Origin: Blastocatellia bacterium
Lineage (GTDB): Bacteria > Acidobacteriota > Blastocatellia > UBA7656 > JADIYM01
Direction of reading: 5' to 3'
Length of the DNA: 64,000 nucleotides
Assembly: GCA_044224215.1 (NCBI GenBank)
Contig: JBGAKX010000005.1
Coordinates: 7,350 to 71,349, forward strand
Shown: positions 1 to 64,000 of the stretch, piece by piece
How the letters are laid out: each line of letters starts with the position of its first letter
Position numbering within the stretch: position 1 is the stretch's first letter
Made by a program: the position numbers and the translations under genes
Notes under the pieces: generated by a model
The model's database searches: none
What the model saw: only the letters and a program-made list of their open reading frames with translations
What the model was told of the DNA's origin: nothing

Positions 1-393
1 ACCTATGCGCTCGAGGTGATCGCAATCGCGGTTGCGATCCTTGGCGTCGCGAGCACGTTGCTGACACTCGTCCTCGAGCGGCGGCGCGAGCTCGCGATGT
101 TGCGGCTTGTCGGCGCCGATCACCGCCAGGTGCGAAAGATGGTCGTCATTGAAGCAGCGATTATCGGCGGCGTGAGCCAGGGCGTCGGGCTAGCGATCGG
201 AATCCTGCTGTCGCTCGTGCTCGTGTACGTCATCAACGTGCAGAGCTTTGGCTGGACGATCCAGTTCCGCATTCCGTGGGCGTTCCTTCTTCAATCGTCG
301 GTGCTGATCATCGTCGCGACCGCGTTGTCGGGAATCTATCCTGCGCGGCGCGCGACCCGGCTCGACGCATCCGCACAGACGGCGGAGGAGTGA
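1..393 (+). CDS. ABC transporter permease, FtsX-like C-terminal region (5'-partial, continues upstream of the window)
   Basis: Translation shows the C-terminal transmembrane helices typical of FtsX/MacB/LolE-type permeases (LVGA...RRATRLDA-like tail). The reading frame is open to the window edge. It is immediately followed by an AttH-like gene, as in attFGH loci. Confidence 0.7.
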
Positions 394-398
394 TTCCA

Positions 399-1514
399 TT
401 GACGTTTGGACGTGTACTCGCACGGGTCCTTATGGTTCTGTTGACGGCGACGCTCGCCGTCGCCGAGACCTCCGACGGATGGCGCCAGGTTTCCCCCGGC
501 TACCAGCTGCAACTGCCTCGCGACCACGCGAGCCATCCTGCGTACAGGGTCGAATGGTGGTACTACACCGGCAACGTTGCCGGTGACGACGGCCGGCATT
601 ACGGATACCAGCTCACGTTCTTCAGGATTGGCGTCGATCCTGCGCCTGCGAATCCCTCGCGCTGGGCGGTTCGCGATCTGTTTGTGGCGCATCTTGCGGT
701 GACGGACATCGACGGATCGTCGTACGCGTTCGCCGAGCGCGCGAATCGTGCCGGGGTCGGGTGGGCCGGCGCCGCAACGGACCATTATCGCGTGTGGAAC
801 GACGACTGGTCCGCGTCGCTCGACGGGCAGACCGGCCGGCACGTACTCGATGCGCGAGACGGCCCGATCGGCGTCTCGCTCGAGCTCGAGCCCGTACGTC
901 CCGCCGCGCTGAATGGAATGCTGGGCTACAGCCAGAAGGGCGCTGACGCGGGAAACGCGTCCGAATACTATTCGCTGACCAGGATGACGACACGAGGGAC
1001 CATCGTCACCGGTGGACGGGCGGTCACGGTCGAGGGGCTCAGCTGGATGGACCACGAATTTGGTACGTCGCTGCTCGAACCCGGCCAGACCGGATGGGAC
1101 TGGTTCTCGATCCAGCTCGACGACGGCACGGACCTGATGGTGTTCCAGCTGCGCCGCGCGGACGGCGCTCGCGACGTGCATTCGAGTGGCACGCTCGTCG
1201 ATCCGACGGGCGCGTCCAGCAGCCTTCGATTCGGCGACTTCGACCTCGCGCCGGGCCGGCGATGGCGTTCGCCCGCAAGCAATGCCGAGTATCCGGTGGC
1301 GTGGCACGTCGAGATACCGTCGCGGCACCTCGGCCTCGACGTCCGTGCCGCGGTCGACGACCAGGAACTGCGGACGGACCGTTCGACTGGCGTCACCTAT
1401 TGGGAGGGAGCGATCACCGTCGCGGGCGAGCACGACGGCCGGCGCGTGACGGGCCGAGGGTACCTCGAGATGACGGGGTACGCGGGGGTGTCGATGGACC
1501 GGGTATTGCAGTAG
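399..1514 (+). CDS. AttH-like lipocalin/CrtC-domain protein (secreted)
   Basis: The motif RVEWWYYTGNV...GYQLTFFRIG is characteristic of the CrtC / AttH lipocalin-like family. There is an N-terminal hydrophobic signal-like segment (MVLLTATLAVA). GGAGGAG precedes the TTG at 399, and an alternative ATG lies at 432. The ORF-track start at 276 overlaps the permease gene. Confidence 0.65.
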   Translation: MTFGRVLARVLMVLLTATLAVAETSDGWRQVSPGYQLQLPRDHASHPAYRVEWWYYTGNVAGDDGRHYGYQLTFFRIGVDPAPANPSRWAVRDLFVAHLAVTDIDGSSYAFAERANRAGVGWAGAATDHYRVWNDDWSASLDGQTGRHVLDARDGPIGVSLELEPVRPAALNGMLGYSQKGADAGNASEYYSLTRMTTRGTIVTGGRAVTVEGLSWMDHEFGTSLLEPGQTGWDWFSIQLDDGTDLMVFQLRRADGARDVHSSGTLVDPTGASSSLRFGDFDLAPGRRWRSPASNAEYPVAWHVEIPSRHLGLDVRAAVDDQELRTDRSTGVTYWEGAITVAGEHDGRRVTGRGYLEMTGYAGVSMDRVLQ

Positions 1515-1536
1515 GGATGCGGGAAGTGGTGGTAAC

Positions 1537-1604
1537 CGCAAAGACGCAAAGATGCAAAGGCAAACATGTCTGTCTTTGCATCTTCGCGTCTCTGCGTCTT
1601 TGCG
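1537..1604. terminator. Long imperfect hairpin (12+11 bp stem with an 8-nt bulge, 13-nt loop) carrying three GCAAAG repeats
   Basis: cgcaaagacgca/aagatgcaaag pairs with ctttgcatctt...tgcgtctttgcg. It sits between the AttH-like gene (stop 1514) and the monooxygenase gene (start 1648). Seen directly in the sequence. Confidence 0.4.
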
Positions 1605-1647
1605 TGAGTTCTTCCTCGCGTGAGTTTCGCGCGACACTCACGCTACA

Positions 1648-2787
1648 ATGCGCCGCATGAAAATCACGATCATCGGGGGCGGCCCCGCAGGTCTGTACTT
1701 TGCGATCCTCATGAAGAGGGCCGACCCGGTGCACGACATCACGGTGTACGAGCGCAATGCGCCCGGCGCGACGTTCGGCTGGGGCGTGGTCTTCTCGGAC
1801 AAGACCCTCTCGTATCTGAAGGACAACGACCTCGAGACGCACGACGAGATCACCCGGTCGTTCGAGACGTGGGACAACGTGGACATCGTCCATCTTGGCG
1901 AGAAGATGACGATCCGCGGCAACAAGTTTTCAGGCATCGCGCGGATCCGTCTGCTGAACATCCTCCAGGCGCGCTGCGCCGAGCTCGGCGTAAGGATGCT
2001 GTTCGAGACCGAGGCCGGGGATCTCGACGCTCTCGCCGCAGACTGCGACCTGCTCGTCGGAGCCGACGGCGTCAACAGCGGCGTGCGGGCCGCCTATTCC
2101 GCTGCGTTCGAACCCTCGCTGGACGTGCGCGCCAACAAGTACATCTGGTTCGGCACCGAGCGCCTCTTTCACGGCTTGACGCTGACGTTTCACGACAACG
2201 CCGACGGTGTGTACGCGGCGCACTCCTACAAGTTCAGCAAGCAGCTGAGCACGTTCATCGTCGAGTGCGATCCCGAGACCTGGCAGAACGCCAGCTTTGC
2301 GGACCGCTCCGACGACGACACTCGCGCGTACCTCGAGGACGTGTTTCGGGAGGACCTCGGCGGGCACCCCCTGCTCTCAAACAACTCCAAGTGGATCAAC
2401 TTCCTGCTCGTCAAGAACCGGCACTGGCACACGAGGAATATCGTGCTGCTTGGCGACGCGCTGCATACGGCCCACTTTTCGATCGGCTCGGGCACAAAGC
2501 TCGCGCTCGAGGACTCGATCGCGCTCGCCGATGCGTTCAAGCGTGAGTCCGACGTCGAGGCCGCGCTCCGGTTGTTCGAACGAAACCGCCGACCAGTCAT
2601 CGACGAATACCAGGATGCCGCGCTCGAGAGCATGGTCTGGTTCGAGAACGCTCGGGCGTACGTGCATCTCGAACCGATGCCGTTTGCGTACGGCTTGATG
2701 ACGCGCAGCAAGAAGATCGACTATGACAACCTGAAGCGCCGCGACCCCGAGTTCATCTCGGCGTACGACCGCGCGGTTGCCAGGTAG
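1648..2787 (+). CDS. FAD-dependent aromatic-ring monooxygenase (UbiH/salicylate-hydroxylase superfamily)
   Basis: N-terminal GxGxxG dinucleotide fold (KITIIGGGPAGLYFA) and a GDALH(T)AHFSIGSG motif typical of the FAD monooxygenase DG/GD fingerprint. Length is 379 aa. Confidence 0.8.
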   Translation: MRRMKITIIGGGPAGLYFAILMKRADPVHDITVYERNAPGATFGWGVVFSDKTLSYLKDNDLETHDEITRSFETWDNVDIVHLGEKMTIRGNKFSGIARIRLLNILQARCAELGVRMLFETEAGDLDALAADCDLLVGADGVNSGVRAAYSAAFEPSLDVRANKYIWFGTERLFHGLTLTFHDNADGVYAAHSYKFSKQLSTFIVECDPETWQNASFADRSDDDTRAYLEDVFREDLGGHPLLSNNSKWINFLLVKNRHWHTRNIVLLGDALHTAHFSIGSGTKLALEDSIALADAFKRESDVEAALRLFERNRRPVIDEYQDAALESMVWFENARAYVHLEPMPFAYGLMTRSKKIDYDNLKRRDPEFISAYDRAVAR

Positions 2788-2806
2788 GATCGCGCCGCGG
2801 CTCGAC

Positions 2807-4195
<1,389 letters not shown>

Positions 4196-4295
4196 TTAAC
4201 GGGTTCGGACGGAGAAGGTCAAGGAAGGCGAAGATGAGGACAGGCCGCAGATTGACGCGGATTGACGCAGATTCGGCATGTCAGCGAATTCACCA

Positions 4296-8309
<4,014 letters not shown>

Positions 8310-8420
8310 CGTCGTATGGAACTATCCGGAATTGTCCGTAGCATAGCATCGAACGGACAAATGAGGGACGGCGCGAATTCCCCCACAACGTGGCGCCGCG
8401 CGCCGTAATATAGAGTCGTC

Positions 8421-9665
8421 ATGGATCTTACGCACACGTTCCAAGAGCTCGGAATTGCCCTGGGACTCGGTCTGCTCGTGGGTCTTCAGCGCGAGCGGAC
8501 GGCGTCTCTGCTGGCCGGGTTTCGGACGTTTCCGCTCGTGACGATCTTCGGCGTGCTCGCGGCGCTGCTCTCGCAGCAGTTCGGAGGGTGGATCCTCGCG
8601 GCCGGGTTTGTCGCGCTCACGGGCATCATAGTCATCGGAAACGTCGTCTCGCTGAAGCAGGGCGAGCGCGATCCGGGCATCACCACCGAGGTCGCAATGC
8701 TGCTGATGTTCGCCGTCGGGGCGTACATCGTCGTCGGCAGCCGCGAGGTCGCGGTTGCCGTCGGCGCTGGCGTCGCGGTGTTGCTCCAGTTCAAGGAGCG
8801 CCTTCATGGCATCGCGTCGAGGCTCGAGGACCGCGACGTCTTTGCGGTGATGCAGTTCGCCCTCGTGTCGCTCGTCATTCTCCCCGCACTGCCGGACCGG
8901 ACATTCGGGCCGTACGACGTGCTCAATCCTCACCAGATCTGGCTGATGGTCGTGCTGATCGTCGGCATCAGCCTTGGCGGATACGTCGCCTACAAGCTGT
9001 TTGGCGAGGGAGCGGGCACCGCGCTCGGCGGGATCCTCGGAGGGTTGATCTCGAGCACGGCCACGACAGTTACATACGCGCGACGCGCTGCCCAGCATCC
9101 AAACGGGACCGCAATCGCCTCGGTGATCATTCTGATTGCGTCGACAACCGTGTTTGGCAGACTGCTGCTCGAGCTGGCGGTCGCGGCTCCGTCGCAGTTT
9201 CGTGCGACGGCGGGTCCGATCGCGGTGATGCTCGCCACGATGATCATCTTGTCGGCCGGCGCGTGGCTGTACGGGCGCGATCCGAATGATCGCATGCCCG
9301 AGCACGACAACCCGTCGGAGCTCAAGCCAGCGATTGCGTTCGGGTTGCTCTACGGCGTCGTGCTCTTTGCGGTCGCGGCGGCAAAGGAGAATTTCGGTAC
9401 GAGCGGTCTGTATGTCGTCGCTGCGCTGTCGGGCCTGACGGACGTCGACGCCATCACGCTGTCGAGCGCCCGGCTTGTGAGCACCGGGTCGATGTCGACG
9501 GCGGACGGCTGGCGCGTCGTGCTGGTCGCCGCGTGTTCAAACCTCGCGTTCAAGGCCGGAACCGTGGCGGTGCTGGGCACGTGGAAGCTGTTCCGAGTCG
9601 TCGGCACGCTGTTCGCCGTCGCGATGGCCGTGGCGGCGATCGTGTTCGTCGTCTGGCGGGACTAG
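8421..9665 (+). CDS. MgtC/SapB-family N-terminal domain plus DUF4010 integral membrane protein
   Basis: N-terminal LGIALGLGLLVGLQRE signature of the MgtC family, followed by many TM helices. Length is 414 aa. Its stop codon overlaps the stop of the convergent citrate synthase gene (shared CTAG). Confidence 0.65.
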   Translation: MDLTHTFQELGIALGLGLLVGLQRERTASLLAGFRTFPLVTIFGVLAALLSQQFGGWILAAGFVALTGIIVIGNVVSLKQGERDPGITTEVAMLLMFAVGAYIVVGSREVAVAVGAGVAVLLQFKERLHGIASRLEDRDVFAVMQFALVSLVILPALPDRTFGPYDVLNPHQIWLMVVLIVGISLGGYVAYKLFGEGAGTALGGILGGLISSTATTVTYARRAAQHPNGTAIASVIILIASTTVFGRLLLELAVAAPSQFRATAGPIAVMLATMIILSAGAWLYGRDPNDRMPEHDNPSELKPAIAFGLLYGVVLFAVAAAKENFGTSGLYVVAALSGLTDVDAITLSSARLVSTGSMSTADGWRVVLVAACSNLAFKAGTVAVLGTWKLFRVVGTLFAVAMAVAAIVFVVWRD

Positions 9666-10951
9666 GTCCGCTCCGAAATCCCGACGTAGTCCCGAATCTC
9701 GATCCCCGTATAGATCTGCCGCGGACGCGCGATCTTCTGATCCGAGTCCGTCAGCATCTCCTGCCACTGCGCCAGCCATCCGCACGTCCGCCCGATCGCG
9801 AACAGCACCGGGAACAGGTCGAGCGGGAACCGCATCGCCTGGTAGATCAGGCCCGAATAGAAGTCCACGTTCGGGTAGAGCTTGCGCTTGATGAAGTACT
9901 CCTCGTTGAGCGCGATCTTCTCGAGCTCCAGCGCGATGTCGAGCAGCGGATTGCGTCCCGTGACCTCAAAGACCTGGTACGCCACCTCCTTGATGATCGT
10001 CGCCCGCGGGTCGTAGTTCTTGTAGACGCGGTGGCCAAATCCCATCAGCCGCTTCTCGCCAGCCTTGACGCGCGCAATGTAGTCCGGGATGTTCGCGACC
10101 GAACCGATCTCGGTCAGCATCCGCAACACCTGCTCGTTTGCGCCGCCGTGCAGCGGTCCGTAGAGCGCGGCAACCGCCCCAGCCATCGCTGAGTACGGGT
10201 CGACATCCGAGCTGCCGATACTGCGCATCGCATTCGTGGAGCAGTTCTGCTCGTGGTCCGCGTGAAGGATGAACAGCACGTCGAGCGCGCGCTCGAGCAC
10301 GGGATCCGGCGTGTACTTGATCTCGGTCATCTTGAACATCATGTTCAGGAAATTGCCCGTGTAGCTGAGATCGTTGTCCGGATACGAAAACGGCATGCCG
10401 ACGCTGTGCCGGTACGCAAACGCCGCAAGCGTCGGCATCTTGGCGATCAGCCGATTGATCTGCTTCTGCCGCGCGCCCTCGTCGAAGATCCGCTTCGCAT
10501 CGGGGTAGAACGTCGACAGCGCGGCAACCGTCGAGCAGAGCATCCCCATCGGGTGTGCGTCGTGGTGAAACCCGTCGATCAGCTTCTTGATGTTCTCGTG
10601 AATGATCGTGTGGTGCGTGATCTCGTGCGTCCACGCCGCAAGCTGCGCCGAATTCGGCAGTTCGCCGTTCAGGATCAGGTACGCGGTCTCGAGATACGTC
10701 GACTTGTGGGCGAGCTGCTCTATGGGATAGCCCCGATACCTCAGAATCCCCTTGTCACCGTCGATGAACGTCACACTGCTCTTGCACGACGCCGTGTTCG
10801 TAAACGCCGGGTCGTACGTCATGAGGCCGAAATCATCCTCCGACGACTTGATCTGTCTGAGATCCATCGCCTTGATCGTTCCGTCGGCGATGGGCACCTC
10901 GTACGTCTTACCGGTTCGATTGTCGGTTATCGTGAGGGTATCGTTCGCCAT
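9662..10951 (-). CDS. gltA: Citrate synthase (type II)
   Basis: Full-length 429 aa. It carries the classic citrate synthase catalytic-His region and overall collinearity (GYGHRVYK..DPR, HGGANE motifs). Confidence 0.9.
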   Translation of the reverse strand: MANDTLTITDNRTGKTYEVPIADGTIKAMDLRQIKSSEDDFGLMTYDPAFTNTASCKSSVTFIDGDKGILRYRGYPIEQLAHKSTYLETAYLILNGELPNSAQLAAWTHEITHHTIIHENIKKLIDGFHHDAHPMGMLCSTVAALSTFYPDAKRIFDEGARQKQINRLIAKMPTLAAFAYRHSVGMPFSYPDNDLSYTGNFLNMMFKMTEIKYTPDPVLERALDVLFILHADHEQNCSTNAMRSIGSSDVDPYSAMAGAVAALYGPLHGGANEQVLRMLTEIGSVANIPDYIARVKAGEKRLMGFGHRVYKNYDPRATIIKEVAYQVFEVTGRNPLLDIALELEKIALNEEYFIKRKLYPNVDFYSGLIYQAMRFPLDLFPVLFAIGRTCGWLAQWQEMLTDSDQKIARPRQIYTGIEIRDYVGISERT

Positions 10952-11100
10952 CAGCAGCTCCTTCTACGGCTCGTGTTCCCGGTGGAGGGTGTTTTTGGGC
11001 GGAGGGAGCATATACTTTGCGCCCGTCAAACGGCAACCGCTCGCCCGAGTCACCTGCAACGGCGCGCGTGCGGCGCGCAATCGTTGCTAACAGCCCGACT

Positions 11101-12633
11101 CTAAAGCTCTTTTACCTGAAACGAGTGCCGCAGCCACGACGCGTCGTCGCGCTCCGGGAAGTCAGAACGGAAATGGCTGCCGCGGCTCTCGGTCCGCGAA
11201 AGTGCGGAGCGCGCGATGAGTCTGCCGAGCGTGACAAAGTTCCACGATGTCGTGTTCAGCGGCCGCCGCCCGATCTCCTCGAGCCGGTCGATCGCGCGTT
11301 CGAGCCCGCCGCGGTCCCGTACGATTCCCACATCGTCCCACATGACCTGGCGCACTTCGCCTCGCACCTGGTCATCGATGCGCCAGTTCTGCGCCTCGCC
11401 AAAGTCGGTGTCGGGCGGCTGCGCAAACTCGATCGCGTCAGGCGCCTCGCGCGCCGCGGCCGCGCCCGCGCGCGCTCCGAACACCAGCCCCTCGAGCAGC
11501 GAATTCGACGCGAGCCGGTTCGCGCCGTGCACACCCGTGCACGTGACTTCGCCGGCCGCGTACAGGCCGGGGACGCTCGTGCGACCCTCGTCGTCGGTGC
11601 GCACGCCGCCCATGCAGTAGTGCGCAGCGGGACTGACCGGGATCGGATCTCGGGCAATGTCGATGTTGTAGAGCATGCACGTGCTGCGGATCCGCGGAAA
11701 CCGCTCGCGCACGAAGGCGTGGTCGAGCGCCGTCATGTCCAGATAGACGCGGTCTGTGTGCGTTCGCCGCATCTCGAAGATGATCGAGCGGCTGACGACG
11801 TCGCGCGGTGCGAGCTCGGCGGCCGGATGGTAGTTCGGCATGAAGCGGTCGCCCGCCTCGTTTCTGAGGATGCCGCCCTCACCGCGCAACGCCTCCGATA
11901 TCAGGAATCTCGGCGCTCCCGGCGCGTTGAGCGCCGTCGGGTGGAACTGCACGAACTCCATGTCCGCCATCACGGCGCCCGCGCGGTACGACATCGCCAT
12001 GCCGTCGCCCGTCGCGACGTCGGGATTTGTGGTGTGCTCGTACAACTGACCGGCACCGCCCGTCGCAAGGACGACGGCCCGGCCGTAGATCGCCTTGATG
12101 CGCTGCGACTCGGGATCGACGTAGGTCACTCCGACGCAGCGGCCGTCCTTGAGAATCAGCGACTGCGTGCATGCATGCGTCAGGTACCCGATGTTCTCGA
12201 AGTCGCGCGACCACGTGAGCAGCGCGCGACCGATCTCGCGGCCCGTCGAGTCGCCGTGCGCGTGCAGGATGCGGCGGCGCGAGTGCGCGGCCTCCTTGGT
12301 GAAGTTCAGCAGGCCTTCATCGCGGTCGAACTCGGCGCCGTGATGAATCAGTTCGAGAATGTATCGCGGACCCTCCTCGACGAGGACCTGCACGACGCTT
12401 GCGTCGCACAGACCCGCGCCGGCGTCGAGCGTGTCCTGCACGTGAAGCTCGATTCGGTCGTCGTCGTTGAGCACGACGGCGATGCCGCCCTGGGCATACT
12501 GCGTGTTGGACTCGTCGATCTGGTCCTTGGTCAGCAATGTCACCCGGCCGGCGGGTGCCAGCGAGATGGCGCTGCGCAAGCCGGCGATTCCACTCCCGAT
12601 GACAATGAAGTCGGTGTGCTCGGCTTCGTGCAT
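11101..12633 (-). CDS. nadB: L-aspartate oxidase
   Basis: FAD-binding GSGIAG, and fumarate reductase/succinate dehydrogenase flavoprotein-like motifs (HYCMGGV, RLASNSLLEGLVFG). The ORF-track N-terminal extension to 12966 was rejected. The ATG at 12633 gives a canonical 511-aa NadB, and the extension would overlap the upstream gene. Confidence 0.85.
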   Translation of the reverse strand: MHEAEHTDFIVIGSGIAGLRSAISLAPAGRVTLLTKDQIDESNTQYAQGGIAVVLNDDDRIELHVQDTLDAGAGLCDASVVQVLVEEGPRYILELIHHGAEFDRDEGLLNFTKEAAHSRRRILHAHGDSTGREIGRALLTWSRDFENIGYLTHACTQSLILKDGRCVGVTYVDPESQRIKAIYGRAVVLATGGAGQLYEHTTNPDVATGDGMAMSYRAGAVMADMEFVQFHPTALNAPGAPRFLISEALRGEGGILRNEAGDRFMPNYHPAAELAPRDVVSRSIIFEMRRTHTDRVYLDMTALDHAFVRERFPRIRSTCMLYNIDIARDPIPVSPAAHYCMGGVRTDDEGRTSVPGLYAAGEVTCTGVHGANRLASNSLLEGLVFGARAGAAAAREAPDAIEFAQPPDTDFGEAQNWRIDDQVRGEVRQVMWDDVGIVRDRGGLERAIDRLEEIGRRPLNTTSWNFVTLGRLIARSALSRTESRGSHFRSDFPERDDASWLRHSFQVKEL

Positions 12634-12715
12634 CGGGCGGATTATGCGCGCCGGCCCCGCACCACGCAACACGGATGAAATTCCGTGTTGCCCATGCGTG
12701 TCCGGGCCACGCGCC

Positions 12716-14572
12716 TCACCGGCGGTCCAGCCAGAGCCACCGTGCGCGGTGTGCCTTCTGCGCGGGCGTCGCGTCATCGCTCGCAACCAGCTTGCACACG
12801 ACGCGCGACGGCGCCTCGGGAACAAGGAGCTCGACGGTGTTCCCGTCACGAGATACCTCGAGCGCCGCAGGATCCTGCGGACCCTTCGAGAAGAGCTCGC
12901 GGGTCGAGGCGAGCGTCGCGGGGCGACCGTCGATTCGAAGCACGACGTCGCCCTTCCGCAATCCAATGCTCGCCGCGGGTCCGTCGTCGTCCACTGCCGT
13001 CACGACGATCTCCGATCCGGACGTCGAGACGCGAACTCCATACTCGACCGACGTCGTCCGACGCTCTCGCTCGAGGCTGAGACCGACGTCCTTGAAAGCA
13101 GCGTCGTAGTCGAGTTCGGCGGTTCCTGAGACGTACTTCGCAAAGAACCCGGCACAGTCCGATCCTGCAACCTCGTTCACCGCGCTCCGAAAATCGATGC
13201 CTCGATATCCTCGTCCCGGCGCGTATTCGGGATGCGCATCCGGCGCATACGCGTACCTGTCGAGCAGCAGGCGCATCACGTCGTCGAGCGACCGCTCGCC
13301 GTTCGTCCGGCGACGGATCTCGAGGTCCAGAAGCAGTGCCACGATCTCGCCCTTGTTGTAGTAGTCGACCGTGGTTCGCATCGCGTCCGTGCGCTGTCGG
13401 GGCGCAACGCCGAGAAACAGCCACGTGTCGAAGCTCGCGCGCTCGAGACTCATCACGGAACGGCCGGGCCTGTTCTCGAGAATGCCGATTTCGTCCGAGA
13501 ACCGATCGAGCATCGGGTCGAGCGACAGGATTCCTGCGCGCGCAAGCGTCAGGTCGCCGTAGTAGCAGGTCAGCCCCTCGACGATCCACAGGCTGGTCGA
13601 GTAGTTCTCGCGGGTGTAGTCGAATGGACCGAGCTCGGCGGGCCGCAACCGCTTGCCGTTCCACAGATGAAAGTGCTCGTGCGAAATCACGCCGAGCAGC
13701 CGGCGGTATTCGTCGTCGTTGCGGCTGTGCAGTTCGCCGGGCTCGACGATCACCGCCGAGTTGAAGTGTTCCATGCCGTCGGGCGCGTCGGCGTCTGACG
13801 CGAGGTGTACGAGAAACAAGTATCGATCGAGGTCCTGTGGCGTGCCCAGCATCGCGTGCTGTGTTTCAGCGATCTTCCGCACGTCCGACGCCAACTGTTT
13901 GAGCGGCTTTCGTTCGTCGAGCTGATGCGTCACCAGGCGGTAGGGGCGACCGCCGACGGCAAACTCGGCGACGTCGAGATCCGGCGCTGCCTCCGTTGGC
14001 GTGTCGGCGAGCAGGTCGTAGTTCGGGAAGTCGAGTTCGGATAAGTCGGGGCGTTGCGAGCGCCCGTTCTCGACCCGCCAACCCCGCGGCGCAACGATCG
14101 AGAGAGTGACGGGTGTCGTCTTTCGCCCGACGACATACATGAAGGCAGACGGACCGTTGACGCTGGCATGCTGCTCGTTCAGCTGGCTGAACGTCCCCGA
14201 GAGATTGTCGGCGAACACGCGATACGAAAAGTCGACGCGGCCGGCGTCCAGGGGAATGACTCGCCAGGTCTGCTTGTCGACCTTGACGACCTCGAGCGGC
14301 GCGCCGTTCTCGGTCGCGGAGACATCATGAACGTTGCGCGCAAAGTCGTAGATCACATACCGGCCCGGAGACCATGCCGGCATCTGAAACTCCATGGGAC
14401 GTCCATCCGTCGATGCACGGATTCGCACGAAGAACTGGTGCGATGCCGGTGCGGGCATCGTCAAGGTGTAGTCGATCCGCTCGGTCTCGTTTACGCGACC
14501 GCCAGCGGGCACCCACGCGCAACCCAGAATCAGTGCGAATGCGAGGACGCGTCGTATGCTCCGGCGAATCAC
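12716..14572 (-). CDS. M61-family glycyl aminopeptidase with C-terminal PDZ domain (secreted)
   Basis: HEHFH zinc-binding motif plus downstream E. A PDZ-like C-terminus (GLRKGDVVLRIDG). The GTG at 14572 gives a clean signal peptide (VIRRSIRRVLAFALILGCAWVPA). The ORF-track ATG at 14653 is also possible. Confidence 0.75.
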   Translation of the reverse strand: MIRRSIRRVLAFALILGCAWVPAGGRVNETERIDYTLTMPAPASHQFFVRIRASTDGRPMEFQMPAWSPGRYVIYDFARNVHDVSATENGAPLEVVKVDKQTWRVIPLDAGRVDFSYRVFADNLSGTFSQLNEQHASVNGPSAFMYVVGRKTTPVTLSIVAPRGWRVENGRSQRPDLSELDFPNYDLLADTPTEAAPDLDVAEFAVGGRPYRLVTHQLDERKPLKQLASDVRKIAETQHAMLGTPQDLDRYLFLVHLASDADAPDGMEHFNSAVIVEPGELHSRNDDEYRRLLGVISHEHFHLWNGKRLRPAELGPFDYTRENYSTSLWIVEGLTCYYGDLTLARAGILSLDPMLDRFSDEIGILENRPGRSVMSLERASFDTWLFLGVAPRQRTDAMRTTVDYYNKGEIVALLLDLEIRRRTNGERSLDDVMRLLLDRYAYAPDAHPEYAPGRGYRGIDFRSAVNEVAGSDCAGFFAKYVSGTAELDYDAAFKDVGLSLERERRTTSVEYGVRVSTSGSEIVVTAVDDDGPAASIGLRKGDVVLRIDGRPATLASTRELFSKGPQDPAALEVSRDGNTVELLVPEAPSRVVCKLVASDDATPAQKAHRARWLWLDRR

Positions 14573-14742
14573 GATCTGGCAGTAGCTCCGTCGAATGGTT
14601 TCGCAGCGCGGCAACGATAGCCGACGTCGTCGTCGAACCCAACGATCCTGCACGAACGCATGACTGTCGTCGAGTGAAGGATTTGACTGGCCGCCGCGTT
14701 CAGAACTGTAAACCAGTCTTTACATGAAGGAGCATCAAGCCA

Positions 14743-16014
14743 ATGAAGAAGACGACGCTCATCGCCCTCGTCGCGTTCGTGATCGCGAGTCTCTCAATGG
14801 TCCGTCCCGCTCAAGCGGGCGTGGGGGACAGCATTCGCAGGCTTGCGGTGTACGACGCGGGAATCGCCGAGTTCCTTGAAGAACGGACGCTCAGCCTGCA
14901 ACCGGGCACGAACACGATCGAATGGCGCAGCCTGATGCCCAAGGCAATGCTCAACACACTGCGCGTCACCGTCGAAGGCGCCGACATCCTGCGTCAGGAC
15001 GTGACGTACGACGGAGCCGACATCGCGGGCAACAAGACTCCCGTCCTTCACCTCGTCGTCGACAACCGCGGCGCGGCGGCATCACGCCGTGTCCTCGTCG
15101 ACTACCTCGCCCCGGACATCGACTGGCGCAGCGACTACACGCTCGCGCTCGAACCGGGCACGAACGGTGCGCCTCCGACCTCCGCGACGCTCGACTCGTG
15201 GGTCACGATGCAGAACAGGACCGGCGCCGACCTGCATGCCGCGTCCGTCGACCTGATCGCGGGCGACATCAATCTCGTCGGAGGCGACGCCGCGCAGTAC
15301 CGCCAACTCGCGTATCAGGCCAACGCGCAGATGGCATCGTACGACAGCTCGTCGACGGAGGCGGGTGTCGGCGGCGCCGTCGTCAGCGGATTGAGCGTGT
15401 TCACGCGGTTCTCGCTCGGGCGCGACATTTCGCTCAACTCGAACACGCCCCTGTGCCGGTTTCCGCTGTTCCAGCACGCAAGGATGGCTGTCGAGGAGCG
15501 AAAGGTATTCGAGAACGAGTACTCCGTGCAGACGCTCGCGCGGGGGAACTTTGTCCTGATCCCCGTCGGGCTCGAGGTTCGGATTGTCACAAAGAACACG
15601 ACGGGAGCGCCGATGCCCGCAGGCACGGTCACGATCTATGCGCGATCCGGCGAGTTCTTTGGGATCGTCGGCCAGGACCGCGTGGGATTCACGCCGGAAG
15701 GGCAGGAGTTCAGCGTGTCGCAGGGTCGTTCGACGACGCTGCTCGGCACTCGCCGTGTGCTCGAGCGGCGCGTCGACGGGCCGTCGAGCACGGACAGGCT
15801 CGTGACCAAGATCGAGGTGGTTCTGACCAACCGATCGTCGGTCGCGGCCGAGGCCTACGTGCGCGAGGGAATCGAGCAGTACGACGACAATCACTGGACC
15901 GTGCTGGAGAGCACGCATCCGAGCGAACGCATCGGTTCCAACAAGTTGCAGTTCAAAGTCACGGTGCCGGCGAACGGATCGACGACCATCGCCTATACGG
16001 TCGAAAACCGCTAG
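14743..16014 (+). CDS. Secreted DUF4139 (DUF4140/DUF4139, 'mucoidy inhibitor MuiA-like') family protein
   Basis: Signal peptide MKKTTLIALVAFVIASLSMVRPAQA. Overall architecture and conserved C-terminal region are typical of DUF4139 proteins. Assigned by recognition only. Confidence 0.5.
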   Translation: MKKTTLIALVAFVIASLSMVRPAQAGVGDSIRRLAVYDAGIAEFLEERTLSLQPGTNTIEWRSLMPKAMLNTLRVTVEGADILRQDVTYDGADIAGNKTPVLHLVVDNRGAAASRRVLVDYLAPDIDWRSDYTLALEPGTNGAPPTSATLDSWVTMQNRTGADLHAASVDLIAGDINLVGGDAAQYRQLAYQANAQMASYDSSSTEAGVGGAVVSGLSVFTRFSLGRDISLNSNTPLCRFPLFQHARMAVEERKVFENEYSVQTLARGNFVLIPVGLEVRIVTKNTTGAPMPAGTVTIYARSGEFFGIVGQDRVGFTPEGQEFSVSQGRSTTLLGTRRVLERRVDGPSSTDRLVTKIEVVLTNRSSVAAEAYVREGIEQYDDNHWTVLESTHPSERIGSNKLQFKVTVPANGSTTIAYTVENR

Positions 16015-16047
16015 TGTCGTTTTGGCAATCGTGGTATTGAGGGCCGC

Positions 16048-16527
16048 ATGATACTACGAGCGCTTCTCTTCATTCGCCTGCCGATCGTCCTGATTGTCAT
16101 CTGGACGGTGATGCGTTTCCTGATGGGAACGGCGTTTAACCAGCCGTATGCCCCTCGTGGAAACGCGGTGTTCTCGATCATCAACCTCACGGTGATCTCA
16201 GCGATCTACTACGGCGCGCTCTCCAAGCGCATCGGACACTTCTCGTGGATCGGCACGATCCTTATCGGCGTGCTGATCGCCGAGGTCGCGCAGGTAATGA
16301 TCTTCTCGGCGACCGGGTTGAGCTTCATGCTTGGACGCACGACCTACTTCACGCATTGGGATGCGTTGAACCTTCCCGAGGGAACCGTTCCGACGATGGG
16401 CCAGGCGATGGGAATACGGGCCATGGCGTTCATCTTCGCGCCCATTTCGGGGATCGTCACGGTCGTGGTTGGGCGACTCCTTGCAGGCCTCGCTCCTGGC
16501 GCAAGGGCGGGGGCCGCAGCGGAGTAG
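16048..16527 (+). CDS. Hypothetical small integral membrane protein (4 predicted TM helices)
   Basis: Hydrophobic helices across the whole 159 aa, with no recognisable motif. Confidence 0.4.
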   Translation: MILRALLFIRLPIVLIVIWTVMRFLMGTAFNQPYAPRGNAVFSIINLTVISAIYYGALSKRIGHFSWIGTILIGVLIAEVAQVMIFSATGLSFMLGRTTYFTHWDALNLPEGTVPTMGQAMGIRAMAFIFAPISGIVTVVVGRLLAGLAPGARAGAAAE

Positions 16528-16550
16528 CTCGACAGCGAACCTGCCGTCGG

Positions 16551-16796
16551 TCAGGTCCGGCTCGCAGACACCAACGAACACTCGGCCGAGCAGTAGGTTG
16601 CTCGGCCGGGTGGTCGGATTGCGCGCTCGCCAAGGACATAGACACCGCACGTCGCGCACGGCACCATCAGCCGGCGCGCATCGCGCGTTCGCGCGGCCGA
16701 GCCGTCAGGTCGCTGCACGGGATCGACCGCCGCGCCCACCGCCTTCGCGATCAGGAACGCAAAGAACGCAGCAACGATCATTCTGAGAATGTCCAT
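16551..16796 (-). CDS. Hypothetical small membrane-anchored zinc-ribbon protein
   Basis: N-terminal TM helix (IVAAFFAFLIAKAV), then C-x2-C ... C-x3-C (CATCG...YCSAEC). It competes with overlapping frame ORFs, so confidence is low. Confidence 0.3.
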   Translation of the reverse strand: MDILRMIVAAFFAFLIAKAVGAAVDPVQRPDGSAARTRDARRLMVPCATCGVYVLGERAIRPPGRATYCSAECSLVSASRT

Positions 16797-16967
16797 CGTC
16801 CGTCCCCCAGTCGCCAGCTGGGGAAAACGATACCACGGCCGGGTGCCGTGTGTCGGGACGCAATCCGGGCCTGGGGGCTCCCGTGAGCGTGCCCGTGTTC
16901 CTATGTAGAATGCCTACTATTCCGCATTCGGCGAGCATGCAACGGACGGTCGGCCGTCACGCTTGAC

Positions 16968-18761
16968 TCAGCTCTTCCCGAATACAGCAACACTGATCGT
17001 CAACGTAGTGGTTCGAGGCGGCTGGTCGGTCGCGGAACGAGTCACAACGTCTCCCGGCACGTGCCATTTTTCGACGAGATACGAAACGATAGCCTCTGTT
17101 CTCTCGTCGGCGATTCCCGCGTGTTCACCCGGTTCCCCGCCGCCCGTGACCGTCCCCCGAAGCATCGGATACTCGGAGATGCTTTGGCCGGCAATATCGA
17201 GCGTCGCCGCAATCGCTGGCGTAACGACTGCGCTGTTGCGAGCGAACACAAGTGGCTCGAGCGTCGCGTTCACGCGAACAAGGACCACCCTGGCGTCCGC
17301 AATTGCGACCCGTTGACGGATATCTTCGACGATCAACTCGAGTGCGTCGCTGCTGACGTCGTGGTCGCTCAAGTAGACAATCCTGATGCCGAGCGGTTCG
17401 CCTGGTCCGGTGAACAGCGAGTAGGTAACGAGTTGGGCTGGTTCGGGAAGGCGAAGCCCGCGTAACTCCTCCGCAGTACGCGTCACGAGCTGTTCCTGGA
17501 TCCTTGCCACCGTCGGAGGCTCTTCAATCTTTGGCGACTCTGCACTTCGCCTGAGCAGATTCGCCGTCGTTGTCGGAATCTGAACGAGCTGGATAGACAT
17601 CGAGTCCACAGGCTCACCCAGTTTCTGCGCAATCAAGTTCTTGAAGTCGCCACTTTCGATGTCGGTGTAGGGTTTGCTCGTGAAAACGGTGAGTTGCAGG
17701 TTTGTCTTGCCGGCGTCGTCGGATACATTCAGCGCTCCAAGATAGGAACGCTGAGAGCCGTCGGGCATCCGCGCGAAACTGGACTGCCAAACAGTCTGGA
17801 CGACCTGGCGAAGTCTGGCATCTTGCTGCTGCGAGAGGATTTCCGACTTGAGTTGACTAAACGACCTGCTCAGCGGAACGAGTGTTATCAGGATGATCAC
17901 CGTGACGGACAGCAGCCGTCCGGGAAGAGTTCCGATCCGCTGGAGCTTCTGGAGCGTGGGAAGCGCATCGATGCGCCTCTGGACAAACCGGCTCTCCGGA
18001 TCATCATATTTCCACGCGGTCACGCGCTCCCGAACGGCATCCGTATCAATGTGAAGGATCAGATACACGATCATCGCCGTGAACGTGATCGCGACAAGGT
18101 TTGTGAAGAAGAGCAGGCCGCCACCCATGGCGACCTGTCTTCCCTCAGTCGGATCGAGGCTCACAGCGACGCCAAGTCCGTACCCGACAACGCACAGTGG
18201 CGGCATCAACGCCACGGCAATGGCAACACCCGGGATCGAGGTTGCGATGCCCTTGACGTCCTTGCAGGTCGCAAGCGACCCAATGGCGCCCGAAAAGAGT
18301 GCAACGGCCAGATCTAGCGTGTTTGGATGTGTCCGGCTGAGTATCTCGCCAGTGATCTCCTTGAACGGCAGCACGCCCACCAGCAGCAACGCGAAACCGA
18401 TTGCAAGAGCGCAGCTCAATACGAGCTTCACAAACCCCCGTACGCCAAGGACGAGGTCCCCCGCCGCCAGCGCAAGGCCGCACGCGAGTATCGGCCCCAT
18501 GAGGGGAGAGATGAGCATCGCGCCGATGATGACGGCCGGACTATTCAGGACGAGGCCGAGCGTGGCGATACCGGCTGAAAACAGGGCCTGCAGCCAGTAG
18601 CTTCCGTCAAGCATGGTTGCCGACTGCTCGAGCTCAATATAGAGGCCGACCTTGCGCTCCTCCGTGATTCCTATGCTCGACGCCACCCGATCCCGAATTG
18701 CATTCAGACGGTAGAGCGCTGGAGGGGAGTGTGTCCGTTCCGGGCTAGACACGAGATTCAC
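16968..18761 (-). CDS. DUF389-family integral membrane protein (TIGR00341-like) with large C-terminal soluble region
   Basis: N-terminal poly-TM region with the GAMLISPLMGPI motif typical of DUF389, then a ~300-aa hydrophilic tail. Confidence 0.6.
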   Translation of the reverse strand: MNLVSSPERTHSPPALYRLNAIRDRVASSIGITEERKVGLYIELEQSATMLDGSYWLQALFSAGIATLGLVLNSPAVIIGAMLISPLMGPILACGLALAAGDLVLGVRGFVKLVLSCALAIGFALLLVGVLPFKEITGEILSRTHPNTLDLAVALFSGAIGSLATCKDVKGIATSIPGVAIAVALMPPLCVVGYGLGVAVSLDPTEGRQVAMGGGLLFFTNLVAITFTAMIVYLILHIDTDAVRERVTAWKYDDPESRFVQRRIDALPTLQKLQRIGTLPGRLLSVTVIILITLVPLSRSFSQLKSEILSQQQDARLRQVVQTVWQSSFARMPDGSQRSYLGALNVSDDAGKTNLQLTVFTSKPYTDIESGDFKNLIAQKLGEPVDSMSIQLVQIPTTTANLLRRSAESPKIEEPPTVARIQEQLVTRTAEELRGLRLPEPAQLVTYSLFTGPGEPLGIRIVYLSDHDVSSDALELIVEDIRQRVAIADARVVLVRVNATLEPLVFARNSAVVTPAIAATLDIAGQSISEYPMLRGTVTGGGEPGEHAGIADERTEAIVSYLVEKWHVPGDVVTRSATDQPPRTTTLTISVAVFGKS

Positions 18762-18847
18762 GTTCGACCACCAAGTCGCACGGCGCAGGCAACGAGCACA
18801 CGAGTAACCTGGCGTCAGGTATGACTATGAAGCGCTGCTTGGCGAGA

Positions 18848-19963
18848 TCAGACATCGTCATCATCGGTTGAACGCTCCAGATACTTGATAAGGAGCACTT
18901 CGTTTCCCTTCTCGTTGAAGATGACTTCGTCAACAAGCTGCGACGCCATCAGGATACCAAATCCACCAGGGCGCATTCCCTGCGTCTCGCGAACAGCCAT
19001 GTGGGCAATCGGGTCACTCATCGGGTTCGAGGTGGCCGAGTGTGCAAGATTTTCTGGATCGAATCCCGCGCCGGGGTCCCGAAAGTGATAGATCACCGCA
19101 CCGCGTCCGCGCACGATCGACACGTCGACGGTGGTACCCGCGTCAAAACCAGCACCGTGTTCCATCGCATTGAGCAGAATTTCGCGAAACGCCCGGAGCA
19201 GCGCGGCCCGCTCGCTGCTCGGGACATCCGATTGAAGCTCATCCACAAACTGAACGATCCGGTCCGCTGTCATCGGTCTACTCGACGCTCGAAGCGTGAG
19301 CCACGTGTTCGACGCAGAAACAACCTCGATGCCGTCACGCCAGTGCTCGGTCTTGATCGCACGACGAACTGCCTCCTCGAAATCGCCGGCGGCGAATGGC
19401 TCACCAAAACATGCAAACGCATGGCTCCGAAGTACGTCGACAATGCGGTCCTGGGGAGACCCGGCTACGAGCAGAATGACTCTCATTCCAGGCGAGATGC
19501 CGTTCGCTTCGTCGAGAAATGCGAGATCCGCCTCAACAGGCAGGTCCGACTGCGTCACAACGACGTCATAGCCCCCACCGCGCATGAGCCTCAGAGCGCC
19601 TATTCCGTTCGACACCGACGCGATTCCACAGCTCTCGCTGGCAGCCACCCGTTCGAGCAGGGCGAGCGTTGCCGAATCACGGCCGACGTAGAGGAGATTT
19701 GGCACGGTGTCACTTGAAGATGGGACGCGCGCAGCGTCGAGCGGCCGGACCACGCCAGCCACCGGAACGTCAGGAGTCTGCAGCACGTCGTATACGTCGA
19801 GCAAGAGGGTTTCTTGTCGCGATGTTACGCCGCTCGGCAAATCAGCAACAGCACGATGTCTGGCGAGTTGAGTGCAGTGCGAAACGCAAGGTTTGCGACG
19901 TCGTGACTCCATACTGCCCGAGTGCGGCGAGAACAACATCGCGGCGAGGAGGATGTCTCGCAC
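18848..19963 (-). CDS. Receiver-like domain fused to an RsbW/SpoIIAB-type anti-sigma-factor serine kinase domain (HATPase_c_2)
   Basis: Central REC-like fold (LLYVGRD...YDVVVTQSDLP...VILLVAG). The C-terminus carries EILLNAMEHG (N-box) and RDPGAGFD (G-box) of partner-switching kinases. The exact start is uncertain. Confidence 0.55.
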   Translation of the reverse strand: MRDILLAAMLFSPHSGSMESRRRKPCVSHCTQLARHRAVADLPSGVTSRQETLLLDVYDVLQTPDVPVAGVVRPLDAARVPSSSDTVPNLLYVGRDSATLALLERVAASESCGIASVSNGIGALRLMRGGGYDVVVTQSDLPVEADLAFLDEANGISPGMRVILLVAGSPQDRIVDVLRSHAFACFGEPFAAGDFEEAVRRAIKTEHWRDGIEVVSASNTWLTLRASSRPMTADRIVQFVDELQSDVPSSERAALLRAFREILLNAMEHGAGFDAGTTVDVSIVRGRGAVIYHFRDPGAGFDPENLAHSATSNPMSDPIAHMAVRETQGMRPGGFGILMASQLVDEVIFNEKGNEVLLIKYLERSTDDDDV

Positions 19964-20129
19964 GTTGCGAGACGCTACGCAGTGTTTGTCCGACGCGAGG
20001 TGCGCGTGGTCGTGTCACCGGTCTTGGCGCGTTTCACAGCCCAATGGCTGCAGGGCTGGGGCTGTCTCTATGCCGACATCATCGCGGCGTGGTTGATCGA
20101 AATCGGGCCGGGCCATATGATGCAAACCA

Positions 20130-21992
20130 ATGCGCCTGATTCGCAGAGTCAGAGCCGCGTGGCGCCTCGGGGGACGGCGAGGCGCGGAAGCCGGAGCTCT
20201 CCGGGTCCTGGTGTCGCTCCTCCCGTCCGAGCGGCAACGTGTCTTCGCTCTCACGATCGTTGCCGGAGTCGTGTGTGGCGCTGTTGCCGTTGCGTTTCAC
20301 CTCGCGATCCGTCTCGCCGAGCGGTTCCTGATCGACCGCTCGTTTTCGGCGCCCGGAACATGGCAAGTCATACTGGTGATTGCGACGCCGACACTCGGTG
20401 GACTCGTGTGCGGCCTCCTCCTTCACTACGTATTTCCGGGAGCTCGTGGCAGTGGAATACCCCAGGTAAAGGCCGCGTACGCCGTCAATGGCGGCCGCGT
20501 TCCGCTTCGGGACGCCGTGGGCAAGTTTCTCGTCGGCGCACTACAGATTGGATCTGGCGCGTCGCTTGGCCGCGAAGGTCCAACGGTCCACATATGTGCA
20601 GGCGTTGTGAGCCGCCTCGGACGCATGGCGGCGCTGTCGCGTCCAAACCTCGCGCGACTGCTGCCGGTCGGCGCCGCTGCAGGCATCGCGGCGGCGTTCA
20701 ACGCGCCCATTGCCGCGGTCACGTTTGCACTCGAGGAGATCGTGGGCGATCTCGATCAGACCATGCTCTCTGGAGTGGTCGTTGCCGCCGCCCTCGCAGC
20801 AGTCACCGAGCGCGGTGTCCTCGGCGAACACCCCGTGTTCGCCGTTCCTCGCGGATACGGACTACACTACGCGTCGTCACTCGGTCTGTATGCGTTTCTC
20901 GGAATCCTTGCAGGTTTCGCGTCACTCGGGTTCACTGAATCGCTCCTGAAACTGCGCGCGCGTTTTCTCGCGATGACGATCGTTCCGAAATGGGCGCAAC
21001 CCGCTCTTGGAGGCCTGGTGACGGGAAGCCTCGCTGTCGTGGCTGCCGTATGGCTTCAGACCGGGGGTGTCACGGGTGGCGGCTATGACACGCTTCTCGA
21101 AGCGCTCTCAGGAAACCTTGGTTTCAAGGTCCTGCTCGTGCTTGGTGGGCTGAAGCTTGTCGCAACTGTTTTCAGCTACAGCAGCGGAGGTGCGGGCGGT
21201 ATCTTCGCTCCTGCACTTTTCATTGGCGGAATGCTCGGCGGCGCGGTGGGATGGTGCGATGTGGCTTTGTTTCATCACCCGCAATCCGAGGTCGGCGCCT
21301 TTGCGCTCGTCGGCATGGGGGCTGTGTTTGCTGGGATCATCCGCGCGCCTATTACGTCTGTGCTCATCATCTTTGAGATGACGGACGGATACTCGCTCGT
21401 ACTCCCACTCATGATCGCAAACATGACGGCGTACGGTCTGGCGCGCCGTTGGCGTCCGACACCCATATACGACGCGTTGCTCGAGCAGGATGGAATCCAC
21501 CTGCCGCACAGGCGCGGCACGGTCAGCCACGCGCTCGAACTCGTGCGAGTCTCTGATGCGATGACCGTTGACCTGGTCACCCTGCCAGCCGCGTTGACCA
21601 CTGACGAGGCCGCCAGGCGGACACAGGAGCTCAGTCATTCAACTTACCCGATCGTTGACGAGCGAGGTGTGTTTGGTGGATTGGTTACGCGAAACAGAAT
21701 GCGGCGCGTCGTCGCGGAAGGTTCCGGTAACGACGAGCTTCAGAAGATCGCCGATCGCGCCAATTATGTCTATCCGGACTATGCGCTCACGCGCGCAGCA
21801 GTACGTATGAACAACCAGGGCGTGTCGCAACTGGCGGTTGTCGACCGCGCAGACGGCCGGCTCGTCGGGTTGATCGCAATGTCGGATATCGTGCGGGCTC
21901 AGGCACGCGCCGTCGAAGAGATCAGCGATATCGACGTTTCCATCGTCCCTCGCTCGAAAGCGACCGCTTCAGAAGACTTCTACCGAGGATGA
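20130..21992 (+). CDS. ClC-family chloride channel / H+-Cl- antiporter with two C-terminal CBS domains
   Basis: ClC selectivity motifs GSGIP, GREGP, and GxFxP-like (GIFAP). C-terminal CBS pair. Confidence 0.85.
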   Translation: MRLIRRVRAAWRLGGRRGAEAGALRVLVSLLPSERQRVFALTIVAGVVCGAVAVAFHLAIRLAERFLIDRSFSAPGTWQVILVIATPTLGGLVCGLLLHYVFPGARGSGIPQVKAAYAVNGGRVPLRDAVGKFLVGALQIGSGASLGREGPTVHICAGVVSRLGRMAALSRPNLARLLPVGAAAGIAAAFNAPIAAVTFALEEIVGDLDQTMLSGVVVAAALAAVTERGVLGEHPVFAVPRGYGLHYASSLGLYAFLGILAGFASLGFTESLLKLRARFLAMTIVPKWAQPALGGLVTGSLAVVAAVWLQTGGVTGGGYDTLLEALSGNLGFKVLLVLGGLKLVATVFSYSSGGAGGIFAPALFIGGMLGGAVGWCDVALFHHPQSEVGAFALVGMGAVFAGIIRAPITSVLIIFEMTDGYSLVLPLMIANMTAYGLARRWRPTPIYDALLEQDGIHLPHRRGTVSHALELVRVSDAMTVDLVTLPAALTTDEAARRTQELSHSTYPIVDERGVFGGLVTRNRMRRVVAEGSGNDELQKIADRANYVYPDYALTRAAVRMNNQGVSQLAVVDRADGRLVGLIAMSDIVRAQARAVEEISDIDVSIVPRSKATASEDFYRG

Positions 21993-22436
21993 GCTGGTTG
22001 AAGGATGGCACGGCCCGCGACCCCTGGCCGCCGGTGCTTCGAGCGGCCGCAACCTGCAGAATCGTGCACGATTCTCGGCAGCTCCTCGAGTCGCGCACTC
22101 GTCCGCGGCCGGCTCTGGCCACGCAAAGAAGAATTGAAGGGCTTCTCAACTCGGAGTACGCTATGTCCGTCCCCAACCCTGGTTAGTGTGATTCCTTCCA
22201 AGTCACTATGGATTTGACGTCACGTCAGACGGTTGCCGGAACCTCGTTCTGCATGCCGAATTCATTCTTCAGCGACGTTGTCAGGCTGAACCGCCTCGGG
22301 ACCGTCAACGGTTGTTCGCCCGGCCGAAACCGATTGTGCGCGACGTCGCGTGCTGATGCTGTCGATTCTGGCTGTGCGGCCGGTTCATAAGTGCCTGTCC
22401 AGCTCGGTCGGGATCGCACAAGGAGCTCAATCAGAA

Positions 22437-24440
22437 ATGCGTAACCTCATTCGTCCGTTACGGCTTGCTCTTATTCTCGGTGCGGTTGTAATCGCACTCT
22501 CCATTGTGTCAGTACACGGCCGTGCACAGCAGGGCGCCGTCGACCTCGACAAGGTTGCGGGTGCGAACCGAGCTCGAGCGGTGCGCGACGCGCTCGCCGT
22601 GCGAGTCGGGGGCATTGACAAGCTTCGCGTCCCATCGAGCGACGCTGCTCTTCCGCAACCGTTGCTCACGGACGGGGCGCCTGACCCTCGCTACCAGATC
22701 ACGGAGGCAAAGAGGTATCTGGGAAAGCTTCTCTTCTTCGACCCTGTCCGGTCCAACCGTATTCACCCGGAGTTCGGAGGCCTTCCGTCCACGGCGCGCA
22801 CCGGTTCGTGCGGGTCATGCCATCTCGGCGAGGTCGCTGGGAAGGCGGGACAAGTGATAAACCTCCACTTGGGGGGCGAGGGACGCGGATTCACCGATTC
22901 GGCCGGAGTGTTTCATGTCCGCAGGCGCATTCAACCGGGTCTGCAAGACGTTATCCCAACCGGCCAGCAGGAGATCATCAACGGCATCGTCGTCAAGGAC
23001 GGACGCTTTGATGCCGTCGACTCCGTTCCGCGTCTATCTCCGAGCATGATCGGTTTTGGATTCAACACACGCCTGCTGTTGAACGGCAAGGCCGGTGAGA
23101 CGGAGTCGGTTGACAATCCGCACCACCTTCCCGCGGCCGAGAATCTTTGCGAAATCGCATTCAACGTTCATCGAATGCTCGAGACCCAGCAATCGGCGAT
23201 TCAGGAATCGCCCGTCTACGTGAAGCTGTTTCACGACGCGTTTCCCGACGAGGCCGCCATCTACGAGCAGACCCTCGATATCAACGATCTGATCAACGAT
23301 GCAACGATCGAACGGGCTGTGGCGACCTTTCTTCGCACGGTCGTCACAAGGAACACGCCGTTTGACCGTTTCCTCGCTGGCGACGACAGTGCACTTACGA
23401 AGAGGCAGCTTAACGGTCTGAAGTTGTTTCTCAACGATACCGCGCACGGCGGGGCAAATTGCATCCAGTGCCACAGTGGTCCGATGCTCAACAAGCAGCT
23501 TGGTGACGAAGCGGGCGTGCTTGTCAACGAGAACTTCTTCAATGTCGGTGTAGGCGACCACCCGCTCCAGCAGCTCGGCGCCATCGCGCTCGAGGACCCG
23601 AACCACCACGATATCGGCCGCGGCGAGATCACGCTGCAATCGGAAGACAACTACAAGTTCCGGACGCTGACGCTGCGGCAGCTCAGGGATTCGGGTGGAC
23701 AGATGATGCATTCGGCGCTGTTCACTTCGACGCGCGAGGTCGTGAACTACTTCAACGCGGGTATACCCCAGGATGCTCTTGCCGTGGCCGCCGGCAATGT
23801 CACGCCGCTCTTTACGCACCCTCGCGGGCCCGGCTCTGAACCCGGGCTTGGGCTGACGCCGAGACAGATTGACGCTCTCGTCGATTTCCTCGACAACGGT
23901 CTCTATGATCCGGCATTCGCGCGCTTCGACCCGAACTCGTCGACGGATTCATTCGAGCTCAACGAGCGGGATCTGATCTATTCGGCGAACCGGCCCGAGC
24001 TTGTTGCATACGGCGCAGTCGACGGATTGATGCCGAGCGGACTCTGCCCGTCGAGCGACGATGGCCTGACCCGGCGCGACCGTGGGCTCGAGTTCCTCGA
24101 TGTGAGCCGACAGATCTTTGTCGGCGTGCGCGGGGTTGAGCGAGACGCCGCGCACAATATGGAGACGCATCACTTGTCGCTCACGAACATCGGAAGCAGC
24201 CCCATCGACACGCATCTCCTGATGTGCTTCATGAATCTGTCGCCTGGGGCGTCGGTTGTCGGCGCAGAAGGGTTTTCGGAGCACCTGCCGTCACCTGGTG
24301 TCCCGTACATGCGCGAATTCGTGCCGCACGGCGAGGTCGACCCCGGCGAGACGATGAATGTCGACGTCATATTCCGAACGAACTCAGCCGAGCAAGTGGG
24401 CTTTACGCTCGATTTCCTGAGCGGCCAGGGCAAGCCGTAG
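22437..24440 (+). CDS. Di-heme cytochrome c peroxidase (CCP/MauG) family protein with extended N-terminal region, secreted
   Basis: Two CxxCH motifs (CGSCH, CIQCH...GPM) in CCP-like spacing and order. The ATG at 22437 is preceded by AGGAG, followed by signal peptide MRNLIRPLRLALILGAVVIALSIVSVHGRAQQ. The ORF-track start at 22350 was rejected. Confidence 0.65.
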   Translation: MRNLIRPLRLALILGAVVIALSIVSVHGRAQQGAVDLDKVAGANRARAVRDALAVRVGGIDKLRVPSSDAALPQPLLTDGAPDPRYQITEAKRYLGKLLFFDPVRSNRIHPEFGGLPSTARTGSCGSCHLGEVAGKAGQVINLHLGGEGRGFTDSAGVFHVRRRIQPGLQDVIPTGQQEIINGIVVKDGRFDAVDSVPRLSPSMIGFGFNTRLLLNGKAGETESVDNPHHLPAAENLCEIAFNVHRMLETQQSAIQESPVYVKLFHDAFPDEAAIYEQTLDINDLINDATIERAVATFLRTVVTRNTPFDRFLAGDDSALTKRQLNGLKLFLNDTAHGGANCIQCHSGPMLNKQLGDEAGVLVNENFFNVGVGDHPLQQLGAIALEDPNHHDIGRGEITLQSEDNYKFRTLTLRQLRDSGGQMMHSALFTSTREVVNYFNAGIPQDALAVAAGNVTPLFTHPRGPGSEPGLGLTPRQIDALVDFLDNGLYDPAFARFDPNSSTDSFELNERDLIYSANRPELVAYGAVDGLMPSGLCPSSDDGLTRRDRGLEFLDVSRQIFVGVRGVERDAAHNMETHHLSLTNIGSSPIDTHLLMCFMNLSPGASVVGAEGFSEHLPSPGVPYMREFVPHGEVDPGETMNVDVIFRTNSAEQVGFTLDFLSGQGKP

Positions 24441-24546
24441 CTGTCGTCGCCTGGCGGGTGGAACGAGGGGCTGCAGGCTCCTCCGATCCACTCGCCAGAC
24501 CCGACCAGATCGGTGGGCACATTGATAGGCGCCGCACGGGTATCGC

Positions 24547-25902
24547 CTAGTCGTTCGAGTATTCGTCGAGCTTTCGGTAGAGCGTCTTCCGGTCGAGTCC
24601 GAGCTGCTCAGCTGCACGCGTCTTATTCCCGCCTGTATCGTCCAGCGTTTGCAGGATGTACTCTCGCTCGAGCTCCCGTAAGGAGAGGCTCCGTTCGCGT
24701 GCACGCGCCACAATGGCCGAAGCCATTCCGGTCGACCATATCCTCTCGGGCAGGTCCTCGGGCGAAAGGACTGCACCGCGCGCAAGAGCGACCGCACGCT
24801 GGACGGCGTTTTCGAGCTCGCGCACGTTGCCTGGCCACGAGTATGCGGTCAGAATCGCAAGTGTCGAAGGCGCCACGTCAAGCGGCGGCCGCCCTGCGGC
24901 CTCGCACACGCGCGTCAGAAAGTGCTCGACGAGCAATGGAATGTCGATCGGCCGCTCACGCAATGGCGGAACACGCACGTGGATGACGTTCAGCCTCCAG
25001 TAGAGGTCCTCGCGGAATTCACCGAGTCGCACCTGCTCATCGAGATCGCGGTTCGTCGCTGCGACGATGCGGACATCGACTTCACGCTCCCTGTCGGCGC
25101 CAACGCGACGAACCGCACCATCCTGCAACGCGCGAAGGAGCTTTGGCTGGAACCCGAGCGGGATGTCGCCGACCTCATCGAGGAACAAAGTCCCGCCATT
25201 CGCTGCCTCGAACAGCCCCGCGCGGGACTGACGAGCTCCTGTGAATGCCCCGCCTGTGTGCCCGAACAACTCCGATTCGATCAGATCTGCAGGTATGGCC
25301 GCACAATTGACAGGCACGAACGCACCACGCCGTTCGGACGTCTCATGGATGGCGCGCGCCACGAGTTCCTTACCGGTTCCCGACTCGCCCGTTATCAGGA
25401 TGGTACTCGTGCTGCGACCTGCCCGGTCGACGAGATCGAACAGTTCCCGCATTGTGCGTGATGCGCCGACGATGCAGGCCGGAGCGTGCGGAACCTCGCG
25501 GCGAAGGCGAGCCTGCTCTCGTTGCGGTGCGCTCGACTCGAGAGCCGCTTCTACTGCACCAAGCAGATCGCCAGTCTCGAACGGCTTGATGAGGTACTGG
25601 AATGCTCCGGACTTGACCATCTCGACGGCGTGCTCCACGGACCCAAAAGCGGTGATCGCTATGACCGGGACTTCAGGTCGAGTCTTCAACACTGCCGCGA
25701 GCACGTCGGACGCGGTCGCTCCGGGCATTCGCACGTCCGATACGATGAGGTCTATGTGCGTTTGTTGCTGGCCAATGCGCACCAGTGCGTCGGTTCCGTC
25801 AACCGCGACCATCGTGTCATAGCCCGATTCCTCGAGAACATCCACCAGCAGATCCCGCATATCGGCGTCGTCTTCAGCGACGAGCAACCGCGCCTTGCTC
25901 AC
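24547..25902 (-). CDS. Sigma-54-dependent Fis-family response regulator (NtrC-like: REC + AAA+ + HTH)
   Basis: REC domain (LLVAEDD...[11 protein letters not shown]). Walker [15 protein letters not shown] motif, and a C-terminal Fis-type HTH. Confidence 0.9.
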
Positions 25903-27391
25903 CTAATACCTCCTTATCCACGGACGGGCTCTTCGTATTGCTCTCCGCCGACCCTGCAAGCGGAATCTGGATCGTAAAGACTGCGCCCCCGGCAGAGGGG
26001 CGCGAGACAAGAATCCTGCCGCCGTGGTCCTCGACGACACGGCGCGAAACGCTGAGACCGAGTCCGGTGCCACGGCCGACGTCCTTCGTTGTAAAGAACG
26101 GTTCGAAAATGTGCTCGATGTGCTCCGGCAGAATGCCATGCCCGGTGTCTTCGATCCGCACGGCTGCAGAACCGGAATGCTCGGATACATCGACTTTGAG
26201 CGTTCCCCCGTCAGGCATCGCCTGGACAGCGTTCATGCATATGTTGAGGAGCACTTGCTGCAAAAGGTCGGCATCCGCGTCTACGACGACATGTCCCGCC
26301 GTGCTGAAATTGACGCTGATTCCAGCAGTTGATGTCTCGGTGCTGAGCAATTCGCAGACGCCCGAAGCGAGTGCGGAGAGGTCGACAGGTACGATCCGCA
26401 TCGAATACGGTCGGGCCAAATCGAGGAGCTGGCGGACGATTCGCACAATCCGATGAGTCTGGTTGCGAATGATAGTGAGGTTGCGCTGGCGCTGATCGAG
26501 CGGGGCGTCAGGTTTGGCAAGAAGTTGCTCGGCGCGGCCGTCGATCACATTCAGCGGCGCTCCCACCTCGTGAGCCACGCCCGCAGCCAGTCGGCCGACG
26601 AGCGCAAGTCGCTCGTTGTGGCGAAACTCGCGCTCGAGTGCGAGGCGCTCATCGGCCTCACGTGCAACCTCGAGTCGCTGTTCCTCGAGCCGACTCACCA
26701 TCCGGTTGAATTCGGCAGCAAGTTCGCCAAATTCGCTTCCCCACGCAGGAAGCGCCACGCGATGTGACAGGTCTCCACTCCCGAGGGCCCGCGCACCCGC
26801 AAGCAGCGATCGGATGGGACGCGCCACGTTCCGACGAGCGACAAAGTACACCACAATAAATATCGTCACGATGAGCAAAAAGGTCGTCGCAGCGACATTC
26901 AGCTGTGCTTGTGCGATATCGGCTTTCACGAACGTCAGAACTTCGATGATCTCAAATGCGCCGCGCCGTCCGGCTCCAAGATCGAGCGGCATCGTCACCG
27001 ACAGGAAGTCAACACCGTTGATCGTGCGAATTCGCTCGATCGTGGCACCCGTCTCGATGACCCTCTCAACATCTGGTGAGTTGCCAAATTCGCCTCCAGC
27101 AAGAGCACTGGGTGTCGCCTCCACATTCCCGTGCTCGTCGTAGAGAACCACGCCCTCGATCTTGAGATTCTCGCTCAGCCGATCGATGAGTCGTTTCGCA
27201 TCGTCAATCCGCCCAGCTCGGTAATCATTGTCGAGCGCGAGTTGCAGTGTTATCGCATGTGCCATCGCCTCGCTGCGCCGGTGCGACATGAGTGCCGAGG
27301 CCTGTCTGTGCACAAGAACATAGCCCGCCGCACCCATGATGGCGCCGACAGCGAGTGTGAGGACAATTACTAACCGCGTGCTTATGCTCAT
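25874..27391 (-). CDS. Sensor histidine kinase (periplasmic sensor, HAMP, HisKA, HATPase_c), cognate partner of the sigma-54 regulator
   Basis: Start ATG at 27391 ([22 protein letters not shown] helix). H-box [16 protein letters not shown] boxes ([22 protein letters not shown]). It overlaps the regulator gene by 29 nt. The ORF-track extension to 27673 was rejected. Confidence 0.8.
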
Positions 27392-27782
27392 GCCATTGCC
27401 GTTGCTCGGTATCACGGAGCAAGTTGGCTGCCATTCGGCGGAGCGGCGCTCGTTCGACCGGCCAACAACATGAAATGACAGCCGCGAGCAGCGCCCGAAC
27501 GTGTTCTGTGTCCTGCGTACCGTGGAATTATGCGACATCGTTGTCGCATTTCGCCACGGCATCCGGTTCGAGGTGCTCGCGCAGCGATACGTTGGTAGCC
27601 GAATGGATCCCCTGCGAACGCCGTATCCTGGCCTTGCGGAGGCAGGGCAGGCCGAACGGGCGCACGCGCACACCGGGTTACGATCAAGACCGTCGGCTCA
27701 TGCACTTGTTCTGCGCGATTCGACACGGTAGCGTTCGCTCGAGTTGAGCCTCGGCACTCGATTCGCAGGACTCACCGACACA

Positions 27783-29354
27783 ATGAGCGAAACGCACCAC
27801 GTTGTCATCGTCCTCATCGGATTGCTCCTCGTTGCCTCGGGCGTGGCAATGGCGACGAGGTGGCTCCGCGTTCCATATACGTTGCTTCTCGTCGTGGTCG
27901 GTCTTGTCATCTCACCGATGCACTTCTTGCCGGTCGTGCATATCTCACCTGATCTGATCCTCCTCGTTTTCCTGCCTGCACTCCTGTTCGAGGCGGCATG
28001 GAATCTGAAGCTCGATCACCTGCGTGCAAACCTCGTTCCCATTCTCACGCTGGCACTTGCCGGTGTCGTTGTGTCGGTGGGAGTCGTGGCCGTGGTCCTT
28101 CACTATGCTGCCGGACTCACGTATCCAACGGCGCTGCTTTTTGGCGCGATGATCTCGGCGACAGATCCCGTGTCGGTGCTTGCGATCTTCAAGAAGCTCA
28201 ACCTGCCGGCACGGCTGTCGAGCGTGGTCGAAGGAGAAAGCCTGTTCAACGACGGAACGGCGGTTGTGGTGTTTCGAATCATTCTCGGTGTAGTCCTTGG
28301 CGTGGTGTCCGATTCGGGTGTCGCTATCGCGTTTTCATCGGTTCGTGAATTCGTGCTCGTCGTCTTCGGTGGCCTTGCGATAGGCGCTGCCGTGGGAGTC
28401 GTGGCATCCACGCTGACGTCGAGATTCGAGGATTATCTGCTCGAGATCACGCTGACCACCGTCGCCGCATACGGTTCGTATTTCGCGGCAGAAACCATCG
28501 GCGTGTCGCCCGTGATCTCTGTACTGGTCGCAGGTCTTGTCATCGGCAACTACGGTCGACGCATCGGGATGTCGGCAACGACGCAGATTGCCGTGAACTC
28601 GTTCTGGGAGTATGCAGCCTTTGTTGTGAACTCGCTGGTGTTCCTTCTGATTGGGCTCGAGGTGCAGCTCTCGTCACTTGCGTCGGACGGGCTGGCGATC
28701 GCCTGCGGGATCGCGGCGATGCTCGCAGGACGAGCCGTGGCCGTTTACACGCTCATGCCGGTCGTCAACAGGTTTACGCAACCCGCACCATGGTCCTGGC
28801 AGCATGTGTTGTTCTGGGGCGGACTTCGGGGTTCGCTCTCGATCGCCCTCGCGTTGAGCCTTCCGCTTACGGTCGCCGACCGGCCCCTGCTCGTGACGAT
28901 GACCTTTGGGGCAGTTCTATTCAGCCTTCTCGCGCAGGGATTGACGATGCGGCCACTGCTGCGGCGTCTCGGTTTCACGAGTGTGGATCGAGGTTGCGAA
29001 GAGCTGGAATTGCTGCAGGCGGCGTTGCTGGTCGAGACGTCTGCGCGAGCGGAGCTTGAATCCCTGAGAGATCGTGGAGGTTTGACAGATACCCTCTATC
29101 GCAAACTTCAAGGCAGTCTCGCAGCTGCGCGCGACGAGCTTCATGCTCGACTCGCGGTACTCGACGTGGAGAACAGCGTGCTCGAGCGCGAACAGGAGCA
29201 GCGAATTCTCGACCACCTCGGCGACATACGGCGGGCACGCCTCGCTGAGCTTGTCCGTGAAGGACTTGTCGCTGAACGAACCTACGAACACCTGCGACGA
29301 CAGCTCGATGACGACATGGGCGAACGAAAGAACCAGAGTACCTCGGAACAGTGA
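27783..29354 (+). CDS. Na+/H+ antiporter, CPA1 (NhaP-type) family with C-terminal cytoplasmic regulatory domain
   Basis: About 12 TM helices with CPA1 motifs (FLPALLFEAAWNL, ATDPVSV). The start is taken at ATG 27783 (MSETHHVVIVLIGLLL). Confidence 0.85.
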   Translation: MSETHHVVIVLIGLLLVASGVAMATRWLRVPYTLLLVVVGLVISPMHFLPVVHISPDLILLVFLPALLFEAAWNLKLDHLRANLVPILTLALAGVVVSVGVVAVVLHYAAGLTYPTALLFGAMISATDPVSVLAIFKKLNLPARLSSVVEGESLFNDGTAVVVFRIILGVVLGVVSDSGVAIAFSSVREFVLVVFGGLAIGAAVGVVASTLTSRFEDYLLEITLTTVAAYGSYFAAETIGVSPVISVLVAGLVIGNYGRRIGMSATTQIAVNSFWEYAAFVVNSLVFLLIGLEVQLSSLASDGLAIACGIAAMLAGRAVAVYTLMPVVNRFTQPAPWSWQHVLFWGGLRGSLSIALALSLPLTVADRPLLVTMTFGAVLFSLLAQGLTMRPLLRRLGFTSVDRGCEELELLQAALLVETSARAELESLRDRGGLTDTLYRKLQGSLAAARDELHARLAVLDVENSVLEREQEQRILDHLGDIRRARLAELVREGLVAERTYEHLRRQLDDDMGERKNQSTSEQ

Positions 29355-29385
29355 CGCTCCGATCATTTGGCATTGGGACCAGCAG

Positions 29386-29874
29386 TCAGAGCCTCTGCAT
29401 CGTGATCAGAACCATCGGGTTGTCTCCGCCCACGCGACTGTAGACGATGGAGTATCCTTCGTCCGGGCTCTCCAGGGTGCCCGACCCCGATCCGTCTTCC
29501 GCAAGCCGGATCGATGTCCCGAGAACCGCCTCGGGTGCCGGCGCTCCGCTGTCGTCCCCGAAGAATGTCGACACGATTGCTCGCGCGCGACCGTCGGCAG
29601 CGTAGTACACACGGATCCGCCTCGTAGCGGACAACTTGAAGAGCTCCAGTTCGTCATCCTTGAGATCGGACTTACCGATGAGCTTGCGAACCTCTTGAGA
29701 CGTCATTCCGAGCTGGATACCCCGGAACACCCCGGTCAGAATGCTGGAACGTTCCACCTGGATCTGGTCATTCTGTGTCGGCAGCGCTGCGAGCGCCGAA
29801 ACGTTGACCTGCAGGGCGATGAGTGCGAACGCTGCCAACCCGGCGATACTGGCGATCCTCATCCGTTGTTTCAT
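29386..29874 (-). CDS. Hypothetical secreted protein (signal peptide, 162 aa)
   Basis: Start ATG at 29874 gives MKQRMRIASIAGLAAFALIALQVNVSALA. No recognisable domain. The ORF-track upstream extension was rejected. Confidence 0.4.
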   Translation of the reverse strand: MKQRMRIASIAGLAAFALIALQVNVSALAALPTQNDQIQVERSSILTGVFRGIQLGMTSQEVRKLIGKSDLKDDELELFKLSATRRIRVYYAADGRARAIVSTFFGDDSGAPAPEAVLGTSIRLAEDGSGSGTLESPDEGYSIVYSRVGGDNPMVLITMQRL

Positions 29875-29888
29875 GACGTGTCCTCCGT

Positions 29889-30185
29889 TCACTCGCTCGC
29901 CAAGCGCGGATCGTCGCCCGTGTCCTCGTCTGAAGATGCCCAGTGGATATTGCGTGACTGCCGTGTTACGACCTCGGGTGTCGCGGCCTCGCGACGACGT
30001 CGTGAAAACGCCACCGGAGCAGCGTTCTTCGCGATGAACACGTGGCGACACGACCGGCAAATGAGCTGATCGCCCGGCCTGGCGTGACTCAGCCAGAATT
30101 GTGTGCACGATGGGCACTGGATGACGCGGACGGTGCTGGCGCCCTCGTTGGCAGCTGGTTTTATCGGAATTTTGTTACGAATCAT
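29889..30185 (-). CDS. Hypothetical zinc-ribbon protein (CPSC...CRSC), 98 aa
   Basis: C-x2-C-x18-C-x2-C (VIQCPSCTQ...LICRSCRH). It ends 15 nt upstream of the secreted-protein start. Low confidence. Confidence 0.3.
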   Translation of the reverse strand: MIRNKIPIKPAANEGASTVRVIQCPSCTQFWLSHARPGDQLICRSCRHVFIAKNAAPVAFSRRRREAATPEVVTRQSRNIHWASSDEDTGDDPRLASE

Positions 30186-30399
30186 CACACCGTGTAGTTT
30201 GCAATCTCCATACCATTGTCGGATTGACGACGCGTCATCCACGGCGCAGGATGCCAGATTGCGGTCGGTCGAGGCGGATGCGCTCAGGTACGTCGTCGTG
30301 CCCGCGCGTATCTCCTCGGAGCGAACACCAACGCCAGTAACGCGGCACATCTCGCCCTGCGCGACCTGCATCCGCCGCGAACGGCTTGCAGGAATCGCG

Positions 30400-32817
30400 C
30401 TACGTACGTTCGACGTGATCCTGCATGCCGCCGACTGAATTCGCGAGCGGCCGAAACTGCAGGGAGTAGAACATCTTCAGATATCGGTCTGTCTGCACTC
30501 TGTCCAAGTCGCTTGTGAATTTCCAGAATCCATAGATTCGAGAAAGCGTCATCAGCCGCTCCGCGTATCGCTTCCACGTGTATCGCTCTTCAACACGGGA
30601 AAGCGCCGACGACGAAACCTGTCGCCAGACTGATGGATCATCGGATGCCCGTTCCAGGAACTCCGCGATTCTGTTGGCAGCAGCCATTCCATCGTTCGGG
30701 TCGATGTGGAATCCCGACACGCCGTCGCGGATGATCTCGCGCGGACCACCGTACCGCGTCGCGAATGTGGGGAGACCTGACGACATCGCCTCGATGATCG
30801 TCAAACCGAAAGCCTCGAAGAGTGCGGGCTGTACAAAGACACCACGGGCGTCGGCGACGGTCCTGTAGAGTTCACCCGCAAGGTTGCGGTCGAGGCGGGC
30901 ACTCAGCCACCGCACCCCGCCATCGAGGTTGAATTGATCCATGAGAGCGTGCATCCGGTCGATCTCTGCCCGCTCCTCGCGGTCCGTCGACAGGTTCCGG
31001 TCGACGTGGCCGCCGATGATAAACAGGTTTGCGACACGCCGCAGACGCTCACTCATGGCGAACCACTCGACGAGCCCTGTCAGGTTCTTGACGCGATCGA
31101 GCCGCGCCATGGTGAAGACAAGGGTCTTGGCTCGATCTTCCAGCACGCCCCGAGAATCCGCGCGCTGACCACCGTAGACCATGTCTTCAATCTGTGACTC
31201 GAGCCCCTTGAGTCGCGAGTCGGAGTCAGCGTACGAGAAATAAACGTCCGGATCCGCTCCGGGTGAAACGATGTTGAACCTGGGGTCGAACACATCGATG
31301 CCGTCGACAACCCTGTAGAGCCCGGGCATCGTGTACGACTGGTAGCTCTCATACTGTCCAACGCTGTACTCGCCACCGGCGATCTCCTGGTACGTGCTCG
31401 TGATGATGAAGTCAGCCGCATTCATCGCGATCAGATCCGCCGTGTATTGACATGAAAAGTGGTACTTCGACTCGTGCTCTTGCCAGTAGATCGCCGACAG
31501 CAGGTACTTGGTCTTTTCGAGCGCGTGCGCAATGTTGCACTGCGTCACGCCAAGCCGACGGCTGAGCAGTGTCGCGACGAGATTGCCGTCCGAGTAGTTT
31601 CCAATGATGAGATCCGGTCGCCCTCTGAACTCGGCGACGACCTCCCGCTCGACCTCGGCGGCAAAACCCTCGAGAAAGGGCCAGATGTCAAAGCGCGAGA
31701 TCCACTGGCGTACGACCTCGCCGCTGTCGCTCCGGAAGGGAACGCGCAGAATCCATGAGTTGCTGCACCCGCGAATGCGCTCGAGTCGCTCGTCGCACGT
31801 TGTCTCTCCGGCATCGGGGATAAGGCGCGTGACAACAAGTATCGTAGGCTCAACCTCGACTCCCTGGACGTGCAATCGATCGCGCATCTCGCACTCGAGT
31901 GCTCGAACCTGGTCAAGAATGTAGACGACCTGACCGCCCGTGTCGGGCAACCCGAGAACATTGTCCTGCCCAAAGAAGCCGTGAGGCGACAGGATCAGGA
32001 TTCTCGAGATCATCGGAACCCGGGCGAGGAACGATTCGAGCGACATGGGCGACGGCGCCTCGAGGATGTCACGCAACAGGTTCATCGTGTCCATCGCTCG
32101 CCCAACCGTGTTCCCCCATCCTGCTGCAAATCCGATGCGAGCCATAGGTTCTGCGACATCTGACCATGGCGACTCGGGGACGAGCGGCTCGAGAAGTCCA
32201 ATCGCCTGACGCAGCGCCGTACGAAACGCGTCAACGCTTGAAAAACTCTTCGCAACGAGCAGCGTCTGGCCATCGATCGCGTGCAGTGTCAAGAATGTCA
32301 GGAGCCGCGCATGGCCCTCCTTCAGGTTCCTGAACATCTCGCTCGACAGTTGACGGTTCAGGAACTGGACACCGAGGCCGATCGACTCGGACTCCTGCAG
32401 TCGTGGATGGCCTTCCCTGAAGGGGCCAAAATCGACCTCGAGGGGCTCCGCTTTGGTGCGGCTCGGCGCGAGGTGCTCGCGGAAGGTGAGATACTCGGCG
32501 ACCGTCACCTCCTCGAGTACGAGGCTTTCGAGGTGAAACCTTACGTATTCCCAGCGCCCGATACGTTTGCGCACTGCCAGGTACGCCCACGGCTCACGAA
32601 ACGACCCGTCTTGCAGTTCACGCACGAACTGCGCGAGCGGCGAGGCTCGAAGTCCGTCGCCGTACTTCTGGCAGACATCTTCAAAGCCCTGCCGGAGATC
32701 AGACTGAAGCAGAAACGGCCGCTCCATACCGAAGTACGCGCGCATCAAGGCGTCGATGACGTTGCGATGCTCGCGCGCATACTCGATCAGATCATCACTC
32801 ACGGTTTTCCACGTCAA
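30400..32817 (-). CDS. Sucrose synthase (SuSy; UDP/ADP-glucose:fructose glucosyltransferase)
   Basis: About 805 aa, with the N-terminal SuSy-specific regulatory/EPBD region (TVAEYLTFREHLAP...). The GT-B catalytic part carries ...SPHGFFGQDNVLGLPDTGGQVVYILDQVRALE..., which is diagnostic of sucrose synthases. Confidence 0.85.
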   Translation of the reverse strand: MTWKTVSDDLIEYAREHRNVIDALMRAYFGMERPFLLQSDLRQGFEDVCQKYGDGLRASPLAQFVRELQDGSFREPWAYLAVRKRIGRWEYVRFHLESLVLEEVTVAEYLTFREHLAPSRTKAEPLEVDFGPFREGHPRLQESESIGLGVQFLNRQLSSEMFRNLKEGHARLLTFLTLHAIDGQTLLVAKSFSSVDAFRTALRQAIGLLEPLVPESPWSDVAEPMARIGFAAGWGNTVGRAMDTMNLLRDILEAPSPMSLESFLARVPMISRILILSPHGFFGQDNVLGLPDTGGQVVYILDQVRALECEMRDRLHVQGVEVEPTILVVTRLIPDAGETTCDERLERIRGCSNSWILRVPFRSDSGEVVRQWISRFDIWPFLEGFAAEVEREVVAEFRGRPDLIIGNYSDGNLVATLLSRRLGVTQCNIAHALEKTKYLLSAIYWQEHESKYHFSCQYTADLIAMNAADFIITSTYQEIAGGEYSVGQYESYQSYTMPGLYRVVDGIDVFDPRFNIVSPGADPDVYFSYADSDSRLKGLESQIEDMVYGGQRADSRGVLEDRAKTLVFTMARLDRVKNLTGLVEWFAMSERLRRVANLFIIGGHVDRNLSTDREERAEIDRMHALMDQFNLDGGVRWLSARLDRNLAGELYRTVADARGVFVQPALFEAFGLTIIEAMSSGLPTFATRYGGPREIIRDGVSGFHIDPNDGMAAANRIAEFLERASDDPSVWRQVSSSALSRVEERYTWKRYAERLMTLSRIYGFWKFTSDLDRVQTDRYLKMFYSLQFRPLANSVGGMQDHVERT

Positions 32818-32835
32818 CCGGCCACTTCAACCCGC

Positions 32836-35001
32836 TCAAGATCTTGGTGTGGCGGTCCTGGCAAGGTCCATCGGGGGCTTCGGAAGACCGCCTGCAAATT
32901 CATAGTGTGCGATTCCCTCGAGAATGCCGAGCGCCGCTCGCCCCTCGGCAAAGAATATGCGGTCGCGGCCCTCGAGCGCACGCAATTCAGAACTATAGCC
33001 GCCGACGACGACACCGCGAGTGTCGCCGACGAGCATTTCGATGTCGTTGCCCGAATCACCAGCAACGAGGAACGCATCGAGGGGGAGTCCCCATTTGTAT
33101 GCGAGATAACGGAGCGCGAGCCCCTTCGACGCGCGGATCGGGAGAACGTCGAGGTAGCGACCAGACGAGACGATCAAACGCGCCTGGAGCCCGCACGTCC
33201 GGAGCATTGCGGCAAGGTCGCGCACACTTGGCATTCGACCCGGGTCGATGTTGTAACTGAGCTTGAACTCGCGCTGATTCTCCGCAGCCTGGGGCTCGAG
33301 CCCCGGGAGCCCTCCAAGGGCGTTTTCAACGGCATCGCGTCGCCACCGGTGTCGGATGTGCTCCGCCCATCCGCCATCCTGTCGGAGGTCGGGACCGTAG
33401 TTGATCTCGCTGCCGACTGACGTAATCAGTACGTCCGGCGTGGGAACTCGCCAGCGGGCCAGCACTGCCGCGGCACTTTCAAGACTTCGGCCCGTGGCGA
33501 TGCCGAATGCCACCCGATCCGAACGATCAGCAATCCACTCGACGAGTTGGTCGAGCCCGTGCCGATTGCCTATCAACGTGTTGTCGATGTCAGATACCAG
33601 CGCGTTCGTGACGAGCGGCAATTGAGACGCGCTGTCGCGCTTGAGTGAGACACGGCCTCGACGGATGCGCTTTCGCTCACGCCGAAGGACCGCTTGCACG
33701 TTCTTCACATACTTCTCGACATGCGCGAACCACGTGTAGTGCGTTCGGACGCCTTTTACTCCGTTGCGCGACCATTGCCTCCATTGCTCCGGGTTCGAAA
33801 TGGCCGCCTCAAGAGCCTGTGCAATCGCCGACGGGTCGAGCGGATCAACAAGCAAACCGTTTCGACAGTTGTCGACGATGTCGCGCGGTCCGCCATCGTT
33901 CGTCGCGACGATCGGCAGACCGCTCGCCGCCGCCTCAATCAGCGTCAGTCCGAACGGCTCTGTAAGCGCGGGGTTCACGAAGACACCCCGCCGCCTCACG
34001 GCGAGCCGATAAATCCCCGCGAGTTCGCCCTGAGTGTGCTGCTTCGGGATCGCCACGCGTCCGTAGAGGTCATACCGATCGATGTCGAGCAGGAGATCCA
34101 TGTAGACGTCGCGCGGCGTCTCGTCGAGTTCACGGATGTCGACGCGGTTCCCGATGACAAGGACGAGGTTCGCCAGTTCGCGCAGACTCGGTGAACCGGC
34201 ATAGGCAGCTAGCAGGCGTCGAAGGTTTTTCCGGGCATCCGGTCTGCTGATCGCGAGAATCAATGGCTTGGCGGGCTCGCGCAGGAAACGATCGATGAGT
34301 CCCGCCGCGCGTTCCTCGGTCAGGTCGCGCTGCGGCGGCGAAAATCTCGTCACGTCCGTTCCCGGTGGTATCACAGCCGCTCGCCGACAGTCGAAATTTT
34401 CGTAGAGTCGATATTGATCCGTGATTTCCTGTCGCGTGCTCGTCACGACAAGCGACGCATGTGCGAGGACAGCCTCTTCGGCCGAGATTCGCCGTTCAAA
34501 GTTGTACTGACGATCAATGGTCGATTCGCGCCTTCCGGCTGCCACGAGCCGTGCCCGCTTGCATCGTCCGAGCGAATGGCCGGTGTGCACATGCGGTATG
34601 CCAAGCAGATACGAGAGTTTCCGAGCGACCTCGCCCGCGTCAGCGTAGTGCGAGTGGATAACGTCGGGGCGCCGTCCTCGCCGCCGGATGTGCAACAGGA
34701 TTCTGTCGACAAGTTGATCGTGATGCGGCCAGAGCAGTTCCTTGCGGATGTACCGACGTGGCCCGAACGGAAGGCGCCGGATCTGCGCGTTTGGTGCAAG
34801 CGCTTCAACAGGCACGGCGTAATCCGTTGAAACATTCGGGTCCTCGATGAGCCGGGTCACGAGCTCCACACGTTCGACGCCCGGATGTTGAGACAACGCA
34901 CGGGCAAGTTCCACGACGTAGGTCACCTGCCCGCCCGTGTCGGCATCGCGGCCAAGCTCAAGATCTGTGCCGCGAACAAGCCCGTGAAGGCTGAGCATCA
35001 T
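32836..35001 (-). CDS. Sucrose-phosphate synthase fused to a sucrose-phosphate phosphatase-like HAD domain (SPS/SPP)
   Basis: GT-B glucosyltransferase domain (LSLHGLVRG...DTGGQVTYVVELARAL) as in SPS. The C-terminal HAD domain carries DIDNTL (DxDxT) and GDSGND motifs as in SPP. Start ATG at 35001 (MMLSLHG). Confidence 0.85.
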   Translation of the reverse strand: MMLSLHGLVRGTDLELGRDADTGGQVTYVVELARALSQHPGVERVELVTRLIEDPNVSTDYAVPVEALAPNAQIRRLPFGPRRYIRKELLWPHHDQLVDRILLHIRRRGRRPDVIHSHYADAGEVARKLSYLLGIPHVHTGHSLGRCKRARLVAAGRRESTIDRQYNFERRISAEEAVLAHASLVVTSTRQEITDQYRLYENFDCRRAAVIPPGTDVTRFSPPQRDLTEERAAGLIDRFLREPAKPLILAISRPDARKNLRRLLAAYAGSPSLRELANLVLVIGNRVDIRELDETPRDVYMDLLLDIDRYDLYGRVAIPKQHTQGELAGIYRLAVRRRGVFVNPALTEPFGLTLIEAAASGLPIVATNDGGPRDIVDNCRNGLLVDPLDPSAIAQALEAAISNPEQWRQWSRNGVKGVRTHYTWFAHVEKYVKNVQAVLRRERKRIRRGRVSLKRDSASQLPLVTNALVSDIDNTLIGNRHGLDQLVEWIADRSDRVAFGIATGRSLESAAAVLARWRVPTPDVLITSVGSEINYGPDLRQDGGWAEHIRHRWRRDAVENALGGLPGLEPQAAENQREFKLSYNIDPGRMPSVRDLAAMLRTCGLQARLIVSSGRYLDVLPIRASKGLALRYLAYKWGLPLDAFLVAGDSGNDIEMLVGDTRGVVVGGYSSELRALEGRDRIFFAEGRAALGILEGIAHYEFAGGLPKPPMDLARTATPRS

Positions 35002-35552
35002 CACATCCAGTCGTCGCCCTTTCACGTGCTTTCCAACGACCTCGTTCGGTGTGAGGCACGACGTCGTGCTTCGCGACGAGCGGAATGTGGGAATGGACCC
35101 TCGCCAGCGCTGCGCTGGCATCCCGGCACGCCGAATCCGACATGCACGGCACGAACTCTGTTGATCCGTCCCGCGCTTTCTTGTTCATGCCCCAATTCAC
35201 TCTGGATGAGTGCAACTTGCGTTCCGCGCATCGAGCCGACGTGAAAGCAATGCGACACACGCGTGGACTCCGGCGCGCCGTGGCGAAATGGGGCAGGCCT
35301 GTCCCAAAACTCCACGACTGCGCTGTCTCGTGGGTCCGGCCCTACGGTGCTGTTGGACGATCCGGCACGTGCTCCAAGGATCGTCCGAGACCAGATCAAC
35401 GTCCTGCAACTTTCGATCCGACTCGCGGATCGGAACGCAGGCGCCGCACGAATCGCCACGACTTGTCCGTCAATGCGCAGACATTCGGTCACGGATGGTA
35501 CGGGGGTTGCGTAAGTCAGGACGGATTTCCAATTCCATGCCGCGCCAGTCGA

Positions 35553-36815
35553 ATGGACCGGATAGGCCGAACAGCCGTCGTTCTTCTCATGCTCACCTGG
35601 TTGGCGGGTATGGCCTGCTGGGGGCCGCCCGCACAACGGCGGCAGGTGCAAATAACCCTCTGGCACGGTATGGAATCGGGAATCAACAACAGGGTCCTCG
35701 CCGCCAAAATCGATCAGTTCAACCGCCTGCACAGCGATATCCTTCTCGAGGCACAGGTGTATGGCGCGGCCGATCAACTCGGGCCAAAGCTTGACGCCGC
35801 CGTCGCCGGCCGCACGCCTCCGGATTTGCTGTGGTGGGCACCGGCATACTTTCCGAAGTATGCCAAGGCAGGTGTGTTGAGGAGCGTGGACGACTTCATC
35901 GCTCAGGACCCGACTTTCTCAAAGGACGACATCTACGCGTCGCTCTGGGAACTGGGCACGATGGACGGCGAGGTGTACGCCACTCCGTTCTCCGCAAACA
36001 ACCTGGCGGTCTACTACAACAAGGCAATGTTCGCTCGCGCCGGGATCGATCGGCCTCCGCAGACGTGGGCCGAGTTTCGCGATGCAGCGGCACGACTCAC
36101 TCGCGACGGTGTTTCCGGATTCCAACTACCAATTGGCACGTCCGAGTGGACCGTCTGGACGTGGGAGTGTTTCCTCTGGCAGGCAGGTGGCGAACTGCTC
36201 ACATCGGGGAAACACGAGGCCGCGTTTGGCGCGCCCGCCGGAGTGGAGGCTCTCGATTTCTGGAAATCGCTTGTGAAGGACGGCTCAGCAGTGTTCTCGG
36301 AAGCGGACGCGGGATACAAGATGGATGACCTCCTTTCGGGCCGTGTTGCCATGGTCATTAACGGACCGTGGAACCTCGCACTCCTCAACGATCGGACTGA
36401 TGTCGACGTGGGCGTGTTCCCGCTCCCGCGCGATCGGCAAGCGGCAACGAATATCGGTGGCGAGTCGCTGTTTCTCTTCCGCTCGGATCCAGCGCGCGAG
36501 CACGCCGCGTGGGAATTTATGAAGTTTGTCATGAGCCCGGATTTTCAGGTGGACTGGGCGATCGCCACTGGATACCTCCCCGTGTCAAAGTCGGCCGCGA
36601 ACACCGAACGGTATCAGGCATTCCTTCGGGACAATCCGATCGTGAAGGTTCATAACGACCAGATGACCGTTGGCCGGGCGCGACCGTCCATTCCCGAATA
36701 CCCTGCAATGTCGGCAATACTCGGACGCCACATTGAGGCCGCGCTCTATGGAAAGTACTCCTCAGAGGAGGCGCTTTCGCGAGCCTCGGCAGATGTCGAT
36801 CGGCTGTTCCAATGA
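35553..36815 (+). CDS. ABC transporter substrate-binding protein, family 1 (sugar/oligosaccharide)
   Basis: Signal peptide/lipobox-like MDRIGRTAVVLLMLTWLAGMAC, then an SBP_bac_1-type fold. The ORF-track start at 35085 was rejected because it overlaps the SPS gene on the other strand. Confidence 0.85.
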   Translation: MDRIGRTAVVLLMLTWLAGMACWGPPAQRRQVQITLWHGMESGINNRVLAAKIDQFNRLHSDILLEAQVYGAADQLGPKLDAAVAGRTPPDLLWWAPAYFPKYAKAGVLRSVDDFIAQDPTFSKDDIYASLWELGTMDGEVYATPFSANNLAVYYNKAMFARAGIDRPPQTWAEFRDAAARLTRDGVSGFQLPIGTSEWTVWTWECFLWQAGGELLTSGKHEAAFGAPAGVEALDFWKSLVKDGSAVFSEADAGYKMDDLLSGRVAMVINGPWNLALLNDRTDVDVGVFPLPRDRQAATNIGGESLFLFRSDPAREHAAWEFMKFVMSPDFQVDWAIATGYLPVSKSAANTERYQAFLRDNPIVKVHNDQMTVGRARPSIPEYPAMSAILGRHIEAALYGKYSSEEALSRASADVDRLFQ

Positions 36816-37684
36816 CGCGCGGACACAGAGACGCCGTCGCAGCGTATCTCTTCGTGCTCCCGGCGGGGCTACTTCTCGGCATCTTCGTGATCTACCCGAT
36901 CTGCGAACTCTGCTACGTGAGTCTGCACGAGTGGAACATCCTCGACGACCGGATGACGTACGTCGCGACGGCCAACTACAGCGCCATATTCGCGGACGAC
37001 GGATTCTGGCAGGCGGTGGTGAACACGGTGACGTTCACCGCGGTTACCGTGCCGGTCGGAATGGCAATTTCGCTTGCGCTCGCATTGTTGCTCGATTCCC
37101 GTCTGAAGGCGTTTGGGATTCTGCGTACCGCACTCTTCACCCCGGTCGTTACGTCAAGCGTCGCGGCAGGAATCGTCTTTGTCTGGCTGCTGAACGACGA
37201 CCGTGGTCTCATCAATGGAACCCTTCGATGGTTTGGCGTCGATGGACCAAACTGGCTTCAGAGCGAGACGTGGGCCATGCCAGCCGTAATCTTGATGTGG
37301 CTCTGGAAGCAGGCGGGATACAACATGGTGCTGTTTCTTGCGGGTCTCCAGGCAATTCCCTCGAGCACGTACGAGGCCGCCGAAATTGACGGCGCCCGAC
37401 CCGGCTGGCAGACGTTCCGGCTCATCACGTGGCCGCAGCTCTGGCCTACGACGTTCTTCGTTCTCGTGGTTTCGGTCATCTTCGCGTTCCGGGCGTTCGA
37501 TCAGATGTACGTCATGACCCGCGGAGGTCCAGTCGGCTCGACAACCACGCTTGTGTACTACGTGTTCGACAAGGCGTTCAAGTTTGGCGACATGGGGCAG
37601 GCCGCTGCCGTCTCGACGCTGATGCTCGCGATGGTCATGGCGCTAACGTGGATGCAGTTCAGGTTTCGTCACCGCGAGGAATGA
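36812..37684 (+). CDS. ABC sugar transporter permease (MalF/UgpA-like)
   Basis: 6-TM BPD_transp_1 permease with an EAA loop (EAAEIDGA). Its start overlaps the SBP gene stop (ATGA). Confidence 0.85.
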   Translation: MTRGHRDAVAAYLFVLPAGLLLGIFVIYPICELCYVSLHEWNILDDRMTYVATANYSAIFADDGFWQAVVNTVTFTAVTVPVGMAISLALALLLDSRLKAFGILRTALFTPVVTSSVAAGIVFVWLLNDDRGLINGTLRWFGVDGPNWLQSETWAMPAVILMWLWKQAGYNMVLFLAGLQAIPSSTYEAAEIDGARPGWQTFRLITWPQLWPTTFFVLVVSVIFAFRAFDQMYVMTRGGPVGSTTTLVYYVFDKAFKFGDMGQAAAVSTLMLAMVMALTWMQFRFRHREE

Positions 37685-37687
37685 TCA

Positions 37688-38506
37688 ATGCCCGCTCGCA
37701 AGAGGATGTCCGTCTGGAGATGGCTCTCGGCGCTGCTCGTTGCCATCGTGTTCCTTGTCCCGATCTGGTCGATGCTCGTAACGTCGCTCGCGAACCCTAA
37801 CGAGGCTGGCACGGGAACAGGCCTCATCCCGCGGACGCTTCGACTCGAGAACTATTCCGAGGCCTGGCAGGCAACCAACTTCTCTCGCCAGTTCCTGAAC
37901 AGCCTGATTGTGGCACTCACCGTGACGGCAGGGCAGATCGTCACGTCGCTGATGGCTGGGTACGCGTTTGCGCGAATCCGATTCTTTGGCCGCGATACGC
38001 TCTTGATGGTGCTGCTGAGTACGGTCATCGTCCCGTTTCAGGTTCTTGTCATTCCTGTCTTCGTCATTCTTGCCAAGCTGAGCTGGATAAATTCATATTG
38101 GGCGCTCATCGTGCCGTCGCTTGCGAATGCCTTTGGTATCTTTCTGTTCACTCAGTTCTTTCAGACGATTCCATATGAACTCGAAGAGGCAGCGTACGTT
38201 GACGGCGCAAGCCGATGGCGTGTGCTCTGGCAGATCATGGTGCCGCTCGCGAGGCCAGCCATCGCAACGCTCTTCATGTTCACGTTCGTCGCCGAGTGGA
38301 ACGAGCTCTTCAAGCCGCTGGTGCTTACGAGCACGAACAACATGCGAACGGTTCAACTCGGCCTCACGGTCTTTCAGGAGCAGTTTCGAGTCGACTATGT
38401 TCACCTTATGGCCGCCGTCGTATTTGCAACGGTTCCAAGTGTCGTGCTGTTCTTCCTCGGACAGAAGCAGTTCGTGAGGGGTATCGCCACGACCGGGTTA
38501 CGGTGA
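37688..38506 (+). CDS. ABC sugar transporter permease (MalG/UgpE-like)
   Basis: BPD_transp_1 permease with an EAA loop (EEAAYVDGASRWRV). Confidence 0.85.
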   Translation: MPARKRMSVWRWLSALLVAIVFLVPIWSMLVTSLANPNEAGTGTGLIPRTLRLENYSEAWQATNFSRQFLNSLIVALTVTAGQIVTSLMAGYAFARIRFFGRDTLLMVLLSTVIVPFQVLVIPVFVILAKLSWINSYWALIVPSLANAFGIFLFTQFFQTIPYELEEAAYVDGASRWRVLWQIMVPLARPAIATLFMFTFVAEWNELFKPLVLTSTNNMRTVQLGLTVFQEQFRVDYVHLMAAVVFATVPSVVLFFLGQKQFVRGIATTGLR

Positions 38507-38553
38507 CGCAACGGAGCGGAAGGCGGTGACTTCCGGAGCAGGACGTATTCCGG

Positions 38554-38796
38554 TTGCTCGTGGCGGGGGCGCGGTCGGATCACGTCGCAGAAATAGAAGT
38601 CGCGCCGACCGATGATGGCGAGCGATCGCTTGCAGAGCTTGCGATCGAAGGATGCGTGATCGCCGTCATCCGTCGCGATGACGGACTCGTCGTTCCAAAG
38701 GGTTCGACACGCGTTCATGCTGGAGACGTTCTGACGGTCGTCGGGAACGAGGAGGCGATTCGTGAGCTTCGCGGGCGTCTGGCTCTCTTGAACTGA
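38554..38796 (+). CDS. Stand-alone TrkA-C (RCK_C) domain protein, 80 aa, TTG start; possible gene remnant
   Basis: The segment ...IAVIRRDDGLVVPKGSTRVHAGDVLTVVGNEEAI... matches the TrkA_C fold. There is no N-terminal RCK_N domain. An in-frame stop lies at 38527. Confidence 0.35.
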   Translation: MLVAGARSDHVAEIEVAPTDDGERSLAELAIEGCVIAVIRRDDGLVVPKGSTRVHAGDVLTVVGNEEAIRELRGRLALLN

Positions 38797-38890
38797 AGGA
38801 TCGGATACCGCCTCACTCGTCGCAGCGTGCGCCGTTGCGTGGACCGATCAGGGCTTCCCACGTTTGGCGACGATCGGCGAATAGTGGCCG

Positions 38891-41212
38891 ATGCCTAGAG
38901 TTCACGCAGCTGCGAGTCGGACGACGCACGTGGTAATGTCCGGTGAGGAGACGCGGGCCATCGGCGAATACTCACAAGGTGAAGGTCCCTCCCGACGGAC
39001 TCTTCTGGCGGCTGCGGCAGCAATAGGTGCCCTCATCGCCTGGCTGGTGCTGGGAACCGCTACGGGTCCGCGGTTGGACTACGTCATTGGCGATCGCGTC
39101 ACGCAGGAGATTGTGGCGCCGGTCCAGTTGTCTGTTCCGGATCCGCAACTGACGGAAGCCCGTCGATCGGAGGCAGCGGACCTGGTACCTCCGGTCTTCG
39201 ACATCAGGCGTGGCGCCCTCGCCGATTCCATCGACCGATTCTCAGTGGCGCTGACGCGTTTGGGCGCGGACTTCAACGGGTCGGAGCGCGGCCGATTCGC
39301 ATCAAGTCCGGACGCGTTCGCGGCAGCGCACCAGGCCGAGCTCCCTTTTGGCGGGAAGCCAGTCATTGCAATCTTTGCTCGCCAAAGATTCAATCCGAGC
39401 CTCATCGCATCCGTCAAACGTGCACTTGAGACGCAGTCGTCGAAGCTCGTCTTGGCTGATGACGTCCCCGCGGTTCCGAACCTAACGGCGTACGACACGG
39501 CCACCGGCACGAGCTATCCTGTCCTCTTCCGCGATGTCACCCGGCTCTCGGAAGCGAAGGAAGGACTCCGCCGAGAGATTCTTTCGCTTGATGGCATTCC
39601 GCCTGCCGATCGACGTGTCCTCGCCGACGAACTCAACCCGCTCGTTTCTGTGACGTTGACACCGAATTCATCGTTGACAAATGCCGCACGCGAACAGGCG
39701 CGGGCATCCGTCGGAGATGTATCGGACGAGTACACCCCGGGCGAGGTGATCGGATACAGAAACCAGACCGTCGATCTCCGAATGTCGAGAGCCCTTGACG
39801 CAATCAACAAAACCCGCCGGACCCCGAACCTGCTTGCGCGTGGCTCCGGCGTGGTCATTCTGGCATGGTCTCTGCTTTTCGGGTTGTGGCTCGCCGCATC
39901 GCATGATCCGAAGCGTGTGCCCGGGCCGCGTCGCTCGTTTCTACTCTCGAGCCTGCTCCTGCTGCTCCAGGTTGGGTTCATCCGACTTGGGTTCGAGGTA
40001 TCCACTCGTCTCGGATCGTTCGCCCACGCAGGACTGCACGCCGAACCGATGTACGTCCTCGCGACCCCGCTGGTTGTCGCGCCACTTGCAACTGCCTTGC
40101 TCGGCGGCGGAGTCCTGGGTCTCGTCGAGGCACTCACGCTGGTGCCGCTCGTCGTGCTGATGACCTCGGCGCTTCCGTCCGGAGGATTGCCGGTCGGCGT
40201 GTTCGTGGTCGTCTTGTCCCTGGTCGCCGTCCGGGCGGCGTCGACGTACCATGCGCGCCTTGTCGTCGCGAGTGCCGCGATCGCCCTCGCACTTGGAAGC
40301 GTCGTTGCGGTTGCCGCGGCACTCCTGGTGTCGGGCACATCGTCCGTGAGCATGGGCGTCGTCGGCGTCGATGTCGGCCTTGCCTCCCTCGGCGCCGTGT
40401 TTTCCGCAGCCCTGACAGCGATTCTCTTGCCCGCTGCAGAGCTTGCGTTCGGAATCGTCAGCGACGTTCGCCTTCTCGAGCTTGCGAACGCGGACAGGCC
40501 GCTTCTGAGGGAACTCGCCATTCGCGCACCCGGGACGCACCAGCACTCCTACGTGATGAGCTCCATCGCGACGGAAGCCGCAAAGGCCATCGGTGCGAAC
40601 GTACTGCTTGTGCGAATAGGAGCCTACTACCACGATATCGGCAAGCTTCACGCGCCCGAAATGTTCGTTGAGAACCAGTCGGGAGGCCCGAATCCGCACG
40701 ACGAGCTCGATCCGGTCGAAAGCGCGCGACAGATAATCAGGCACGTCTCGTGGGGCATGGAGCGCGCACAGGAGGAAGGGCTCCCGGAGCAGGTTCGCGA
40801 GCTCATTACGGGGCACCATGGCACCCGAACGCTGCATTTCTTTTTGGAGAAGGCACGGCGTACGGCGCCTGAAGGGACCTTGGTTGACGAGAGCATGTTT
40901 CGTTATCCGGGGCCCAAGCCTCAAACGCGTGAGTCGGCGATTCTGATGCTCGCGGATGGGGCCGAAGCGGCGGTTCGCAGCCTTGACGACCCGACTCGGG
41001 AGGCGGTTGATGCGATTGTTGGCAAGATCGCGGATTCGGTACTGGCCGACAAACAACTCGACGAATGCGTTCTGACGATCGGGGAGTTCGAGCAGGTGCG
41101 GGAGGCGATCGTCGAGGCGCTGCTCAGCCTCCACCACAAGCGAATCAAGTACCCAGGTTTCAACCAGTCGACGGTTGTCCCGGACACCGATCGACTGGCC
41201 TGTTCAGAATAG
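38891..41212 (+). CDS. 7TM receptor with intracellular HD hydrolase (PgpH/YqfF-like HDIG membrane phosphohydrolase)
   Basis: Large N-terminal extracytoplasmic domain, 7 TM helices, and a C-terminal HD domain with HDIGK and the H...GHHG...D metal-ligand pattern. Confidence 0.75.
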   Translation: MPRVHAAASRTTHVVMSGEETRAIGEYSQGEGPSRRTLLAAAAAIGALIAWLVLGTATGPRLDYVIGDRVTQEIVAPVQLSVPDPQLTEARRSEAADLVPPVFDIRRGALADSIDRFSVALTRLGADFNGSERGRFASSPDAFAAAHQAELPFGGKPVIAIFARQRFNPSLIASVKRALETQSSKLVLADDVPAVPNLTAYDTATGTSYPVLFRDVTRLSEAKEGLRREILSLDGIPPADRRVLADELNPLVSVTLTPNSSLTNAAREQARASVGDVSDEYTPGEVIGYRNQTVDLRMSRALDAINKTRRTPNLLARGSGVVILAWSLLFGLWLAASHDPKRVPGPRRSFLLSSLLLLLQVGFIRLGFEVSTRLGSFAHAGLHAEPMYVLATPLVVAPLATALLGGGVLGLVEALTLVPLVVLMTSALPSGGLPVGVFVVVLSLVAVRAASTYHARLVVASAAIALALGSVVAVAAALLVSGTSSVSMGVVGVDVGLASLGAVFSAALTAILLPAAELAFGIVSDVRLLELANADRPLLRELAIRAPGTHQHSYVMSSIATEAAKAIGANVLLVRIGAYYHDIGKLHAPEMFVENQSGGPNPHDELDPVESARQIIRHVSWGMERAQEEGLPEQVRELITGHHGTRTLHFFLEKARRTAPEGTLVDESMFRYPGPKPQTRESAILMLADGAEAAVRSLDDPTREAVDAIVGKIADSVLADKQLDECVLTIGEFEQVREAIVEALLSLHHKRIKYPGFNQSTVVPDTDRLACSE

Positions 41213-41406
41213 GGCAGTCGCGGCGCGCAGTCCGTGCACGCGCGTCATCGGCGCGTGAAACGGCGTGGGCTTCGGTGTCCACCTTGTCCGGACGGATCGA
41301 AGCGGTTGGCTGGCGGACGCGTGTCAGTTGAATGCCCGGGTCATTGCTTCGCGCTGGACAGTAGATGCGCTCGCGTTGTGCCTGTGCGTGCGCGGACTGC
41401 CCCAAA

Positions 41407-42138
41407 TCAGCCCGAGCGGCGGGGCGCACTGGCGATTGCCGAACGCGCTCGAGCGATTCCCGGACTGTCGGGATGCGCTCGCGCAAGCCTGTCGACGGCG
41501 GCGTTCGCCTCGTCGACTTTGCCTTCTGCCGACAGCGCCATGGCCAGTCCAAGGAGCGCGGCCTCGTGGGTGGCATCGATGGCGAGCGCGCCGTTGTAGT
41601 CGTCAATCGCCCGACTCATGCGGGGTGAGTCGAGGATCGAGTACGCCATGCCGCGCGACGCAAGGATTCCCGCATTTCTCGGCTCGATCGCGAGAGCACG
41701 ACTGTACGCCGCGACAGCGTCGGCAAGGAGCGTGCGCGCATCGGCCGTCTCGGGGCTCGCGACGACCGCAGCCGCAAAGTTGGCATCGCCAAGCCCTGCG
41801 AGCGGCTCCGCGCTCTTCGGCCTCAGCTCGCTTGCGCGTCGATAGTACGTGATCGAATCGGCCGGCTTCCCGGCGATCCGCAACAGCGCCTCGGCCAGGT
41901 TGAACTGCGCATCATAGTCGTTTGGACGAGCGTTGACAGCTGCGATGGCGCGGTTCAGCTCTTCGTCAGAGAGCTCGTCGCTTCCGGCCGGCGAAGGACT
42001 GGTCTGAGGCGTCGACACATTCACCGCCGCGGGAACACCTTGAGGCTGACGCGATCGATCAAAGGCGTTTGCCGCGAGGAATCCGACGGCCGCGCCGATC
42101 GCCAACCCGACGAGAAACCGTAGCAGGCCTGACGGCAT
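41407..42138 (-). CDS. Membrane-anchored tetratricopeptide-repeat protein
   Basis: N-terminal TM helix (LLRFLVGLAIGAAVGFLAANAF), then TPR-like A/L-rich repeats. Confidence 0.55.
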   Translation of the reverse strand: MPSGLLRFLVGLAIGAAVGFLAANAFDRSRQPQGVPAAVNVSTPQTSPSPAGSDELSDEELNRAIAAVNARPNDYDAQFNLAEALLRIAGKPADSITYYRRASELRPKSAEPLAGLGDANFAAAVVASPETADARTLLADAVAAYSRALAIEPRNAGILASRGMAYSILDSPRMSRAIDDYNGALAIDATHEAALLGLAMALSAEGKVDEANAAVDRLARAHPDSPGIARARSAIASAPRRSG

Positions 42139-43025
42139 CAGGGCTTTGCGGTGCCCTCGCGGGCTGTCGGTTCACCCGCGCGGTTCGTCGAGTCGGCCGC
42201 GCCTGAGGGAGCGGCACCCGTGACGGAAAGCGTCTCGATGAAGAACGACCTGACGGCGTCGAGCCCACCGACACCGGGGCCGAGCAGCGACGTGCCATGC
42301 CCGCCCTTGTCGTACACCTGCACCTTGTAACGCGGATTGTGGACGGTTGCGGCAAGCGCTGCCGTCTGTGGGCCGTCGTCCACGTCGTCGCGAGCAGCGA
42401 TCATGAGCAGCGGCCGATCGCCATACTTTGCGATCGCCGGCTCCGTGGGAAGGCTACCGTGATAGTTCAGACCGACCGACAGAAGCACTGTCGACCGAAT
42501 GACGGTCGGGTGGTCGGCGGCGTAGATGAGCGCGTTCGATGCGCCGTAGGACGCGCCGATCAAGCCGATCCGCGTGGCGTCGACCGCGGTCCTGGACTTC
42601 AGGAACTCGACGGCGGCGGCGATGTCCCGCTGCGTGCTCCAGCCGGGCGGAATGCTGCCGTGCGATCCGCGGGTGGATTCACCGAACCCACGTCCGTCGA
42701 TCGCGAGTACGACAAACCCCGCGTCGCGCATCGCCGTGGCAAAGGTCGCGTACGACGCTCGATTCGACTGAAACTGGTGGAGCGCGAGGATGGCTGGCGC
42801 GGGCGTCTGCTCGGGGAGGTACAGGTCGCCGACGATGGCAACGCTGTCGTCGTCATCGGTCGTGAACGTGACGCGTTCGGGCGCGCCTTTTGTGGCGGGT
42901 GAGGGTTGCGGAGAGGACGGCGCGTTCGCGGCAGCCGGGATGCCCGAGGTCTGACTGCACGACGCGGTCACGACGAGGAGCAATGCGCCGAGGATTGCCT
43001 GTGCGACGAAGGGGGTTCTATCCAC
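42138..43025 (-). CDS. Alpha/beta-hydrolase (dienelactone hydrolase/S9-like) lipoprotein
   Basis: Lipobox LLVVTASC. Nucleophile elbow GASYGA. Conserved D and H (DKGGHG) downstream. Confidence 0.7.
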   Translation of the reverse strand: MDRTPFVAQAILGALLLVVTASCSQTSGIPAAANAPSSPQPSPATKGAPERVTFTTDDDDSVAIVGDLYLPEQTPAPAILALHQFQSNRASYATFATAMRDAGFVVLAIDGRGFGESTRGSHGSIPPGWSTQRDIAAAVEFLKSRTAVDATRIGLIGASYGASNALIYAADHPTVIRSTVLLSVGLNYHGSLPTEPAIAKYGDRPLLMIAARDDVDDGPQTAALAATVHNPRYKVQVYDKGGHGTSLLGPGVGGLDAVRSFFIETLSVTGAAPSGAADSTNRAGEPTAREGTAKP

Positions 43026-43059
43026 AGATTGACGACCTCCGGGGAGGGTGAGGTGTTGC

Positions 43060-43487
43060 GGGAGAGTGGATCTGTAAGCCGAATTCTGTTCCCGCCTTTC
43101 GGCAGGTGGCGATCATTCATCTAGGCCGGCAATTGCTCGCCGGCTCGAGCGACCTACCCGGAGGTCGTGGCCTTCCGCCCCCGAGGGAGCCTGGGCACTT
43201 GGACGGGCCGTCCTGGTTGACGCCTCCCTATTTGGTCTTGCACCGCGAGGAGTTTGCCTAGCCGCCGGATGTCACCATCGGCGCTGGTGGGCTCTTACCG
43301 CCACCGTTTCACTCATCACCTGATCCCTCTTTCGAGGGCCATCGGCTGACCTGTTCTCTGTTGCACTTGTCGTCGGGTCACCCCGCCTGGCCGTTAACCA
43401 GCTCGCTGCCCTTCAGTGTTCGGACTTTCCTCCCGCGACCCGGGCCGAAGCCCGGAACGCCGGCGATCGCCTGATCCGCTCTCCCAC
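43060..43487 (-). ncRNA. rnpB: RNase P RNA, bacterial type A
   Basis: The minus-strand transcript contains the universally conserved P4 strands GGAGGAAAGUCCG and ...ACAGAAUUCGGCUUACAG. It also contains CAACAGAGAACAGGUCAGCCGAUGGCCC, GGUAAGAGCCCACCAG, CAAGACCAAAUAGGGAGG and a P15-P17-like CCUAGAUGAAUGA region. These are collinear with E. coli M1 RNA by direct comparison from memory. P1 pairs GGGAGAGCGGAUC with GAUCCACUCUCCC. Confidence 0.85.
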
Positions 43488-43569
43488 AACGGGTCAAGTA
43501 TAGCAAGCGAGCGGCGGCGAACAAGCGGGCGCGGCGGGACGCGGGCCGTTCGACGGCCTCGCGAGCGCG

Positions 43570-43881
43570 TCAGTCGAACGCGTCGATGAACGTCTTCATG
43601 AGGTATGGGTTGTTGGACTTGATCCGGCCGGTCAGGAAGTCCGACATCCCGGGATAGTGATGCCCGTTGTACATCTTCACAAAGAGCTCTTCTGTCGTCT
43701 TGACAAAGCAGTCGGCATTCTCGACTGCCCGTCCCGGTTCGACGCTGCACGACTCTGGCCCGATCGTCACCGTCCACCGCAGCTCGTCGAGCGAGAAGTA
43801 GAACGTCATCTCCTTTTCGGCCCGCCCGGGGCGAAACCGGGACTCGAGGTGTCTGAAAATGTCGTCCGCCGTCTCCGCCAT
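43570..43881 (-). CDS. SCP2 sterol-carrier-like domain protein (103 aa)
   Basis: The ATG at 43881 is preceded by GGAGGAG at about 8 nt. The SCP2-like pattern includes ...TFYFSLDELRWTV...KTTEELFVKMYNG...LTGRIK. The ORF-track start at 43902 was rejected. Confidence 0.55.
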   Translation of the reverse strand: MAETADDIFRHLESRFRPGRAEKEMTFYFSLDELRWTVTIGPESCSVEPGRAVENADCFVKTTEELFVKMYNGHHYPGMSDFLTGRIKSNNPYLMKTFIDAFD

Positions 43882-44149
43882 CGGTGTTCTCCTCCGGGTC
43901 AATCACTGCAGTCAAGTGTCGGAAAGCGGGCCCTCTTATAGCCGCTGCGGAGTCCCGAAACAAGCCCCGCCGATGGCGGGTCAATTGGCTTGACTAATCG
44001 AGGCCCGGTGATATTCTAGGGCCCGACTTCGGCTGCCCCTGCCTTGCCGCATTCCCGCGGCCCCGCGGCAGCCGAGCCGTCTGGTTCGTTCGAATATTCA
44101 CAGCACCCGTTTTCCCATTGTTCTTCGGTCTCTTACGGAGAGGATCGCC

Positions 44150-46018
44150 ATGAACACCAGTCGTCTTCGTGTTCGCGTCGGCACGATGTCCGGACGCGTC
44201 GCGCTTGCCGCAATCGCGGTTTCCCTGCTCACCTTCAATTTTGTGCCTGCCAGCGCGCAAGGCGGGGGCTCGCGGCCCGTCGCGCACGATCGCAGCGCCC
44301 GCATCATCGAGGGGAAGGAACGCTCGATAAAGCTCAAGGGCAAGGCGTCCGAGGGCGGCAACAAGGCGCTCGTGTACACGATCTCGTCGTTCCCGCAGCA
44401 CGGAACGCTCACCGAGATGGATACGCAGAAGGGCAAGGTCACCTACACGCCCGACAGCGGCTTTTCGGGTGAGGACGCGTTTGCGTTCACCGTGAACGAC
44501 GGAACGGCCGAAAGCGATCCAGGCAATGTCCGCCTGATGGTCTACAAGCGTGGCGAAGCGCCGACCGGTCCGTCGCTGACGGCCGACGAGGTCCGAACGA
44601 TCGTGCAGGTCGCGGCGACTTCGATCAACGATTCGACAGCGGTCGTCGCCGTCATCGACCGCGCGGGACGCGTGCTTGCTGTCTACAAGCGCTCGGGCGC
44701 CAACAAGAACGACGTCGAGCGCGCGCTTGCGCTCGCACGGACGGGAGCGTTCTTCAGTAACAACGCGGCGCCGCTGTCGTCGCGTACAGTCCGCACGCTT
44801 GGCGGTGTTCACTTCCCGCCGGGCATTCGCGATGCCGGGCCGTCGGATCTTTATTCCATCGAGACGACGAACCGCGGATGTCCGTTCAACGTAACCTACA
44901 ACCCTGGCAAGGACTATCCTGTCTACACAAACCTTGATGGCACGGGTCCCGGCCTTGGTATCGGGACTGGAAAGCCGGACTTCTATGATGACGCCGGCAA
45001 GGTCGTCGATCCTGGCGGTTTCCCCATCTACAAGAACAATCAGGTTGCGGGCGGCATCGGTGTGACCGTTGCGTTTCCGTATAACCTCGGCACGCAGGGT
45101 GTCACGCAGGCGACGACGGCGGCCGAGTACGCTTCGTTCCAGGCGTCTCTCGCGCTCGGCGGGCCCGCTCTTCCACTACCTCCCCCGAACCGCGTCTACC
45201 TTGGCGGCATCGAGCTTCCGTTCTCACCGTTCCTGGACCAGATCGATCGCGGAATCCCAACACCTACTCCAACGGGTGCTGGTCCTGGCGTTGGATCGTT
45301 CGACCCGAACCGGTTCATCTTTGGCCCCGTTGCGGGCGGATTCGCACCCGACGGCTGGCTTGTAGGCCCGCTCTCGGGACGCCGGTTGACAGCTGCACAG
45401 GTCAACAACATCGTGATGAACTGCTTCAACGAGGCAAAGATCACTCGCGCAGCGATTCGTCTTCCGCTTGGTTCACCAGCGTCGATGGTTTTCGCCGTCG
45501 GAGATATTGACGGAACGCTTCTTGGTGTGTTCCGGATGCCTGATTCGACGATCTTCTCCATTGATGTTGCCATTGCAAAATCTCGAAACGTCGTCTGGTT
45601 CAGCACAGACGGGTACGTTGACCTACCTGGCATCCCTCCGGGAACTGCGGTGACAAACAACACGCTCTATGCCGGCGGTCAGCCGTTCTTCCCGATCGGC
45701 ATCAACAACAGCCAGCCAGGGCCGTTCTTTGACACGTTCCTGCGTGATGCTGCGAACCCTTGTACTCAGGGCTCTCAGCGCCGCAATCCCAACCAGAGTG
45801 GCATCGTGTGGTTCCCCGGTTCGGCGCCGCTGTTTTCTGGAAACACGATCGTCGGCGGACTGGGCGTGTCTGGTGACGGCGTCACGCAGGACGACGTGGT
45901 CACGTCCGCAGGTACGACAGGGTACGAAGCGCCTCTCGCGATTCGGGCGGACCAGGTGATCATCCGCGGCGTCCGGATGCCGTACATGAAGTTTAACCGG
46001 AATCCCCACGTTCCGTAG
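44150..46018 (+). CDS. Secreted protein: signal peptide, bacterial Ig/cadherin-like domain, two GlcG/HbpS-like (DUF336, heme-binding/degrading family) domains with large insertions
   Basis: Signal peptide (RVALAAIAVSLLTFNFVPASAQG). Ig-like segment (VYTISSFPQHGTLTEMD...YTPDSGFSGEDAFAFTVNDG). DUF336 hallmarks: TADEVRTIVQVAAT...AVVAVIDRAGRVLAVY, the GGFPI/GGQPFFPI motif, and the terminal GGLGVSGDGVTQDDVV signature. Confidence 0.6.
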   Translation: MNTSRLRVRVGTMSGRVALAAIAVSLLTFNFVPASAQGGGSRPVAHDRSARIIEGKERSIKLKGKASEGGNKALVYTISSFPQHGTLTEMDTQKGKVTYTPDSGFSGEDAFAFTVNDGTAESDPGNVRLMVYKRGEAPTGPSLTADEVRTIVQVAATSINDSTAVVAVIDRAGRVLAVYKRSGANKNDVERALALARTGAFFSNNAAPLSSRTVRTLGGVHFPPGIRDAGPSDLYSIETTNRGCPFNVTYNPGKDYPVYTNLDGTGPGLGIGTGKPDFYDDAGKVVDPGGFPIYKNNQVAGGIGVTVAFPYNLGTQGVTQATTAAEYASFQASLALGGPALPLPPPNRVYLGGIELPFSPFLDQIDRGIPTPTPTGAGPGVGSFDPNRFIFGPVAGGFAPDGWLVGPLSGRRLTAAQVNNIVMNCFNEAKITRAAIRLPLGSPASMVFAVGDIDGTLLGVFRMPDSTIFSIDVAIAKSRNVVWFSTDGYVDLPGIPPGTAVTNNTLYAGGQPFFPIGINNSQPGPFFDTFLRDAANPCTQGSQRRNPNQSGIVWFPGSAPLFSGNTIVGGLGVSGDGVTQDDVVTSAGTTGYEAPLAIRADQVIIRGVRMPYMKFNRNPHVP

Positions 46019-46028
46019 GCCAACTGCC

Positions 46029-48503
46029 ATGCGCCACGCTCATTCGCGGCCAGTTCTCAGCACCCGCCTGCTCGTCGTCATAGGATTGGTGCTCGTTGGC
46101 GGTGGATTCGCGGTCGTCGGTCTCTCCCAGGGCCGAGGTCCCGCAGCCGCTGCGACCGGGCCGCAGAAGGGCCCCGGCACCGGGTTCCTTCACAAAGATC
46201 ATTCGGGAATGGTGGCAATTCCGGGCCAGGCGGGGAAGACCCGCGAGCTGAAATGCGAGACGTGCCACGCGGTCTCCGTGGAGGCTCCGGATACAAACCG
46301 CTTCCCGGGTCCGGATCTCGAGAAGTACCCCGAGACGGCGAAGCTGGCCGCCACCGGCACCAAGCTGAACGGTCTTGGATTTCCCAAGTCGCACTCTGCG
46401 TGCGTCGAGTGTCACAAGGAGATCGCTCCCGGTCCTGGCGGCAAGTACTGCGGCCTTTGTCATGACACGCTGCAGAAGCTGCGCGTATTCCCGAAGGCGA
46501 ACGTCCAGCTGTCGCAGTTCGCCGACCGCTACTCGCACAAGGCCCACAAGGACTACTACGACAACAATCCCGACACCTTCAAGACCGCCGCGGTTTCAAG
46601 GCCCGCTGCGTCGCACGGCATTTTCGGGTCCGCGACCACGTTCGGTACGGCGGACATCCTGCGTGTCTCGTACGTCGCGCCGCCGGCTGAAAAGGGGCTT
46701 CGGTGCTCGACGTGCCACATCCCGGCGACGGGCGGCGTGAAGATGCAGCTGCCGCTGCATGCGAACTGCTTTGAATGCCACGCGAACGAAAAGATTGTCT
46801 CCAAGAAGGCCGACACCTATGCGATGAACTGCGTCGGCTGCCACGCCAACATGGCCTTGAACGATCCGACGGTCGACGAGAAGCTCAAGCCGGTCAAGGA
46901 CGCACTGAACGCGATCGCTCCGGTCATCGATCCGTTCCGTGTCGTCATCACGCCGTCCGGCGCGGGACACGCGCAGTTCAACCACGTCGGCGGCGCCGCG
47001 AAGTACCACGAGGTCCTCAAACCGGATGCCGGCAAGAGCGCCGGGAAGACCATCGAAGGCAAGATGGCCTGCCTGTTCTGCCACACATCGGTGGAGAAGG
47101 CCGCAACGCGCGCCCAGGTCATGGCGTTCGCGGTCAAGAAGACCGATCCTCAGCTCGTCCAGCCGCCGGCGTCCGCATGCGTGGTGTGCCACGTCCACGC
47201 GGTGCAGATGGTCGTTCCCGACAAGCCGTCCAAGACGGGCCGCGCGGGATGCACGGTCTGTCATACGGCGGCCGATGCCGCCAAGCCGGCTCCCGCAACA
47301 CACAGTCTGGGCGAGGCAGCTCCTGCGGCGACGCCGGCAAAGCCCGAGGCGACGCCTCCCGCGGCAAAGCCCGAACCGGCCAAGCCCACAACCGCGCCGG
47401 CGGCGAAACCCGAGCCTGCAAAGCCGGCGGCTCCGAAGCCCGAGCCGACAAAACCTGCGACCGCGCCGGCCGCGAAGCCCGTGGAAACCCCGAAGGTTGA
47501 GACGCCCAAACCGGCCGCGACGCCTGCGCCGGCAAAGCCCGAGACGCCAAAGGTCGAGCCACCCAAGCCCGCACCGACAGAAGCTCCCAAGACGGCCCCG
47601 GCGCCCGAACCCAAGCCTGCAGAACCCGCGGCGCCCAAGCCTCAGGCTGCACCTGCAAGCGGCGGCACGGTCGACTACTCAAAGGGCTACCCGCCCACAG
47701 CGCCCGGCTCGTCGCACCTGAGCCTACCGAACCCGATGCTGCTTGGGGATCCCAAGACCAGCGACCAGTGGGGTCTTGACGGAACGTGGGGGATTTCGAA
47801 GCTCACACACCAGGATCACTCCGAGAAGTACAAGGTTTCGTGCGCCACGTGCCATCACACGAACGGTGCAGGTAACGCGGCGATCGGCGAGCAGGTGCAG
47901 CGTTGCGTGAGCTGCCACAAGGCCGAGGGCGACGAGAAGAACCCGTCCAGCAAGGACGGCGACGAACTCTGGGTGAAGAACGCATTCCACCTGGGTGAAA
48001 CCGGTTGCATCGAGTGTCACAAGCGCGAGTCGGCCAAGAACCCGAATTCGAAGGCTGCGACGACGTGCGCAGGATGCCACCAGCCGAAAGGCAGCGCTGA
48101 CGCGGACCGCGTGCTGAAGGGCCTGTTCCGCGACGCTACGACGGCCGTCGCGTTCAAGGTTCCCGGCTTTGCAGACACGTGGCCTCGCTGGCAGACGCGG
48201 CCTGCCGGATTCGGACTGCTCGGTGGCCAAAGCCTCGCAGGGTCGTTCGGCGGCGCGTCTGTTCGGGCGCTCGTTTGCGACGTTCCGGCGCGACTCTGGT
48301 ATGCACAGTTCGCCGGGTCCGGGTCGCATCGCTCGGCGCGTGTCGTTTCGCACGCGCGGTGGCAACGGCATGAACCCTCGCATGCCGCGCGTTCTCGATC
48401 GCCGCAGGTTCAACTCGCGCCCTCGTGGCGTGGCGAACTGCCCAGACTCGCACTGGCGATCGCGCTCGTGGACCGGAACGCCGGGCACGGCTACAGGATC
48501 TGA
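46029..48503 (+). CDS. Multiheme cytochrome c, 13 CxxCH motifs, with an internal Pro/Ala/Lys-rich linker and a C-terminal tetraheme module
   Basis: Signal peptide/TM helix (LLVVIGLVLVGGGFAVVGL). Thirteen CxxCH motifs were counted (CETCH, CVECH, CGLCH, CSTCH, CFECH, CVGCH, CLFCH, CVVCH, CTVCH, CATCH, CVSCH, CIECH, CAGCH). The start lies 11 nt after the upstream gene stop. The last ~135 codons are Arg-rich and atypical (see findings). Confidence 0.8.
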   Translation: MRHAHSRPVLSTRLLVVIGLVLVGGGFAVVGLSQGRGPAAAATGPQKGPGTGFLHKDHSGMVAIPGQAGKTRELKCETCHAVSVEAPDTNRFPGPDLEKYPETAKLAATGTKLNGLGFPKSHSACVECHKEIAPGPGGKYCGLCHDTLQKLRVFPKANVQLSQFADRYSHKAHKDYYDNNPDTFKTAAVSRPAASHGIFGSATTFGTADILRVSYVAPPAEKGLRCSTCHIPATGGVKMQLPLHANCFECHANEKIVSKKADTYAMNCVGCHANMALNDPTVDEKLKPVKDALNAIAPVIDPFRVVITPSGAGHAQFNHVGGAAKYHEVLKPDAGKSAGKTIEGKMACLFCHTSVEKAATRAQVMAFAVKKTDPQLVQPPASACVVCHVHAVQMVVPDKPSKTGRAGCTVCHTAADAAKPAPATHSLGEAAPAATPAKPEATPPAAKPEPAKPTTAPAAKPEPAKPAAPKPEPTKPATAPAAKPVETPKVETPKPAATPAPAKPETPKVEPPKPAPTEAPKTAPAPEPKPAEPAAPKPQAAPASGGTVDYSKGYPPTAPGSSHLSLPNPMLLGDPKTSDQWGLDGTWGISKLTHQDHSEKYKVSCATCHHTNGAGNAAIGEQVQRCVSCHKAEGDEKNPSSKDGDELWVKNAFHLGETGCIECHKRESAKNPNSKAATTCAGCHQPKGSADADRVLKGLFRDATTAVAFKVPGFADTWPRWQTRPAGFGLLGGQSLAGSFGGASVRALVCDVPARLWYAQFAGSGSHRSARVVSHARWQRHEPSHAARSRSPQVQLAPSWRGELPRLALAIALVDRNAGHGYRI
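47272..47660 (+). repeat. Low-complexity tandem AKPEP/TPKVE-type repeats (Pro/Ala/Lys/Glu-rich linker) inside the 13-heme cytochrome gene
   Basis: Visible degenerate nucleotide repeats (aagcccgagcc..., gcgccggc...) encoding AAKPEPAKPTTAPAAKPEPAKPAAPKPEPTKP... Confidence 0.6.
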
Positions 48504-48662
48504 TGGGCGGCGGCCTGCACCTGGCGTTCGCCTTGTTTTCATCGAGTCGCTTCGAATTGGATTGAATCTCACGCAGGCAACTGGTTCAGGACGTGCCGGC
48601 GTTCCGCAAGTCGCGAGGTTGGCGACGAGTCCGGAGAGCCGTGTCCTCGACACACTCAGACC

Positions 48663-49523
48663 ATGAAAAGAACGATCCCTCTTCTTGCCCTCGTCGCGGC
48701 ACTCTCGGTCACCGCGTGGCTTTCCGACCGGACGAGCGCCCAGGATACGGCGTACAACTATGGGTCGTTCGATCACAAGGAGCACGACGCCGCACTCGAC
48801 AAATCCGCGCAGGAGCGCATCGCGTGCGACGTCTGCCATCGGCGCGACGACGCGAGCTCGCAGCTCTACTTTCCGGGCCACAATGCGTGCATTCAGTGTC
48901 ACGCGACGCAGTTCACGTCCCAGTCGCTCCAGATCTGCGCCGTCTGCCACAAGGACGTCGCGACGCAGGGGCGCGCGCTGAAGGACTTTCCCGCGCAGCG
49001 CAAGGACTACGGCGTCAGGTTCGACGGCGCGGGCAACAAGAGCCAGCACGTCGTCCACATGAAGGAAGCGCTCCCGGACGGCACCAAGATGTCGTGCTCC
49101 TTCTGCCATGCGGCGCAGGGCTCGAATATGGCATTCCCCTCGCACCCCGAGTGCTACGCGTGCCACACGCCAGGTGCGAATTCGAAGGCGGCGTCGCAGG
49201 AATTGAGCACGTGCTCGGTCTGCCACCCCGGCGCTACCGAGCCCAACTCCGAGATGCGACGTCTTGTCAGCACCCGACGCAATGACGCGCTGCCCTACCG
49301 GTTCCGGCATCTCGACCATAACCGGTCCGGCCGGATCGGCAACGATTGCGCCAAGTGCCACAACGACGCGGCCGGAATTCACGTGGCGTCCACCGCAACG
49401 CGCGAGCATCGGGTCAAACCGGGGTTCAACTGCTACGAGTGCCACCGAGGCGGGGGTCTGTCGCGGATCACTGAGACATCGTGCGGAAGCTGTCACGGCG
49501 TCGTCGTGTTCCCGCCGCTGTAG
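48663..49523 (+). CDS. Multiheme cytochrome c, 9 CxxCH motifs, periplasmic
   Basis: Signal peptide MKRTIPLLALVAALSVTAWLS. Nine CxxCH motifs (CDVCH, CIQCH, CAVCH, CSFCH, CYACH, CSVCH, CAKCH, CYECH, CGSCH). Confidence 0.8.
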   Translation: MKRTIPLLALVAALSVTAWLSDRTSAQDTAYNYGSFDHKEHDAALDKSAQERIACDVCHRRDDASSQLYFPGHNACIQCHATQFTSQSLQICAVCHKDVATQGRALKDFPAQRKDYGVRFDGAGNKSQHVVHMKEALPDGTKMSCSFCHAAQGSNMAFPSHPECYACHTPGANSKAASQELSTCSVCHPGATEPNSEMRRLVSTRRNDALPYRFRHLDHNRSGRIGNDCAKCHNDAAGIHVASTATREHRVKPGFNCYECHRGGGLSRITETSCGSCHGVVVFPPL

Positions 49524-49754
49524 ATTCATCCGTCCTCGAGCGCGCCGCGACAATCCTGCAGGAACAGGGCGTTGACATAACAGGGTCACGCACTTAGGAT
49601 TGTTGTCCTGCCGTGCGTCGAGCACGTGCACTCGGGACCTTAGCGAGATCCGACGTTGAAGCACCCAGGGAAGGCCGGCCACGAATGCGCTTCGGCGCCC
49701 GGTGTGAGCCGCACCCGTTTCTTGGAACACATTGAAGCCGGAGACCACACTTTC

Positions 49755-50291
49755 ATGAGATATGCCAAGGCCGTTCTCTGCATCTGCGCGCTGGCAGTAT
49801 TTGGCGCGCTGTCATTCCACGTTGCGACCTCGTCCGCTGCCTCCGTTGATCCGACCCAGGCTGCGGTTGACTACTCGAAGGGCTACCCTGTGGAAGCTCC
49901 GGGTGCGTCGCACATGAGCCTTCCGAACCCCATGCTGCTCGGCGACCCCAAGACGAGCGACCAGTGGGGCCTCGATGACACGTGGGGAATCGCGAAATTC
50001 ACGCACCAGGACCACACCGAGAAATACAAGGTGTCGTGCCATACGTGCCACCATACAAACGGCAAGGACAATGCCGCCCTGACCGAGAACGTCGACCGTT
50101 GCGTGAAGTGCCACATGGCCGAGGGCAACGAGAAGAACCCGACGAACGCGGCCGGCGACGAACTCGACATCAAGAACGCATTTCACATCGGTGAGACGGG
50201 CTGTATCGAGTGCCACAAGCGCGAATCAGAGAAGAATCCGAACTCGAAGGCCGCCGCGACATGCGCCGGCTGCCACGAGAAGAAGGGCTAA
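49755..50291 (+). CDS. Tetraheme cytochrome c (cytochrome c3/c7-like), paralogous to the C-terminal module of the 13-heme protein
   Basis: Start ATG at 49755 (MRYAKAVLCICALAVFGALSFHVATSSAAS signal peptide). Four CxxCH motifs. About 80 % identical over ~140 aa to residues encoded at 47671-48097. Confidence 0.8.
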   Translation: MRYAKAVLCICALAVFGALSFHVATSSAASVDPTQAAVDYSKGYPVEAPGASHMSLPNPMLLGDPKTSDQWGLDDTWGIAKFTHQDHTEKYKVSCHTCHHTNGKDNAALTENVDRCVKCHMAEGNEKNPTNAAGDELDIKNAFHIGETGCIECHKRESEKNPNSKAAATCAGCHEKKG

Positions 50292-50298
50292 CGCCATC

Positions 50299-50328
50299 AC
50301 ACGGGCCGTCCCCCAGGACGGCCCGTGT
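50299..50328 (+). terminator. Perfect 13-bp stem / 4-nt loop hairpin immediately after the tetraheme cytochrome gene
   Basis: ACACGGGCCGTCC-ccca-GGACGGCCCGTGT, 8 nt after the TAA stop. Seen directly. Confidence 0.55.
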
Positions 50329-50373
50329 CTCATCCCAGGGCGCCCCCGCGGCAACTGTTTGAATCGAAGCACC

Positions 50374-51927
50374 ATGTCGACACCACAGAATCCGGAAGTC
50401 GGACTCCCAGCCGATAGCCTACCCACCCAGGCGAAACAGACCTCAGGCACAAACTTCCTCGATCGCGTGCTCAAGCAGCTCAGCTCGGTTCGGTTTGGCG
50501 TATCGCTGCTGATCCTGATGATCATCCTCAGTATGACCGGGATGCTGATCATGCAGATCAACGTCGAGGGATTTGACAAGTACTACGCGACGCTCACCCC
50601 GTCGCAGCAATGGCTCTACACGGATCCGATTCTGCGAGCGATCCGCAACGTGACCGGATGGCGGCTCCAGGGATGGAACATCCTGTCGCTCGTCGACATC
50701 TACAAGTCGTACGTATTCATCACGCTGCTCGCCATTCTGACGCTGAACGTCATCCTCGCGTCGATAGACCACTTTCCAGGTGCGTGGCGTTACATCACCC
50801 GAAAGAAGCTCACGGCCTCGAAGCCGTATGTGCTTCACCAGACCTACAACGCGACGGTCGAGAGCGACGGAAGCGACGCCGAGGCGGCGCAGATTGCCGC
50901 CCTCTGTCGTCACCTTGGCTACACGCCGACGATCACGCGCGAGGCGTCGCGCACGACGGTCTTTGCAGAGCGCGGAGCGTGGAACCGGCTCGGTGCGTAC
51001 TTTGTCCACGTCGGCCTTCTCGTCATCTTCACTGCGGGATTTCTGACGTGGCGGTCGTCGCACACCGGCAGCATGACGCTCACGCCCGGCGCCGAGGCGA
51101 CGACGATTCAGGGCTTGCTGTACGACCTGGACCGCGTTCAGGTCGGCGAGTTCGCGCTTCCCTTCACCGTCGAATGCACCGACATCCAGCAGACGCTGAT
51201 CCGTCCGGACGGGTCGCTGGACGCGAGCAACACGGTCGACTGGTTCACGCGCATACGCATCGCGGACCCCGCAACGGGCAAGAACCTCGATGCCGACGTG
51301 CACATGAACAAGCCCGTCGACTATCGCGGCTACCGTTTCTTCCAGTCCAGTTATCAGAACGTTGCAAAGGCCCGGACGGTGACGCTGCAGATCGACCGGC
51401 CGAACGCGCAGCCTGAACTGGTCGAGTTGCGGGTGAACCAGCCGACGACGCTGTCCGACGGCCGTACGATCGTCTTTGCCAACTTCACCGGCAACGAGAC
51501 CGACGCAAACAACGCGACCGACTATGACAAGCCCGCCGCCGCGCTGCAGGTCGTCGGCGGAGCCGGGGGGCCGCCGCAGTCGTTCGTCGTTCGCGCGGCC
51601 GGAGCGCCTGTTGATTCGACGGGCGTCACTGCGCTCGGCGGTGCGACGGCCACGCTTGTGAGCTTTGAAAAGGTCGGAGCGAGCCACACGCTCTCGGTTC
51701 AGTACGACCCTGGTGCATGGGTTTTTTACATCGGCTCCGTTATTCTTGTGGCCGCATTGATGTCCGTGTTCTTCGCCTCGCACCGTCGAATCTGGTTTGT
51801 GCTTGAGAAGGACAAGGACGGAGCGCACAAGATCTATGTCGGCGGGCATGCCAACCGAAACCGCCCGGCGTTTGAGCGGCAGTTCAAGGACTTGGTAGCG
51901 GCGCTCGCGCCTACCGCGCCAGCGTGA
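50374..51927 (+). CDS. Cytochrome c biogenesis protein ResB/Ccs1 (system II, CcsB)
   Basis: N-terminal TM helix, large periplasmic domain, and C-terminal TM helices with the conserved His. ResB-like collinearity. Start ATG at 50374. The ORF-track start at 50191 overlaps the terminator. Confidence 0.75.
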   Translation: MSTPQNPEVGLPADSLPTQAKQTSGTNFLDRVLKQLSSVRFGVSLLILMIILSMTGMLIMQINVEGFDKYYATLTPSQQWLYTDPILRAIRNVTGWRLQGWNILSLVDIYKSYVFITLLAILTLNVILASIDHFPGAWRYITRKKLTASKPYVLHQTYNATVESDGSDAEAAQIAALCRHLGYTPTITREASRTTVFAERGAWNRLGAYFVHVGLLVIFTAGFLTWRSSHTGSMTLTPGAEATTIQGLLYDLDRVQVGEFALPFTVECTDIQQTLIRPDGSLDASNTVDWFTRIRIADPATGKNLDADVHMNKPVDYRGYRFFQSSYQNVAKARTVTLQIDRPNAQPELVELRVNQPTTLSDGRTIVFANFTGNETDANNATDYDKPAAALQVVGGAGGPPQSFVVRAAGAPVDSTGVTALGGATATLVSFEKVGASHTLSVQYDPGAWVFYIGSVILVAALMSVFFASHRRIWFVLEKDKDGAHKIYVGGHANRNRPAFERQFKDLVAALAPTAPA

Positions 51928-51937
51928 GGGAGACCGT

Positions 51938-53503
51938 ATGAGCACTATCAGTCGGATCGACGTTCACAACCTGCCATCGGGCAGCGAGCCGCTCTCGGCG
52001 CGCTTGACCGGCTGGCTGCCCGTCGCGATTCCCATCGCGCTGGCGGCGACCATCGTCTTCCTCCGGGTGCAGTTCGGCGAAACTCGCTTCCTGTATGACG
52101 GGACGCTGATTGTCCTCGCGCTCGTGTGCTTCCTGTTTGCGTCGGTGATCGGTCTCATCGAGATGTACGCGGACAAGTCGGTCCTCGGTCGATGGGGCCT
52201 CCTGATGGCATCGAGCGGCCTCATGTTCAACGCGGCCGCGTGGGGCACGCGTTGGGTCGCGGCCGGCGATCGCGAGGGCTGGATTCGATGGGTCTTCCGA
52301 TACGTGCCGTTTGCGAACCTCTATGACCTGTCGATCGCGTTTTCGATGGGCGCTGCACTGACGACCGTCATCATCTGTCGCAAGAAGGAGTCGCGCGTCG
52401 TCATGGGCGTGTCGATGTTGATGGCGGCGCTGATCGTCACGCTGGCGATCTTCCTCGGGCGCCAGTTCATCGATCTGCCGCCAGTGCTCGACAGCTACTG
52501 GCGGCCGATCCACGTCGGGATCGCGTCGACGAGCTACGGCGTCGTGCTCGTCTGCTTCAGCATTGCGGTGCTCTACCTGATCAAGGACGGGTTCAAGATC
52601 GAGGGGATGGGAGCGTTCGTCGCTATCCTCGGTCTCGGCATCTTTGGCACGATCAACCGCTTCTCGCTGATCACGAGCGGAACGTACGGCCTCAATGTCT
52701 TTTTTGGCGCGGGCGACGAGCGATCGACACTTCCGCTTCGCGCGACGGTACCGGTCGTTGGCCCGCTCATGGTCCTGGCAATGCTGCTGCTCGTCGGCGC
52801 GCTCGCGTGCTTCGCCGCCGACCTCTATCGAGGGGACGAGCGGCTCAAGAAGTACGGGTTCTGGGCGATGTGGGGCTCGGCTGCGGCGCAGCTTGGGTCG
52901 ATCGTGACGCTCTTCTACCAGATGAAGGCGATCAACGGCACGATCGCCTCGCGGATCGACCTGGCGTCGCAGGCTGGCTATCCCAAGGTTGCTGAATGGC
53001 TTACGGCCAACGGCATCCCGTTGACGACTGCCGGAGTGCAGCAGGCGAACAAGGTCTTCGAGATGAACAACGCGCAGCTCAGCGTGTCCGGAAATTCGAA
53101 CCCGGTCGAACTCGGCGCGCTGTTCACCCTGCTCGCCCTCACGGGGCTGGTTCTGATGTTCGGCTTCCGCACCGAGCGCGTCATCGAACGGCTGCCGTCG
53201 CTCGAGCGGCTCGACGAGCTCATGTACAAGACCGGCGCCGTTGCGTTTACCGGTCTCGCGATGCTGCTCATCACGGGAGCCGTCTGGGCGAACGAGTCGT
53301 GGGGACGGTACTGGGGCTGGGATTCCAAGGAGACGGGCGCGCTCGTGGCGTGGCTCGCGTACGCGGGCTTCCTGCACACGCGCATCGCTCACGGCTGGAG
53401 CGGACGACGCAGCGCGTACTTTGCCATCGTCGGATTCCTGCTCGTCATCTTCACGTATCTCGGCGTCAGCTACCTGCTGCCGGGCCTTCACTCCTACGCA
53501 TGA
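51938..53503 (+). CDS. ccsA: Cytochrome c-type biogenesis protein CcsA/ResC (heme exporter/lyase with WWD domain)
   Basis: Tryptophan-rich WWD motif (WGRYWGWDSKETGALVAWLAYA), flanking conserved His residues, and polytopic membrane topology. Confidence 0.85.
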   Translation: MSTISRIDVHNLPSGSEPLSARLTGWLPVAIPIALAATIVFLRVQFGETRFLYDGTLIVLALVCFLFASVIGLIEMYADKSVLGRWGLLMASSGLMFNAAAWGTRWVAAGDREGWIRWVFRYVPFANLYDLSIAFSMGAALTTVIICRKKESRVVMGVSMLMAALIVTLAIFLGRQFIDLPPVLDSYWRPIHVGIASTSYGVVLVCFSIAVLYLIKDGFKIEGMGAFVAILGLGIFGTINRFSLITSGTYGLNVFFGAGDERSTLPLRATVPVVGPLMVLAMLLLVGALACFAADLYRGDERLKKYGFWAMWGSAAAQLGSIVTLFYQMKAINGTIASRIDLASQAGYPKVAEWLTANGIPLTTAGVQQANKVFEMNNAQLSVSGNSNPVELGALFTLLALTGLVLMFGFRTERVIERLPSLERLDELMYKTGAVAFTGLAMLLITGAVWANESWGRYWGWDSKETGALVAWLAYAGFLHTRIAHGWSGRRSAYFAIVGFLLVIFTYLGVSYLLPGLHSYA

Positions 53504-53519
53504 CATTCCGTTGAGTCTC

Positions 53520-53550
53520 GGCGCGGTGTTCAACCCGTGAACGCCGCGCC
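53520..53550 (+). terminator. 13-bp stem (one G·U) / 5-nt loop hairpin after ccsA
   Basis: GGCGCGGTGTTCA-acccg-TGAACGCCGCGCC, seen directly. It overlaps the ORF-track start of the next gene, which argues for the downstream start at 53585. Confidence 0.5.
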
Positions 53551-53584
53551 GGGACTTCACCATCGTTTCCACGCCCACCTGATC

Positions 53585-54475
53585 ATGAGCGACACGACCA
53601 ACACGAACGCAAACATCGAGCTGATGAAGGCCAAGCTCGAAGCCCACAAGAAGGACAAGCTGCTGCATCTGCTGAGCGGGCTCTTCGTTGGCCTGCTGGT
53701 CGGATTCTTCGGAGCCAACTGGATGAACGCGCGGCCGGCGGCGATCGGACCCGCCGCCGGACAGGCAGCCGTGGGCGGTGCAGACCTTCCGGCCGATCAT
53801 CCCGCCGTCGAGGGCGGAGGCGCGGGAGCAGGAGCGGGCGCGGCGATGCCTGAGGTGCAGGCCAAGCTGAAGGCGGCGGACGACAACCCCCAGGACTTCG
53901 ACGCGCAGATGGAAGCCGCGGCGATGTTTTTCCGGATCAACAACTTTGCCAAGTCGGTCGAGTATCTTGAACGTGCGAGCAAGCTGAAGCCGAATGATCC
54001 GGACACGCTCGCAAACCTCGCGAGGGTCCAGTTGCGCAGCGGGGACATGGAGCAGGCAATTGCAAACGCCCGCAAAGCGTACGACCTGAAGCCCGACGAC
54101 TTTGACAACACCGTGCTGCTGGCCAATCTGCTGTTCGACACCGAGAAGTTCGTGGACGCGCAGCCGCTCTACGAAAAGGCGCTCGTCATGAAGCCCGACG
54201 ACGTCGACGTCCGCACGGATCTCGGCACGAGCTACTTCAAGGCGGGCAATCCCGACAAGGCCATCGCCACCTACCGCGAATCGCTCAAGCGCGACCCCAA
54301 GCACCAGAATACACTCGTCAACATCGCGCATGTCGCCATTGCAAAAGGTGACTCTGCGGTCGCCGAGGACGCGCTGACCAAGCTCGCGGCGGTCAATCCG
54401 CAGAACGCCGAACTCGCCAGCTTGCGGACGCAGCTCGACGAGCTCAAGAAGACTGGAAAGATTCCGACACACTAG
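53585..54475 (+). CDS. Membrane-anchored TPR-repeat protein
   Basis: TM helix (LLHLLSGLFVGLLVGFFGANW), Gly/Ala-rich spacer, then several TPR units (AKSVEYLERASKLKPNDPDTLANLARV...). Confidence 0.6.
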   Translation: MSDTTNTNANIELMKAKLEAHKKDKLLHLLSGLFVGLLVGFFGANWMNARPAAIGPAAGQAAVGGADLPADHPAVEGGGAGAGAGAAMPEVQAKLKAADDNPQDFDAQMEAAAMFFRINNFAKSVEYLERASKLKPNDPDTLANLARVQLRSGDMEQAIANARKAYDLKPDDFDNTVLLANLLFDTEKFVDAQPLYEKALVMKPDDVDVRTDLGTSYFKAGNPDKAIATYRESLKRDPKHQNTLVNIAHVAIAKGDSAVAEDALTKLAAVNPQNAELASLRTQLDELKKTGKIPTH

Positions 54476-54570
54476 GTCCGTGCGTCGCGTTGCCCGCCGG
54501 CGCTAACCGGCACCAACGAAACGCTCAAAGACCAGCCCCGCGGCTGCTTCGTCGTTGCATATCGGTCCGG

Positions 54571-54603
54571 TTGGTGATATCTGTGGCACCAACACACTGG
54601 TGC
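54571..54603. promoter_or_regulatory. Composite palindrome built from three TGGTG/CACCA hexamers (TTGGTG-N10-CACCAA overlapping GCACCA-N6-TGGTGC) about 110 nt upstream of the cNMP-binding gene
   Basis: Seen directly. A candidate dimeric transcription-factor operator. Confidence 0.35.
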
Positions 54604-54708
54604 TCATAGTTTGTTTCCGGAGGACACCGGCTTTCGCCGATTCCTCCTTGCTTTTCCCCACACATTCCCAGGTCTCAACCCCCTGCGGGGCCGGACTCGG
54701 GAGGAACC

Positions 54709-57174
54709 ATGCCACAAGAGATCCAGAAGCGTCGGGATGTGCTCGCGGCCATCAAGAGTGTGGCCGCCATTGCAGACATCACCGCTGAGCATGCCGGGCA
54801 TTTCGAGCACGAGATCGACCTCGAAGTCATCGTCTACGGCCGCAACTACAACGGCAAGAAGGTCGGTCCGTACGTGCGCCTCCTCGTCTACCAGAACGGC
54901 GAGGACGTCATGCGCGAGGGCGAGTGGGGCGGGAACACGTTCTACGTCGTGGTCGAGGGCAAGGCCGACGTGCTGATCGACAGCGCGAACGGCATCGTCA
55001 AGGTCGCCGAGATATCGCAGGGCGACATCCTCGGCGAGATGTCGATCCTTGCGGGTGTGCCGCGATCCGCGACCGTTCGTGCACCGCAGGGCGGCGCCGT
55101 GAAGGTGCTCGAGGTTCAGCGTCCGGCGCTCCGGTTGCTGCGCAAGCTGCCGCATTTTGGTGAGTCGCTCGACCGGTCGTATCGCCATCACGGCAGAAAC
55201 CAGATTCTCCAGGTACTCGGGTCCGTGGAGCACCTGTCGACGGACGCGATCAAGGCGCTTGAGGGCATCTCGCAGTTCCGCGTGTACGGCAAGGGGCACG
55301 TCCTGTTCCGTGCGGGCGAGCAGATTCGTCGTGTCTACCTTCTCAAGACCGGCTGGCTGCGAATGTCGCAACAGGCTAAGACCTCGCTGCTCGCGGCGGT
55401 GCCCGGGTATGGCAACGTGAAATCGCTGTCGTGGGACACCCCGTCGCCGGACAGCTACTTTGGTCCGTCACACGCGTTCGGCCTGGAGGGCGTCCAGCAG
55501 GATGCAACGTGGCGCCACTCGGGCGTGCTGCTCGGACGCACCGAGATGCTCGAGGTGTCGGTGTCGGAGCTCCGAAAGAACCCGCAGCTCGTTGCGCTCC
55601 TTGGGCACGCGCTGCAGACCCTCGAGATCAAGGACGCGCAGGCCGACAAGGGTCCGCCGGCCCCGGTCGCCGAGGCGCAACGCGAACTGATCGCGAACGG
55701 GCTCGTCGACGGGACGAACCTGTTGCTGATGGACATGGAGCTGTGCGTCCGGTGCGGCAACTGCTCGCTTGCCTGCAATCACCAGCACGGCAACTCGAGA
55801 CTGCTGCGACGGGGCATTTCGATCACGCGCCCCGAGACGCTCAAGAAGAACTCGCATACGCAGCACCTCATGAATCCGTCGGTCTGCATGCACTGCATGG
55901 ACCCCGAGTGCATGACGGGCTGTCCGACGGGAGCGATCGGTCGCTTCCCCGGCGGCTATGTCGACATCGATCCGAAGACGTGCATCGGGTGCGGCGACTG
56001 CGCGACGCAGTGCCCGTACGACGCCATCTCGCTGATCGCGCGACGGCCAAAGCCTGGTGAGAAATCGAATGCGCTTGTCGAGATGTTCAGCCTGGCGCCT
56101 GCGCCGATACCCGAGTCGGTCGAAACGACCGAGGACCTCGTTGCGGTCAAGTGCAACCTTTGCAGCAATACGCCGCTGAACCCGCCGGGCGCGAAGTCGC
56201 GCAAGTACAGCTGCGAAGAGAACTGTCCAACTGGTGCGCTTCTGCGTGTGAGCCCGCGTGTCTACTTTGACGAGATCGCCAACATCGAGGGCGTCATCTT
56301 CAAGGACGATACGCACATCGTTTCCAAACACACGTCGCACCGCGATCCCAAGAAGCGACTCATTCACCTGCTCGGCATCGTGCTCACGCTGGCGCTTGCC
56401 GCGGTGAGCGTGGCGGCGCTTTACAGAATCGGCCGCGACAATCCGCTCCTTGGATCGTGGTTCAACTTCTACTGGTTCACCGGGATTGTTGGTCTTCTCG
56501 CGATCACGTGGGTGATGTTGTACCCGATCCGCCGACAGATCTTCCGCAAACGCGTCATTCCGTTGCGCTACTGGATGCTGTCGCATGCCTACATGGGCGT
56601 GATCGCGGGCGTGCTCCTTCTCATGCACGCCGGGACGCGCGGTGGCGGCCTGCTGACCACGTCGCTGATGATCACGTTCGACCTGGTCATCCTGACGGGG
56701 TTGTGGGGCATCGCCACGTACTACGTCGTGCCGAGAGTGCTCACAAAGATCGAGGAGCAACCGCTCCTCGTCGACGACCTCATCCTCAGACGGCAGGAAC
56801 TGACTGAGGAGATCGCGGACACGGTCGCCCGCGCGTCGCAGCCGACGCGTGATGCGATCGAGAAGGGCGTCATTCCGCACTTCCTGACGTTTGGCTATCT
56901 GCTGGGACAGTATTTCTCGGCAAAGCCGCTCGCGGTGAATACTGCAGAAGCCCGCAAGCATTTTGAGCAGACGGCGATGACGCTTCCTCCCAACGAGCGC
57001 GATTCGTTCTTTGGCGCTGTCGAGCGCGCGGCGACGCTGCGTCGGGTCGACGCGCTCATCCTGCTGCACCGGTCGCTCAAGGCGTGGCTCGCACCGCACG
57101 TCCTGACGACGTCGCTCATGCTCGCCCTGATGATCGTGCACATCATTCAGGTCATCTATTTCGCCGTGAAATGA
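54709..57174 (+). CDS. Cyclic-nucleotide-binding (2x cNMP) domain protein fused to a four-cluster [4Fe-4S] ferredoxin module and a C-terminal His-containing polytopic membrane domain
   Basis: cNMP-binding signature GEMSIL...RSATVRA and a second degenerate CAP-like domain. Cysteine motifs: CVRCGNCSLAC, CMHCMDPECMTGCP, CIGCGDCATQCP, and CNLCSN...C-x3-CP (the NrfC/PsrB-like tetra-cluster pattern). At least 5 C-terminal TM helices. Confidence 0.7.
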   Translation: MPQEIQKRRDVLAAIKSVAAIADITAEHAGHFEHEIDLEVIVYGRNYNGKKVGPYVRLLVYQNGEDVMREGEWGGNTFYVVVEGKADVLIDSANGIVKVAEISQGDILGEMSILAGVPRSATVRAPQGGAVKVLEVQRPALRLLRKLPHFGESLDRSYRHHGRNQILQVLGSVEHLSTDAIKALEGISQFRVYGKGHVLFRAGEQIRRVYLLKTGWLRMSQQAKTSLLAAVPGYGNVKSLSWDTPSPDSYFGPSHAFGLEGVQQDATWRHSGVLLGRTEMLEVSVSELRKNPQLVALLGHALQTLEIKDAQADKGPPAPVAEAQRELIANGLVDGTNLLLMDMELCVRCGNCSLACNHQHGNSRLLRRGISITRPETLKKNSHTQHLMNPSVCMHCMDPECMTGCPTGAIGRFPGGYVDIDPKTCIGCGDCATQCPYDAISLIARRPKPGEKSNALVEMFSLAPAPIPESVETTEDLVAVKCNLCSNTPLNPPGAKSRKYSCEENCPTGALLRVSPRVYFDEIANIEGVIFKDDTHIVSKHTSHRDPKKRLIHLLGIVLTLALAAVSVAALYRIGRDNPLLGSWFNFYWFTGIVGLLAITWVMLYPIRRQIFRKRVIPLRYWMLSHAYMGVIAGVLLLMHAGTRGGGLLTTSLMITFDLVILTGLWGIATYYVVPRVLTKIEEQPLLVDDLILRRQELTEEIADTVARASQPTRDAIEKGVIPHFLTFGYLLGQYFSAKPLAVNTAEARKHFEQTAMTLPPNERDSFFGAVERAATLRRVDALILLHRSLKAWLAPHVLTTSLMLALMIVHIIQVIYFAVK

Positions 57175-57176
57175 GG

Positions 57177-57199
57177 GCAAGGGCCCGCCCGGCCCTTGC
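57177..57199 (+). terminator. 9-bp perfect hairpin (GCAAGGGCC-cgccc-GGCCCTTGC) followed by TTCCTC, 3 nt after the stop
   Basis: Seen directly. Confidence 0.5.
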
Positions 57200-57231
57200 T
57201 TCCTCGAGGCGCTCGAACCGCAACCTACGCC

Positions 57232-58701
57232 ATGGCAACGAGCAAATTCACTATCATTCGCAAGGACCTCCAGACGGACCCGTCTGTTGTCGACAGTGAC
57301 GGCCTCACGATCGGGCGCCTTGTCAGCAACGACCTGCCGCTCAACCACCCCGAGGTTTCGCGCACGCACGCGGGTATCAAGGAGGTCGGTGGCGACTACT
57401 GGATATTCAACCTCTCGAATGCCAACGGGACCATCCTCAACGGTGCGCCGGTAGACAGCGCACCGCTGGCGGCTGGCGACGTCATTCAGCTCGGGCCATT
57501 CACGTTGCTTGTTTCGTTCACCGATCGCGTGCTGACGCTCACGGTCGAGGTGAGCGTCAACCCGATGCGCGTCGAGAATGCCGGCGCAGCGGGTGCGACG
57601 GTCGATCAGGCCGGCAAGACGATGATGCTCAACCCGGCCATGTTGGCTGCCCAGCAGCAGAAGGCAGCGCCGGGCGGCACTCAGCGACTGGCAATGACAG
57701 GCAAGCTCACCGGCATGCTCGCCAAGCCGGAAGAGCTCGCGCTGAAGGTCTTCTGGGAGAAGCGCCAGCGCGACGAAGGCAAGATGGCCGAGCGCACGGA
57801 CCTGAAGCCGAACCTTCAAAAGGGCCGTGTCGGCAAGATCCGCTTCAACTGGAGATCGTCGTCCGACCTGCGCAGGCCGTGGCCCGTCGGGCTGTTTCTG
57901 TGGGGTACGATCCTTGTCGCGGTGGGCGCGATCGCAGCGACGTTTCTCTACAAGCAGGCGTACACGAAGGGGCCGCTCGCCGACGTGCATACGCGCACCG
58001 CGCTCGCTCAGGCAGAGCCGGCTCTCGCGATCGCAAAGACCGCAAACGCCAACTCGTGCACGACGTGCCACTCGCTCACAAAGTCGATGGCCGGCCAGTG
58101 TGCCGAGTGCCACACGACGCCCGGGTTCAAGTCTACCGTTTCGCACGAACACGAGATGGCCGGCGTCACGTGCTCCGAGTGCCATGGACAGGACCATCGC
58201 GGCAACGCATTCAGGCTCGCGGCGGCCGAGACGTCTTGCGACACGTGTCACAGGCAGGGCTACGTCTTCAAGAGCGTTGCCCAGGGGAAGGACATCGTCC
58301 TGCAGACGCCGCACGGCGGCGCGAACATCGGCTACCCCGTGACCAACGGCCAGTGGACGTGGGCCGGCTGGCCTGAAGAGAAATGGAAGAAGCGCGGATT
58401 GCCGAAGACCGCGGCGGCCTTTGACATCAAGGGCCAGTTCCACGTCATCCACGTCGACAACGGAAAGCCGCTGGAGCAGGTTCAGTGCTCGGACTGCCAC
58501 ACCAAGGGCTTCGAGCCTGCAAACATCACGAAGGGCGTCCGCGAGTCGTGCGCGTCGTGCCACGGCGACACTGTGGCCCAGGCGGGCGCGTCGCCGTCGA
58601 GGGGCGCGCAGTGCACGTCCTGCCACCAGCAGCATACCGAGGGCAAGGACCCGTACGCGCTTGTGCGCGCGCGCGAGGTCAACGCGGCTCGAACAAAATG
58701 A
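57232..58701 (+). CDS. FHA-domain protein fused via one TM helix to a periplasmic heptaheme cytochrome c
   Basis: N-terminal FHA fold (TIGRLVSNDLPLNHPEVSRTHAGI...GDYWIFNLSNANGTILNG, i.e. the GR...S.H...N.NGT pattern). TM helix PVGLFLWGTILVAVGAIAATFLY. Seven CxxCH motifs (CTTCH, CAECH, CSECH, CDTCH, CSDCH, CASCH, CTSCH). Confidence 0.75.
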   Translation: MATSKFTIIRKDLQTDPSVVDSDGLTIGRLVSNDLPLNHPEVSRTHAGIKEVGGDYWIFNLSNANGTILNGAPVDSAPLAAGDVIQLGPFTLLVSFTDRVLTLTVEVSVNPMRVENAGAAGATVDQAGKTMMLNPAMLAAQQQKAAPGGTQRLAMTGKLTGMLAKPEELALKVFWEKRQRDEGKMAERTDLKPNLQKGRVGKIRFNWRSSSDLRRPWPVGLFLWGTILVAVGAIAATFLYKQAYTKGPLADVHTRTALAQAEPALAIAKTANANSCTTCHSLTKSMAGQCAECHTTPGFKSTVSHEHEMAGVTCSECHGQDHRGNAFRLAAAETSCDTCHRQGYVFKSVAQGKDIVLQTPHGGANIGYPVTNGQWTWAGWPEEKWKKRGLPKTAAAFDIKGQFHVIHVDNGKPLEQVQCSDCHTKGFEPANITKGVRESCASCHGDTVAQAGASPSRGAQCTSCHQQHTEGKDPYALVRAREVNAARTK

Positions 58702-58758
58702 TCGGCGCTCATGGACTCCCCGTCCGGCGCAATGTGATGGACCGGTGAAACGTACATC

Positions 58759-60435
58759 ATGAAGAAGTCGCAACTCATCATTACCATCCTGATGCTCGTC
58801 ATTCTGGTCGCGGCTGCATTTGGCACGCGTTACCTGAATGTGAATCTCGGCGCCGTGCCCTGGTACGGCTGGACGGCACTCGCGATCGTGCTGATCGTCA
58901 TCGGAGTGATCGGCCTGATACTCGAGACGTCACGCGACCGGCGGGACCTGAAGGCTGCCACGATCGAGGCGGAACGCGAAGCCGCCGAACGGCTCGAGGC
59001 ATCCAAGCACCCTGACCTTGCGGTAAACGTCGCCGCATTGGACCCCGGTGGACCCGCGTATCCGCACCCTGTCATCAACTCGGCCACGTGCATCGGCTGT
59101 CATGCGTGCGTGGACGCTTGCCCGCATGACGTGCTCGCAATCGTGAACGGCATCTCCACTCCGATCGCGCTCGATCAGTGCATGGAGGACACCGGGTGCC
59201 AGGTTGAATGCCCGACCAGCCCCAAGTCCTGCATCGTGGTCAACACAAAGAAGAAGATTCCGGAGCGGAAGGTTCCAAAGCGCGACAACCGATTCATGAC
59301 CAATGTTCCCGGCATCTACCTGATCGGCGACGTATCGGGAGTTCCACTCATCAAGAACGCGATCAACGAGGGCGGCGCGGTCATCGAGCACATCGCCGAG
59401 GACCTTCAGAAGAAGGGCGGCAACGGCCAGGCGGAATACGATGTCGCGATCGTCGGCGTCGGACCCGGCGGTCTTTCGGCCGCGGCGCTCGCAAAGCAGA
59501 AGGGTCTGCGCTACGTAGCGCTCGAACAGGACAAGGTCGTCGCCACGATTCAGGCCTACCCGGCCGGCAAGTACGTGTTCTTCAAGCCCGACACGGTCGA
59601 GACGGACGGCGGCATCGAGCTACCCGGCGCCGGTCTTCCAAAGGAGCAGATGATCGGCTCGTGGCTTGACACGATCAAGAACAACTCGCTCAAGATCAAC
59701 GAGTACGAGACGTGCAAGAGCGTCAAGAACGAGAACGGCCTCTTCGTGGTCCGCACCGATTCGGAGAAGACCAAGCAGAGCGCCGAGTACAGGTCACAGA
59801 CGGTCATCATCGCCGTGGGTGGCCGCGGCACGCCGATGCGCCTCAAGGTGCCAGGCGAAGAGATCAAGCTGCAGGTGACGCCGAGCGCTCCGGTTATGTC
59901 GTCCTTCTGCGTCAAGTGCGGCCAGCCGCGCGAGGGCGCGGCGACCGTCTGTCCGAAGTGCAACGCTGCGTATCCGTCTCGCATTCCGCCGCCGTTCGAG
60001 GACGAGAAGGTGAAGTATCGCCTCAGCGATCCGAATCTTTTCTCGGGCAAGCACTGCATCGTCGTTGGCGCCGGCAACTCGGCGATCGAGTGCGCGGTGG
60101 ATCTCGCGTCGTATCGCTCGGAAGACGGCACGCAGATCATCGGATGGCGCGACAACGTCGTCACGCTCGTCATCCGGAGCGACTTCAAGGGCGACCTGAA
60201 GCTCGGCAACAAGATGCTGTGCTATGAGTGCATGGACGAGGGGAAGATCACGACCCACTTCCGAAAGGCATTCAAGGAGATCACGCCGACCGAGGTCGTG
60301 CTCATGAGCGCGCGCGAGCGCGACCCGGCCACGGCAAAGGAGACCGACCGAATCCGCAACGACTACATCTTTGCGCTGATCGGCGGCGACAAGCCGACCA
60401 AGTTCCTCGAGAGCATGGGAATCCAGATCGGCTAG
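58759..60435 (+). CDS. Membrane-anchored 2x[4Fe-4S] ferredoxin domain fused to an FAD/NAD(P)-binding (thioredoxin-reductase-like) oxidoreductase with an inserted zinc ribbon
   Basis: Two N-terminal TM helices. Ferredoxin motifs [12 protein letters not shown] and C-x5-C-x3-CP. Two Rossmann GxGxxG motifs ([25 protein letters not shown]). Zinc ribbon CVKCG...CPKCN. Confidence 0.7.
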
Positions 60436-60506
60436 CCAACGACGGACCGACCCGTGACGAGGCGCCATCGTGCGCCTCGTCGTCTTTCCGATGGTTTGGG
60501 GGGAGC

Positions 60507-61373
60507 ATGAACGAAGATCTGCTGAGCTTGATGCCAACAACCGAGATGACGCGACGGCGCTTTGTCGTCACGTCGCTTGCGGCCGGATTTGCGCTTGCGG
60601 TGCAGCCCGTATCCGCGCAGACCGTGATCACGACCGATTCACAAGGTCTCGAGGCCGGCGAAGTCCAGATCCCGGTTTCAGACGGGAAGATGCCTGCCTA
60701 CCGCGCGATGCCGCTCAAGGGAAAGAATTTCCCGGTGGTGCTCGTCGTTCAGGAGATCTTCGGCGTCCACGAGCACATTCGGGACGTGTGCCGGCGTTTC
60801 GCAAAGCTTGGACACATGGCGATCGCGCCGGAGCTTTACGCGCGACAGGGCGATGTATCAAAGATGACCGACATCCAGGAGATCATCACAAACGTCGTCT
60901 CAAAGGTGCCGGATTCGCAGGTGATGTCCGATCTCGACGCCACCGCGGCATGGGCCGGCGCATCCGGCAAGGCCGACGTGAAGAAGCTCGGCATCACCGG
61001 CTTCTGCTGGGGGGGCCGCATCGTGTGGCTCTATGCTGCCCACAACCCCAAGCTCAAGGCCGGAGTCGCCTGGTACGGCCGTCTCGTCGGTCAGCCATCG
61101 GAACTCCAGCCAAAGTATCCGATCGATCTCGTCAAGGAACTGAAGGCACCCGTGCTTGGCCTCTACGGCGCAAGCGACCAGGGAATCCCCGTCGATACGG
61201 TCGAGAAGATGCAGGCGGCCTTGAAGTCGGCCGGCAGCAAGTCCGAGATCGTGCTCTACCCCGACACGCCTCACGGTTTCAACGCCGACTACCGCCCGTC
61301 ATACCGCAAGGAACAGGCGCAGGACGGTTGGAAACGGCTGAACGCCTGGTTCGCCAGGTACGGCGCGGCGTAG
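60507..61373 (+). CDS. Dienelactone hydrolase family protein with twin-arginine (Tat) signal peptide
   Basis: Tat motif [28 protein letters not shown] nucleophile motif GFCWGG. Conserved D and H (YPDTPHGF). Confidence 0.8.
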
Positions 61374-61380
61374 GACGTAC

Positions 61381-61420
61381 TTGCCGCAGATTTGCGCGAA
61401 TTTGCGCAAATCTGCGGCAA
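61381..61420. terminator. Perfect 17-bp inverted repeat (TTGCCGCAGATTTGCGC-gaattt-GCGCAAATCTGCGGCAA): bidirectional terminator between convergent genes
   Basis: Seen directly. It lies between the stop of the DLH gene (61373, + strand) and the stop of the tricorn protease gene (61428, - strand). Confidence 0.65.
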
Positions 61421-61427
61421 AGAACGG

Positions 61428-64000
61428 TTACCGTCCGTCGGGCGGCGGAGGTGCAACGATCTTCTTTGGAGGATTCTTCCTGAGCTCCTCCATCAGGATC
61501 GTCACGGCGCGCTCGAGCGTCGGGTCCTGGCCCTTGGCCACCAGGTCAGGTCTGTCGACGACTTCGATGTCGGGCGACACGCCCTCGTTCTCGACGGCCC
61601 ACTTGCCGTCGGTGTCGAGGAACCGGAATCGCGGAGCGCTGATGTTGCCGCCGTCGACAACGCTCGGATTTCCGGAGATGCCGATCAGCCCGCCCCACGT
61701 GCGCGTTCCGATCAGCGGTCCAAGCCCGCGCTTCCGGAAGTAATACGGGAACGCGTCTCCGCCGGAGCTCGAATATCCATTGATCAGCGTCACCTTGGGA
61801 CCATTGTTCGTATAGTTCGGAATCGTGTTCAGCTCGAGCCCGCGCTGTGACCAGTAGTTCAGAAGGGGCCGGTCGAGAAGCTCGATCATCCGATCCGGGA
61901 TGAATCCGCCGCCGTTGTAGCGGTCGTCGATGATCAGCGCCTCCTTCTGAGCCTGCTGATAGAAGCCCTTGAAGAGCTCGCGATTCCCTTCGTTCGCCGT
62001 GTTCGGCAGGTGGATGTAACCGATGCGACCGCCAGACGCCTTCTCGACATAGGCGCGCCGCGACTGCACCCAGTCCAGGTACCGCAGGTTCGTCTCCTTG
62101 CGGATCGGTCGCACCATCTCGTCGTGCGCCCCTGCCGTCTCGGGTCGTGAGTTCAGGGTCAGCGTCACGATCTCGCCCGCGCGGTTCTCCATCAGCTCGT
62201 AGAAGTTCTTCACTCCCTTTGTGGAACGGCCGTTCACGGCGAGTATGAACTCGCCCTCGGACGCCTTGATCCCGGGCTCTGTCAGCGGCGACCGGAAGTC
62301 GTCCGACCAGTTTTCGCCGGGAAAGATCTTCGCGATCTTGAAGTAGCCCGACGGGTCGGCCACGATGTCGGCCCCCAGCAGGCCGGTGTCGACACGCTCG
62401 ACCGATTCGGAATCGCCCGGCGTCACGTATGCGTGGCCCGTGTTGAGCTCACCGGCAATTTCGCCAAACACGTAGTCGAGGTCGGACCTCGTTGCGACGA
62501 AGGGTATGAGCGGCTGGTACTTCGCGCGGACTCCGTTCCAATCGATCATGTCCATCCCCGGGTCGTAGAACCAGTCACGCAGGATCCTCCAGACGTCGAC
62601 GTACTCCTGCTGCCATTCCTGGCGCGGATCGATCTTGAGGTTCATCTTGTCGAGCGCCAACTGGCCGTCGCCTGCCTTCTGGCCGGACCGCACACCGATG
62701 ATCCCGTAGTTGCCCTGGCTCTGATACAGGACCTGTTTGCCGTCGGCCGACAGCGCGTATCCGGTGACGCCGTCGAGAATCGTCTGCTTCTCCTTGGCCT
62801 CGACGTTGTAGAACTCGAGCTTCGAGCCGGGACCCTGCCCTGTGATGTAGAGCACGCCGTCCGGTGTGGCGGCAAGACCGCCGTAGTTCCCGGGCGCGCC
62901 CGGTATGGCCCGCACGCGCCGGTCGAATCCGTCGACGTCGATCTTCACGACGGGAGCCGCCGTAGCGGCGGCCTGGGCGCCCTCAGCGGGTTTTGGCGGC
63001 TCGGGTGCGGGTGTCGCGGTAGCCGCCGGCTTCTCCTCCTTGGGCTTCTCCTCGTCGCTCTTTGGCAGGAACAGCGCCGGACCGTCCTTTGAGAGCACCG
63101 CCACGTAGACACGCGTCGGGTTCGTGTACACGTAGTTGAATTCAAAGCTGCTGAACGTGAGGTTGAAGTCGCGGTTCGAGACGAAGTACAGGTACCGGCC
63201 CTTCGGGTCGAACGCCGGGCTGTCGTCGTTCGTCATGCCCGTCGACAGCTGATAGTTCTTGCCATCCGTGAGGTTGTGCACCCAGATCGTCGAGTACTGC
63301 GTCTCGGCGTTCTTGGTGTACGCAATCCACTTGCTGTCCGGAGCCCACGTGTAGGTTCCGATGTCGTTGGTCGTGCTGTGGTCCACGTCGACGATCTTGC
63401 CCGTATCGATGTCGATGTACCGCAGACGCTGGTTCTTGTCGCCCCACGCGAGCTTCTTCGAATCCGGCGACCAGATGGCCGGGAACATCCAGATGTTCAG
63501 CCCGTTCGTCAGCCGGCGCTCCTCGCCCGTACCATCCTGGCGACGCAGATACAACTCGTACTCGCCCGTCCGGTCGCTCTGATATGCGATCCACTTCCCG
63601 TCGGGAGACCATGCGGCCGCAAGCTCGCGGATACCGGGCGTATTGGTGAGGTTGCGGATCTCGCCTTCCTTTGCGGGCACGGTGAAGATGTCGCCGCGCG
63701 CCGCGAACACCGCACGCGCGCCCGTCGGCGAGATGTCGAACGAGTCGATGTTGTCCTTGACGTTCTTGAAGTACGGGATCGTGTGCGGGAAGTCGCCCGT
63801 GACCACGATCGGCACGCGCTCGTCACGACCGCTCGCGACGTCATAGCGGTAGATGTAACCGCCGCACTCGTACACCACGGAATTGGGACCGGCACTCGGC
63901 CACAGCACGTCGAAGTCGGCGTGCGTCGTGACCTTCTTCAGCTGTTTGGTCTTGGTGTCGTAGGCAAACAGGTTGTAGAGCTTCTCGCGATCCGACGCGA
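61428..64000 (-). CDS. Tricorn protease homologue (beta-propellers, PDZ, S41-type peptidase domain); N-terminus lies beyond the window end
   Basis: PD40/WD40-like propeller repeats, a PDZ domain and a C-terminal S41 protease core (GGGFIPDRMIELL, GTRTWGGLIGIS). Tricorn is over 1000 aa, and the frame stays open to coordinate 64000. Confidence 0.8.
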   Translation of the reverse strand, partial: ASDREKLYNLFAYDTKTKQLKKVTTHADFDVLWPSAGPNSVVYECGGYIYRYDVASGRDERVPIVVTGDFPHTIPYFKNVKDNIDSFDISPTGARAVFAARGDIFTVPAKEGEIRNLTNTPGIRELAAAWSPDGKWIAYQSDRTGEYELYLRRQDGTGEERRLTNGLNIWMFPAIWSPDSKKLAWGDKNQRLRYIDIDTGKIVDVDHSTTNDIGTYTWAPDSKWIAYTKNAETQYSTIWVHNLTDGKNYQLSTGMTNDDSPAFDPKGRYLYFVSNRDFNLTFSSFEFNYVYTNPTRVYVAVLSKDGPALFLPKSDEEKPKEEKPAATATPAPEPPKPAEGAQAAATAAPVVKIDVDGFDRRVRAIPGAPGNYGGLAATPDGVLYITGQGPGSKLEFYNVEAKEKQTILDGVTGYALSADGKQVLYQSQGNYGIIGVRSGQKAGDGQLALDKMNLKIDPRQEWQQEYVDVWRILRDWFYDPGMDMIDWNGVRAKYQPLIPFVATRSDLDYVFGEIAGELNTGHAYVTPGDSESVERVDTGLLGADIVADPSGYFKIAKIFPGENWSDDFRSPLTEPGIKASEGEFILAVNGRSTKGVKNFYELMENRAGEIVTLTLNSRPETAGAHDEMVRPIRKETNLRYLDWVQSRRAYVEKASGGRIGYIHLPNTANEGNRELFKGFYQQAQKEALIIDDRYNGGGFIPDRMIELLDRPLLNYWSQRGLELNTIPNYTNNGPKVTLINGYSSSGGDAFPYYFRKRGLGPLIGTRTWGGLIGISGNPSVVDGGNISAPRFRFLDTDGKWAVENEGVSPDIEVVDRPDLVAKGQDPTLERAVTILMEELRKNPPKKIVAPPPPDGR

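Follow-up and report, generated by a model that had tools for sequence, protein, structure and literature searches.

We identified two adjacent, co-directional genes, sps and then susy, on the minus strand of a 64-kb stretch of DNA (hereafter the window) from an uncultured soil-type Acidobacteriota of the Blastocatellia (Table 1). The first encodes a two-domain protein in which an SPS glycosyltransferase is fused to a sucrose-phosphatase-like domain, and the second encodes a sucrose synthase (SuSy). A sequence-only reading of this DNA had proposed a bifunctional SPS/SPP-like gene followed in the same direction by a SuSy gene, and both open reading frames were found where it had placed them.

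Table 1. Features of the sps-susy locus and its flanks; positions are those of the window.
Feature	Position	Strand	Basis or detail
sps (two-domain SPS / sucrose-phosphatase-like protein, 721 aa)	32836..35001	-	ORF and translation, TIGR02472, TIGR02471
SPS glycosyltransferase (GT4, GT-B) domain	33694..35001	-	TIGR02472 over ORF residues 38-476
DTGGQ, SPS domain	34927-34941	-	translation
TGHSLG (catalytic His), SPS domain	34567-34584	-	translation
ISRPDARKN (Arg/Lys), SPS domain	34225-34251	-	translation
EPFGLTLIE (E-X7-E), SPS domain	33934-33960	-	translation
Sucrose-phosphatase-like HAD-IIB domain	32896..33600	-	Pfam S6PP 265.8 bits, TIGR02471
DIDNT (HAD motif I)	33577-33591	-	translation
ATGRS (HAD motif II)	33484-33498	-	translation
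RASKG (Lys), HAD domain	33121-33135	-	translation
GDSGND (HAD motif IV)	33043-33060	-	translation
sps-susy intergenic spacer	32803..32835	-	33 nt to GTG, 18 nt to alternative TTG at 32817
susy (sucrose synthase, 800 aa from GTG start)	30400..32802	-	TIGR02470, 4RBN, NCBI identity
SuSy-specific N-terminal region	32110..32805	-	SUS_N and SUS_EPBD
SUS_N	32476-32805	-	Pfam PF24861, 85 bits, over cut-off
SUS_EPBD	32110-32373	-	Pfam PF24862, 82.3 bits, over cut-off
SuSy GT-B catalytic core	30649..32043	-	GT-B_Sucrose_synth (PF00862) 489 bits, Glycos_transf_1
DTGGQVVY, SuSy core	31921-31944	-	translation
IAHALE (His), SuSy core	31516-31533	-	translation
MARLDRVKN (Arg/Lys), SuSy core	31084-31110	-	translation
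SARLDRNLAG (nucleotide-selectivity positions R636/A642), SuSy core	30874-30903	-	translation
EAFGLTIIE (E-X7-E), SuSy core	30790-30816	-	translation
Na+/H+ antiporter	27744-29354	+	TIGR00831 318.7 vs cut-off 279.6
CUT1-type sugar ABC importer (381-aa binding protein and two permeases)	35670-38506	divergent from sps	

The open frame of sps spans 32836..35121, or 761 aa when counted from the first ATG, and its start was placed at 35001, corresponding to Met41 ('MMLSLHG'), which is also the start used in the public gene call on identical DNA. The longer start, with the ATG at 35121, was rejected, as TIGR02472 starts to match at ORF residue 38, the public call gives 721 aa and the length of relatives is about 720 aa; relatives (roughly 710-735 aa) likewise have the two-domain make-up. 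For susy, an open reading frame from the TTG would cover 30400..32817 (805 aa). The GTG at 32802 is the likelier start, as it is with this codon that homologue N-termini and the 800-aa NCBI protein align. The 18-nt gap in the sequence-only reading is thus correct for the TTG, while the likely gap to the GTG is 33 nt. Within the spacer are an in-frame TGA and, ahead of the GTG, a weak Shine-Dalgarno-like element, GGA(A); no terminator-like site was found there. Around the pair, a search for sigma-70-like promoters found none, terminator-like hits did not exceed the number expected from shuffling, and Rfam gave no match near a gathering score. Since neither a promoter nor a terminator consensus turned up there, it is the short gap that points to an operon, and sps and susy are probably co-transcribed.

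Measured by curated cut-offs, the NCBIfam scores of all three modules (SPS, phosphatase and SuSy) are far beyond chance. The SPS domain scored 678 with TIGR02472 (curated cut-off 576), covering model positions 1-439 of 439, and its closest solved structure is that of Halothermothrix orenii SPS (2R60). Residues H142, E348, E356, R171, R253 and R257 align with H158, E331, E339, R178, R249 and R253 of TeSPS, and the position of TeSPS R105 is occupied by Lys, likewise in H. orenii SPS. The roles of the TeSPS residues have been described, with the His and Glu (H158, E331) being essential (PMC7264703); the numbering of the TeSPS PDB chain is shifted by +3 relative to that paper.

The phosphatase-like domain scored 304 with TIGR02471 (curated cut-off 209.75). 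The stand-alone SPP model TIGR01485 gave 161.4, under its cut-off of 183.65, as is expected of the fused type. The nearest solved relative of this domain is Synechocystis SPP, and 1S2O was used as the alignment reference: D471, D473, T475, T503, K626 and D649...D653 align with D9, D11, T13, T41, K163, D186 and D190, all of which are kept. The earlier view that the SPP domain looks catalytically intact (DIDNT, GDSGND) was borne out, as both motifs were found and the nucleophilic Asp and other HAD motif residues are retained. The fused HAD domain therefore keeps every catalytic residue checked and is predicted to hydrolyse sucrose-6-phosphate.

SuSy scored 1155.7 with TIGR02470 (curated cut-off 810.4), its residues 20-795 matching model positions 3-781 of 784, and it is 100% identical to an 800-aa NCBI entry named 'sucrose synthase [Blastocatellia bacterium]'. 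Its top PDB match was 4RBN, the Nitrosomonas europaea SuSy (NeSuSy), with 1133 bits, followed by Arabidopsis SUS1 (AtSUS1) with 888 bits. The protein could have turned out to be a generic GT4 enzyme lacking the SuSy N-terminal domain; SUS_N and SUS_EPBD are both present and the sucrose-synthase equivalog model was passed. In the alignment, G302/G303, H438, R580, K585, E675 and E683 of AtSUS1 are matched column for column. Of these, H438, R580, K585 and E675 are catalytic or substrate-binding residues in the AtSUS1 structure. The roles of AtSUS1 G303, Q648 and N654 have been confirmed (PMC10465243). At the QN-motif positions the aligned residues are Arg and Ala, as in NeSuSy (R636/A642). The characterised bacterial SuSys prefer ADP, and the R636/A642 pair has been proposed as the cause (PMC10465243); judged by these two residues, the enzyme from the window is predicted to have a probable preference for ADP as well.

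We also surveyed 80 related loci, 69 of which had enough upstream flank for the pairing to be evaluated. An SPS-SPP gene lies directly upstream of SuSy and in the same direction in 41 of these 69, and nearby in 18 more, so that SPS-SPP paired with SuSy is the standard arrangement. Among 60 fused SPS-SPP genes, DxDxT is intact in 48, none of which (0/48) has a separate SPP-like gene in its flanks, and motif I is degenerate in the other 12, with a separate SPP-like gene accompanying eight (8/12). The association between an intact motif I and the absence of a separate SPP-like gene gave a Fisher p = 2e-7, a value that ignores phylogenetic kinship. In the window, motif I is intact and the 64 kb contain no second SPP-like gene and no further copies of SPS or SuSy. 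These counts suggest a rule whereby a fused SPS with an intact DxDxT comes without a separate SPP gene, and one with a degenerate motif comes with it. Many such SPS proteins are labelled by NCBI only as 'HAD-IIB family hydrolase', and the DxDxT rule could improve the automatic naming of fused SPS proteins.

A PfkB kinase gene, the presumed fructokinase, was found in 59 of the 80 related loci, as well as in the 71%-identical relatives (L083 and L084). A tblastn search of the whole 64-kb window, in which two PfkB proteins of L012 and L007 served as queries, found none (best E = 0.47). The locus differs in this absence from the canonical cluster of PfkB kinase, sps and susy, and because the kinase gene is missing, no route for recycling fructose is visible in the window.

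Beyond SuSy, at about 1 kb and on the opposite strand, lies the Na+/H+ antiporter gene, and an unrelated 224-aa ORF separates the two. The ABC importer on the other side reaches no NCBIfam equivalog cut-off. Further ion transporters near the pair are a ClC channel and a TrkA_C protein, and a two-component system is also among the neighbours. No other sugar or glycogen genes came up when the remaining large ORFs of the window were scanned with Pfam. We considered the antiporter, the importer, the 224-aa ORF and the two-component system as conserved partners of the pair, and tblastn against the 80 related loci showed none of them to be consistent: the importer is near the pair in 2/80 and the antiporter in 0/80. 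The sequence-only reading had taken the nearby antiporter to fit a role of sucrose as an osmoprotectant. The antiporter is real, but its adjacency is found in none of the related loci and supports that role weakly; the ion-transport neighbours add little to the osmotic argument because they are not conserved with the pair.

Taken together, the locus is very likely a two-gene module for sucrose synthesis and cleavage, of a type known from non-photosynthetic bacteria. The SPS domain would transfer glucose from NDP-glucose to fructose-6-phosphate, giving sucrose-6-phosphate, from which the fused HAD phosphatase would take off the phosphate. Owing to this removal, one polypeptide would make free sucrose irreversibly. 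SuSy would catalyse the reversible reaction sucrose + NDP <-> NDP-glucose + fructose, and would most likely convert sucrose from the store back into fructose and ADP-glucose, the latter for glycogen, once the sucrose is unneeded, because its Arg/Ala pair is the same as in the ADP-preferring Nitrosomonas enzyme. The sucrose may serve as a compatible solute or as a transient carbon store, and an osmoprotectant role is plausible. In N. europaea, the abundance of SuSy was 2.7-fold higher under high salinity (PMC6284046), and SPS, SuSy and fructokinase in a halophilic methanotroph have been read as a route by which sucrose is made and re-utilised (PMC4463540).

Some other readings of these genes need to be weighed against this one. 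SuSy might act synthetically, providing a second, phosphate-independent route from NDP-glucose and free fructose to sucrose. The reaction is reversible (PMC11046441), the authors who saw N. europaea SuSy rise with salinity read this as sucrose production (PMC6284046), and without a PfkB kinase in the window free fructose would stay available. However, the presumed fructokinase of most relatives takes fructose away and would thereby favour cleavage, and those bacterial enzymes that have been characterised are usually treated as a link from sucrose to ADP-glucose and glycogen (PMC4390843, PMC10465243), and we consider a synthetic role unlikely. It is also possible to see the standard three-gene cluster as having been remodelled in this Blastocatellia lineage, with the PfkB kinase gene lost and sps-susy placed back to back with the CUT1 importer in a neighbourhood of ion transporters (an Na+/H+ antiporter, a ClC channel and TrkA_C). 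Such an arrangement would amount to a lineage-specific osmoadaptation island, and its importer would take leaked sucrose back up, much as the compatible-solute re-uptake systems of cyanobacteria do. Based as it is on adjacency in one genome, this is a speculative proposal that we regard as rather unlikely. The importer could instead bring in external sucrose, for example from plants or cyanobacteria, for SuSy to cleave, with SPS-SPP being secondary. SuSy is reversible and its cleavage conserves the energy of the glycosidic bond, which would suit such a use, as would the position of a CUT1-type importer divergent from sps. Nevertheless, this importer reaches no NCBIfam equivalog cut-off, a similar one is near the pair in just two of the 80 related loci, a dedicated biosynthetic SPS-SPP lies immediately upstream of SuSy, and the PfkB kinase that catabolism would need is absent from the window, all of which makes a main role in using external sucrose very improbable.

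Two further readings concern the proteins themselves. In some two-domain SPS proteins the phosphatase domain does not function (PMC4390843), and the fused domain could, like that of Synechocystis SPS, be a relic without catalytic activity, with a separate SPP encoded elsewhere in a genome of which 64 kb are visible; motif I is degenerate in 12 of the 60 related fused genes. Against this, the matches to D9, D11, T13, T41, K163, D186 and D190 of Synechocystis SPP are all kept, and a separate SPP-like gene is lacking both from the window and from the flanks of all 48 relatives with an intact motif, and we therefore judge a relic improbable. Finally, both proteins weakly match many GT4 families, among them MshA, EpsE and GlgA, and might in principle be generic GT4 glycosyltransferases with exopolysaccharide, mycothiol or glycogen-type products that resemble sucrose enzymes. 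Matches to these and all other GT4 models were far under the cut-offs whereas the sucrose-specific equivalog models were passed, the N-terminal domains found only in SuSy are present, and SuSy shares 61-64% identity with the characterised Nitrosomonas-type enzymes besides its 1133-bit match to 4RBN. This reading was rejected as practically without probability.

The sucrose module favoured here most closely resembles that of N. europaea, whose locus is described as comprising PfkB kinase, SPS and SuSy and whose SuSy crystal structure is 4RBN (Wu et al. 2015 and Diricks et al. 2015, as cited in PMC7264703, PMC6284046 and PMC10465243). The two SuSys have the same length and four-domain make-up, the 4RBN match extends over essentially the full length, and the residues at the nucleotide-selectivity positions are the same. 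Nitrosospira and Nitrosomonas loci (L012, L053 and L003) likewise have a two-domain SPS with an intact DIDNT directly upstream and co-directional. In contrast, the host here is an Acidobacteriota (Blastocatellia) MAG and not a betaproteobacterial chemolithoautotroph, and the divergent sugar ABC importer takes the position upstream of sps where the PfkB kinase would be. A second cluster type, sps (degenerate motif) - spp - PfkB kinase - susy, was found in Gallionellaceae and various Gammaproteobacteria (L017, L041, L052, L057, L061 and L062). It has the same enzyme set and transcription direction, with SuSy last, but its motif I is DLDQN, DLDQS or DLDKS rather than DIDNT, and stand-alone SPP-like and PfkB kinase genes lie between its sps and susy, where the window has no intervening gene.

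For the fused protein, a useful precedent is the two-domain SPS of Synechococcus elongatus PCC 7942, which has conserved phosphatase residues and for which both activities have been shown (Martinez-Noel et al. 2013, as cited in PMC4390843). As in the window, a glycosyltransferase is fused to a phosphohydrolase with key catalytic residues and a separate SPP gene is lacking nearby. The cyanobacterial gene has no SuSy partner, cyanobacterial sucrose genes being mostly scattered (PMC4390843), and bifunctionality was measured for that enzyme whereas it is predicted for ours. Arabidopsis SUS1 (PDB 3S27-3S29) shares with our SuSy the four-domain architecture and the catalytic His/Arg/Lys/Glu, the match covering residues 11-798. 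Unlike the plant enzyme, in which Q648/N654 go with UDP preference, the residues here are Arg/Ala, as in ADP-preferring bacterial enzymes (PMC10465243).

SuSy relatives were found in no fewer than 585 species-representative genomes, spread over many phyla, and NCBI already lists the identical protein as a sucrose synthase; the earlier statement that SuSy is rare in bacteria was thus overstated. Related acidobacterial loci were found in Thermoanaerobaculia and Holophagales. In a rough neighbour-joining tree (midpoint rooted, no support values), the window falls among metagenome sequences, beside an Acidobacteriota group and outside the Proteobacteria. The GC content of the pair (0.60-0.62) is the same as that of its surroundings. 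Recent horizontal transfer was considered and finds no support in the GC content or in the tree position, beside Acidobacteriota and not inside Proteobacteria.

In conclusion, the gene pair is real but ordinary. Nitrifying and sulfur-oxidising bacteria were already known to have such a pair, and apart from correct annotation the present one is of little consequence. There is applied interest in bacterial SuSys for regenerating nucleotide sugars (PMC10465243), and the enzyme described here is another ADP-type candidate for biocatalysis, although nothing marks it as special. The pair adds Blastocatellia to the lineages with a module for sucrose synthesis and re-utilisation outside phototrophs and Proteobacteria, and its presence there bears on how soil bacteria may cope with drying and salinity.

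The first of two head-to-tail open reading frames matches several GT4 and GT-B families in Pfam at its N-terminus and S6PP at its C-terminus (265.8 bits), and the second matches SUS_N, SUS_EPBD, GT-B_Sucrose_synth (489 bits) and Glycos_transf_1. Against NCBI curated models, the first frame passed the cut-offs of TIGR02472 (bacterial sucrose-phosphate synthase (SPS) glycosyltransferase domain; 678 bits, cut-off 576) and TIGR02471 (SPS phosphatase-like domain; 304 bits, cut-off 209.75), and the second that of TIGR02470 (sucrose synthase equivalog; 1155.7 bits, cut-off 810.4) over approximately its full length. Since all three cut-offs were passed, the sequence-only reading of a gene fusing SPS with sucrose-phosphatase (SPP), followed by a sucrose synthase (SuSy) gene, is confirmed. 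Other glycosyltransferase families all scored far under their curated cut-offs for both frames, and SUS_N and SUS_EPBD identify in the second protein the SuSy N-terminal domains that a generic GT4 enzyme would lack. Thus, despite the GT4 matches of the first frame, the alternative that both proteins are generic GT4 enzymes is effectively excluded.

Coordinates of the sucrose genes and other features in the window
Feature	Position	Strand	Remarks
sps (fused SPS-SPP)	32836-35001	-	721 aa; open frame 32836-35121
susy (SuSy)	30400-32802	-	800 aa; open frame 30400-32817
CUT1-type sugar ABC importer	35670-38506	+	381-aa binding protein and two permeases; divergent from sps
Orphan 80-aa ORF	38554-38796	+	TrkA_C domain only; after importer
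224-aa ORF	29386-30060	-	directly downstream of susy; internal signal-peptide-like stretch MKQRMRIASIAGLAAFALIALQVNVSA
CPA1 Na+/H+ antiporter	27744-29354	+	past the 224-aa ORF; opposite strand to susy
Sigma-54-dependent two-component system	24547-27673	-	HAMP histidine kinase and NtrC-type regulator; after antiporter
Di-haem cytochrome c peroxidase-like protein	22350-24440	+	beyond antiporter
ClC chloride channel	20130-21992	+	CBS domains; beyond antiporter
Multihaem cytochrome	46029-48503	+	824 aa; MtrC/MtrF-like and class III cytochrome c domains
ResB-like cytochrome c biogenesis protein	50191-51927	+	close to multihaem cytochrome
Long ORF	51911-54472	-	853 aa; no Pfam match (E <= 1e-5)
Long ORF	47724-49748	-	674 aa; no Pfam match (E <= 1e-5)
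Long ORF	336-1637	-	433 aa; no Pfam match (E <= 1e-5)
Long ORF	14743-16014	+	423 aa; no Pfam match (E <= 1e-5)

The sps gene starts at ATG 35001, as originally read, and the upstream ATG 35121 was rejected, because the SPS family model begins at residue 38 of the frame, the gene call in the public record of identical DNA is 721 aa and relatives measure 710-735 aa. For susy, the 18-nt gap first reported holds for the earliest possible start, TTG 32817, which is disfavoured: the identical NCBI protein has 800 aa, and the N-termini of homologues and of the Nitrosomonas europaea enzyme align with GTG 32802, leaving 33 nt. With either start, we infer that the genes are close enough for co-transcription. 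Around the pair, no promoter-like site was found, terminator-like matches were no more frequent than expected from shuffling, and Rfam matches all stayed well short of a gathering score.

The structure closest to the window SPS is that of Halothermothrix orenii (2R60). Against Thermosynechococcus SPS (6KIH), its His142 and Glu348 align with His158 and Glu331, two residues at which alanine substitution abolishes activity (PMC7264703), and its Glu356, Arg171, Arg253 and Arg257 with Glu339, Arg178, Arg249 and Arg253. Thermosynechococcus Arg105 is replaced by Lys, as it is in H. orenii. The phosphatase domain, described earlier as intact-looking, retains every residue checked against Synechocystis SPP (1S2O): Asp9, the nucleophile whose loss would have spoken against the assignment, with Asp11 and Thr13 (DIDNT), Thr41 (ATGRS), Lys163, and Asp186 and Asp190 (GDSGND).

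An inactive phosphatase domain has precedent in the Synechocystis type of two-domain SPS, which does not carry both activities, unlike proteins of this build whose phosphatase residues are conserved (PMC4390843). As a side result of the locus survey, motif I was compared across 60 fused SPS-SPP genes from loci L002-L080 (related loci from a species-genome scan). DxDxT is kept in 48, none of which has a second SPP-like gene in its flanks. The motif is degenerate in the other 12 (DLDQN, DLDQS, DLDKS, ALDNV or NLDDV), and eight of these loci (L017, L041, L052, L057, L061, L062, L069 and L077) carry a stand-alone SPP-like gene, most often arranged sps-spp-kinase-susy. Fisher's exact test on this association gave p = 2e-7, though most degenerate cases apparently belong to one clade and so represent few independent events. 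The window combines an intact motif I with no second SPP-like gene in its 64 kb, which fits the published finding, and an inactive phosphatase is the less likely reading here.

The solved structure closest to the window SuSy is that of N. europaea (4RBN; 1133 bits, residues 6-795); Arabidopsis SUS1 ranks second (888 bits). Alignment with SUS1 shows that the DTGGQ loop, His438 (IAHALE), Arg580 and Lys585 (MARLDRVKN), and Glu675 and Glu683 (EAFGLTIIE) are all kept. The QN motif (Q648/N654) that marks UDP-preferring plant SuSys (PMC10465243) is instead Arg and Ala. Because N. europaea has the same residues, R636/A642, which have been suggested to let ADP fit (PMC10465243), the window enzyme is predicted to prefer ADP.

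SuSy had been called rare in bacteria. It is uncommon, but not a rarity: two conserved SuSy peptides, scanned against one genome for each of 185,579 species, gave at least 600 matched stretches and at least 585 confirmed relatives, with Beta- and Gammaproteobacteria, Desulfobacterota, Acidobacteriota, Planctomycetota, Calditrichota, Spirochaetota, Nitrospinota and candidate phyla among the matches listed. Of the best 80 of these loci, 69 extend 5 kb or more beyond SuSy on its upstream side. A two-domain SPS lies directly upstream and co-directional in 41 (gaps 0-230 nt), upstream beyond 400 nt in 12 (intervening genes in 10) and convergent downstream in six, and is absent from the flank in 10. 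A PfkB-family kinase, presumed to be a fructokinase, occurs in 59 of the 80, usually as kinase-sps-susy, and this gene set has been read as a pathway of sucrose synthesis and re-utilisation in non-photosynthetic bacteria (PMC4463540, PMC6284046, PMC7264703). Separately, a Spirochaetota MAG (L030) has two tandem SuSy genes (8001-10385 and 10539-12914; 56% and 50% identity with the window SuSy) with no SPS within 8 kb on either side.

NCBI already lists the window SuSy, at 100% identity, as 'sucrose synthase [Blastocatellia bacterium]' from MAG GCA_035429825.1, where a 22-kb contig has the same gene order. Next come metagenome proteins (71-81% identity), then proteins of Nitrosomonas, Nitrosospira, Sulfuriferula, Thiobacillus, Gallionellales and Thermoanaerobaculia (mostly 60-64%); the nearest named SPS relative is from an Acidobacteria MAG (77%). 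In a rough, midpoint-rooted neighbour-joining tree without support values, the window and its metagenome relatives adjoin an Acidobacteriota group (Thermoanaerobaculia, Holophagales), itself beside a Nitrosomonadales clade. Neither this tree nor GC content, which equals that of the surroundings, gave any sign of recent transfer.

The PfkB kinase gene is present in two 71%-identical relatives (L083 and L084) and absent across the whole window (tblastn, best E = 0.47). The importer beside sps might suggest a mainly catabolic pair coupled to it. This is less likely: it occurs near the pair in two of 80 related loci and matched substrate models (UgpB, MalE, GlcT/GlcU-type) far under their cut-offs. 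The importer has no ATPase gene. The 224-aa ORF, whose true start may be an internal Met, matched nothing in Pfam or NCBIfam and lacks relatives in the 80 loci, across which neither it nor the importer, antiporter or two-component pair is a consistent companion of the sucrose genes. The antiporter noted earlier is indeed present, but since it accompanies the pair in none of the 80 loci, its adjacency is weak evidence for an osmotic role. Better, if indirect, evidence is that N. europaea SuSy increases 2.7-fold when salinity is high (PMC6284046). Genes for glycogen, invertase or further sucrose enzymes are absent from the remainder of the window. Elsewhere, the multihaem cytochrome and ResB-like genes hint that this Acidobacteriota MAG may transfer electrons extracellularly or in the periplasm, and some of the four long ORFs may be spurious frames in high-GC DNA.

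In conclusion, the pair is real and was correctly interpreted; it is another instance of a known, widespread bacterial gene pair already recognised by public annotation, and only the absent kinase gene and the non-conserved transporter neighbourhood are unusual about it. SPS would move glucose from NDP-glucose onto fructose-6-phosphate, and the fused phosphatase would release free sucrose, making synthesis irreversible. SuSy would interconvert sucrose and, probably, ADP with ADP-glucose and fructose, and so connect stored sucrose with glycogen and central metabolism; that this reversible step runs in the synthetic direction is less likely. Many full-length two-domain SPS proteins (P0123, P0129, P0136, P0167, P0173 and others) are named only 'HAD-IIB family hydrolase' by NCBI, a systematic under-annotation, while UniRef and JGI give sucrose-phosphate synthase for the same or similar proteins. 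Bacterial sucrose clusters are of two types, with DxDxT and no separate SPP-like gene, or with a decayed motif I and, in eight of 12 cases, a stand-alone one, and this pattern could be used as an annotation rule.

What the first reader, a model, noticed from the sequence alone, without database searches (positions are those of the whole stretch)
44150..61373. About 17-kb co-oriented electron-transfer supercluster with multiheme cytochromes, dedicated maturation genes and signal-gated membrane redox proteins
All eleven genes are on the plus strand, tightly spaced, and bounded by rnpB/SCP2 on one side and a perfect bidirectional terminator on the other. The set contains a secreted GlcG/HbpS-like protein, 13-, 9- and 4-heme cytochromes and the system II maturation genes ResB/CcsA, then a TPR protein. 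Following these are a cNMP-binding tetra-FeS membrane protein, an FHA-anchored heptaheme cytochrome, and a membrane ferredoxin-FAD oxidoreductase. The cluster ends with a Tat-exported hydrolase. The composition suggests a complete path from cytoplasmic NAD(P)H to a 33-heme periplasmic or extracellular chain. The path would run FAD/Fd reductase, then membrane FeS protein, then periplasmic hemes. Two sensory inputs (cyclic nucleotide, phospho-threonine/FHA) are built into the redox proteins themselves. I do not recognise this combination as a described respiratory or extracellular-electron-transfer module.
Basis: partly seen in the sequence, partly recalled or inferred. Interest (0 to 1): 0.85.

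Follow-up and report, generated by a model that had tools for sequence, protein, structure and literature searches.

The report
Sensor-fused transmembrane electron conduit cluster
An uncultured soil and sludge acidobacterium carries a widely conserved but unstudied three-protein set that looks built to pass electrons across the cell membrane from a flavoenzyme through iron-sulfur clusters and hemes; two signalling domains are fused into it, and the neighbouring cytochrome and heme-attachment genes are variable accessories.

Summary
There are eleven plus-strand genes at 44150-61373, with 33 CXXCH motifs (13+9+4+7), ResB/CcsB, a cNMP-binding four-cluster FeS membrane protein, an FHA-heptaheme cytochrome, a membrane Fd-FAD oxidoreductase and a Tat-signal DLH hydrolase. 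The 17-kb block is not a conserved unit.

The conserved core is the trio g8-g9-g10 (54709-60435). In related Blastocatellia genomes g9 follows g8 in 69/69 loci and g10 follows g9 in 48/49. g9 and g10 are fused into one ORF in 18/58 loci, with a topology-consistent loss of one helix. g8 is split in Vicinamibacteria. Myxococcota-type loci (one family member is source-labelled Myxococcales) add Ser/Thr kinases or PP2C.

New here: the g8 C-terminal membrane domain has two invariant H-x13-H pairs, so it probably binds two b hemes. It matches no Pfam family and no solved structure.

The cytochrome cassette (g2-g4) recurs near the trio in 20/33 loci but at shuffled positions. The ccs genes and the CcmI-like TPR gene co-locate only in some lineages, g1 only sporadically, and DLH never.

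The only precedent found is the uncharacterised "ptd" operon of a 2023 preprint. Direction of flow, acceptor and signals are unknown.

The parts
54709..57174 (+). g8 (821 aa), core component 1. It has tandem cyclic-nucleotide-binding domains; the first has an intact G-E...R-[ST]-A phosphate-binding cassette. Next comes a four-[4Fe-4S] ferredoxin domain (Cys 346/349/352/356, 393/396/401/405, 425/428/431/435, 482/485/502/506). Then follows a 5-helix membrane domain (helices about 547-574, 587-609, 619-641, 648-681, 794-820) with His pairs H626/H640 and H797/H811, predicted to bind two b hemes.
57232..58701 (+). g9 (489 aa), core component 2. It has a cytoplasmic FHA domain (GR...SRTH...NG), one transmembrane helix and a periplasmic heptaheme c domain.
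   Evidence: Pfam FHA 53.4 bits and Cytochrom_c3_2/C7. Seven CXXCH motifs, kept in 73/74 homologues, with conserved FHA residues. It lies directly downstream of g8 in 69/69 loci.
58759..60435 (+). g10 (558 aa), core component 3. It has two N-terminal transmembrane helices and a 2-cluster-type ferredoxin domain. It also has a TrxR/YpdA-like two-Rossmann flavoprotein domain (GxGxxG FAD motif and [12 protein letters not shown](P)H motif) with a Cys4 zinc-ribbon-like insert.
   Evidence: Pfam Pyr_redox_3 104 bits, Pyr_redox_2 87.5 bits and Fer4. YpdA model 127.6 bits, below the cutoff of 339.9. Closest solved structures are Bdr/YpdA 7a7b and 7a76. Conserved motifs are listed. It lies downstream of g9 in 48/49 loci and is fused to g9 in 18/58 loci.
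46029..48503 (+). g2 (824 aa), accessory. It is a membrane-anchored 13-heme cytochrome made of a 9-heme domain (three triheme units), a roughly 130-aa Pro/Ala/Lys-rich linker and a c3 tetraheme domain. A 137-aa Arg-rich tail of doubtful reality follows.
   Evidence: The c3 domain at 47668-48092 is 77% identical in DNA to g4 at 49864-50288. The L012 orthologue is 9-heme only.
48663..49523 (+). g3 (286 aa), accessory. It is a secreted nonaheme cytochrome built of three c7-like triheme units.
   Evidence: g3-like genes are the most frequent neighbours of the trio.
49755..50291 (+). g4 (178 aa), accessory. It is a secreted class III (c3-type) tetraheme cytochrome.
   Evidence: PF02085 47.2 bits. 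Four CXXCH motifs. The gene call matches L001.
44150..46018 (+). g1 (622 aa), accessory of uncertain link. It is a secreted protein with a Big_9/cadherin-like Ig domain and two HbpS-like (GlcG/DUF336) domains.
   Evidence: It is co-located with g2/g3-like genes in L012 and L084. An HbpS-like gene also lies beside the split system in Vicinamibacteria.
50374..51927 (+). g5, ResB (CcsA/Ccs1-type system II cytochrome c synthetase subunit).
   Evidence: PF05140 191.7 bits, full length.
51938..53503 (+). g6, CcsB (heme-handling subunit). It carries the WGRYWGWDSKE tryptophan-rich motif.
   Evidence: TIGR03144 200.8 bits against a cutoff of 187.6. PF01578. The motif was read from the translation.
53585..54475 (+). 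g7. It is a membrane-anchored TPR protein, a CcmI/CycH-like apocytochrome chaperone candidate.
   Evidence: PF23914 TPR_CcmH_CycH 64.5 bits against a cutoff of 42. It sits with CcsB next to cytochrome cassettes in Pyrinomonadaceae loci.
60507..61373 (+). g11, a Tat-signal dienelactone hydrolase. It is a neighbour and not part of the system.
   Evidence: PF01738 202.5 bits. No homologue is co-located in any of the 80 related loci.
61381..61420 (.). Perfect-stem hairpin between the convergent g11 and tricorn protease genes. It marks the downstream boundary.

Best explanation
The window comes from a Blastocatellia (Acidobacteriota) genome. Its functional heart is a three-protein inner-membrane redox complex, g8-g9-g10.

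Inferred path:
1. g10 oxidises NAD(P)H at FAD. It is membrane-tethered and cytoplasmic, with a TrxR/YpdA-like fold.
2. g10 hands electrons to its own ferredoxin domain.
3. They pass along the four [4Fe-4S] clusters of g8 in the cytoplasm.
4. They cross the membrane through two b hemes held by H626/H797 (inner side) and H640/H811 (outer side) of g8.
5. They reach the seven c hemes of g9 in the periplasm.

In this genome further periplasmic carriers are encoded next door: g4 (c3 type), g3 (3 x c7 type) and the anchored 13-heme g2. They sit with the system II maturation genes (ResB, CcsB, CcmI-like TPR) that attach their hemes.

Two cytoplasmic sensor domains are built into the wire. One is a PKA/PKG-like tandem cNMP-binding module on g8. 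The other is a phosphothreonine-binding FHA domain on g9. Flux is therefore probably switched by a cyclic nucleotide and by Ser/Thr phosphorylation.

Shown: domain content, invariant ligands, synteny, fusions and fissions.
Inferred: cofactor occupancy, complex formation, direction of flow (outward), physiological acceptor and the gating.
For: - Synteny: g9 follows g8 in 69/69 loci and g10 follows g9 in 48/49 loci. These loci cover g8 identities of 47-73%.
- Fusion in Blastocatellia: g9 and g10 form one ORF in 18/58 loci. The fusion lacks exactly the first g10 helix, which keeps the Fd-FAD part cytoplasmic.
- Fusion in Myxococcota-type loci: FHA(+cytochrome)+(Fer4)+Pyr_redox fusions lie next to g8 homologues.
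- Other rearrangements: a Pyr_redox+cNMP+Fer4 fusion exists. In Vicinamibacteria g8 is split into a cNMP+FeS protein and a 248-aa membrane protein that keeps both H-x13-H pairs (E = 3e-11).
- Ligands: 16 Cys and 4 His are invariant across 82 sequences down to 25% identity. The G-E...R of the cNMP phosphate-binding cassette is kept in at least 90% of them.
- g9: the seven heme motifs and the FHA pThr-binding residues are conserved.
- Signalling neighbours: Pkinase or PP2C genes are adjacent in three distant loci.
- Cytochrome neighbours: extra multiheme cytochromes lie near the trio in 20/33 loci with wide flanks. Their positions and strands are shuffled. They also occur in distant lineages.
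- Topology: the positive-inside rule, read on the g8 sequence, places both His pairs as one inner and one outer heme site (sequence).
Against: - No experiment exists for any member. Heme b binding is inferred from motifs only, and the model coordinates could not be inspected.
- The membrane domain matches no known cytochrome b family by Pfam or by fold search.
- The direction of flow cannot be read from sequence.
- 13/33 loci with wide flanks carry the trio without extra cytochromes within the flanks held, up to 10 kb on each side. The g2-g4 link is therefore facultative.
- Some distant loci lack an adjacent FAD reductase.
- No outer-membrane component or terminal reductase is present in the window.
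- Known Blastocatellia isolates are aerobes (my own knowledge), so a respiratory metal-reducing role is not obvious.
- Outward electron flow from NAD(P)H would dissipate membrane potential.
Confidence: 0.6

Rival explanations
1. One reading: all eleven genes form one dedicated 17-kb system, a complete NAD(P)H-to-extracellular chain that includes the HbpS-like protein, private maturation genes and the Tat hydrolase.
For: All genes are co-oriented and bounded by rnpB and a strong hairpin. L012 shares g1-g10 in the same order. Independent assemblies of what appears to be the same organism (identical g8 protein) share the same gene order as far as their contigs reach. HbpS-like genes and ccs-TPR genes recur near related cassettes in other lineages.
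Against: Only 1 of 80 related species-level loci keeps the whole set. DLH is never co-located. ccs and TPR are co-located only in L012 and Pyrinomonadaceae. Gaps of 231-233 nt precede g4 and g8, which suggests separate transcription units. No outer-membrane conduit is encoded.
Confidence: 0.12
2. Same complex, opposite direction. Reduced periplasmic cytochromes feed electrons inward through the c hemes, b hemes and FeS clusters to reduce NAD(P)+ or a ferredoxin-like acceptor. Possible sources are hydrogenase or formate dehydrogenase partners of c3-type cytochromes, or Fe(II). This would work like the Hmc/Tmc complexes of sulfate reducers.
For: The best NCBIfam hits for g4 and the g2 C-terminal domain are HmcA and TmcA, which are c3 cytochromes. 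The FeS domain resembles DsrO and HmcB. All cofactors predicted here can in principle carry electrons in either direction (established knowledge of such centres).
Against: Electron import against an inside-negative potential, combined with uphill NAD(P)+ reduction, needs very low-potential donors. No hydrogenase or formate dehydrogenase is encoded nearby. There is no HdrD-like CCG protein.
Confidence: 0.15
3. The membrane di-heme domain of g8 is a quinone-reactive module like NarI, FdnI or the PsrC partners. The complex would then be an NAD(P)H:quinone oxidoreductase, or g9 a CymA/ImcH-like quinol dehydrogenase. It would not be a quinone-independent wire.
For: Four-cluster ferredoxins such as PsrB and FdnH normally dock on quinone-reactive membrane subunits (structural matches). 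g9 has a single N-proximal helix followed by hemes, like NapC/NirT-type proteins (sequence).
Against: Neither g9 nor g8 matches Cytochrom_NNT, NarI, NrfD or Ni_hydr_CYTB. Fold searches found no match to those membrane subunits. The g9-g10 fusion argues for a direct three-way complex.
Confidence: 0.1
4. The trio is mainly a redox sensor or signal transducer, not a bulk electron pathway. It would report periplasmic redox or heme status to cytoplasmic cNMP and Ser/Thr-kinase networks.
For: There are two sensor-type domains. Kinases, PP2C and response regulators neighbour distant homologues. HbpS-like proteins act with a sensor kinase in Streptomyces (family knowledge; Pfam PF03928 hit).
Against: A flavoenzyme, six or so FeS clusters, two b hemes and seven c hemes is heavy machinery for sensing. 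CNB and FHA are receiver or adaptor modules with no output domain in the trio. Abundant partner cytochromes are encoded nearby.
Confidence: 0.08

Closest known systems
ptdABCDEFG putative operon (bioRxiv 10.1101/2023.11.21.568154; marine Alpha- and Gammaproteobacteria, Nitrospirales, Planctomycetes)
   Same: [quoted passage not shown] Its function is stated to be completely unknown.
   Different: In Ptd the FeS protein has two clusters and is separate from the membrane protein. PtdC is described as flavohemoprotein-like, not TrxR/YpdA-like. Ptd has a porin and a pentaheme NrfA-like protein, and no FHA domain is mentioned. Here the cNMP, 4 x FeS and membrane domains are one protein, an FHA-heptaheme protein is obligatory, and no porin is present. 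Sequence homology could not be tested because no Ptd sequences are held.
Hmc/Tmc/DsrMKJOP transmembrane redox complexes of sulfate reducers
   Same: They use cytoplasmic FeS, a membrane cytochrome b and periplasmic multiheme c (c3-type) in one membrane-spanning chain. The g4 and g2 C-terminal domains hit HmcA/TmcA, and the FeS domain hits DsrO/HmcB, below the equivalog cutoffs.
   Different: This system has no HdrD/DsrK-type CCG protein and no NarI- or NrfD-type membrane subunit. Its FeS four-cluster domain is cytoplasmic, not periplasmic. It has a flavoprotein partner and sensor domains, and its host belongs to a class whose isolates are aerobes (my own knowledge).
NADPH oxidase / ferric reductase (NOX/FRE, FRD superfamily; MsrQ)
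   Same: The logic is the same: cytoplasmic NAD(P)H flavoenzyme, then two b hemes stacked across the membrane on two helices with H-x13-H spacing, then an outside acceptor. Eukaryotic NOX5 and DUOX are also regulated by signalling domains (family knowledge).
   Different: There is no significant PF01794 match. This domain has 5 helices, not 6, and no fold match to solved NOX or FRD structures appeared in the lists. The flavoprotein is of another family and is a separate chain. An FeS wire is interposed and c hemes sit downstream.
Four-cluster ferredoxin subunits of the CISM and hydrogenlyase families (PsrB/NrfC, DmsB, FdnH, HycB, ArrB)
   Different: It is fused between cNMP-binding domains and a heme-type membrane domain. 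It has no catalytic molybdo- or tungstopterin partner and no Tat export.
Geobacter inner-membrane and periplasmic cytochromes (ImcH heptaheme; PpcA c7; GSU1996-type poly-c7 cytochromes)
   Same: g9 is a membrane-anchored heptaheme. g3 and the g2 N-terminal domain are built of c7-like triheme units (PF14522; TIGR04257 at 27 bits, below cutoff).
   Different: No family-level match exists. g9 carries a cytoplasmic FHA domain. No OmcS/E/Z-type or porin-cytochrome genes are present.

Membership tests
System II cytochrome c maturation (ResB/CcsB) | ResB-family protein and a CcsB equivalog scoring above the curated cutoffs, with a Trp-rich WWD motif in CcsB | tested here: met
   PF05140 191.7 bits. 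TIGR03144 200.8 bits against 187.6. WGRYWGWDSKE was read in the g6 translation.
CcmI/CycH-like apocytochrome chaperone (TPR) | Match to the CcmH/CycH TPR domain model above cutoff, plus a membrane anchor | tested here: met
   PF23914 64.5 bits against 42. An N-terminal hydrophobic helix was read from the sequence. Generic TPR models score higher, so the function is inferred.
Four-cluster (DmsB/PsrB/HycB-type) ferredoxin | Sixteen conserved Cys in four cluster motifs and the matching fold | tested here: met
Four-cluster (DmsB/PsrB/HycB-type) ferredoxin | Equivalog-level membership of a named subunit (DsrO, DmsB, NrfC, HybA and others) | tested here: not met
   The best hit, DsrO, scores 69.5 bits against a cutoff of 200. 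All others are also below cutoff.
Cyclic-nucleotide-binding domain (PKA-R/PKG/CRP type) | Pfam match above cutoff and an intact phosphate-binding cassette (G-E...R-[ST]-A) | tested here: met
   PF00027 73.7 bits, two stretches. GEMSILAGVPRSAT lies in domain 1. G109 is invariant and E110 and R119 are at least 90% conserved. The profile matches PKA-R/PKG tandem CNB. Domain 2 lacks the cassette (sequence). Ligand identity was not testable.
FHA domain | Pfam match plus the conserved pThr-contacting residues (GR, SxxH, NG) | tested here: met
   PF00498 53.4 bits. GR..., SR.H and N.S..ngT.lNG are conserved in 74 homologues.
Ferric reductase / NOX transmembrane domain (PF01794) | Significant match to PF01794 and a six-helix topology | tested here: not met
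   g8 gave no hit. The split homologue scored E = 1.8. The model has five helices. No NOX, FRD or MsrQ structure appeared in the fold-search lists.
Ferric reductase / NOX transmembrane domain (PF01794) | Two bis-His heme sites from H-x12/13-H pairs on two parallel transmembrane helices | tested here: met
   H626-x13-H640 and H797-x13-H811 are invariant in 82 sequences and in the split form. Heme binding itself is not testable with these tools.
Low-Mr TrxR / YpdA (Bdr) flavoprotein family | FAD and NAD(P)H Rossmann motifs, equivalog score, and (for TrxR) a redox-active CxxC in the NADPH domain | tested here: inconclusive
   Both dinucleotide motifs are present and conserved. The YpdA model scores 127.6 against 339.9 and TrxR scores 64.8 against 343. 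No TrxR-type CxxC is present, only a Cys4 ribbon (sequence). g10 shares the fold family but is not a member of either named enzyme.
NapC/NirT/CymA quinol dehydrogenases | Match to Cytochrom_NNT (PF03264), with four hemes on an N-terminal helix | tested here: not met
   Pfam returned no such hit for g9 at E <= 0.01. g9 has seven hemes.
Porin-cytochrome outer-membrane conduits (MtrCAB/Pcc) | An outer-membrane beta-barrel gene next to deca- or multiheme cytochromes | tested here: not met
   No barrel or porin family was found among g1-g11. MtrC-domain hits in g2 and g3 cover only heme-packing domains, and TIGR03507/03508 score far below cutoff.
Ptd cluster (preprint) | Co-occurrence of a FAD/NAD(P) oxidoreductase, a cNMP-binding FeS protein, a di-heme-type membrane protein and multiheme cytochromes | tested here: met
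   g10, g8 (the two functions fused), g9 and g2-g4, compared with the description.
Ptd cluster (preprint) | Sequence homology to PtdC/E/F, and presence of the porin PtdB and pentaheme PtdA | not testable with these tools
   No Ptd sequences are in the held supplements. No porin or pentaheme gene is in the window.
Hmc/Tmc/Dsr transmembrane complexes | HdrD/DsrK-type CCG-domain protein and a NarI- or NrfD-type membrane subunit | tested here: not met
   No CCG, NarI or NrfD family hit was found in any of the eleven proteins.

The most novel reading that the evidence does not exclude
g8-g9-g10 is a previously unrecognised class of signal-gated, quinone-independent transmembrane electron exporter. 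It would be a prokaryotic counterpart of regulated NADPH oxidases and ferric reductases, built from different parts: a TrxR-like flavoprotein, an FeS wire, a new di-heme membrane fold and an anchored heptaheme. A cyclic nucleotide and Ser/Thr phosphorylation would switch it on or off. It would supply reducing power to periplasmic multiheme networks in soil and sludge Acidobacteriota and Myxococcota, whose cultured representatives are mostly aerobic (my own knowledge).
Probability: 0.35. Interest if true: 0.85.

Novelty: new variant of a known kind. Interest (0 to 1): 0.7.

Why it matters
Acidobacteriota are among the most abundant soil and activated-sludge bacteria. Their many multiheme cytochromes have no assigned function (PMC8100337). 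This analysis isolates a compact, strictly conserved three-gene core that gives those cytochromes an inner-membrane electron entry or exit point.

Relatives of g8 occur in at least 547 stretches of species-representative genomes. A single-protein search of 50%-identity cluster representatives found 191 representatives at E <= 1e-30.

The analysis predicts a new heme-b membrane domain. It also predicts that electron flux is controlled post-translationally by second-messenger and phosphothreonine signals built into the redox proteins themselves.

Direct signal gating of a respiratory-type wire is, to my knowledge, rare in bacteria. It can be tested directly with recombinant proteins. It may also explain the unexplained 'ptd' clusters of marine bacteria.

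Tried and rejected
- Full-length AF2 of g8 with a shallow 15-sequence alignment gave an unusable model (pLDDT 52.8). It was redone on residues 320-821 with 82 diverse sequences.
- Pfam at E <= 10 on the isolated membrane domain gave nothing significant.
- The Ptd preprint supplements hold no sequences, so homology with g8 and g10 could not be tested.
- The third homologue search, with the split form P0367, stayed within Vicinamibacteria-like proteins and did not reach marine taxa.
- The promoter and terminator consensus scan did not exceed shuffles. Alignment of the g7-g8 gap with L012 showed only the ribosome-binding site conserved.
- Literature searches for FHA+heptaheme and for cNMP+FeS+FHA combinations found nothing else.
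- Rejected: NapC/NirT membership of g9, a porin-cytochrome conduit, Hmc/Tmc membership and DLH as a component (see the membership tests).
- The 'SCP2' boundary gene is only a sub-threshold hit.

Full report
**Observation**

The window (about 62% G+C) carries eleven plus-strand ORFs between 44150 and 61373. CXXCH counts are 13, 9, 4 and 7, giving 33.

Pfam and NCBIfam confirm the domain calls:
- g1: a secreted Big_9 plus 2 x HbpS-like protein.
- g2-g4: c3/c7/MtrC-domain cytochromes.
- g5: ResB.
- g6: CcsB, above the equivalog cutoff.
- g7: a TPR protein.
- g8: a cNMP-binding Fer4 membrane protein.
- g9: an FHA plus multiheme protein.
- g10: a Fer4 plus Pyr_redox membrane protein.
- g11: a DLH hydrolase with a TRRRFVV Tat-like signal.

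RNase P RNA lies upstream at 43059-43482 on the minus strand. A -35.9 kcal/mol hairpin at 61381-61420 separates g11 from a convergent tricorn protease. The 'SCP2' gene is only a sub-threshold hit.

The exact g8 protein is encoded, with the same neighbours, on contigs from several independent samples. These include Blastocatellia MAGs GCA_964552245.1, GCA_041912095.1 and GCA_035429825.1. The arrangement is therefore real.

**Refinements of the anatomy**

- g2 is composite. It has a 9-heme domain, a roughly 130-aa Pro/Ala/Lys-rich linker and a c3 domain. The DNA of that c3 domain (47668-48092) is a 77%-identical, gap-free copy of g4 (49864-50288) and ends exactly where g4 stops.
- The nearest relative has only the 9-heme form of g2. 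The extra 137-aa Arg-rich tail of g2 is unexplained.
- g7 scores above cutoff on the CcmH/CycH TPR model. g5-g6-g7 therefore read as a system II maturation set with an apocytochrome chaperone.
- g8 has four complete cluster motifs (16 Cys). Its C-terminal membrane domain has no Pfam family. Two helices of that domain each carry H-x13-H: H626/H640 and H797/H811.

**What is conserved**

A scan of 185,579 species-representative genomes with a g8 alignment found at least 547 relatives. The best 80 appear to be Acidobacteriota: most are labelled Blastocatellia, Pyrinomonadaceae or simply Acidobacteriota. About a dozen carry implausible 'Clostridia', 'Heliomicrobium' or 'Heliobacteriaceae' labels.

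tblastn of all eleven proteins against these loci gave the following:
- g9 lies directly downstream of g8 in 69/69 loci.
- g10 lies downstream of g9 in 48/49 loci.
- g1-g7 are co-located as a set only in the closest relative, L012.
- g11 is never co-located.

In 17 of 58 loci an AAA+ ATPase gene, in at least one locus together with a rhomboid gene, is inserted between g9 and g10.

In 18 of 58 loci g9 and g10 form a single ORF. The fusion read in full (L064, 1056 aa) lacks the first g10 helix, and the other 17 g10 matches also start 19-30 residues into g10. The resulting order is FHA, helix, 7 hemes, helix, Fd-FAD. This is topologically consistent only if the FHA and Fd-FAD parts are cytoplasmic and the hemes periplasmic.

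Extra multiheme genes lie near the trio in 20/33 loci with wide flanks. They are typically 9+9(+4) hemes, or a 4-9-4-8-9 series. They sit upstream, downstream or convergent. In Pyrinomonadaceae they sit together with CcsB and the TPR gene. Association that survives shuffling of position is the signature of a functional, facultative partnership.

**Beyond Blastocatellia**

A search of 1.84 billion cluster representatives found 191 at E <= 1e-30. Many are full-length relatives at 28-33% identity. Some are labelled Myxococcales, Kofleriaceae or Deltaproteobacteria. Their contexts repeat the theme with different joins:
- L091: Pkinase, then a g8 homologue, then a 2 x FHA + Pyr_redox fusion.
- L092: a g8 homologue, with a 2 x FHA + cytochrome + Pyr_redox fusion and PP2C on the opposite, convergent strand.
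- L093: two Pkinase genes, then a 1030-aa multiheme protein, then a g8 homologue, then a cytochrome + Fer4 + Pyr_redox fusion.
- L097: three c7-type cytochromes, then a g8 homologue, then an FHA + Fer4 + Pyr_redox fusion, then a c3-type cytochrome.
- L098 and L099: a c7 cytochrome gene transcribed divergently, then a g8 homologue followed by a 2 x FHA (+c7) protein.
- A Pyr_redox + cNMP + Fer4 fusion also exists.

In Vicinamibacteria g8 is split into a 515-aa cNMP+FeS protein and a 248-aa membrane protein that keeps both H-x13-H pairs (BLASTP E = 3e-11). These sit among multiheme genes, a 3 x FHA protein, an HbpS-like protein and an outer-membrane barrel.

**Structure**

With an 82-sequence alignment spanning 25-76% identity, all 16 Cys and the four His are invariant. 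AlphaFold2 gives a confident model of residues 320-821 (pLDDT 88.8, pTM 0.86).

By the positive-inside rule, helices 619-641 and 794-820 both run from inside to outside. H626/H797 would then form an inner heme site and H640/H811 an outer one. This is inference from sequence, because the model coordinates could not be inspected.

The N-terminal region resembles the tandem CNB modules of PKA-R and PKG. Its first domain has an intact phosphate-binding cassette and the second is degenerate. In g9 the seven heme motifs and the FHA pThr-contact residues are conserved. The closest solved relatives of g10 are YpdA/Bdr and TrxR-like flavoproteins. Both of its dinucleotide motifs, its ferredoxin Cys and a Cys4 ribbon are conserved.

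**Mechanism**

Best-supported path: NAD(P)H, then FAD (g10), then the g10 ferredoxin clusters, then four [4Fe-4S] clusters (g8), then two b hemes across the membrane (g8), then seven c hemes (g9), then facultative periplasmic multiheme carriers (here g4, g3 and g2). A cyclic nucleotide acting on g8 and phosphothreonine recognition by g9 would act as switches.

Shown: domains, ligands, synteny, fusions and fissions.
Inferred: cofactor loading, physical complex, outward direction, acceptor and gating.

Rival readings are scored in the rival explanations: inward flow, quinone coupling, a mainly sensory role, and the full 11-gene system.

**Comparison with known systems**

The only description of a similar gene combination found is the 'ptdABCDEFG' cluster of a 2023 preprint. 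[quoted passage not shown] Its function is stated to be 'completely unknown'. The present system shares the logic but differs in several ways:
- its fusion pattern;
- its flavoprotein family;
- its number of FeS clusters;
- the obligatory FHA-heptaheme protein;
- the lack of a porin.

Homology could not be tested.

It works like Hmc/Tmc/Dsr complexes or NOX/FRE enzymes but fails their defining membership features (see the membership tests). A survey of sludge Acidobacteriota noted only that their multiheme cytochromes have unknown substrates (PMC8100337).

**Verdict**

The unit of interest is the g8-g9-g10 trio, not the 17-kb block. It is a new variant of membrane-spanning redox complexes with unusual built-in sensor domains and an unclassified di-heme membrane domain. 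It is widespread and experimentally untouched.

Noticed in passing
window 47668-48503 and 49864-50288: The C-terminal c3 domain of g2 is a 77%-identical gap-free DNA duplicate of g4. Where g4 has its stop codon, g2 reads on for 137 Arg-rich codons of doubtful coding reality. Assemblies that carry the identical g8 protein call an 829-aa product, and the nearest species has only the 9-heme form.
   Followed up: partly
L015 14384-16777; L018 14083-15225 (and 15 other loci): In one Blastocatellia subclade an AAA+ (ClpX/ClpB-like AAA_2) ATPase gene is inserted between the FHA-heptaheme and Fd-FAD genes, sometimes together with a rhomboid protease gene. This might point to assembly or quality control of the complex.
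   Followed up: partly
L023 and L063 (both on contig CAZJQQ010000008.1): One genome carries two paralogous trios about 13 kb apart. The first has separate g9 and g10 genes behind a 9+9-heme pair. The second has a fused g9-g10 behind a 4-9-4-8-9-heme series that includes a roughly 1400-aa 9-heme protein (the homologous L064 protein has LVIVD repeats).
   Followed up: partly
L011, L013, L023, L026, L033, L047, L063, L065, L068, L070, L071: Several 'binchicken' MAG records labelled uncultured Clostridia, Heliomicrobium or Heliobacteriaceae carry loci 52-73% identical to this Blastocatellia g8, with the same synteny. The taxon labels look wrong.
   Followed up: no
L095 4757-8615 and 15781-18972: In Vicinamibacteria the split system is flanked by an HbpS-like protein, a 771-aa protein with a faint alginate-export (beta-barrel) hint, and a CarboxypepD_reg + OMP barrel protein. 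These are candidate outer-membrane partners, and nothing comparable is in this window.
   Followed up: partly
window 22350-24440 (+): A 696-aa protein has two CXXCH motifs and a di-heme cytochrome c peroxidase/MauG domain. It is the only other c-type heme protein candidate in the window.
   Followed up: no
window 30400-35121 (-): Adjacent sucrose synthase and sucrose-phosphate synthase/phosphatase fusion genes are followed by a sugar ABC transporter. This sucrose metabolism cluster is unrelated to the finding.
   Followed up: no
window 58759-60435, residues about 167-218 and 380-405 of g10: The C-terminal-type FAD motif ([10 protein letters not shown]) of pyridine-nucleotide oxidoreductases precedes the N-terminal GxGxxG motif, which suggests a circular permutation. 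A conserved CxxC...CxxC ribbon is inserted in the NAD(P)H domain and could be a zinc site or a rubredoxin-like centre.
   Followed up: no
window 54585-54604 and 49572-49600: A weak terminator-like hairpin lies in the 233-nt gap before g8, and a TTGACA-17-TAGGAT promoter-like site lies before g4. They hint at separate transcription units, but such sites are no more frequent than in shuffled sequence.
   Followed up: partly

Follow-up and report, generated by a model that had tools for sequence, protein, structure and literature searches.

A predicted secreted tandem DUF336 protein encoded at the head of a multiheme cytochrome gene array in a Blastocatellia bacterium

The closest described relatives of the protein analysed here belong to the GlcG/HbpS-like (DUF336) superfamily. 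EfgA, the formaldehyde sensor of Methylorubrum extorquens (6BWS/6C0Z), is a cytoplasmic, single-domain protein of ~140 aa that lacks inserts, forms homotetramers and acts on translation; its ligand-contacting residues K57, S114 and D121 are largely conserved across DUF336 homologs, and this triad is thus not diagnostic of the EfgA subfamily (PMC8153426). PduOC (5CX7) is an octamer in which heme b sits at a homodimer interface, ligated by His18 of both subunits; HbpS has a Thr in place of this iron ligand (PMC4923194). HbpS of Streptomyces reticuli (3FPV/4BMW) is a secreted member of the superfamily with ties to heme, iron and redox biology; its single-domain subunits form an octamer, and its partner is the SenS-SenR two-component system. 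DESPIG_02683 of Desulfovibrio piger (4NKP, 'putative extracellular heme-binding protein') is a structural-genomics entry with a single domain of 148 aa, for which I know of no functional study. Desulfovibrio is known for its periplasmic multiheme cytochromes.

The second set of described systems are the electron conduits of the MtrCAB type, EET1/EET2 and uet, which share with the locus studied here a cluster of secreted multiheme cytochromes. The Acidobacteriota EET1/EET2 clusters have porin-NHL-CytC and Mtr-like cores, and neither the text nor the supplements of that peat study mention DUF336 (bioRxiv 10.64898/2026.05.27.727921). The Tenderiales uet cluster includes dedicated ccsAB genes and a TPR gene (nrfG), as does the present locus (bioRxiv 10.1101/2022.05.06.490989). 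None of the conduit descriptions compared mentions a DUF336 protein, and literature searches combining DUF336 or LVIVD with multiheme returned only DUF3365 prefix false positives or unrelated mentions.

The window (the whole stretch of 64,000 nt that was analysed, from a Blastocatellia metagenome-assembled genome) holds a ~16 kb co-directional array including cytochromes, maturation genes and an inner-membrane module, of which the tandem DUF336 gene is the first. A sequence-only reading had described its product as a secreted protein with two DUF336 domains, and had proposed that it handles heme or senses redox state as a partner of the cytochrome chain. The product, of 622 aa, matches NCBI HQR37634.1 ('heme-binding protein [Blastocatellia bacterium]') at 100% identity, and the gene is laid out as follows.

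44137..44144, + strand: Shine-Dalgarno-like GGAGAGGA 5' of the start codon (sequence inspection)
44150..46018, + strand: whole gene, Ig-like plus tandem DUF336 protein (ORF, Pfam, NCBI identity, AlphaFold2 model)
44150..44257, + strand: Sec-type signal peptide, aa 1-36, predicted cleavage after ASA (n-region, hydrophobic core, AxA)
44273..44545, + strand: Big_9/cadherin-like Ig domain, aa 42-132 (Big_9 1.5e-12, Cadherin_5 8e-08)
44567..45154, + strand: DUF336 repeat 1, aa 140-335, with an insert at about aa 204-289 (nt 44759-45016) (PF03928, 25.3 bits)
45155..45379, + strand: ordered inter-repeat linker, aa 336-410, mostly coil with one helix (pLDDT ~85-97)
45380..45919, + strand: DUF336 repeat 2, aa 411-590, with an insert at about aa 486-556 (nt 45605-45817) (PF03928, 46.8 bits)
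45920..46015, + strand: conserved C-terminal extension, aa 591-622, with D601, R609 and K614 (conservation)

The GAGG core of the Shine-Dalgarno-like element is kept at equal spacing from the start in orthologs L090, L001, L004 and L006. No riboswitch was found in the 5' leader, and a scan for promoters and terminators gave counts no higher than in shuffled controls; a sigma-70-like site at 43990-44017 is well placed for the gene, though not significant. At the N-terminus, basic residues precede a hydrophobic core (aa 14-32), an 'ASA-QG' motif marks the predicted cleavage site, and there is no twin arginine; pLDDT falls below 50 at aa 1-12 and 27-39. Sec or lipoprotein signals predominate among relatives, which disfavours cofactors assembled in the cytoplasm. 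Going by these signals and by the covariation of two cysteines described below, the protein is very probably extracytoplasmic, in line with the secretion proposed at the outset.

The signal peptide is followed by the cadherin-like Ig domain, as the sequence-only reading had it: Big_9 (48.7 bits) and Cadherin_5 (32.5 bits) both exceed their cut-offs on the whole protein, the region is all beta-strand in the AlphaFold2 model, and Foldseek matches it to cadherin, Rib and Ig domains. The domain is confined to the 14 close members (69-88% identity) of the 120 relatives listed. Profile searches did not assign the protein to an unrelated beta-rich adhesin family; the sole match of adhesin type, to the tandem-95 model (NCBIfam NF012211), reached 39.8 bits where 90 is the cut-off, and comprised a single repeat at aa 72-139, within the Ig domain. 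The adhesin reading was therefore rejected.

Membership of the GlcG/HbpS-like (DUF336, PF03928) superfamily was confirmed. PF03928 scored 60.9 bits (E 1.7e-16, cut-off 25) in two stretches of the whole protein, and, when the halves were searched separately, 25.3 bits on aa 131-387 and 46.8 bits on aa 388-622. The AlphaFold2 model (mean pLDDT 87.9, pTM 0.78) agrees with the profiles: Foldseek retrieved EfgA 6BWS, ORFY 2A2L, PduOC 5CX7, NahX 9JTH and 4NKP with both repeats, at target TM-scores of 0.70-0.85. The long insertions claimed for each domain are real, with 163 residues covering 111 profile positions in repeat 1 and 154 covering 114 in repeat 2; in the model they are ordered yet largely without regular secondary structure. 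The tandem module is a variant architecture within a known superfamily.

The two repeats, inserts included, are homologous to each other (hhalign probability 99.4%, E 2.5e-21), with C244 aligned to C538, and this alignment indicates that the long loop insert was already present in the ancestor before the repeat was duplicated. The two cysteines covary perfectly (C/C in 111 sequences, V/G in 9, mixed pairs in none), which suggests a disulfide between Cys244 and Cys538 at equivalent positions of the repeats. Conservation is high throughout: 66 columns are invariant among 65 sequences at ~50% identity, 75 positions reach at least 85% across 110 diverse representatives of 50% clusters, and G353 and P357 of the inter-repeat linker are invariant.

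EfgA was the best match overall (profile E 5.5e-15, Foldseek target TM-score ~0.8), and its K57, S114 and D121 align with K477, S574 and D581 of repeat 2. By alignment to EfgA and PduOC, this canonical pocket is kept in repeat 2 only. K477, S574, D581 and D582 are invariant in the 120 close relatives and near-invariant in the 110 diverse representatives, and all the DUF336 motifs (D..G, R-M-x-D, S.D..A..K, FPGG and GG.GVSG....D) are invariant in repeat 2, where they comprise D452, G455, R462, M463, D465, S470, D472, K477, F555-G557, G569-G575 and D581. Repeat 1 has lost the motif Lys, Ser and Asp: at the positions of the EfgA triad it has L195, Ala, Val or Thr at 306, and no counterpart, respectively, so that its pocket is degenerate. 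Unlike EfgA, the protein is a predicted secreted, fused pseudo-dimer with inserts of ~70-85 aa and cytochrome neighbours, from an Acidobacteriota MAG; an EfgA-type cytoplasmic single-domain protein of methylotrophs was excluded by the signal peptide, the tandem architecture and the host. The closest solved relative of repeat 1 is 4NKP, at 3e-08 in a repeat-1 profile search that found EfgA at 3e-06.

PduOC shares the fold of the repeats, and with HbpS it supplies superfamily precedents for binding heme and cobalamin (PMC4923194, PMC8153426). A periplasmic protein that binds heme b non-covalently, and buffers, delivers or degrades it during maturation of the 26-33 neighbouring hemes or serves as an extra redox centre, is nevertheless considered rather unlikely here. 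The residues lining the PduOC pocket, Thr21, Arg22 (which forms a salt bridge to a propionate) and Val25, correspond to T432, R433 and I436, conserved in 112, 120 and 120 of the 120 relatives; this is only suggestive, since members that do not bind heme keep the pocket shape as well. At the position of the iron ligand His18, by contrast, there is Ala429 in repeat 2 (Ala in 105/120 close and 100/110 diverse relatives) and I159 in repeat 1 (Val, Ile or Leu, with Thr or Ser in diverse representatives), and the protein is predicted to be extracytoplasmic. No His or Cys is invariant among the relatives; H221 is conserved in 83-89% of members, which favours a heme role, but is Asn or Thr in the other 11-17%. 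M463 belongs to the superfamily-wide RMD motif, found also in the non-heme EfgA.

The ordered, irregular inserts would suit heme binding as well. Ordered segments lacking regular secondary structure are common around cofactors. The gene also lies together with ResB and CcsA genes in the window clade, but outside this clade the maturation genes are not adjacent to it, and the fusions to dockerin and matrixin domains described below are hard to reconcile with a role in maturation. The heme-handling role first proposed took its basis solely from the family name, and is not borne out by these residues.

HbpS is also the precedent for an extracellular sensor of redox state, heme or iron that would act through a membrane kinase to control the cytochrome operon, a role regarded as very unlikely for this protein. 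Matches to HbpS (3FPV/4BMW) were marginal and confined to repeat 1: the full profile gave E 0.08-0.12, the repeat-1 profile 0.0024-0.014. EfgA, PduOC, ORFY and 4NKP were far closer, and the weak similarity to HbpS also weakens the case for heme. HbpS is exported by Tat, whereas the signal here is of the Sec type. Signalling domains do occur in or near the clusters, namely the cNMP-binding and FHA domains of the window, a histidine kinase in L007, PP2C and Ser/Thr kinases in L008 and a JGI locus, and a CHASE2 cyclase in L009; they vary between loci, however, and no SenS/SenR-like kinase/regulator pair was found among the genes scanned at 41.4-63.9 kb of the window or in the ortholog contexts. 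The redox-sensing proposal, which likewise drew on nothing but the family name, found no support. The genes downstream, from the first cytochrome to the putative NAD(P)H entry point at the end of the array, are listed below.

46029..48503, + strand: 13-CXXCH cytochrome (motif count, Pfam)
46029-47303, + strand: its 9-heme core, 80% identical to the 473-aa ortholog in L090
47304-47669, + strand: its Pro/Ala/Lys-rich linker
47670-48092, + strand: its duplicated tetraheme c3 domain, 79% (aa) and 77% (nt) identical to cyt3
48093-48500, + strand: its unmatched tail of ~135 aa
48663..49523, + strand: 9-CXXCH cytochrome with signal peptide (292-296 aa ortholog in L001 and L004)
49755..50291, + strand: tetraheme c3-type cytochrome, probably starting at Met34 of the ORF as listed (Pfam, motifs)
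about 50374-51927, + strand: ResB, System II cytochrome c maturation (Pfam ResB 2.9e-56)
51938-53503, + strand: CcsA, System II cytochrome c maturation (Pfam Cytochrom_C_asm 3e-37)
53537..54475, + strand: CcmH/NrfG-like TPR protein with one TM helix, start uncertain (Pfam TPR families, TPR_CcmH_CycH)
54709..57174, + strand: cNMP-binding and 4Fe-4S protein fused to a four-His membrane domain of the bis-heme b type (Pfam)
57196..58701, + strand: FHA domain, TM helix (aa 228-253), then a 7-CXXCH cytochrome (Pfam, TM, motif count)
58759..60435, + strand: two TM helices, 4Fe-4S and pyridine-nucleotide-disulphide oxidoreductase domain (Pyr_redox_3 1.1e-29, Fer4); putative NAD(P)H entry point

The array thus clusters ORFs with 13, 9, 4 and 7 CXXCH motifs. 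The 13-heme cytochrome named in the sequence-only reading does carry 13 motifs, in a form specific to the source genome: the locus with the 88%-identical ortholog has the 473-aa cytochrome instead. The tandem DUF336 gene lies close upstream of it, although the gap is 10 nt (46019-46028) and not the 11 nt given before. Translational coupling of the two genes is plausible, given that the closest relatives have gaps of 10-12 nt without a Shine-Dalgarno motif; in other orthologs the gap is 37-99 nt. The shorter start of the tetraheme cytochrome follows from a 175-aa ortholog in L001, the order ResB-CcsA is equal in orthologs, and the TPR protein is conserved in L001 and L005.

The window cytochromes are not orthologs of Mtr or Omc proteins, and their Pfam matches are at domain level only. 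The inner-membrane module resembles exporters of the ferric-reductase/NOX type in its combination of a cytoplasmic NAD(P)H-type flavoprotein or NuoF-like protein, an FeS protein and a membrane domain; in the latter, two pairs of His are retained (H81/H95 and H272/H286), each with a spacing of 14 residues. It differs from them in its Pfam Ferric_reduct score (16.7 bits against a cut-off of 28), in its output to multiheme c-type cytochromes and in its cNMP-binding domain. The 54709..57174 protein is similar to an L007 Fer2/Fer4/cNMP protein in its N-terminal part (E 3e-38) and to unk293 in its C-terminal part (E 5e-09), so the window has, in fused form, the FeS/cNMP plus bis-heme b electron-export module of related clusters.

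The tandem family is highly conserved and occurs in at least 543 species genomes, mostly of Acidobacteriota; all sampled members come from MAGs. The case for a partnership with cytochromes rests on homologous neighbours that recur across divergent species. Close orthologs (70-88% identity) keep the order of tandem DUF336 gene, cytochromes, ResB, CcsA and TPR. All four distant homologs sampled adjoin multiheme cytochromes, and three of the four abut or overlap an upstream cytochrome gene by 0-4 nt, an arrangement next to a structural gene that suits a subunit better than a regulator. In 80 species-level genome loci, the neighbours include an LVIVD 8-heme protein (57), a 697-aa secreted protein (54), a c554-like tetraheme (42) and a decaheme (41) cytochrome, a bis-heme b membrane protein (39) and an FeS/cNMP protein (35). 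Where both flanks extend for at least 8 kb (54 loci), every locus has at least one of these conserved cytochrome-cluster families, and 42 have three or more. The partner varies between lineages, since three of the families (LVIVD, 697-aa and c554-like) are missing from the window clade. The 697-aa protein may be a porin, judging by its signal peptide and C-terminal Phe; the window holds no homolog of it, and the operon no recognisable porin.

This synteny, kept across phyla, strongly supports the partnership with the cytochrome chain proposed in the sequence-only reading. It is highly improbable that the gene is a functionally unrelated neighbour, for example a generic adhesin in an incidental position: the Ig-like domain resembles adhesin repeats, but homologous neighbours recur in 76/80 loci from different species of several phyla at ~50% protein identity, and the 0-4 nt overlaps with cytochrome genes likewise argue against it.

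Across 269 proteins and 80 loci, the tandem module was never found fused to a CXXCH or cytochrome domain. A distant branch with the same conserved residues, which looks Planctomycetota-like from its N-terminal motifs, carries the module fused to FG-GAP, dockerin and matrixin domains. Its single recovered context, a 6.9-kb contig, had no cytochrome match among its called genes, which argues that the chemistry of the module is not intrinsically cytochrome-dependent. An envelope anchor or matrix-binding module, whose Arg-rich site would bind an anionic surface polymer and so tether attached or co-expressed proteins, would account for the same conserved constellation with or without cytochrome neighbours, for the extracytoplasmic location and probable disulfide, and for the C-terminal position of the module in multidomain relatives of 800-1,200 aa with a locatable GGxGVSGDG motif, whose partner domains include dockerin, FG-GAP, matrixin, TIG and Big_9. 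Such an anchor is nonetheless judged quite unlikely: ~480 aa with 75 near-invariant positions and a small-molecule pocket would be atypical for an anchoring domain, the superfamily offers no precedent for polymer binding, and stand-alone forms carrying just a signal peptide dominate among the relatives.

I hold, at evenly balanced confidence, that the protein binds a ligand and serves as an accessory subunit, itself no cytochrome, at the periplasmic or outer end of the multiheme chain, and is not an HbpS-type sensor. Its two repeats would pack as a pseudo-dimer, clamped at the pseudo-twofold axis by the Cys244-Cys538 disulfide, and their homology suggests that the fused pair may stand in for the DUF336 homo-dimer. 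Repeat 2 alone would retain a small-ligand pocket, formed by D452, R462, D465, S470, D472, K477, S574, D581 and D582. Around it, insert and linker residues (R171, R197, R212, E238, N241, R242, E326, R433, R437, D601, R609 and K614) would form a strongly conserved surface rich in Arg. As a stoichiometric subunit of the cytochrome chain, the protein would bind one small, probably anionic ligand and present it to the neighbouring cytochrome; candidates are a substrate, a shuttle, or a cofactor acquired in the periplasm such as a tetrapyrrole.

A bolder extension of the accessory-subunit reading, offered tentatively and thought rather unlikely, is that the protein is the substrate-facing terminal module of an undescribed NAD(P)H-driven electron-export system, regulated through cyclic nucleotides and FHA and widespread in Acidobacteriota and neighbouring phyla. 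Electrons would pass from the cytoplasmic flavoprotein and FeS protein through the bis-heme b membrane domain to the multiheme cytochromes. The retained Lys/Ser/Asp pocket would bind a carbonyl or anionic extracellular acceptor and present it to the last heme; an iron chelate or the quinone-like moieties of organic matter are examples. If true, multiheme conduits would gain a non-heme partner of a new class.

A role in extracellular respiration is now being proposed for the multiheme cytochrome clusters of Acidobacteriota and of other phyla abundant in soil and peat. With such clusters travels a conserved secreted family, in hundreds of species, that databases label only "heme-binding protein" or "GlcG (DUF336)". 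Were it only a heme buffer or an anchor, the value of recognising it would be modest and annotational. If it is a true subunit, a soluble ~50 kDa protein with a defined, mutable pocket would provide a handle on what these conduits react with, and the DUF336 superfamily, with three biochemically studied bacterial members, would gain a new architecture and a new cellular context.

The ORF at 44150..46018 (+) encodes a 622-aa protein, hereafter DUF336x2, which is identical to an NCBI protein of a Blastocatellia (Acidobacteriota) MAG whose sole name there is "heme-binding protein". Pfam placed PF03928 (HbpS-like/DUF336; 60.9 bits) on two stretches, along with Big_9 (48.7 bits) and Cadherin_5 (32.5 bits), and each half of the protein matched PF03928 alone (25.3 and 46.8 bits, cut-off 25). 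NCBIfam had no family model for it, the single match being a sub-threshold tandem-95 repeat on the Ig domain. An AlphaFold2 model computed from a 65-sequence alignment was confident (pLDDT 87.9, pTM 0.78), and in Foldseek both repeats resembled the solved DUF336 proteins EfgA, ORFY, PduOC, NahX and 4NKP (target TM-score 0.70-0.85), with the N-terminal domain resembling cadherin/Rib/Ig folds. The sequence-only reading had described tandem DUF336 domains behind an Ig-like domain, and Pfam, model and Foldseek all bear it out; an unrelated adhesin family did not turn up. Because profile, fold and core motif all agree, DUF336x2 is assigned, on sequence and predicted structure, to the DUF336/GlcG/HbpS superfamily. 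At aa 562 (window 45833..45835) it has Phe; Tyr is found there in 117/120 of the close relatives and in 106/110 of the diverse ones.

The two repeats matched each other in a profile-profile comparison (aa 138-340 vs aa 408-622; 99.4% probability, E 2.5e-21), and since their long inserts co-align, an insert-bearing DUF336 domain was duplicated and then fused. Cys244 and Cys538 sit at equivalent repeat positions and covary perfectly across 120 relatives (C/C in 111, V/G in 9, mixed pairs in none); they probably form an inter-repeat disulfide, which would fit an extracytoplasmic location. Among 65 sequences only ~50% identical to DUF336x2, 66 columns are invariant, and 75 positions are conserved at ≥85% in a diverse set of 110 cluster representatives (50% identity); these include R171, R197, T198, R212, N241 and E326 on the repeat-1 side as well as R433, R437, D452, R462, D465, S470, D472, K477, R479, S574, D576, D581, D582, D601, R609 and K614. 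No His or Cys is invariant in close and diverse relatives, H221 being conserved at 83-89%. EfgA, the formaldehyde sensor of M. extorquens, contacts its ligand through K57, S114 and D121 (PMC8153426), which align with K477, S574 and D581 of repeat 2, all invariant in the close relatives; the repeat-1 counterparts are Leu195, Ala/Val/Thr306 and none.

DUF336x2 had also been proposed to handle heme or to sense redox state. In PduOC, the PduO C-terminal domain, heme is bound via His18 of two monomers in a pocket lined by Thr21, Arg22 and Val25, and HbpS of Streptomyces reticuli has Thr at the His18 position and binds heme more weakly by four orders of magnitude (PMC4923194). His18 aligns with Ala429 of repeat 2 (Ala in 105/120 of the close relatives and in 100/110 of the diverse ones) and with Ile/Val/Leu in repeat 1, and the HbpS match is marginal (E 0.08-0.12 for the full profile and 0.002-0.014 for that of repeat 1), EfgA (5.5e-15), PduOC, ORFY and 4NKP being far closer. 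The known modes of heme ligation are therefore not reproduced, and the heme-handling claim is not supported. The equivalents of the PduOC pocket residues, T432, R433 and I436, are conserved, and the pocket itself appears to be retained. The N-terminus is predicted to carry a Sec-like signal (basic residues, hydrophobic aa 14-32, ASA/QG) lacking a twin arginine, and most of 120 relatives have Sec or lipoprotein signals (twin-arginine-like pattern in 6/120, lipobox-like in 12/120). This argues against cytoplasm-assembled cofactors, and would leave metals, heme b or none as options. A factor that binds, buffers or degrades heme b is unlikely. An HbpS-like sensor has no conserved kinase partner and is highly unlikely. 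Assignment to the HbpS, PduOC or EfgA functional subfamily was rejected, because defining features were looked for and not found.

DUF336x2 opens an array in which, from 44150 to 60435, every gene lies on the + strand with short gaps:

44150..46018 (+), DUF336x2
46029..48503 (+), 13-heme cytochrome with 13 CXXCH motifs
48663..49523 (+), 9-heme cytochrome
~49755..50291 (+), tetraheme c3
~50374..51927 (+), ResB
51938..53503 (+), CcsA
53537..54475 (+), TPR protein (CcmH/NrfG-like)
54709..57174 (+), cNMP-binding and 4Fe-4S protein, 821 aa
57196..58701 (+), FHA, TM and 7-heme cytochrome
58759..60435 (+), 2-TM, 4Fe-4S and pyridine-nucleotide oxidoreductase

The 13-heme ORF begins 10 nt past the DUF336x2 stop codon, and the two genes are likely co-transcribed. 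A conserved GAGG Shine-Dalgarno-like motif precedes DUF336x2, and none was found at the cytochrome start in the window or in two related loci, L090 (88% identical) and L001, all three with a gap of 10-12 nt; this arrangement fits re-initiation. Other orthologs have a gap of 37-99 nt. Translational coupling, as originally suggested, is plausible locally, but it is no conserved feature. A promoter/terminator scan gave nothing above chance and the DUF336x2 leader contains no riboswitch. Further upstream lies a full-length RNase P RNA of bacterial class A (43059..43482 (-), RF00010, 253.7 bits, E 3e-83), between an alpha/beta hydrolase gene and a small divergent ORF; the ORFs listed across this stretch are spurious. 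The small ORF (43570..43902 (-), ~104-110 aa) has a weak, below cut-off SCP2-like match (17.9 bits) and is kept directly upstream of DUF336x2 in all close orthologs (L001 9399..9713, L090 2048..2359).

The 13-heme ORF is a lineage-specific fusion, particular to this genome, of a conserved 9-heme core, a linker and a duplicated tetraheme c3 domain. Its residues 1-425 share 80% identity with a cytochrome of 473 aa in L090, the relative at 88% identity. Next come a Pro/Ala/Lys/Glu-rich linker of ~120 aa and a duplicate of the tetraheme domain encoded further downstream (79% aa and 77% nt identity to 49.86-50.29 kb). The final ~135 aa had no homolog in anything examined; loss of a stop codon could account for this tail, as could an error of assembly or frame. 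Far from the cluster, at 22290..24437 (+), lies an ORF of 716 aa that contains two CXXCH motifs.

The C-terminal membrane domain of the 821-aa protein is homologous to a ~293-aa stand-alone protein of related clusters (E 5e-09) whose two conserved transmembrane His pairs, spaced by 14, are all kept in the window; the pattern is that of a bis-heme b electron-transfer domain, and the Pfam Ferric_reduct match of the ~293-aa family is weak. In related loci (e.g. L007 1816..2697 (-)) the stand-alone protein adjoins NuoF-like, Fer2/Fer4/cNMP and membrane-anchored decaheme proteins, and together these resemble an as yet undescribed module for exporting electrons across the membrane from NAD(P)H to cytochromes, a direction of flow that I infer. 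Related clusters have genes for PP2C phosphatase and Ser/Thr kinases at their flanks (L008 328..1059; JGI 3300047160 locus). The fusion of FHA domain and 7-heme cytochrome through one TM helix and these flanking genes suggest phospho-threonine control of the conduit, beside the cyclic-nucleotide-binding domain.

The main result is that the link to cytochromes is conserved. In close orthologs (70-88% identity), which share the Big_9 domain, DUF336x2 is followed in turn by cytochromes, ResB, CcsA, TPR and cNMP/FeS protein. The wider family is without the Ig domain and is large, with 4,940 matches among 8,000 candidates, 260 clusters at 50% identity (E ≤1e-30) and at least 543 species-level genomes, chiefly of Acidobacteriota (Terriglobia, Bryobacterales, Thermoanaerobaculia), with others in Rokubacteria, Nitrospirae, Acidimicrobiia and Dormibacterota. 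Multiheme cytochromes adjoin the gene in 4/4 annotated distant contexts, in three of which it abuts or overlaps (0-4 nt) the cytochrome gene lying upstream of it, and ~69/79 loci have at least one ORF with ≥3 CXXCH motifs. Scored by homology in 80 genome loci, the recurrent neighbours were a ~1,176-aa 8-heme LVIVD-repeat protein (57/80), a ~697-aa secreted protein ending in Phe, possibly a porin (54/80), a c554-like tetraheme (42/80), a membrane-anchored decaheme (41/80), a bis-heme b membrane protein (39/80), a Fer2/Fer4/cNMP protein (35/80) and a NuoF-like protein (23/80). Where at least 8 kb was available on both sides (n=54), at least one neighbour family occurred in 54/54 loci and at least three in 42/54. 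The evidence is that homologous neighbours recur at ~50% identity across species and phyla, beside which an incidental neighbour of cytochromes is a very remote prospect. The proposed link to the cytochrome chain holds as a conserved gene association, and a physical association is inferred.

In L008 the ~697-aa protein (2377..4470; no Pfam match, ending '...VRVLF'), which may be an outer-membrane beta-barrel, is followed by the 8-heme protein with LVIVD beta-propeller repeats (4470..8000), which immediately precedes the tandem DUF336 gene. The window has neither of them; its clade has swapped the outer components but retains the module made up of FeS/cNMP and bis-heme b parts.

Relatives of 800-1,200 aa (proteins P0152-P0267 of the representative search, e.g. 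P0153, P0187, P0199; locus L091) carry the tandem module behind FG-GAP, dockerin or matrixin domains, C-terminally wherever the motif could be located. They begin with "LExLExR"-type N-termini, a kind typical of Planctomycetota, and keep the same conserved residue constellation as cytochrome-linked members. The rival reading of an envelope or matrix anchoring module is distinctly unlikely. The single recovered context, a 6.9-kb contig, had no cytochrome match among called genes, and no member examined fuses the module to a CXXCH domain. The module's intrinsic activity would therefore be ligand binding or catalysis independent of cytochromes, and Acidobacteriota-type lineages appear to have recruited it to cytochrome clusters.

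The analysis shows the architecture, fold, duplication, conservation and synteny of DUF336x2; its function is read from context alone. I consider it an even call that it is an exported, pseudo-dimeric DUF336 subunit of the multiheme chain that presents a small, probably anionic ligand to the neighbouring cytochrome. Its single functional pocket would lie in repeat 2, with the Arg-rich inserts enlarging it. At the chain's periplasmic or outer end the protein would be an accessory subunit, stoichiometric and not itself a cytochrome.

The Tenderiales uet cluster (bioRxiv 10.1101/2022.05.06.490989) shares with the window the layout of cytochromes, ccsAB and a TPR gene. No publication tying DUF336 to multiheme cytochromes was found in the literature, and a recent description of Acidobacteriota cytochrome clusters (bioRxiv 10.64898/2026.05.27.727921) does not mention a DUF336 protein. 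For this fused, insert-bearing, secreted DUF336 architecture the conserved association with cytochrome clusters is apparently undescribed, and the role of this ubiquitous non-heme partner would concern specialists in extracellular electron transfer.

What the first reader, a model, noticed from the sequence alone, without database searches (positions are those of the whole stretch)
47671..50291. Recent duplication: the C-terminal tetraheme module of the 13-heme cytochrome is about 80 % identical to a stand-alone tetraheme cytochrome 1.7 kb downstream
Residues VDYSKGYP...CAGCH occur almost verbatim at 47671-48097 and 49755-50291, with nucleotide identity also visible. This indicates module shuffling or duplication inside the cluster. 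The free tetraheme protein may be a soluble shuttle mimicking the docking end of the large cytochrome.
Basis: seen in the sequence. Interest (0 to 1): 0.55.

Follow-up and report, generated by a model that had tools for sequence, protein, structure and literature searches.

The report
Old cytochrome c3 copy grafted onto nonaheme
The last four-heme domain of a 13-heme cytochrome really is about 80 % identical to a free four-heme cytochrome c3 gene nearby, but the copy is old, not recent, and is an ordinary case of multiheme cytochromes swapping modules.

Summary
The repeat is real. It is an ungapped 141-codon match, 47670-48092 against 49866-50288, with 79.4 % amino-acid and 77.1 % nucleotide identity (BLASTP E = 2e-88). 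"Recent" is not supported. Third codon positions are only 57 % identical and dS is about 1.2, which is saturated, while dN/dS is 0.12. A second genome (L015) carries both copies as separate orthologues at 85-87 %, and I found no gene-conversion tracts.

The architecture is ancient: nonaheme domain, a Pro/Ala/Lys-rich linker of 76-139 residues, a c3 module, and a free c3 gene downstream. It recurs in homologues only 30-48 % identical to this protein. In those distant homologues the fused module is only 41 % identical to that genome's own free c3.

In the window's lineage the fused module nests inside the free-c3 clade (98-100 % bootstrap, plus shared indel states). So a free-type c3 copy replaced the ancestral cargo, or was re-grafted after the cargo was lost, before the window and L015 lineages split. 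Closer relatives carry no cargo or a different one.

Both copies keep all four CxxCH motifs and the four distal histidines. The most likely function, by inference only, is a tethered and a diffusible version of one periplasmic electron carrier. Interest is modest.

The parts
44150..46018 (+). Secreted protein with Big_9/cadherin-like and HbpS-like (heme-binding) domains. It is the first gene of the conserved cluster.
   Evidence: Pfam PF03928, PF17963 and PF17892. It sits in the same position in L011, L013 and L016. A promoter-like site lies at 43990-44017 (a consensus match only).
46029..47264 (+). N-terminal hydrophobic signal or anchor, followed by the nonaheme domain ('nonaheme A', hemes 1-9) of the 13-heme cytochrome.
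   Evidence: Nine CxxCH motifs at residues 76-412. Pfam c7, MtrC-II/IV and paired-CXXCH hits. Orthologues are 77 % (L015), 57-58 % (L007/L009/L010), 56 % (L013) and 39 % (L011) identical.
47265..47669 (+). Low-complexity Pro/Ala/Lys/Glu/Thr linker of about 134-135 residues.
   Evidence: 91 % of residues are P, A, K, E or T, and 30 % are Pro. Imperfect direct repeats are present (families D2, D3 and D5), but TRF finds no array. There is a 15-nt (EPAKP) length difference from the 99 %-identical L016 at 47411.
47670..48092 (+). Repeat copy 1: the C-terminal tetraheme cytochrome c3 module (hemes 10-13).
   Evidence: Pfam PF02085 at 59.5 bits. 79.4 % aa identity to copy 2. It belongs to the free-type clade.
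48093..48503 (+). 137-codon tail after the last heme, of uncertain status.
   Evidence: Codon periodicity is weak, with GC1/2/3 of 0.72/0.61/0.74 against 0.57/0.50/0.80 in the module. Even so, it is 30 % identical to the tail of fragment P0012 (E = 4e-9). It shows no significant similarity to the tails of distant fused homologues.
48663..49523 (+). Separate nonaheme cytochrome ('nonaheme B') lying between the two copies.
   Evidence: Nine CxxCH motifs. Only 26 % local identity to nonaheme A. Orthologues are 86 % (L015) and 68 % (L013) identical.
49755..50291 (+). Free tetraheme cytochrome c3 gene (178 aa, with a signal peptide). Repeat copy 2 is 49866-50288.
   Evidence: Pfam PF02085 at 47.2 bits. 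PDB c3 2cy3 at E = 3e-6 by profile search. AF2 model with pLDDT 89.9; best fold match is c3 3cao. Orthologues P0002-P0011 are all free proteins. A promoter-like site at 49572-49600 is conserved in L015.
50374..53503 (+). ResB (50374-51927) and CcsA (51938-53503): System II cytochrome c maturation genes immediately downstream.
   Evidence: Pfam PF05140 and PF01578. Synteny is conserved in every related locus examined. The ResB start at 50374 is inferred from the gene call in L016.

Best explanation
The two copies are old paralogues of one tetraheme class III cytochrome c3.

The ancestral, widely conserved gene cluster already encoded both forms. One was a 13-heme protein built as nonaheme domain, long Pro/Ala/Lys-rich linker, then c3-type cargo domain. 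The other was a separate free periplasmic c3 gene. The cargo and the free protein were strongly diverged, about 40 % identical.

In the lineage that contains this window, the cargo position became occupied by a copy of the mature part of the free-type c3. This happened either by in-place replacement (an ectopic recombination or conversion-like event with the gene 1.7 kb downstream) or by loss followed by re-grafting. It happened before the window and L015 lineages separated.

Since then both copies have evolved independently under purifying selection, and both keep all eight heme-ligand histidines and all four CxxCH motifs.

Functionally, by inference, the cell makes the same electron-carrying c3 domain in two forms. 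One diffuses freely in the periplasm and probably has its own promoter. The other is leashed to a nonaheme scaffold by a flexible tether of about 134 residues. That tether cannot form a continuous heme wire, so electrons would have to move by tethered diffusion of the domain.
For: Shown by the tools:
- The repeat is real and has sharp borders.
- dS is 1.16, dN is 0.144 and dN/dS is 0.12. The window-L015 orthologue pairs also have dS of about 1.
- The cluster HbpS-like / 13-heme / nonaheme B / free c3 / ResB / CcsA is present in L016, L015 and L013, and in L011/L012 without the ResB and CcsA genes.
- In L013 and L011 the fused module is only 41 % identical to that genome's own free c3.
- The window's fused module is 39 % identical to L013's fused module but 74 % identical to L013's free c3. 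Over the same genome pair, nonaheme A is 56 %, nonaheme B 68 % and free c3 73 % identical.
- In an NJ tree with 500 bootstraps, the clade of all Blastocatellia-type free c3 plus WIN_fused, L015_fused, P0012 and P0027 is separated from every other fused module at 98-100 %. WIN_fused + L015_fused has 97 % support and WIN_free + L015_free (+P0027) has 85 %.
- Indel characters agree. The other fused modules carry a 6-residue insert before heme 3 and an extra residue before heme 1, and they lack VDYSKGYP. The window's fused module has the free-type state at each of these.
- There is no post-speciation conversion. Informative site patterns are 23 (orthology): 7: 5, and the longest identical run is 14 nt (permutation P = 0.98).
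- Nine His are conserved in both copies. H56 (nearly invariant), H59, H72 and H116, together with the four CxxCH motifs, are conserved across 79 family members.
- The linker is 91 % P/A/K/E/T.

Inferred: the tethered and free carrier roles, by analogy with PgcA (PMC11520253) and with cytochrome c2/cy (PMC7876108).
Against: - The trees are neighbour-joining on about 140 columns. Where the fused clade sits inside the free-type clade is unresolved, so a donor other than the resident free c3 (horizontal transfer from a related species) cannot be excluded.
- P0012 is a fused fragment whose tail matches the window's tail, yet it does not cluster with WIN and L015 fused modules.
- Only four fused proteins with a free-type module are known (window, L016, L015, P0012). 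A metagenome scan added none.
- Replacement and loss-plus-regain are equally parsimonious, and the tails do not decide between them.
- Localisation, redox partners, tether flexibility and the promoter are not demonstrated. The N-terminal segment may be a cleaved signal peptide rather than a membrane anchor.
Confidence: 0.7

Rival explanations
1. Recent duplication: the free c3 gene, or the module, was copied within this genome a short time ago.
For: Identity is high at both protein and DNA level, the two copies share orientation, and they lie 1.7 kb apart.
Against: dS is 1.16 and third-position identity is 57 %. Both copies have their own orthologues in L015, and the split is supported at 97 % and 85-92 % bootstrap. 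Identity between the paralogues (79 %) is lower than between orthologues (85-87 %) and falls within the 68-87 % range seen between species. No flanking similarity remains.
Confidence: 0.03
2. A single ancient duplication dating from the origin of the 13-heme architecture, with vertical descent of both copies everywhere. On this view the 79 % identity reflects only strong constraint.
For: The architecture with a fused c3 plus a free c3 is present in homologues down to 30 % identity. The c3 family evolves slowly.
Against: In L013 and L011 the fused and free copies are only 41 % identical. The window's fused module is 74 % identical to L013's free c3 but 39 % to L013's fused module. Tree and indels place it in the free-type clade at 98-100 %. 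Differences in evolutionary rate alone cannot produce this pattern.
Confidence: 0.05
3. Ongoing concerted evolution: repeated gene conversion between the fused module and the free gene keeps them alike within each genome.
For: The two lie close together in the same orientation within one cluster, and one old conversion-like event is part of the best explanation. P0012's fused module carries several free-like residues.
Against: Within-genome paralogues are less alike than orthologues. Site patterns favour orthology 23: 7. No identical run is longer than expected by chance (14 nt, P = 0.98).
Confidence: 0.07
4. The module was acquired from another organism's free-type c3 by horizontal transfer, not from the resident gene.
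For: The fused clade is nearly equidistant from all the free-type c3 proteins compared (72-79 % identity). Its position within that clade is unresolved.
Against: The highest identities are to the window's and L015's own free c3 (79 % each), and dN to the resident copy (0.144) is lower than to L013's free c3 (0.183). A donor 1.7 kb away is the simpler source.
Confidence: 0.12
5. Assembly artefact or chimeric contig that creates a false fusion or a false repeat.
For: The linker is low-complexity and differs in length between assemblies. P0015 looks like a version truncated within the linker.
Against: Three independent assemblies (the window, L016 and L015) share the architecture, and P0012 shows the same module and tail. 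The copies differ at 23 % of bases.
Confidence: 0.02

Closest known systems
Tetraheme cytochrome c3 (class III, Pfam PF02085), for example the Desulfovibrio/Desulfomicrobium c3 structures 2cy3, 1w7o and 3cao
   Same: Four CxxCH motifs plus four further invariant His, which gives the bis-His pattern. Pfam scores are above the gathering threshold. A profile search hits 2cy3 at E = 3e-6. The AF2 model's best fold match is 3cao (probability 0.99, TM 0.63 normalised to the target).
   Different: Sequence identity is only about 25-30 %. There is a conserved N-terminal extension of about 45 residues (VDYSKGYP...LPNPMLLGDPKTSDQWG) that classical c3 lacks. The host is Acidobacteriota (Blastocatellia), not a sulfate reducer. 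No hydrogenase is encoded in the cluster.
Multi-domain c3/c7 cytochromes: nonaheme cytochrome c 1duw, 16-heme Hmc, Geobacter dodecaheme GSU1996 (3ov0)
   Same: They are polypeptides built from repeated c3- or c7-like modules. 1duw is the second-best fold match, and Pfam c7 and c3_2 models hit the nonaheme parts.
   Different: In those proteins the modules are packed or closely linked, so the hemes form a continuous chain. Here about 134 residues of Pro/Ala/Lys-rich spacer separate the 9-heme and 4-heme parts.
PgcA of Geobacter sulfurreducens, the 'tethered diffusion' cytochrome (PMC11520253, PMC10570954)
   Same: Heme domains are joined by long, flexible, Pro-rich, low-complexity tethers instead of forming a packed heme chain.
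   Different: PgcA has three monoheme domains and (PT)x repeats, and it is extracellular. Here a 9-heme and a 4-heme domain are joined by one P/A/K/E/T linker. There is no sequence relationship, and flexibility has not been shown.
The soluble cytochrome c2 and membrane-tethered cytochrome cy pair of Rhodobacter capsulatus (PMC7876108)
   Same: One genome encodes a diffusible carrier and also a homologous carrier domain held on a flexible linker.
   Different: Those are monoheme class I cytochromes anchored directly to the membrane. Here the carrier is a tetraheme c3 anchored to another multiheme domain. Whether the two forms share partners is unknown.
'Grafting and pruning' of modules in multiheme cytochrome evolution (Soares et al. 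2022, PMC9250108; bioRxiv 10.1101/2025.05.29.656830)
   Same: Heme modules and non-cytochrome domains are gained, lost and exchanged at one position of a conserved scaffold. The states seen here are old-type c3, free-type c3, no cargo, FGE-sulfatase + DUF4384, and DUF4394 inserted in the linker.
   Different: Those studies concern NrfA/ONR/MccA-type families. This Acidobacteriota family and its linker-borne cargo site were not found in the literature searches I ran.

Membership tests
Class III tetraheme cytochrome c3 (PF02085) | Four c-type heme-binding motifs (CxxCH or CxxxxCH) within about 100-140 residues | tested here: met
   Four CxxCH motifs in each 141-residue copy.
Class III tetraheme cytochrome c3 (PF02085) | Four additional conserved histidines that provide bis-His axial ligation | tested here: met
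   H56 (at least 90 % conserved), H59, H72 and H116 are conserved across 79 aligned family members, and all are present in both window copies. This is sequence-level evidence only; ligation itself was not observed.
Class III tetraheme cytochrome c3 (PF02085) | Family profile score above the curated threshold | tested here: met
   PF02085 scores 59.5 bits (fused) and 47.2 bits (free) against a cutoff of 22.9.
Class III tetraheme cytochrome c3 (PF02085) | c3 fold | tested here: met
Class III tetraheme cytochrome c3 (PF02085) | Low-potential hemes and a periplasmic electron-carrier role | not testable with these tools
   This needs redox titration and partner assays.
Recent (young) segmental duplication | Low synonymous divergence between the copies | tested here: not met
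   pS is 0.59, dS is 1.16, and third-position identity is 57 %.
Recent (young) segmental duplication | Restricted to this genome, with no orthologous pair in relatives | tested here: not met
   L015 has both copies, and each clusters with its window counterpart.
Recent (young) segmental duplication | Similarity extends into the flanking non-coding or non-constrained DNA | tested here: not met
   Identity drops to 10-40 % within 30 nt of both borders.
Concerted evolution by gene conversion | Paralogues within a genome are more alike than orthologues between genomes, or identity tracts are longer than chance | tested here: not met
   Paralogues are 77-79 % identical against 85-87 % for orthologues. 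Site patterns are 23: 7: 5, and the longest identical run is 14 nt with P = 0.98.
Tethered-diffusion cytochromes (PgcA type) | Heme domains separated by a long, low-complexity, Pro-rich tether with no intervening hemes | tested here: met
   There are 192 residues between heme motifs 9 and 10. About 134 of these are linker, with 91 % P/A/K/E/T and 30 % Pro. The linker is 76-139 residues long in 10 of 11 fused homologues; the exception, P0033, has a DUF4394 domain inserted.
Tethered-diffusion cytochromes (PgcA type) | (PT)x repeat tethers, monoheme domains and homology to PgcA | tested here: not met
   The linker is of the PAPK/PEPAKP type, not (PT)x, and the domains carry 9 and 4 hemes. This is therefore a functional analogy, not family membership.
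Tethered-diffusion cytochromes (PgcA type) | Demonstrated conformational spread and inter-domain electron transfer by diffusion | not testable with these tools
   This needs SAXS, AUC, NMR and kinetics.
Soluble + tethered carrier pair (c2/cy type) | A free carrier and a homologous linker-borne carrier domain encoded in the same genome | tested here: met
   Free gene 49755-50291 and module 47670-48092, 79 % identical.
Soluble + tethered carrier pair (c2/cy type) | The tethered form is anchored in the membrane | tested here: inconclusive
   The N-terminus MRHAHSRPVLSTRLLVVIGLVLVGGGFAVVGLSQG has a hydrophobic stretch of about 20 residues. This could be an uncleaved anchor or a signal peptide, and no predictor was available.

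The most novel reading that the evidence does not exclude
The 13-heme protein represents a widespread but undescribed Acidobacteriota class of 'heme domain on a leash' cytochromes. In this class a nonaheme scaffold carries a c3 cargo on a Pro-rich tether of 76-139 residues, long enough to span much of the periplasm. On this reading, the window's lineage swapped the ancestral specialised cargo for a copy of its own soluble shuttle, so the tethered and the diffusible carrier now present the same docking surface to the same partners. That would be a natural experiment in converting a diffusing electron carrier into a tethered one.
Probability: 0.25. Interest if true: 0.55.

Novelty: new variant of a known kind. 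Interest (0 to 1): 0.33.

Why it matters
As a duplication, the finding is ordinary. It shows that high paralogue identity in a slowly evolving heme protein is no guide to age.

The more useful result is the context. The case documents, with clear polarity, a cargo exchange at one linker-borne position of a conserved multiheme scaffold, which is 'grafting and pruning' seen at fine scale.

It also identifies a small, uncharacterised Acidobacteriota gene cluster: HbpS-like protein, a 9+4-heme tethered cytochrome, a second nonaheme cytochrome, a free c3, and ResB/CcsA. The long-tether architecture of this cluster parallels the tethered-diffusion mechanism recently shown for Geobacter PgcA.

If the tethered and free carrier model holds, the pair offers a ready-made comparison of diffusive and tethered electron transfer using nearly the same domain.

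Tried and rejected
- The first AF2 run, using the 13-sequence alignment that included the signal peptide, gave pLDDT 49.8 and was discarded. A 79-sequence alignment gave a usable model.
- Tandem Repeats Finder found no array in the linker. Only imperfect direct repeats are present there.
- Rfam found nothing in 44-51 kb. Its only hit in the window is RNase P RNA upstream.
- I compared the post-heme tails to decide between in-place replacement and loss plus regain. The window tail matches only P0012 (E = 4e-9) and not the tails of distant fused proteins, so the question stays open.
- I tested whether [nonaheme B + free c3] is a split duplicate of [nonaheme A + module]. The two nonaheme parts share only 26 % local identity, so this was rejected as a recent unit duplication.
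- The metagenome scan returned 32 loci, of which only five are close relatives. All five are free c3 genes, so no new fused free-type example was found.
- The genome scan returned only four loci, all with a nonaheme A that lacks the module or with too little upstream sequence to tell.
- The 674-aa antisense ORF at 47724-49748 was treated as a high-GC artefact because it overlaps well-supported genes on the + strand.
Full report
**1.
The + strand ORF 46029-48503 encodes 824 residues with 13 CxxCH motifs. Nine lie between residues 76 and 412, and four lie between residues 605 and 684. Residues 548-688 (nt 47670-48092) align without any gap to residues 38-178 (nt 49866-50288) of a 178-residue protein encoded at 49755-50291. 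Identity is 112/141 residues (79.4 %) and 326/423 bases (77.1 %), with BLASTP E = 2e-88. The repeat finder finds the same pair at a spacing of 2196 nt.

Identity in 30-nt windows is 63-87 % inside the repeat and 10-40 % just outside both borders. The similarity starts at 49866, about nine residues past the likely cleavage site, and runs to the last codon before the stop. The fused copy therefore corresponds to the mature free protein.

**2. What the module is.**
Both copies hit Pfam Cytochrom_CIII (PF02085) well above threshold, at 59.5 and 47.2 bits against a cutoff of 22.9. The nearest solved relatives by sequence are Desulfovibrio-type cytochromes c3: 2cy3 at E = 1e-4 with a single sequence and 3e-6 with a profile.

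In a 79-sequence family alignment, the four CxxCH motifs and four further histidines are invariant or nearly so, which is the bis-His pattern of c3. All of them are kept in both window copies.

An AF2 model from that alignment is confident (pLDDT 89.9, pTM 0.82). Its best PDB fold matches are acidic c3 3cao (probability 0.99, TM 0.63 normalised to the target, E = 0.022) and nonaheme cytochrome 1duw. An earlier model from a shallow alignment was unusable.

**3. The surroundings.**
The cluster reads, in order:
- an HbpS-like/Big_9 secreted protein (44150-46018);
- the 13-heme cytochrome;
- a second, separate nonaheme cytochrome (48663-49523), which shares only 26 % local identity with the first nonaheme part;
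- the free c3;
- ResB and CcsA (System II cytochrome c maturation);
- a TPR protein;
- a cNMP-binding 4Fe-4S protein;
- an FHA-domain multiheme cytochrome;
- a ferredoxin/pyridine-nucleotide oxidoreductase.

Between heme 9 and the c3 module lie about 134 residues that are 91 % Pro/Ala/Lys/Glu/Thr. After the last heme the ORF runs on for 137 codons with weak codon periodicity. This tail is nevertheless 30 % identical (E = 4e-9) to the tail of a fused fragment from another metagenome.

The organism is a Blastocatellia (Acidobacteriota) MAG. A 99 %-identical NCBI assembly (L016, GCA_035429825.1) has the same genes.

**4. The duplication is not recent.**
- Third codon positions are 57 % identical.
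- Nei-Gojobori estimates give pS 0.59, dS 1.16, dN 0.144 and dN/dS 0.12. Synonymous sites are therefore saturated, and both copies are under purifying selection.
- A second genome, L015 (GCA_046331365.1), is 77 % identical in nonaheme A and 86 % in nonaheme B, and it has both copies. Fused-fused identity is 85 % and free-free identity is 87 %, while all fused-free comparisons are 75-79 %.
- In NJ trees WIN_fused + L015_fused (97-98 %) and WIN_free + L015_free (85-92 %) form separate clades.
- Four-taxon site patterns favour orthology by 23: 7: 5, and the longest identical run (14 nt) is no longer than chance predicts (P = 0.98). There is thus no sign of conversion since the two lineages split.
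- Free c3 orthologues from other genomes are 68-87 % identical to one another, so 79 % identity is simply normal for this family.

**5. The architecture is ancient, but this module is a replacement.**
Homologues of the 13-heme protein that are only 48 % (P0018/L013), 30 % (P0025/L011) and 32 % (P0026) identical have the same layout of nine hemes, Pro-rich linker, four-heme c3 module and tail. So do several 50 %-cluster representatives (P0031, P0033, P0038, P0039, P0041). L013 has the same cluster from the HbpS-like gene through ResB and CcsA. L011 has the same genes up to the free c3, with an FHA gene inserted before it and no ResB or CcsA after it.

In those genomes the fused module is only 41 % identical to the genome's own free c3. 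Between the window and L013, nonaheme A is 56 % identical, nonaheme B 68 % and free c3 73 %. The fused modules, however, are only 39 % identical, while the window's fused module is 74 % identical to L013's free c3.

The split between two groups has 98-100 % bootstrap support:
- the VDYSKGYP-type sequences, meaning all Blastocatellia free c3 plus the fused modules of the window, L015 and P0012, and P0027;
- all other fused modules together with distant free c3 proteins.

Indels agree with the tree. The other fused modules carry a six-residue insert (HG[ND]xxNxxNxAGC) and one extra residue before heme 1, and they lack the VDYSKGYP N-terminus. The window's fused module has the free-type state at each of these.

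The simplest reading is that a copy of a free-type c3 came to occupy the cargo position of an old scaffold before the window and L015 lineages split.

**6. The cargo position is labile.**
- Relatives with 55-58 % identical nonaheme A (L007, L009, L010, P0017, P0019-P0024) end in a short Pro/Ala/Lys stub with no module.
- P0016, whose nonaheme part is 78 % identical, carries FGE-sulfatase and DUF4384 domains instead.
- P0033 has a DUF4394 domain inserted in the linker.
- P0027 joins a CarboxypepD_reg domain, through an Ala/Pro linker, to a free-type c3 that is sister to the window's free c3.

Given this distribution, in-place replacement plus a separate loss is as parsimonious as loss followed by regain. 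The tails do not discriminate between the two. This behaviour matches the 'grafting and pruning' mode described for multiheme cytochromes (PMC9250108; bioRxiv 10.1101/2025.05.29.656830).

**7. How it probably works (inference).**
A 134-residue Pro-rich spacer rules out a continuous heme chain between heme 9 and heme 10. Electrons would therefore have to pass by movement of the c3 domain on its tether. This is the mechanism shown experimentally for Geobacter PgcA, described as the first of a class of tethered-diffusion electron-transfer proteins (PMC11520253).

The same genome also encodes the c3 domain as a free protein with a signal peptide. Upstream of that gene is a TTGACA-17-TAGGAT element, conserved in L015 (a consensus match only). 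The arrangement recalls the soluble c2 and tethered cy pair of Rhodobacter (PMC7876108).

Partners, potentials, localisation and tether flexibility are untested. These comparisons are analogies, not membership claims.

**8. Rarity and the literature.**
An exhaustive HMMER search of 1.84 billion cluster representatives gave 162 hits at E <= 1e-3, 23 at <= 1e-10 and 3 at <= 1e-30. The family is therefore small. Literature searches found no description of this cluster or architecture. The Danish wastewater Acidobacteriota study notes only that large multi-CXXCH proteins of unknown substrate occur in all its MAGs.

**9. Verdict.**
The 'recent' interpretation is rejected. Module shuffling is confirmed in a more specific form: an old graft of a free-type c3 onto an ancient tethered-cargo scaffold. 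The functional idea is plausible but untested. Interest is modest, because this is a clean example of a known evolutionary mode in an uncharacterised Acidobacteriota cytochrome cluster.

Noticed in passing
window 43059-43482 (- strand): Bacterial RNase P RNA class A (RF00010, 253.7 bits, full length) lies just upstream of the cytochrome cluster. ORFs listed over this region are spurious.
   Followed up: no
window 48093-48662: The 13-heme ORF continues for 137 codons past the end of the c3 homology with almost no codon periodicity (GC1/2/3 of 0.72/0.61/0.74). A 160-nt gap then precedes nonaheme B. In L013, L011 and L015 the next gene starts within 7 nt of the stop or overlaps it. The tail resembles only the tail of P0012 (E = 4e-9). 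Many distant fused homologues end in a hydrophobic stretch followed by ...I*. The role of the tail is unknown.
   Followed up: partly
window 47411 (linker) compared with L016: A 15-nt in-frame length difference (an extra EPAKP in L016), together with a cluster of substitutions, distinguishes two assemblies that are otherwise 99 % identical. This is either linker-length polymorphism or assembly slippage in low-complexity DNA.
   Followed up: partly
P0016, P0033, P0027 (proteins from other metagenomes): The same nonaheme scaffold carries other cargo: FGE-sulfatase + DUF4384 in P0016 and a DUF4394 insertion in the linker of P0033. Separately, a free-type c3 is fused to a CarboxypepD_reg domain in P0027. 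P0016 comes from a 3-kb contig and could be chimeric.
   Followed up: partly
L007, L009, L010 (Blastocatellia MAGs), about 7.3-8.7 kb in each locus: Orthologues of nonaheme A end in a Pro/Ala/Lys stub of about 55 residues with a conserved ...RE(M/T)(R/H)LVP* C-terminus and no c3 module. They also have a second Pro/Ala/Lys-rich stretch right after the signal peptide.
   Followed up: partly
window 49572-49600 (+): A sigma-70-like TTGACA-17-TAGGAT element lies in the 231-nt gap upstream of the free c3 gene and is conserved base for base in L015. This suggests the free c3 has its own promoter. The RBS context GAAGCCGGAGACCACAC...ATG is also conserved in L015 and L013.
   Followed up: partly
window 54709-60435 (+): Downstream genes include a cNMP-binding protein with 4Fe-4S clusters (821 aa), an FHA-domain protein fused to a multiheme cytochrome (501 aa), and a ferredoxin/pyridine-nucleotide-disulfide oxidoreductase. 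The cNMP/Fer4 gene is syntenic in L001. An FHA gene sits inside the cluster in L011, next to a GAF-guanylate-cyclase gene. Together these hint at cyclic-nucleotide or phospho-signalling control of the cytochromes.
   Followed up: no
window 30400-38506: Sucrose synthase (30400-32817, -) and a sucrose-phosphate synthase/phosphatase fusion (32836-35121, -) lie next to an ABC sugar-uptake system (35085-38506, +).
   Followed up: no
L015 (GCA_046331365.1): NCBI labels this MAG Vicinamibacterales, yet its cluster proteins are 77-87 % identical to those of the Blastocatellia-labelled window genome. One of the two taxonomic labels is probably wrong.
   Followed up: no
window 47724-49748 (- strand): A 674-aa antisense ORF spans the c3 module, the tail and nonaheme B. 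It is an artefact of high GC content, because it overlaps well-supported + strand genes.
   Followed up: partly
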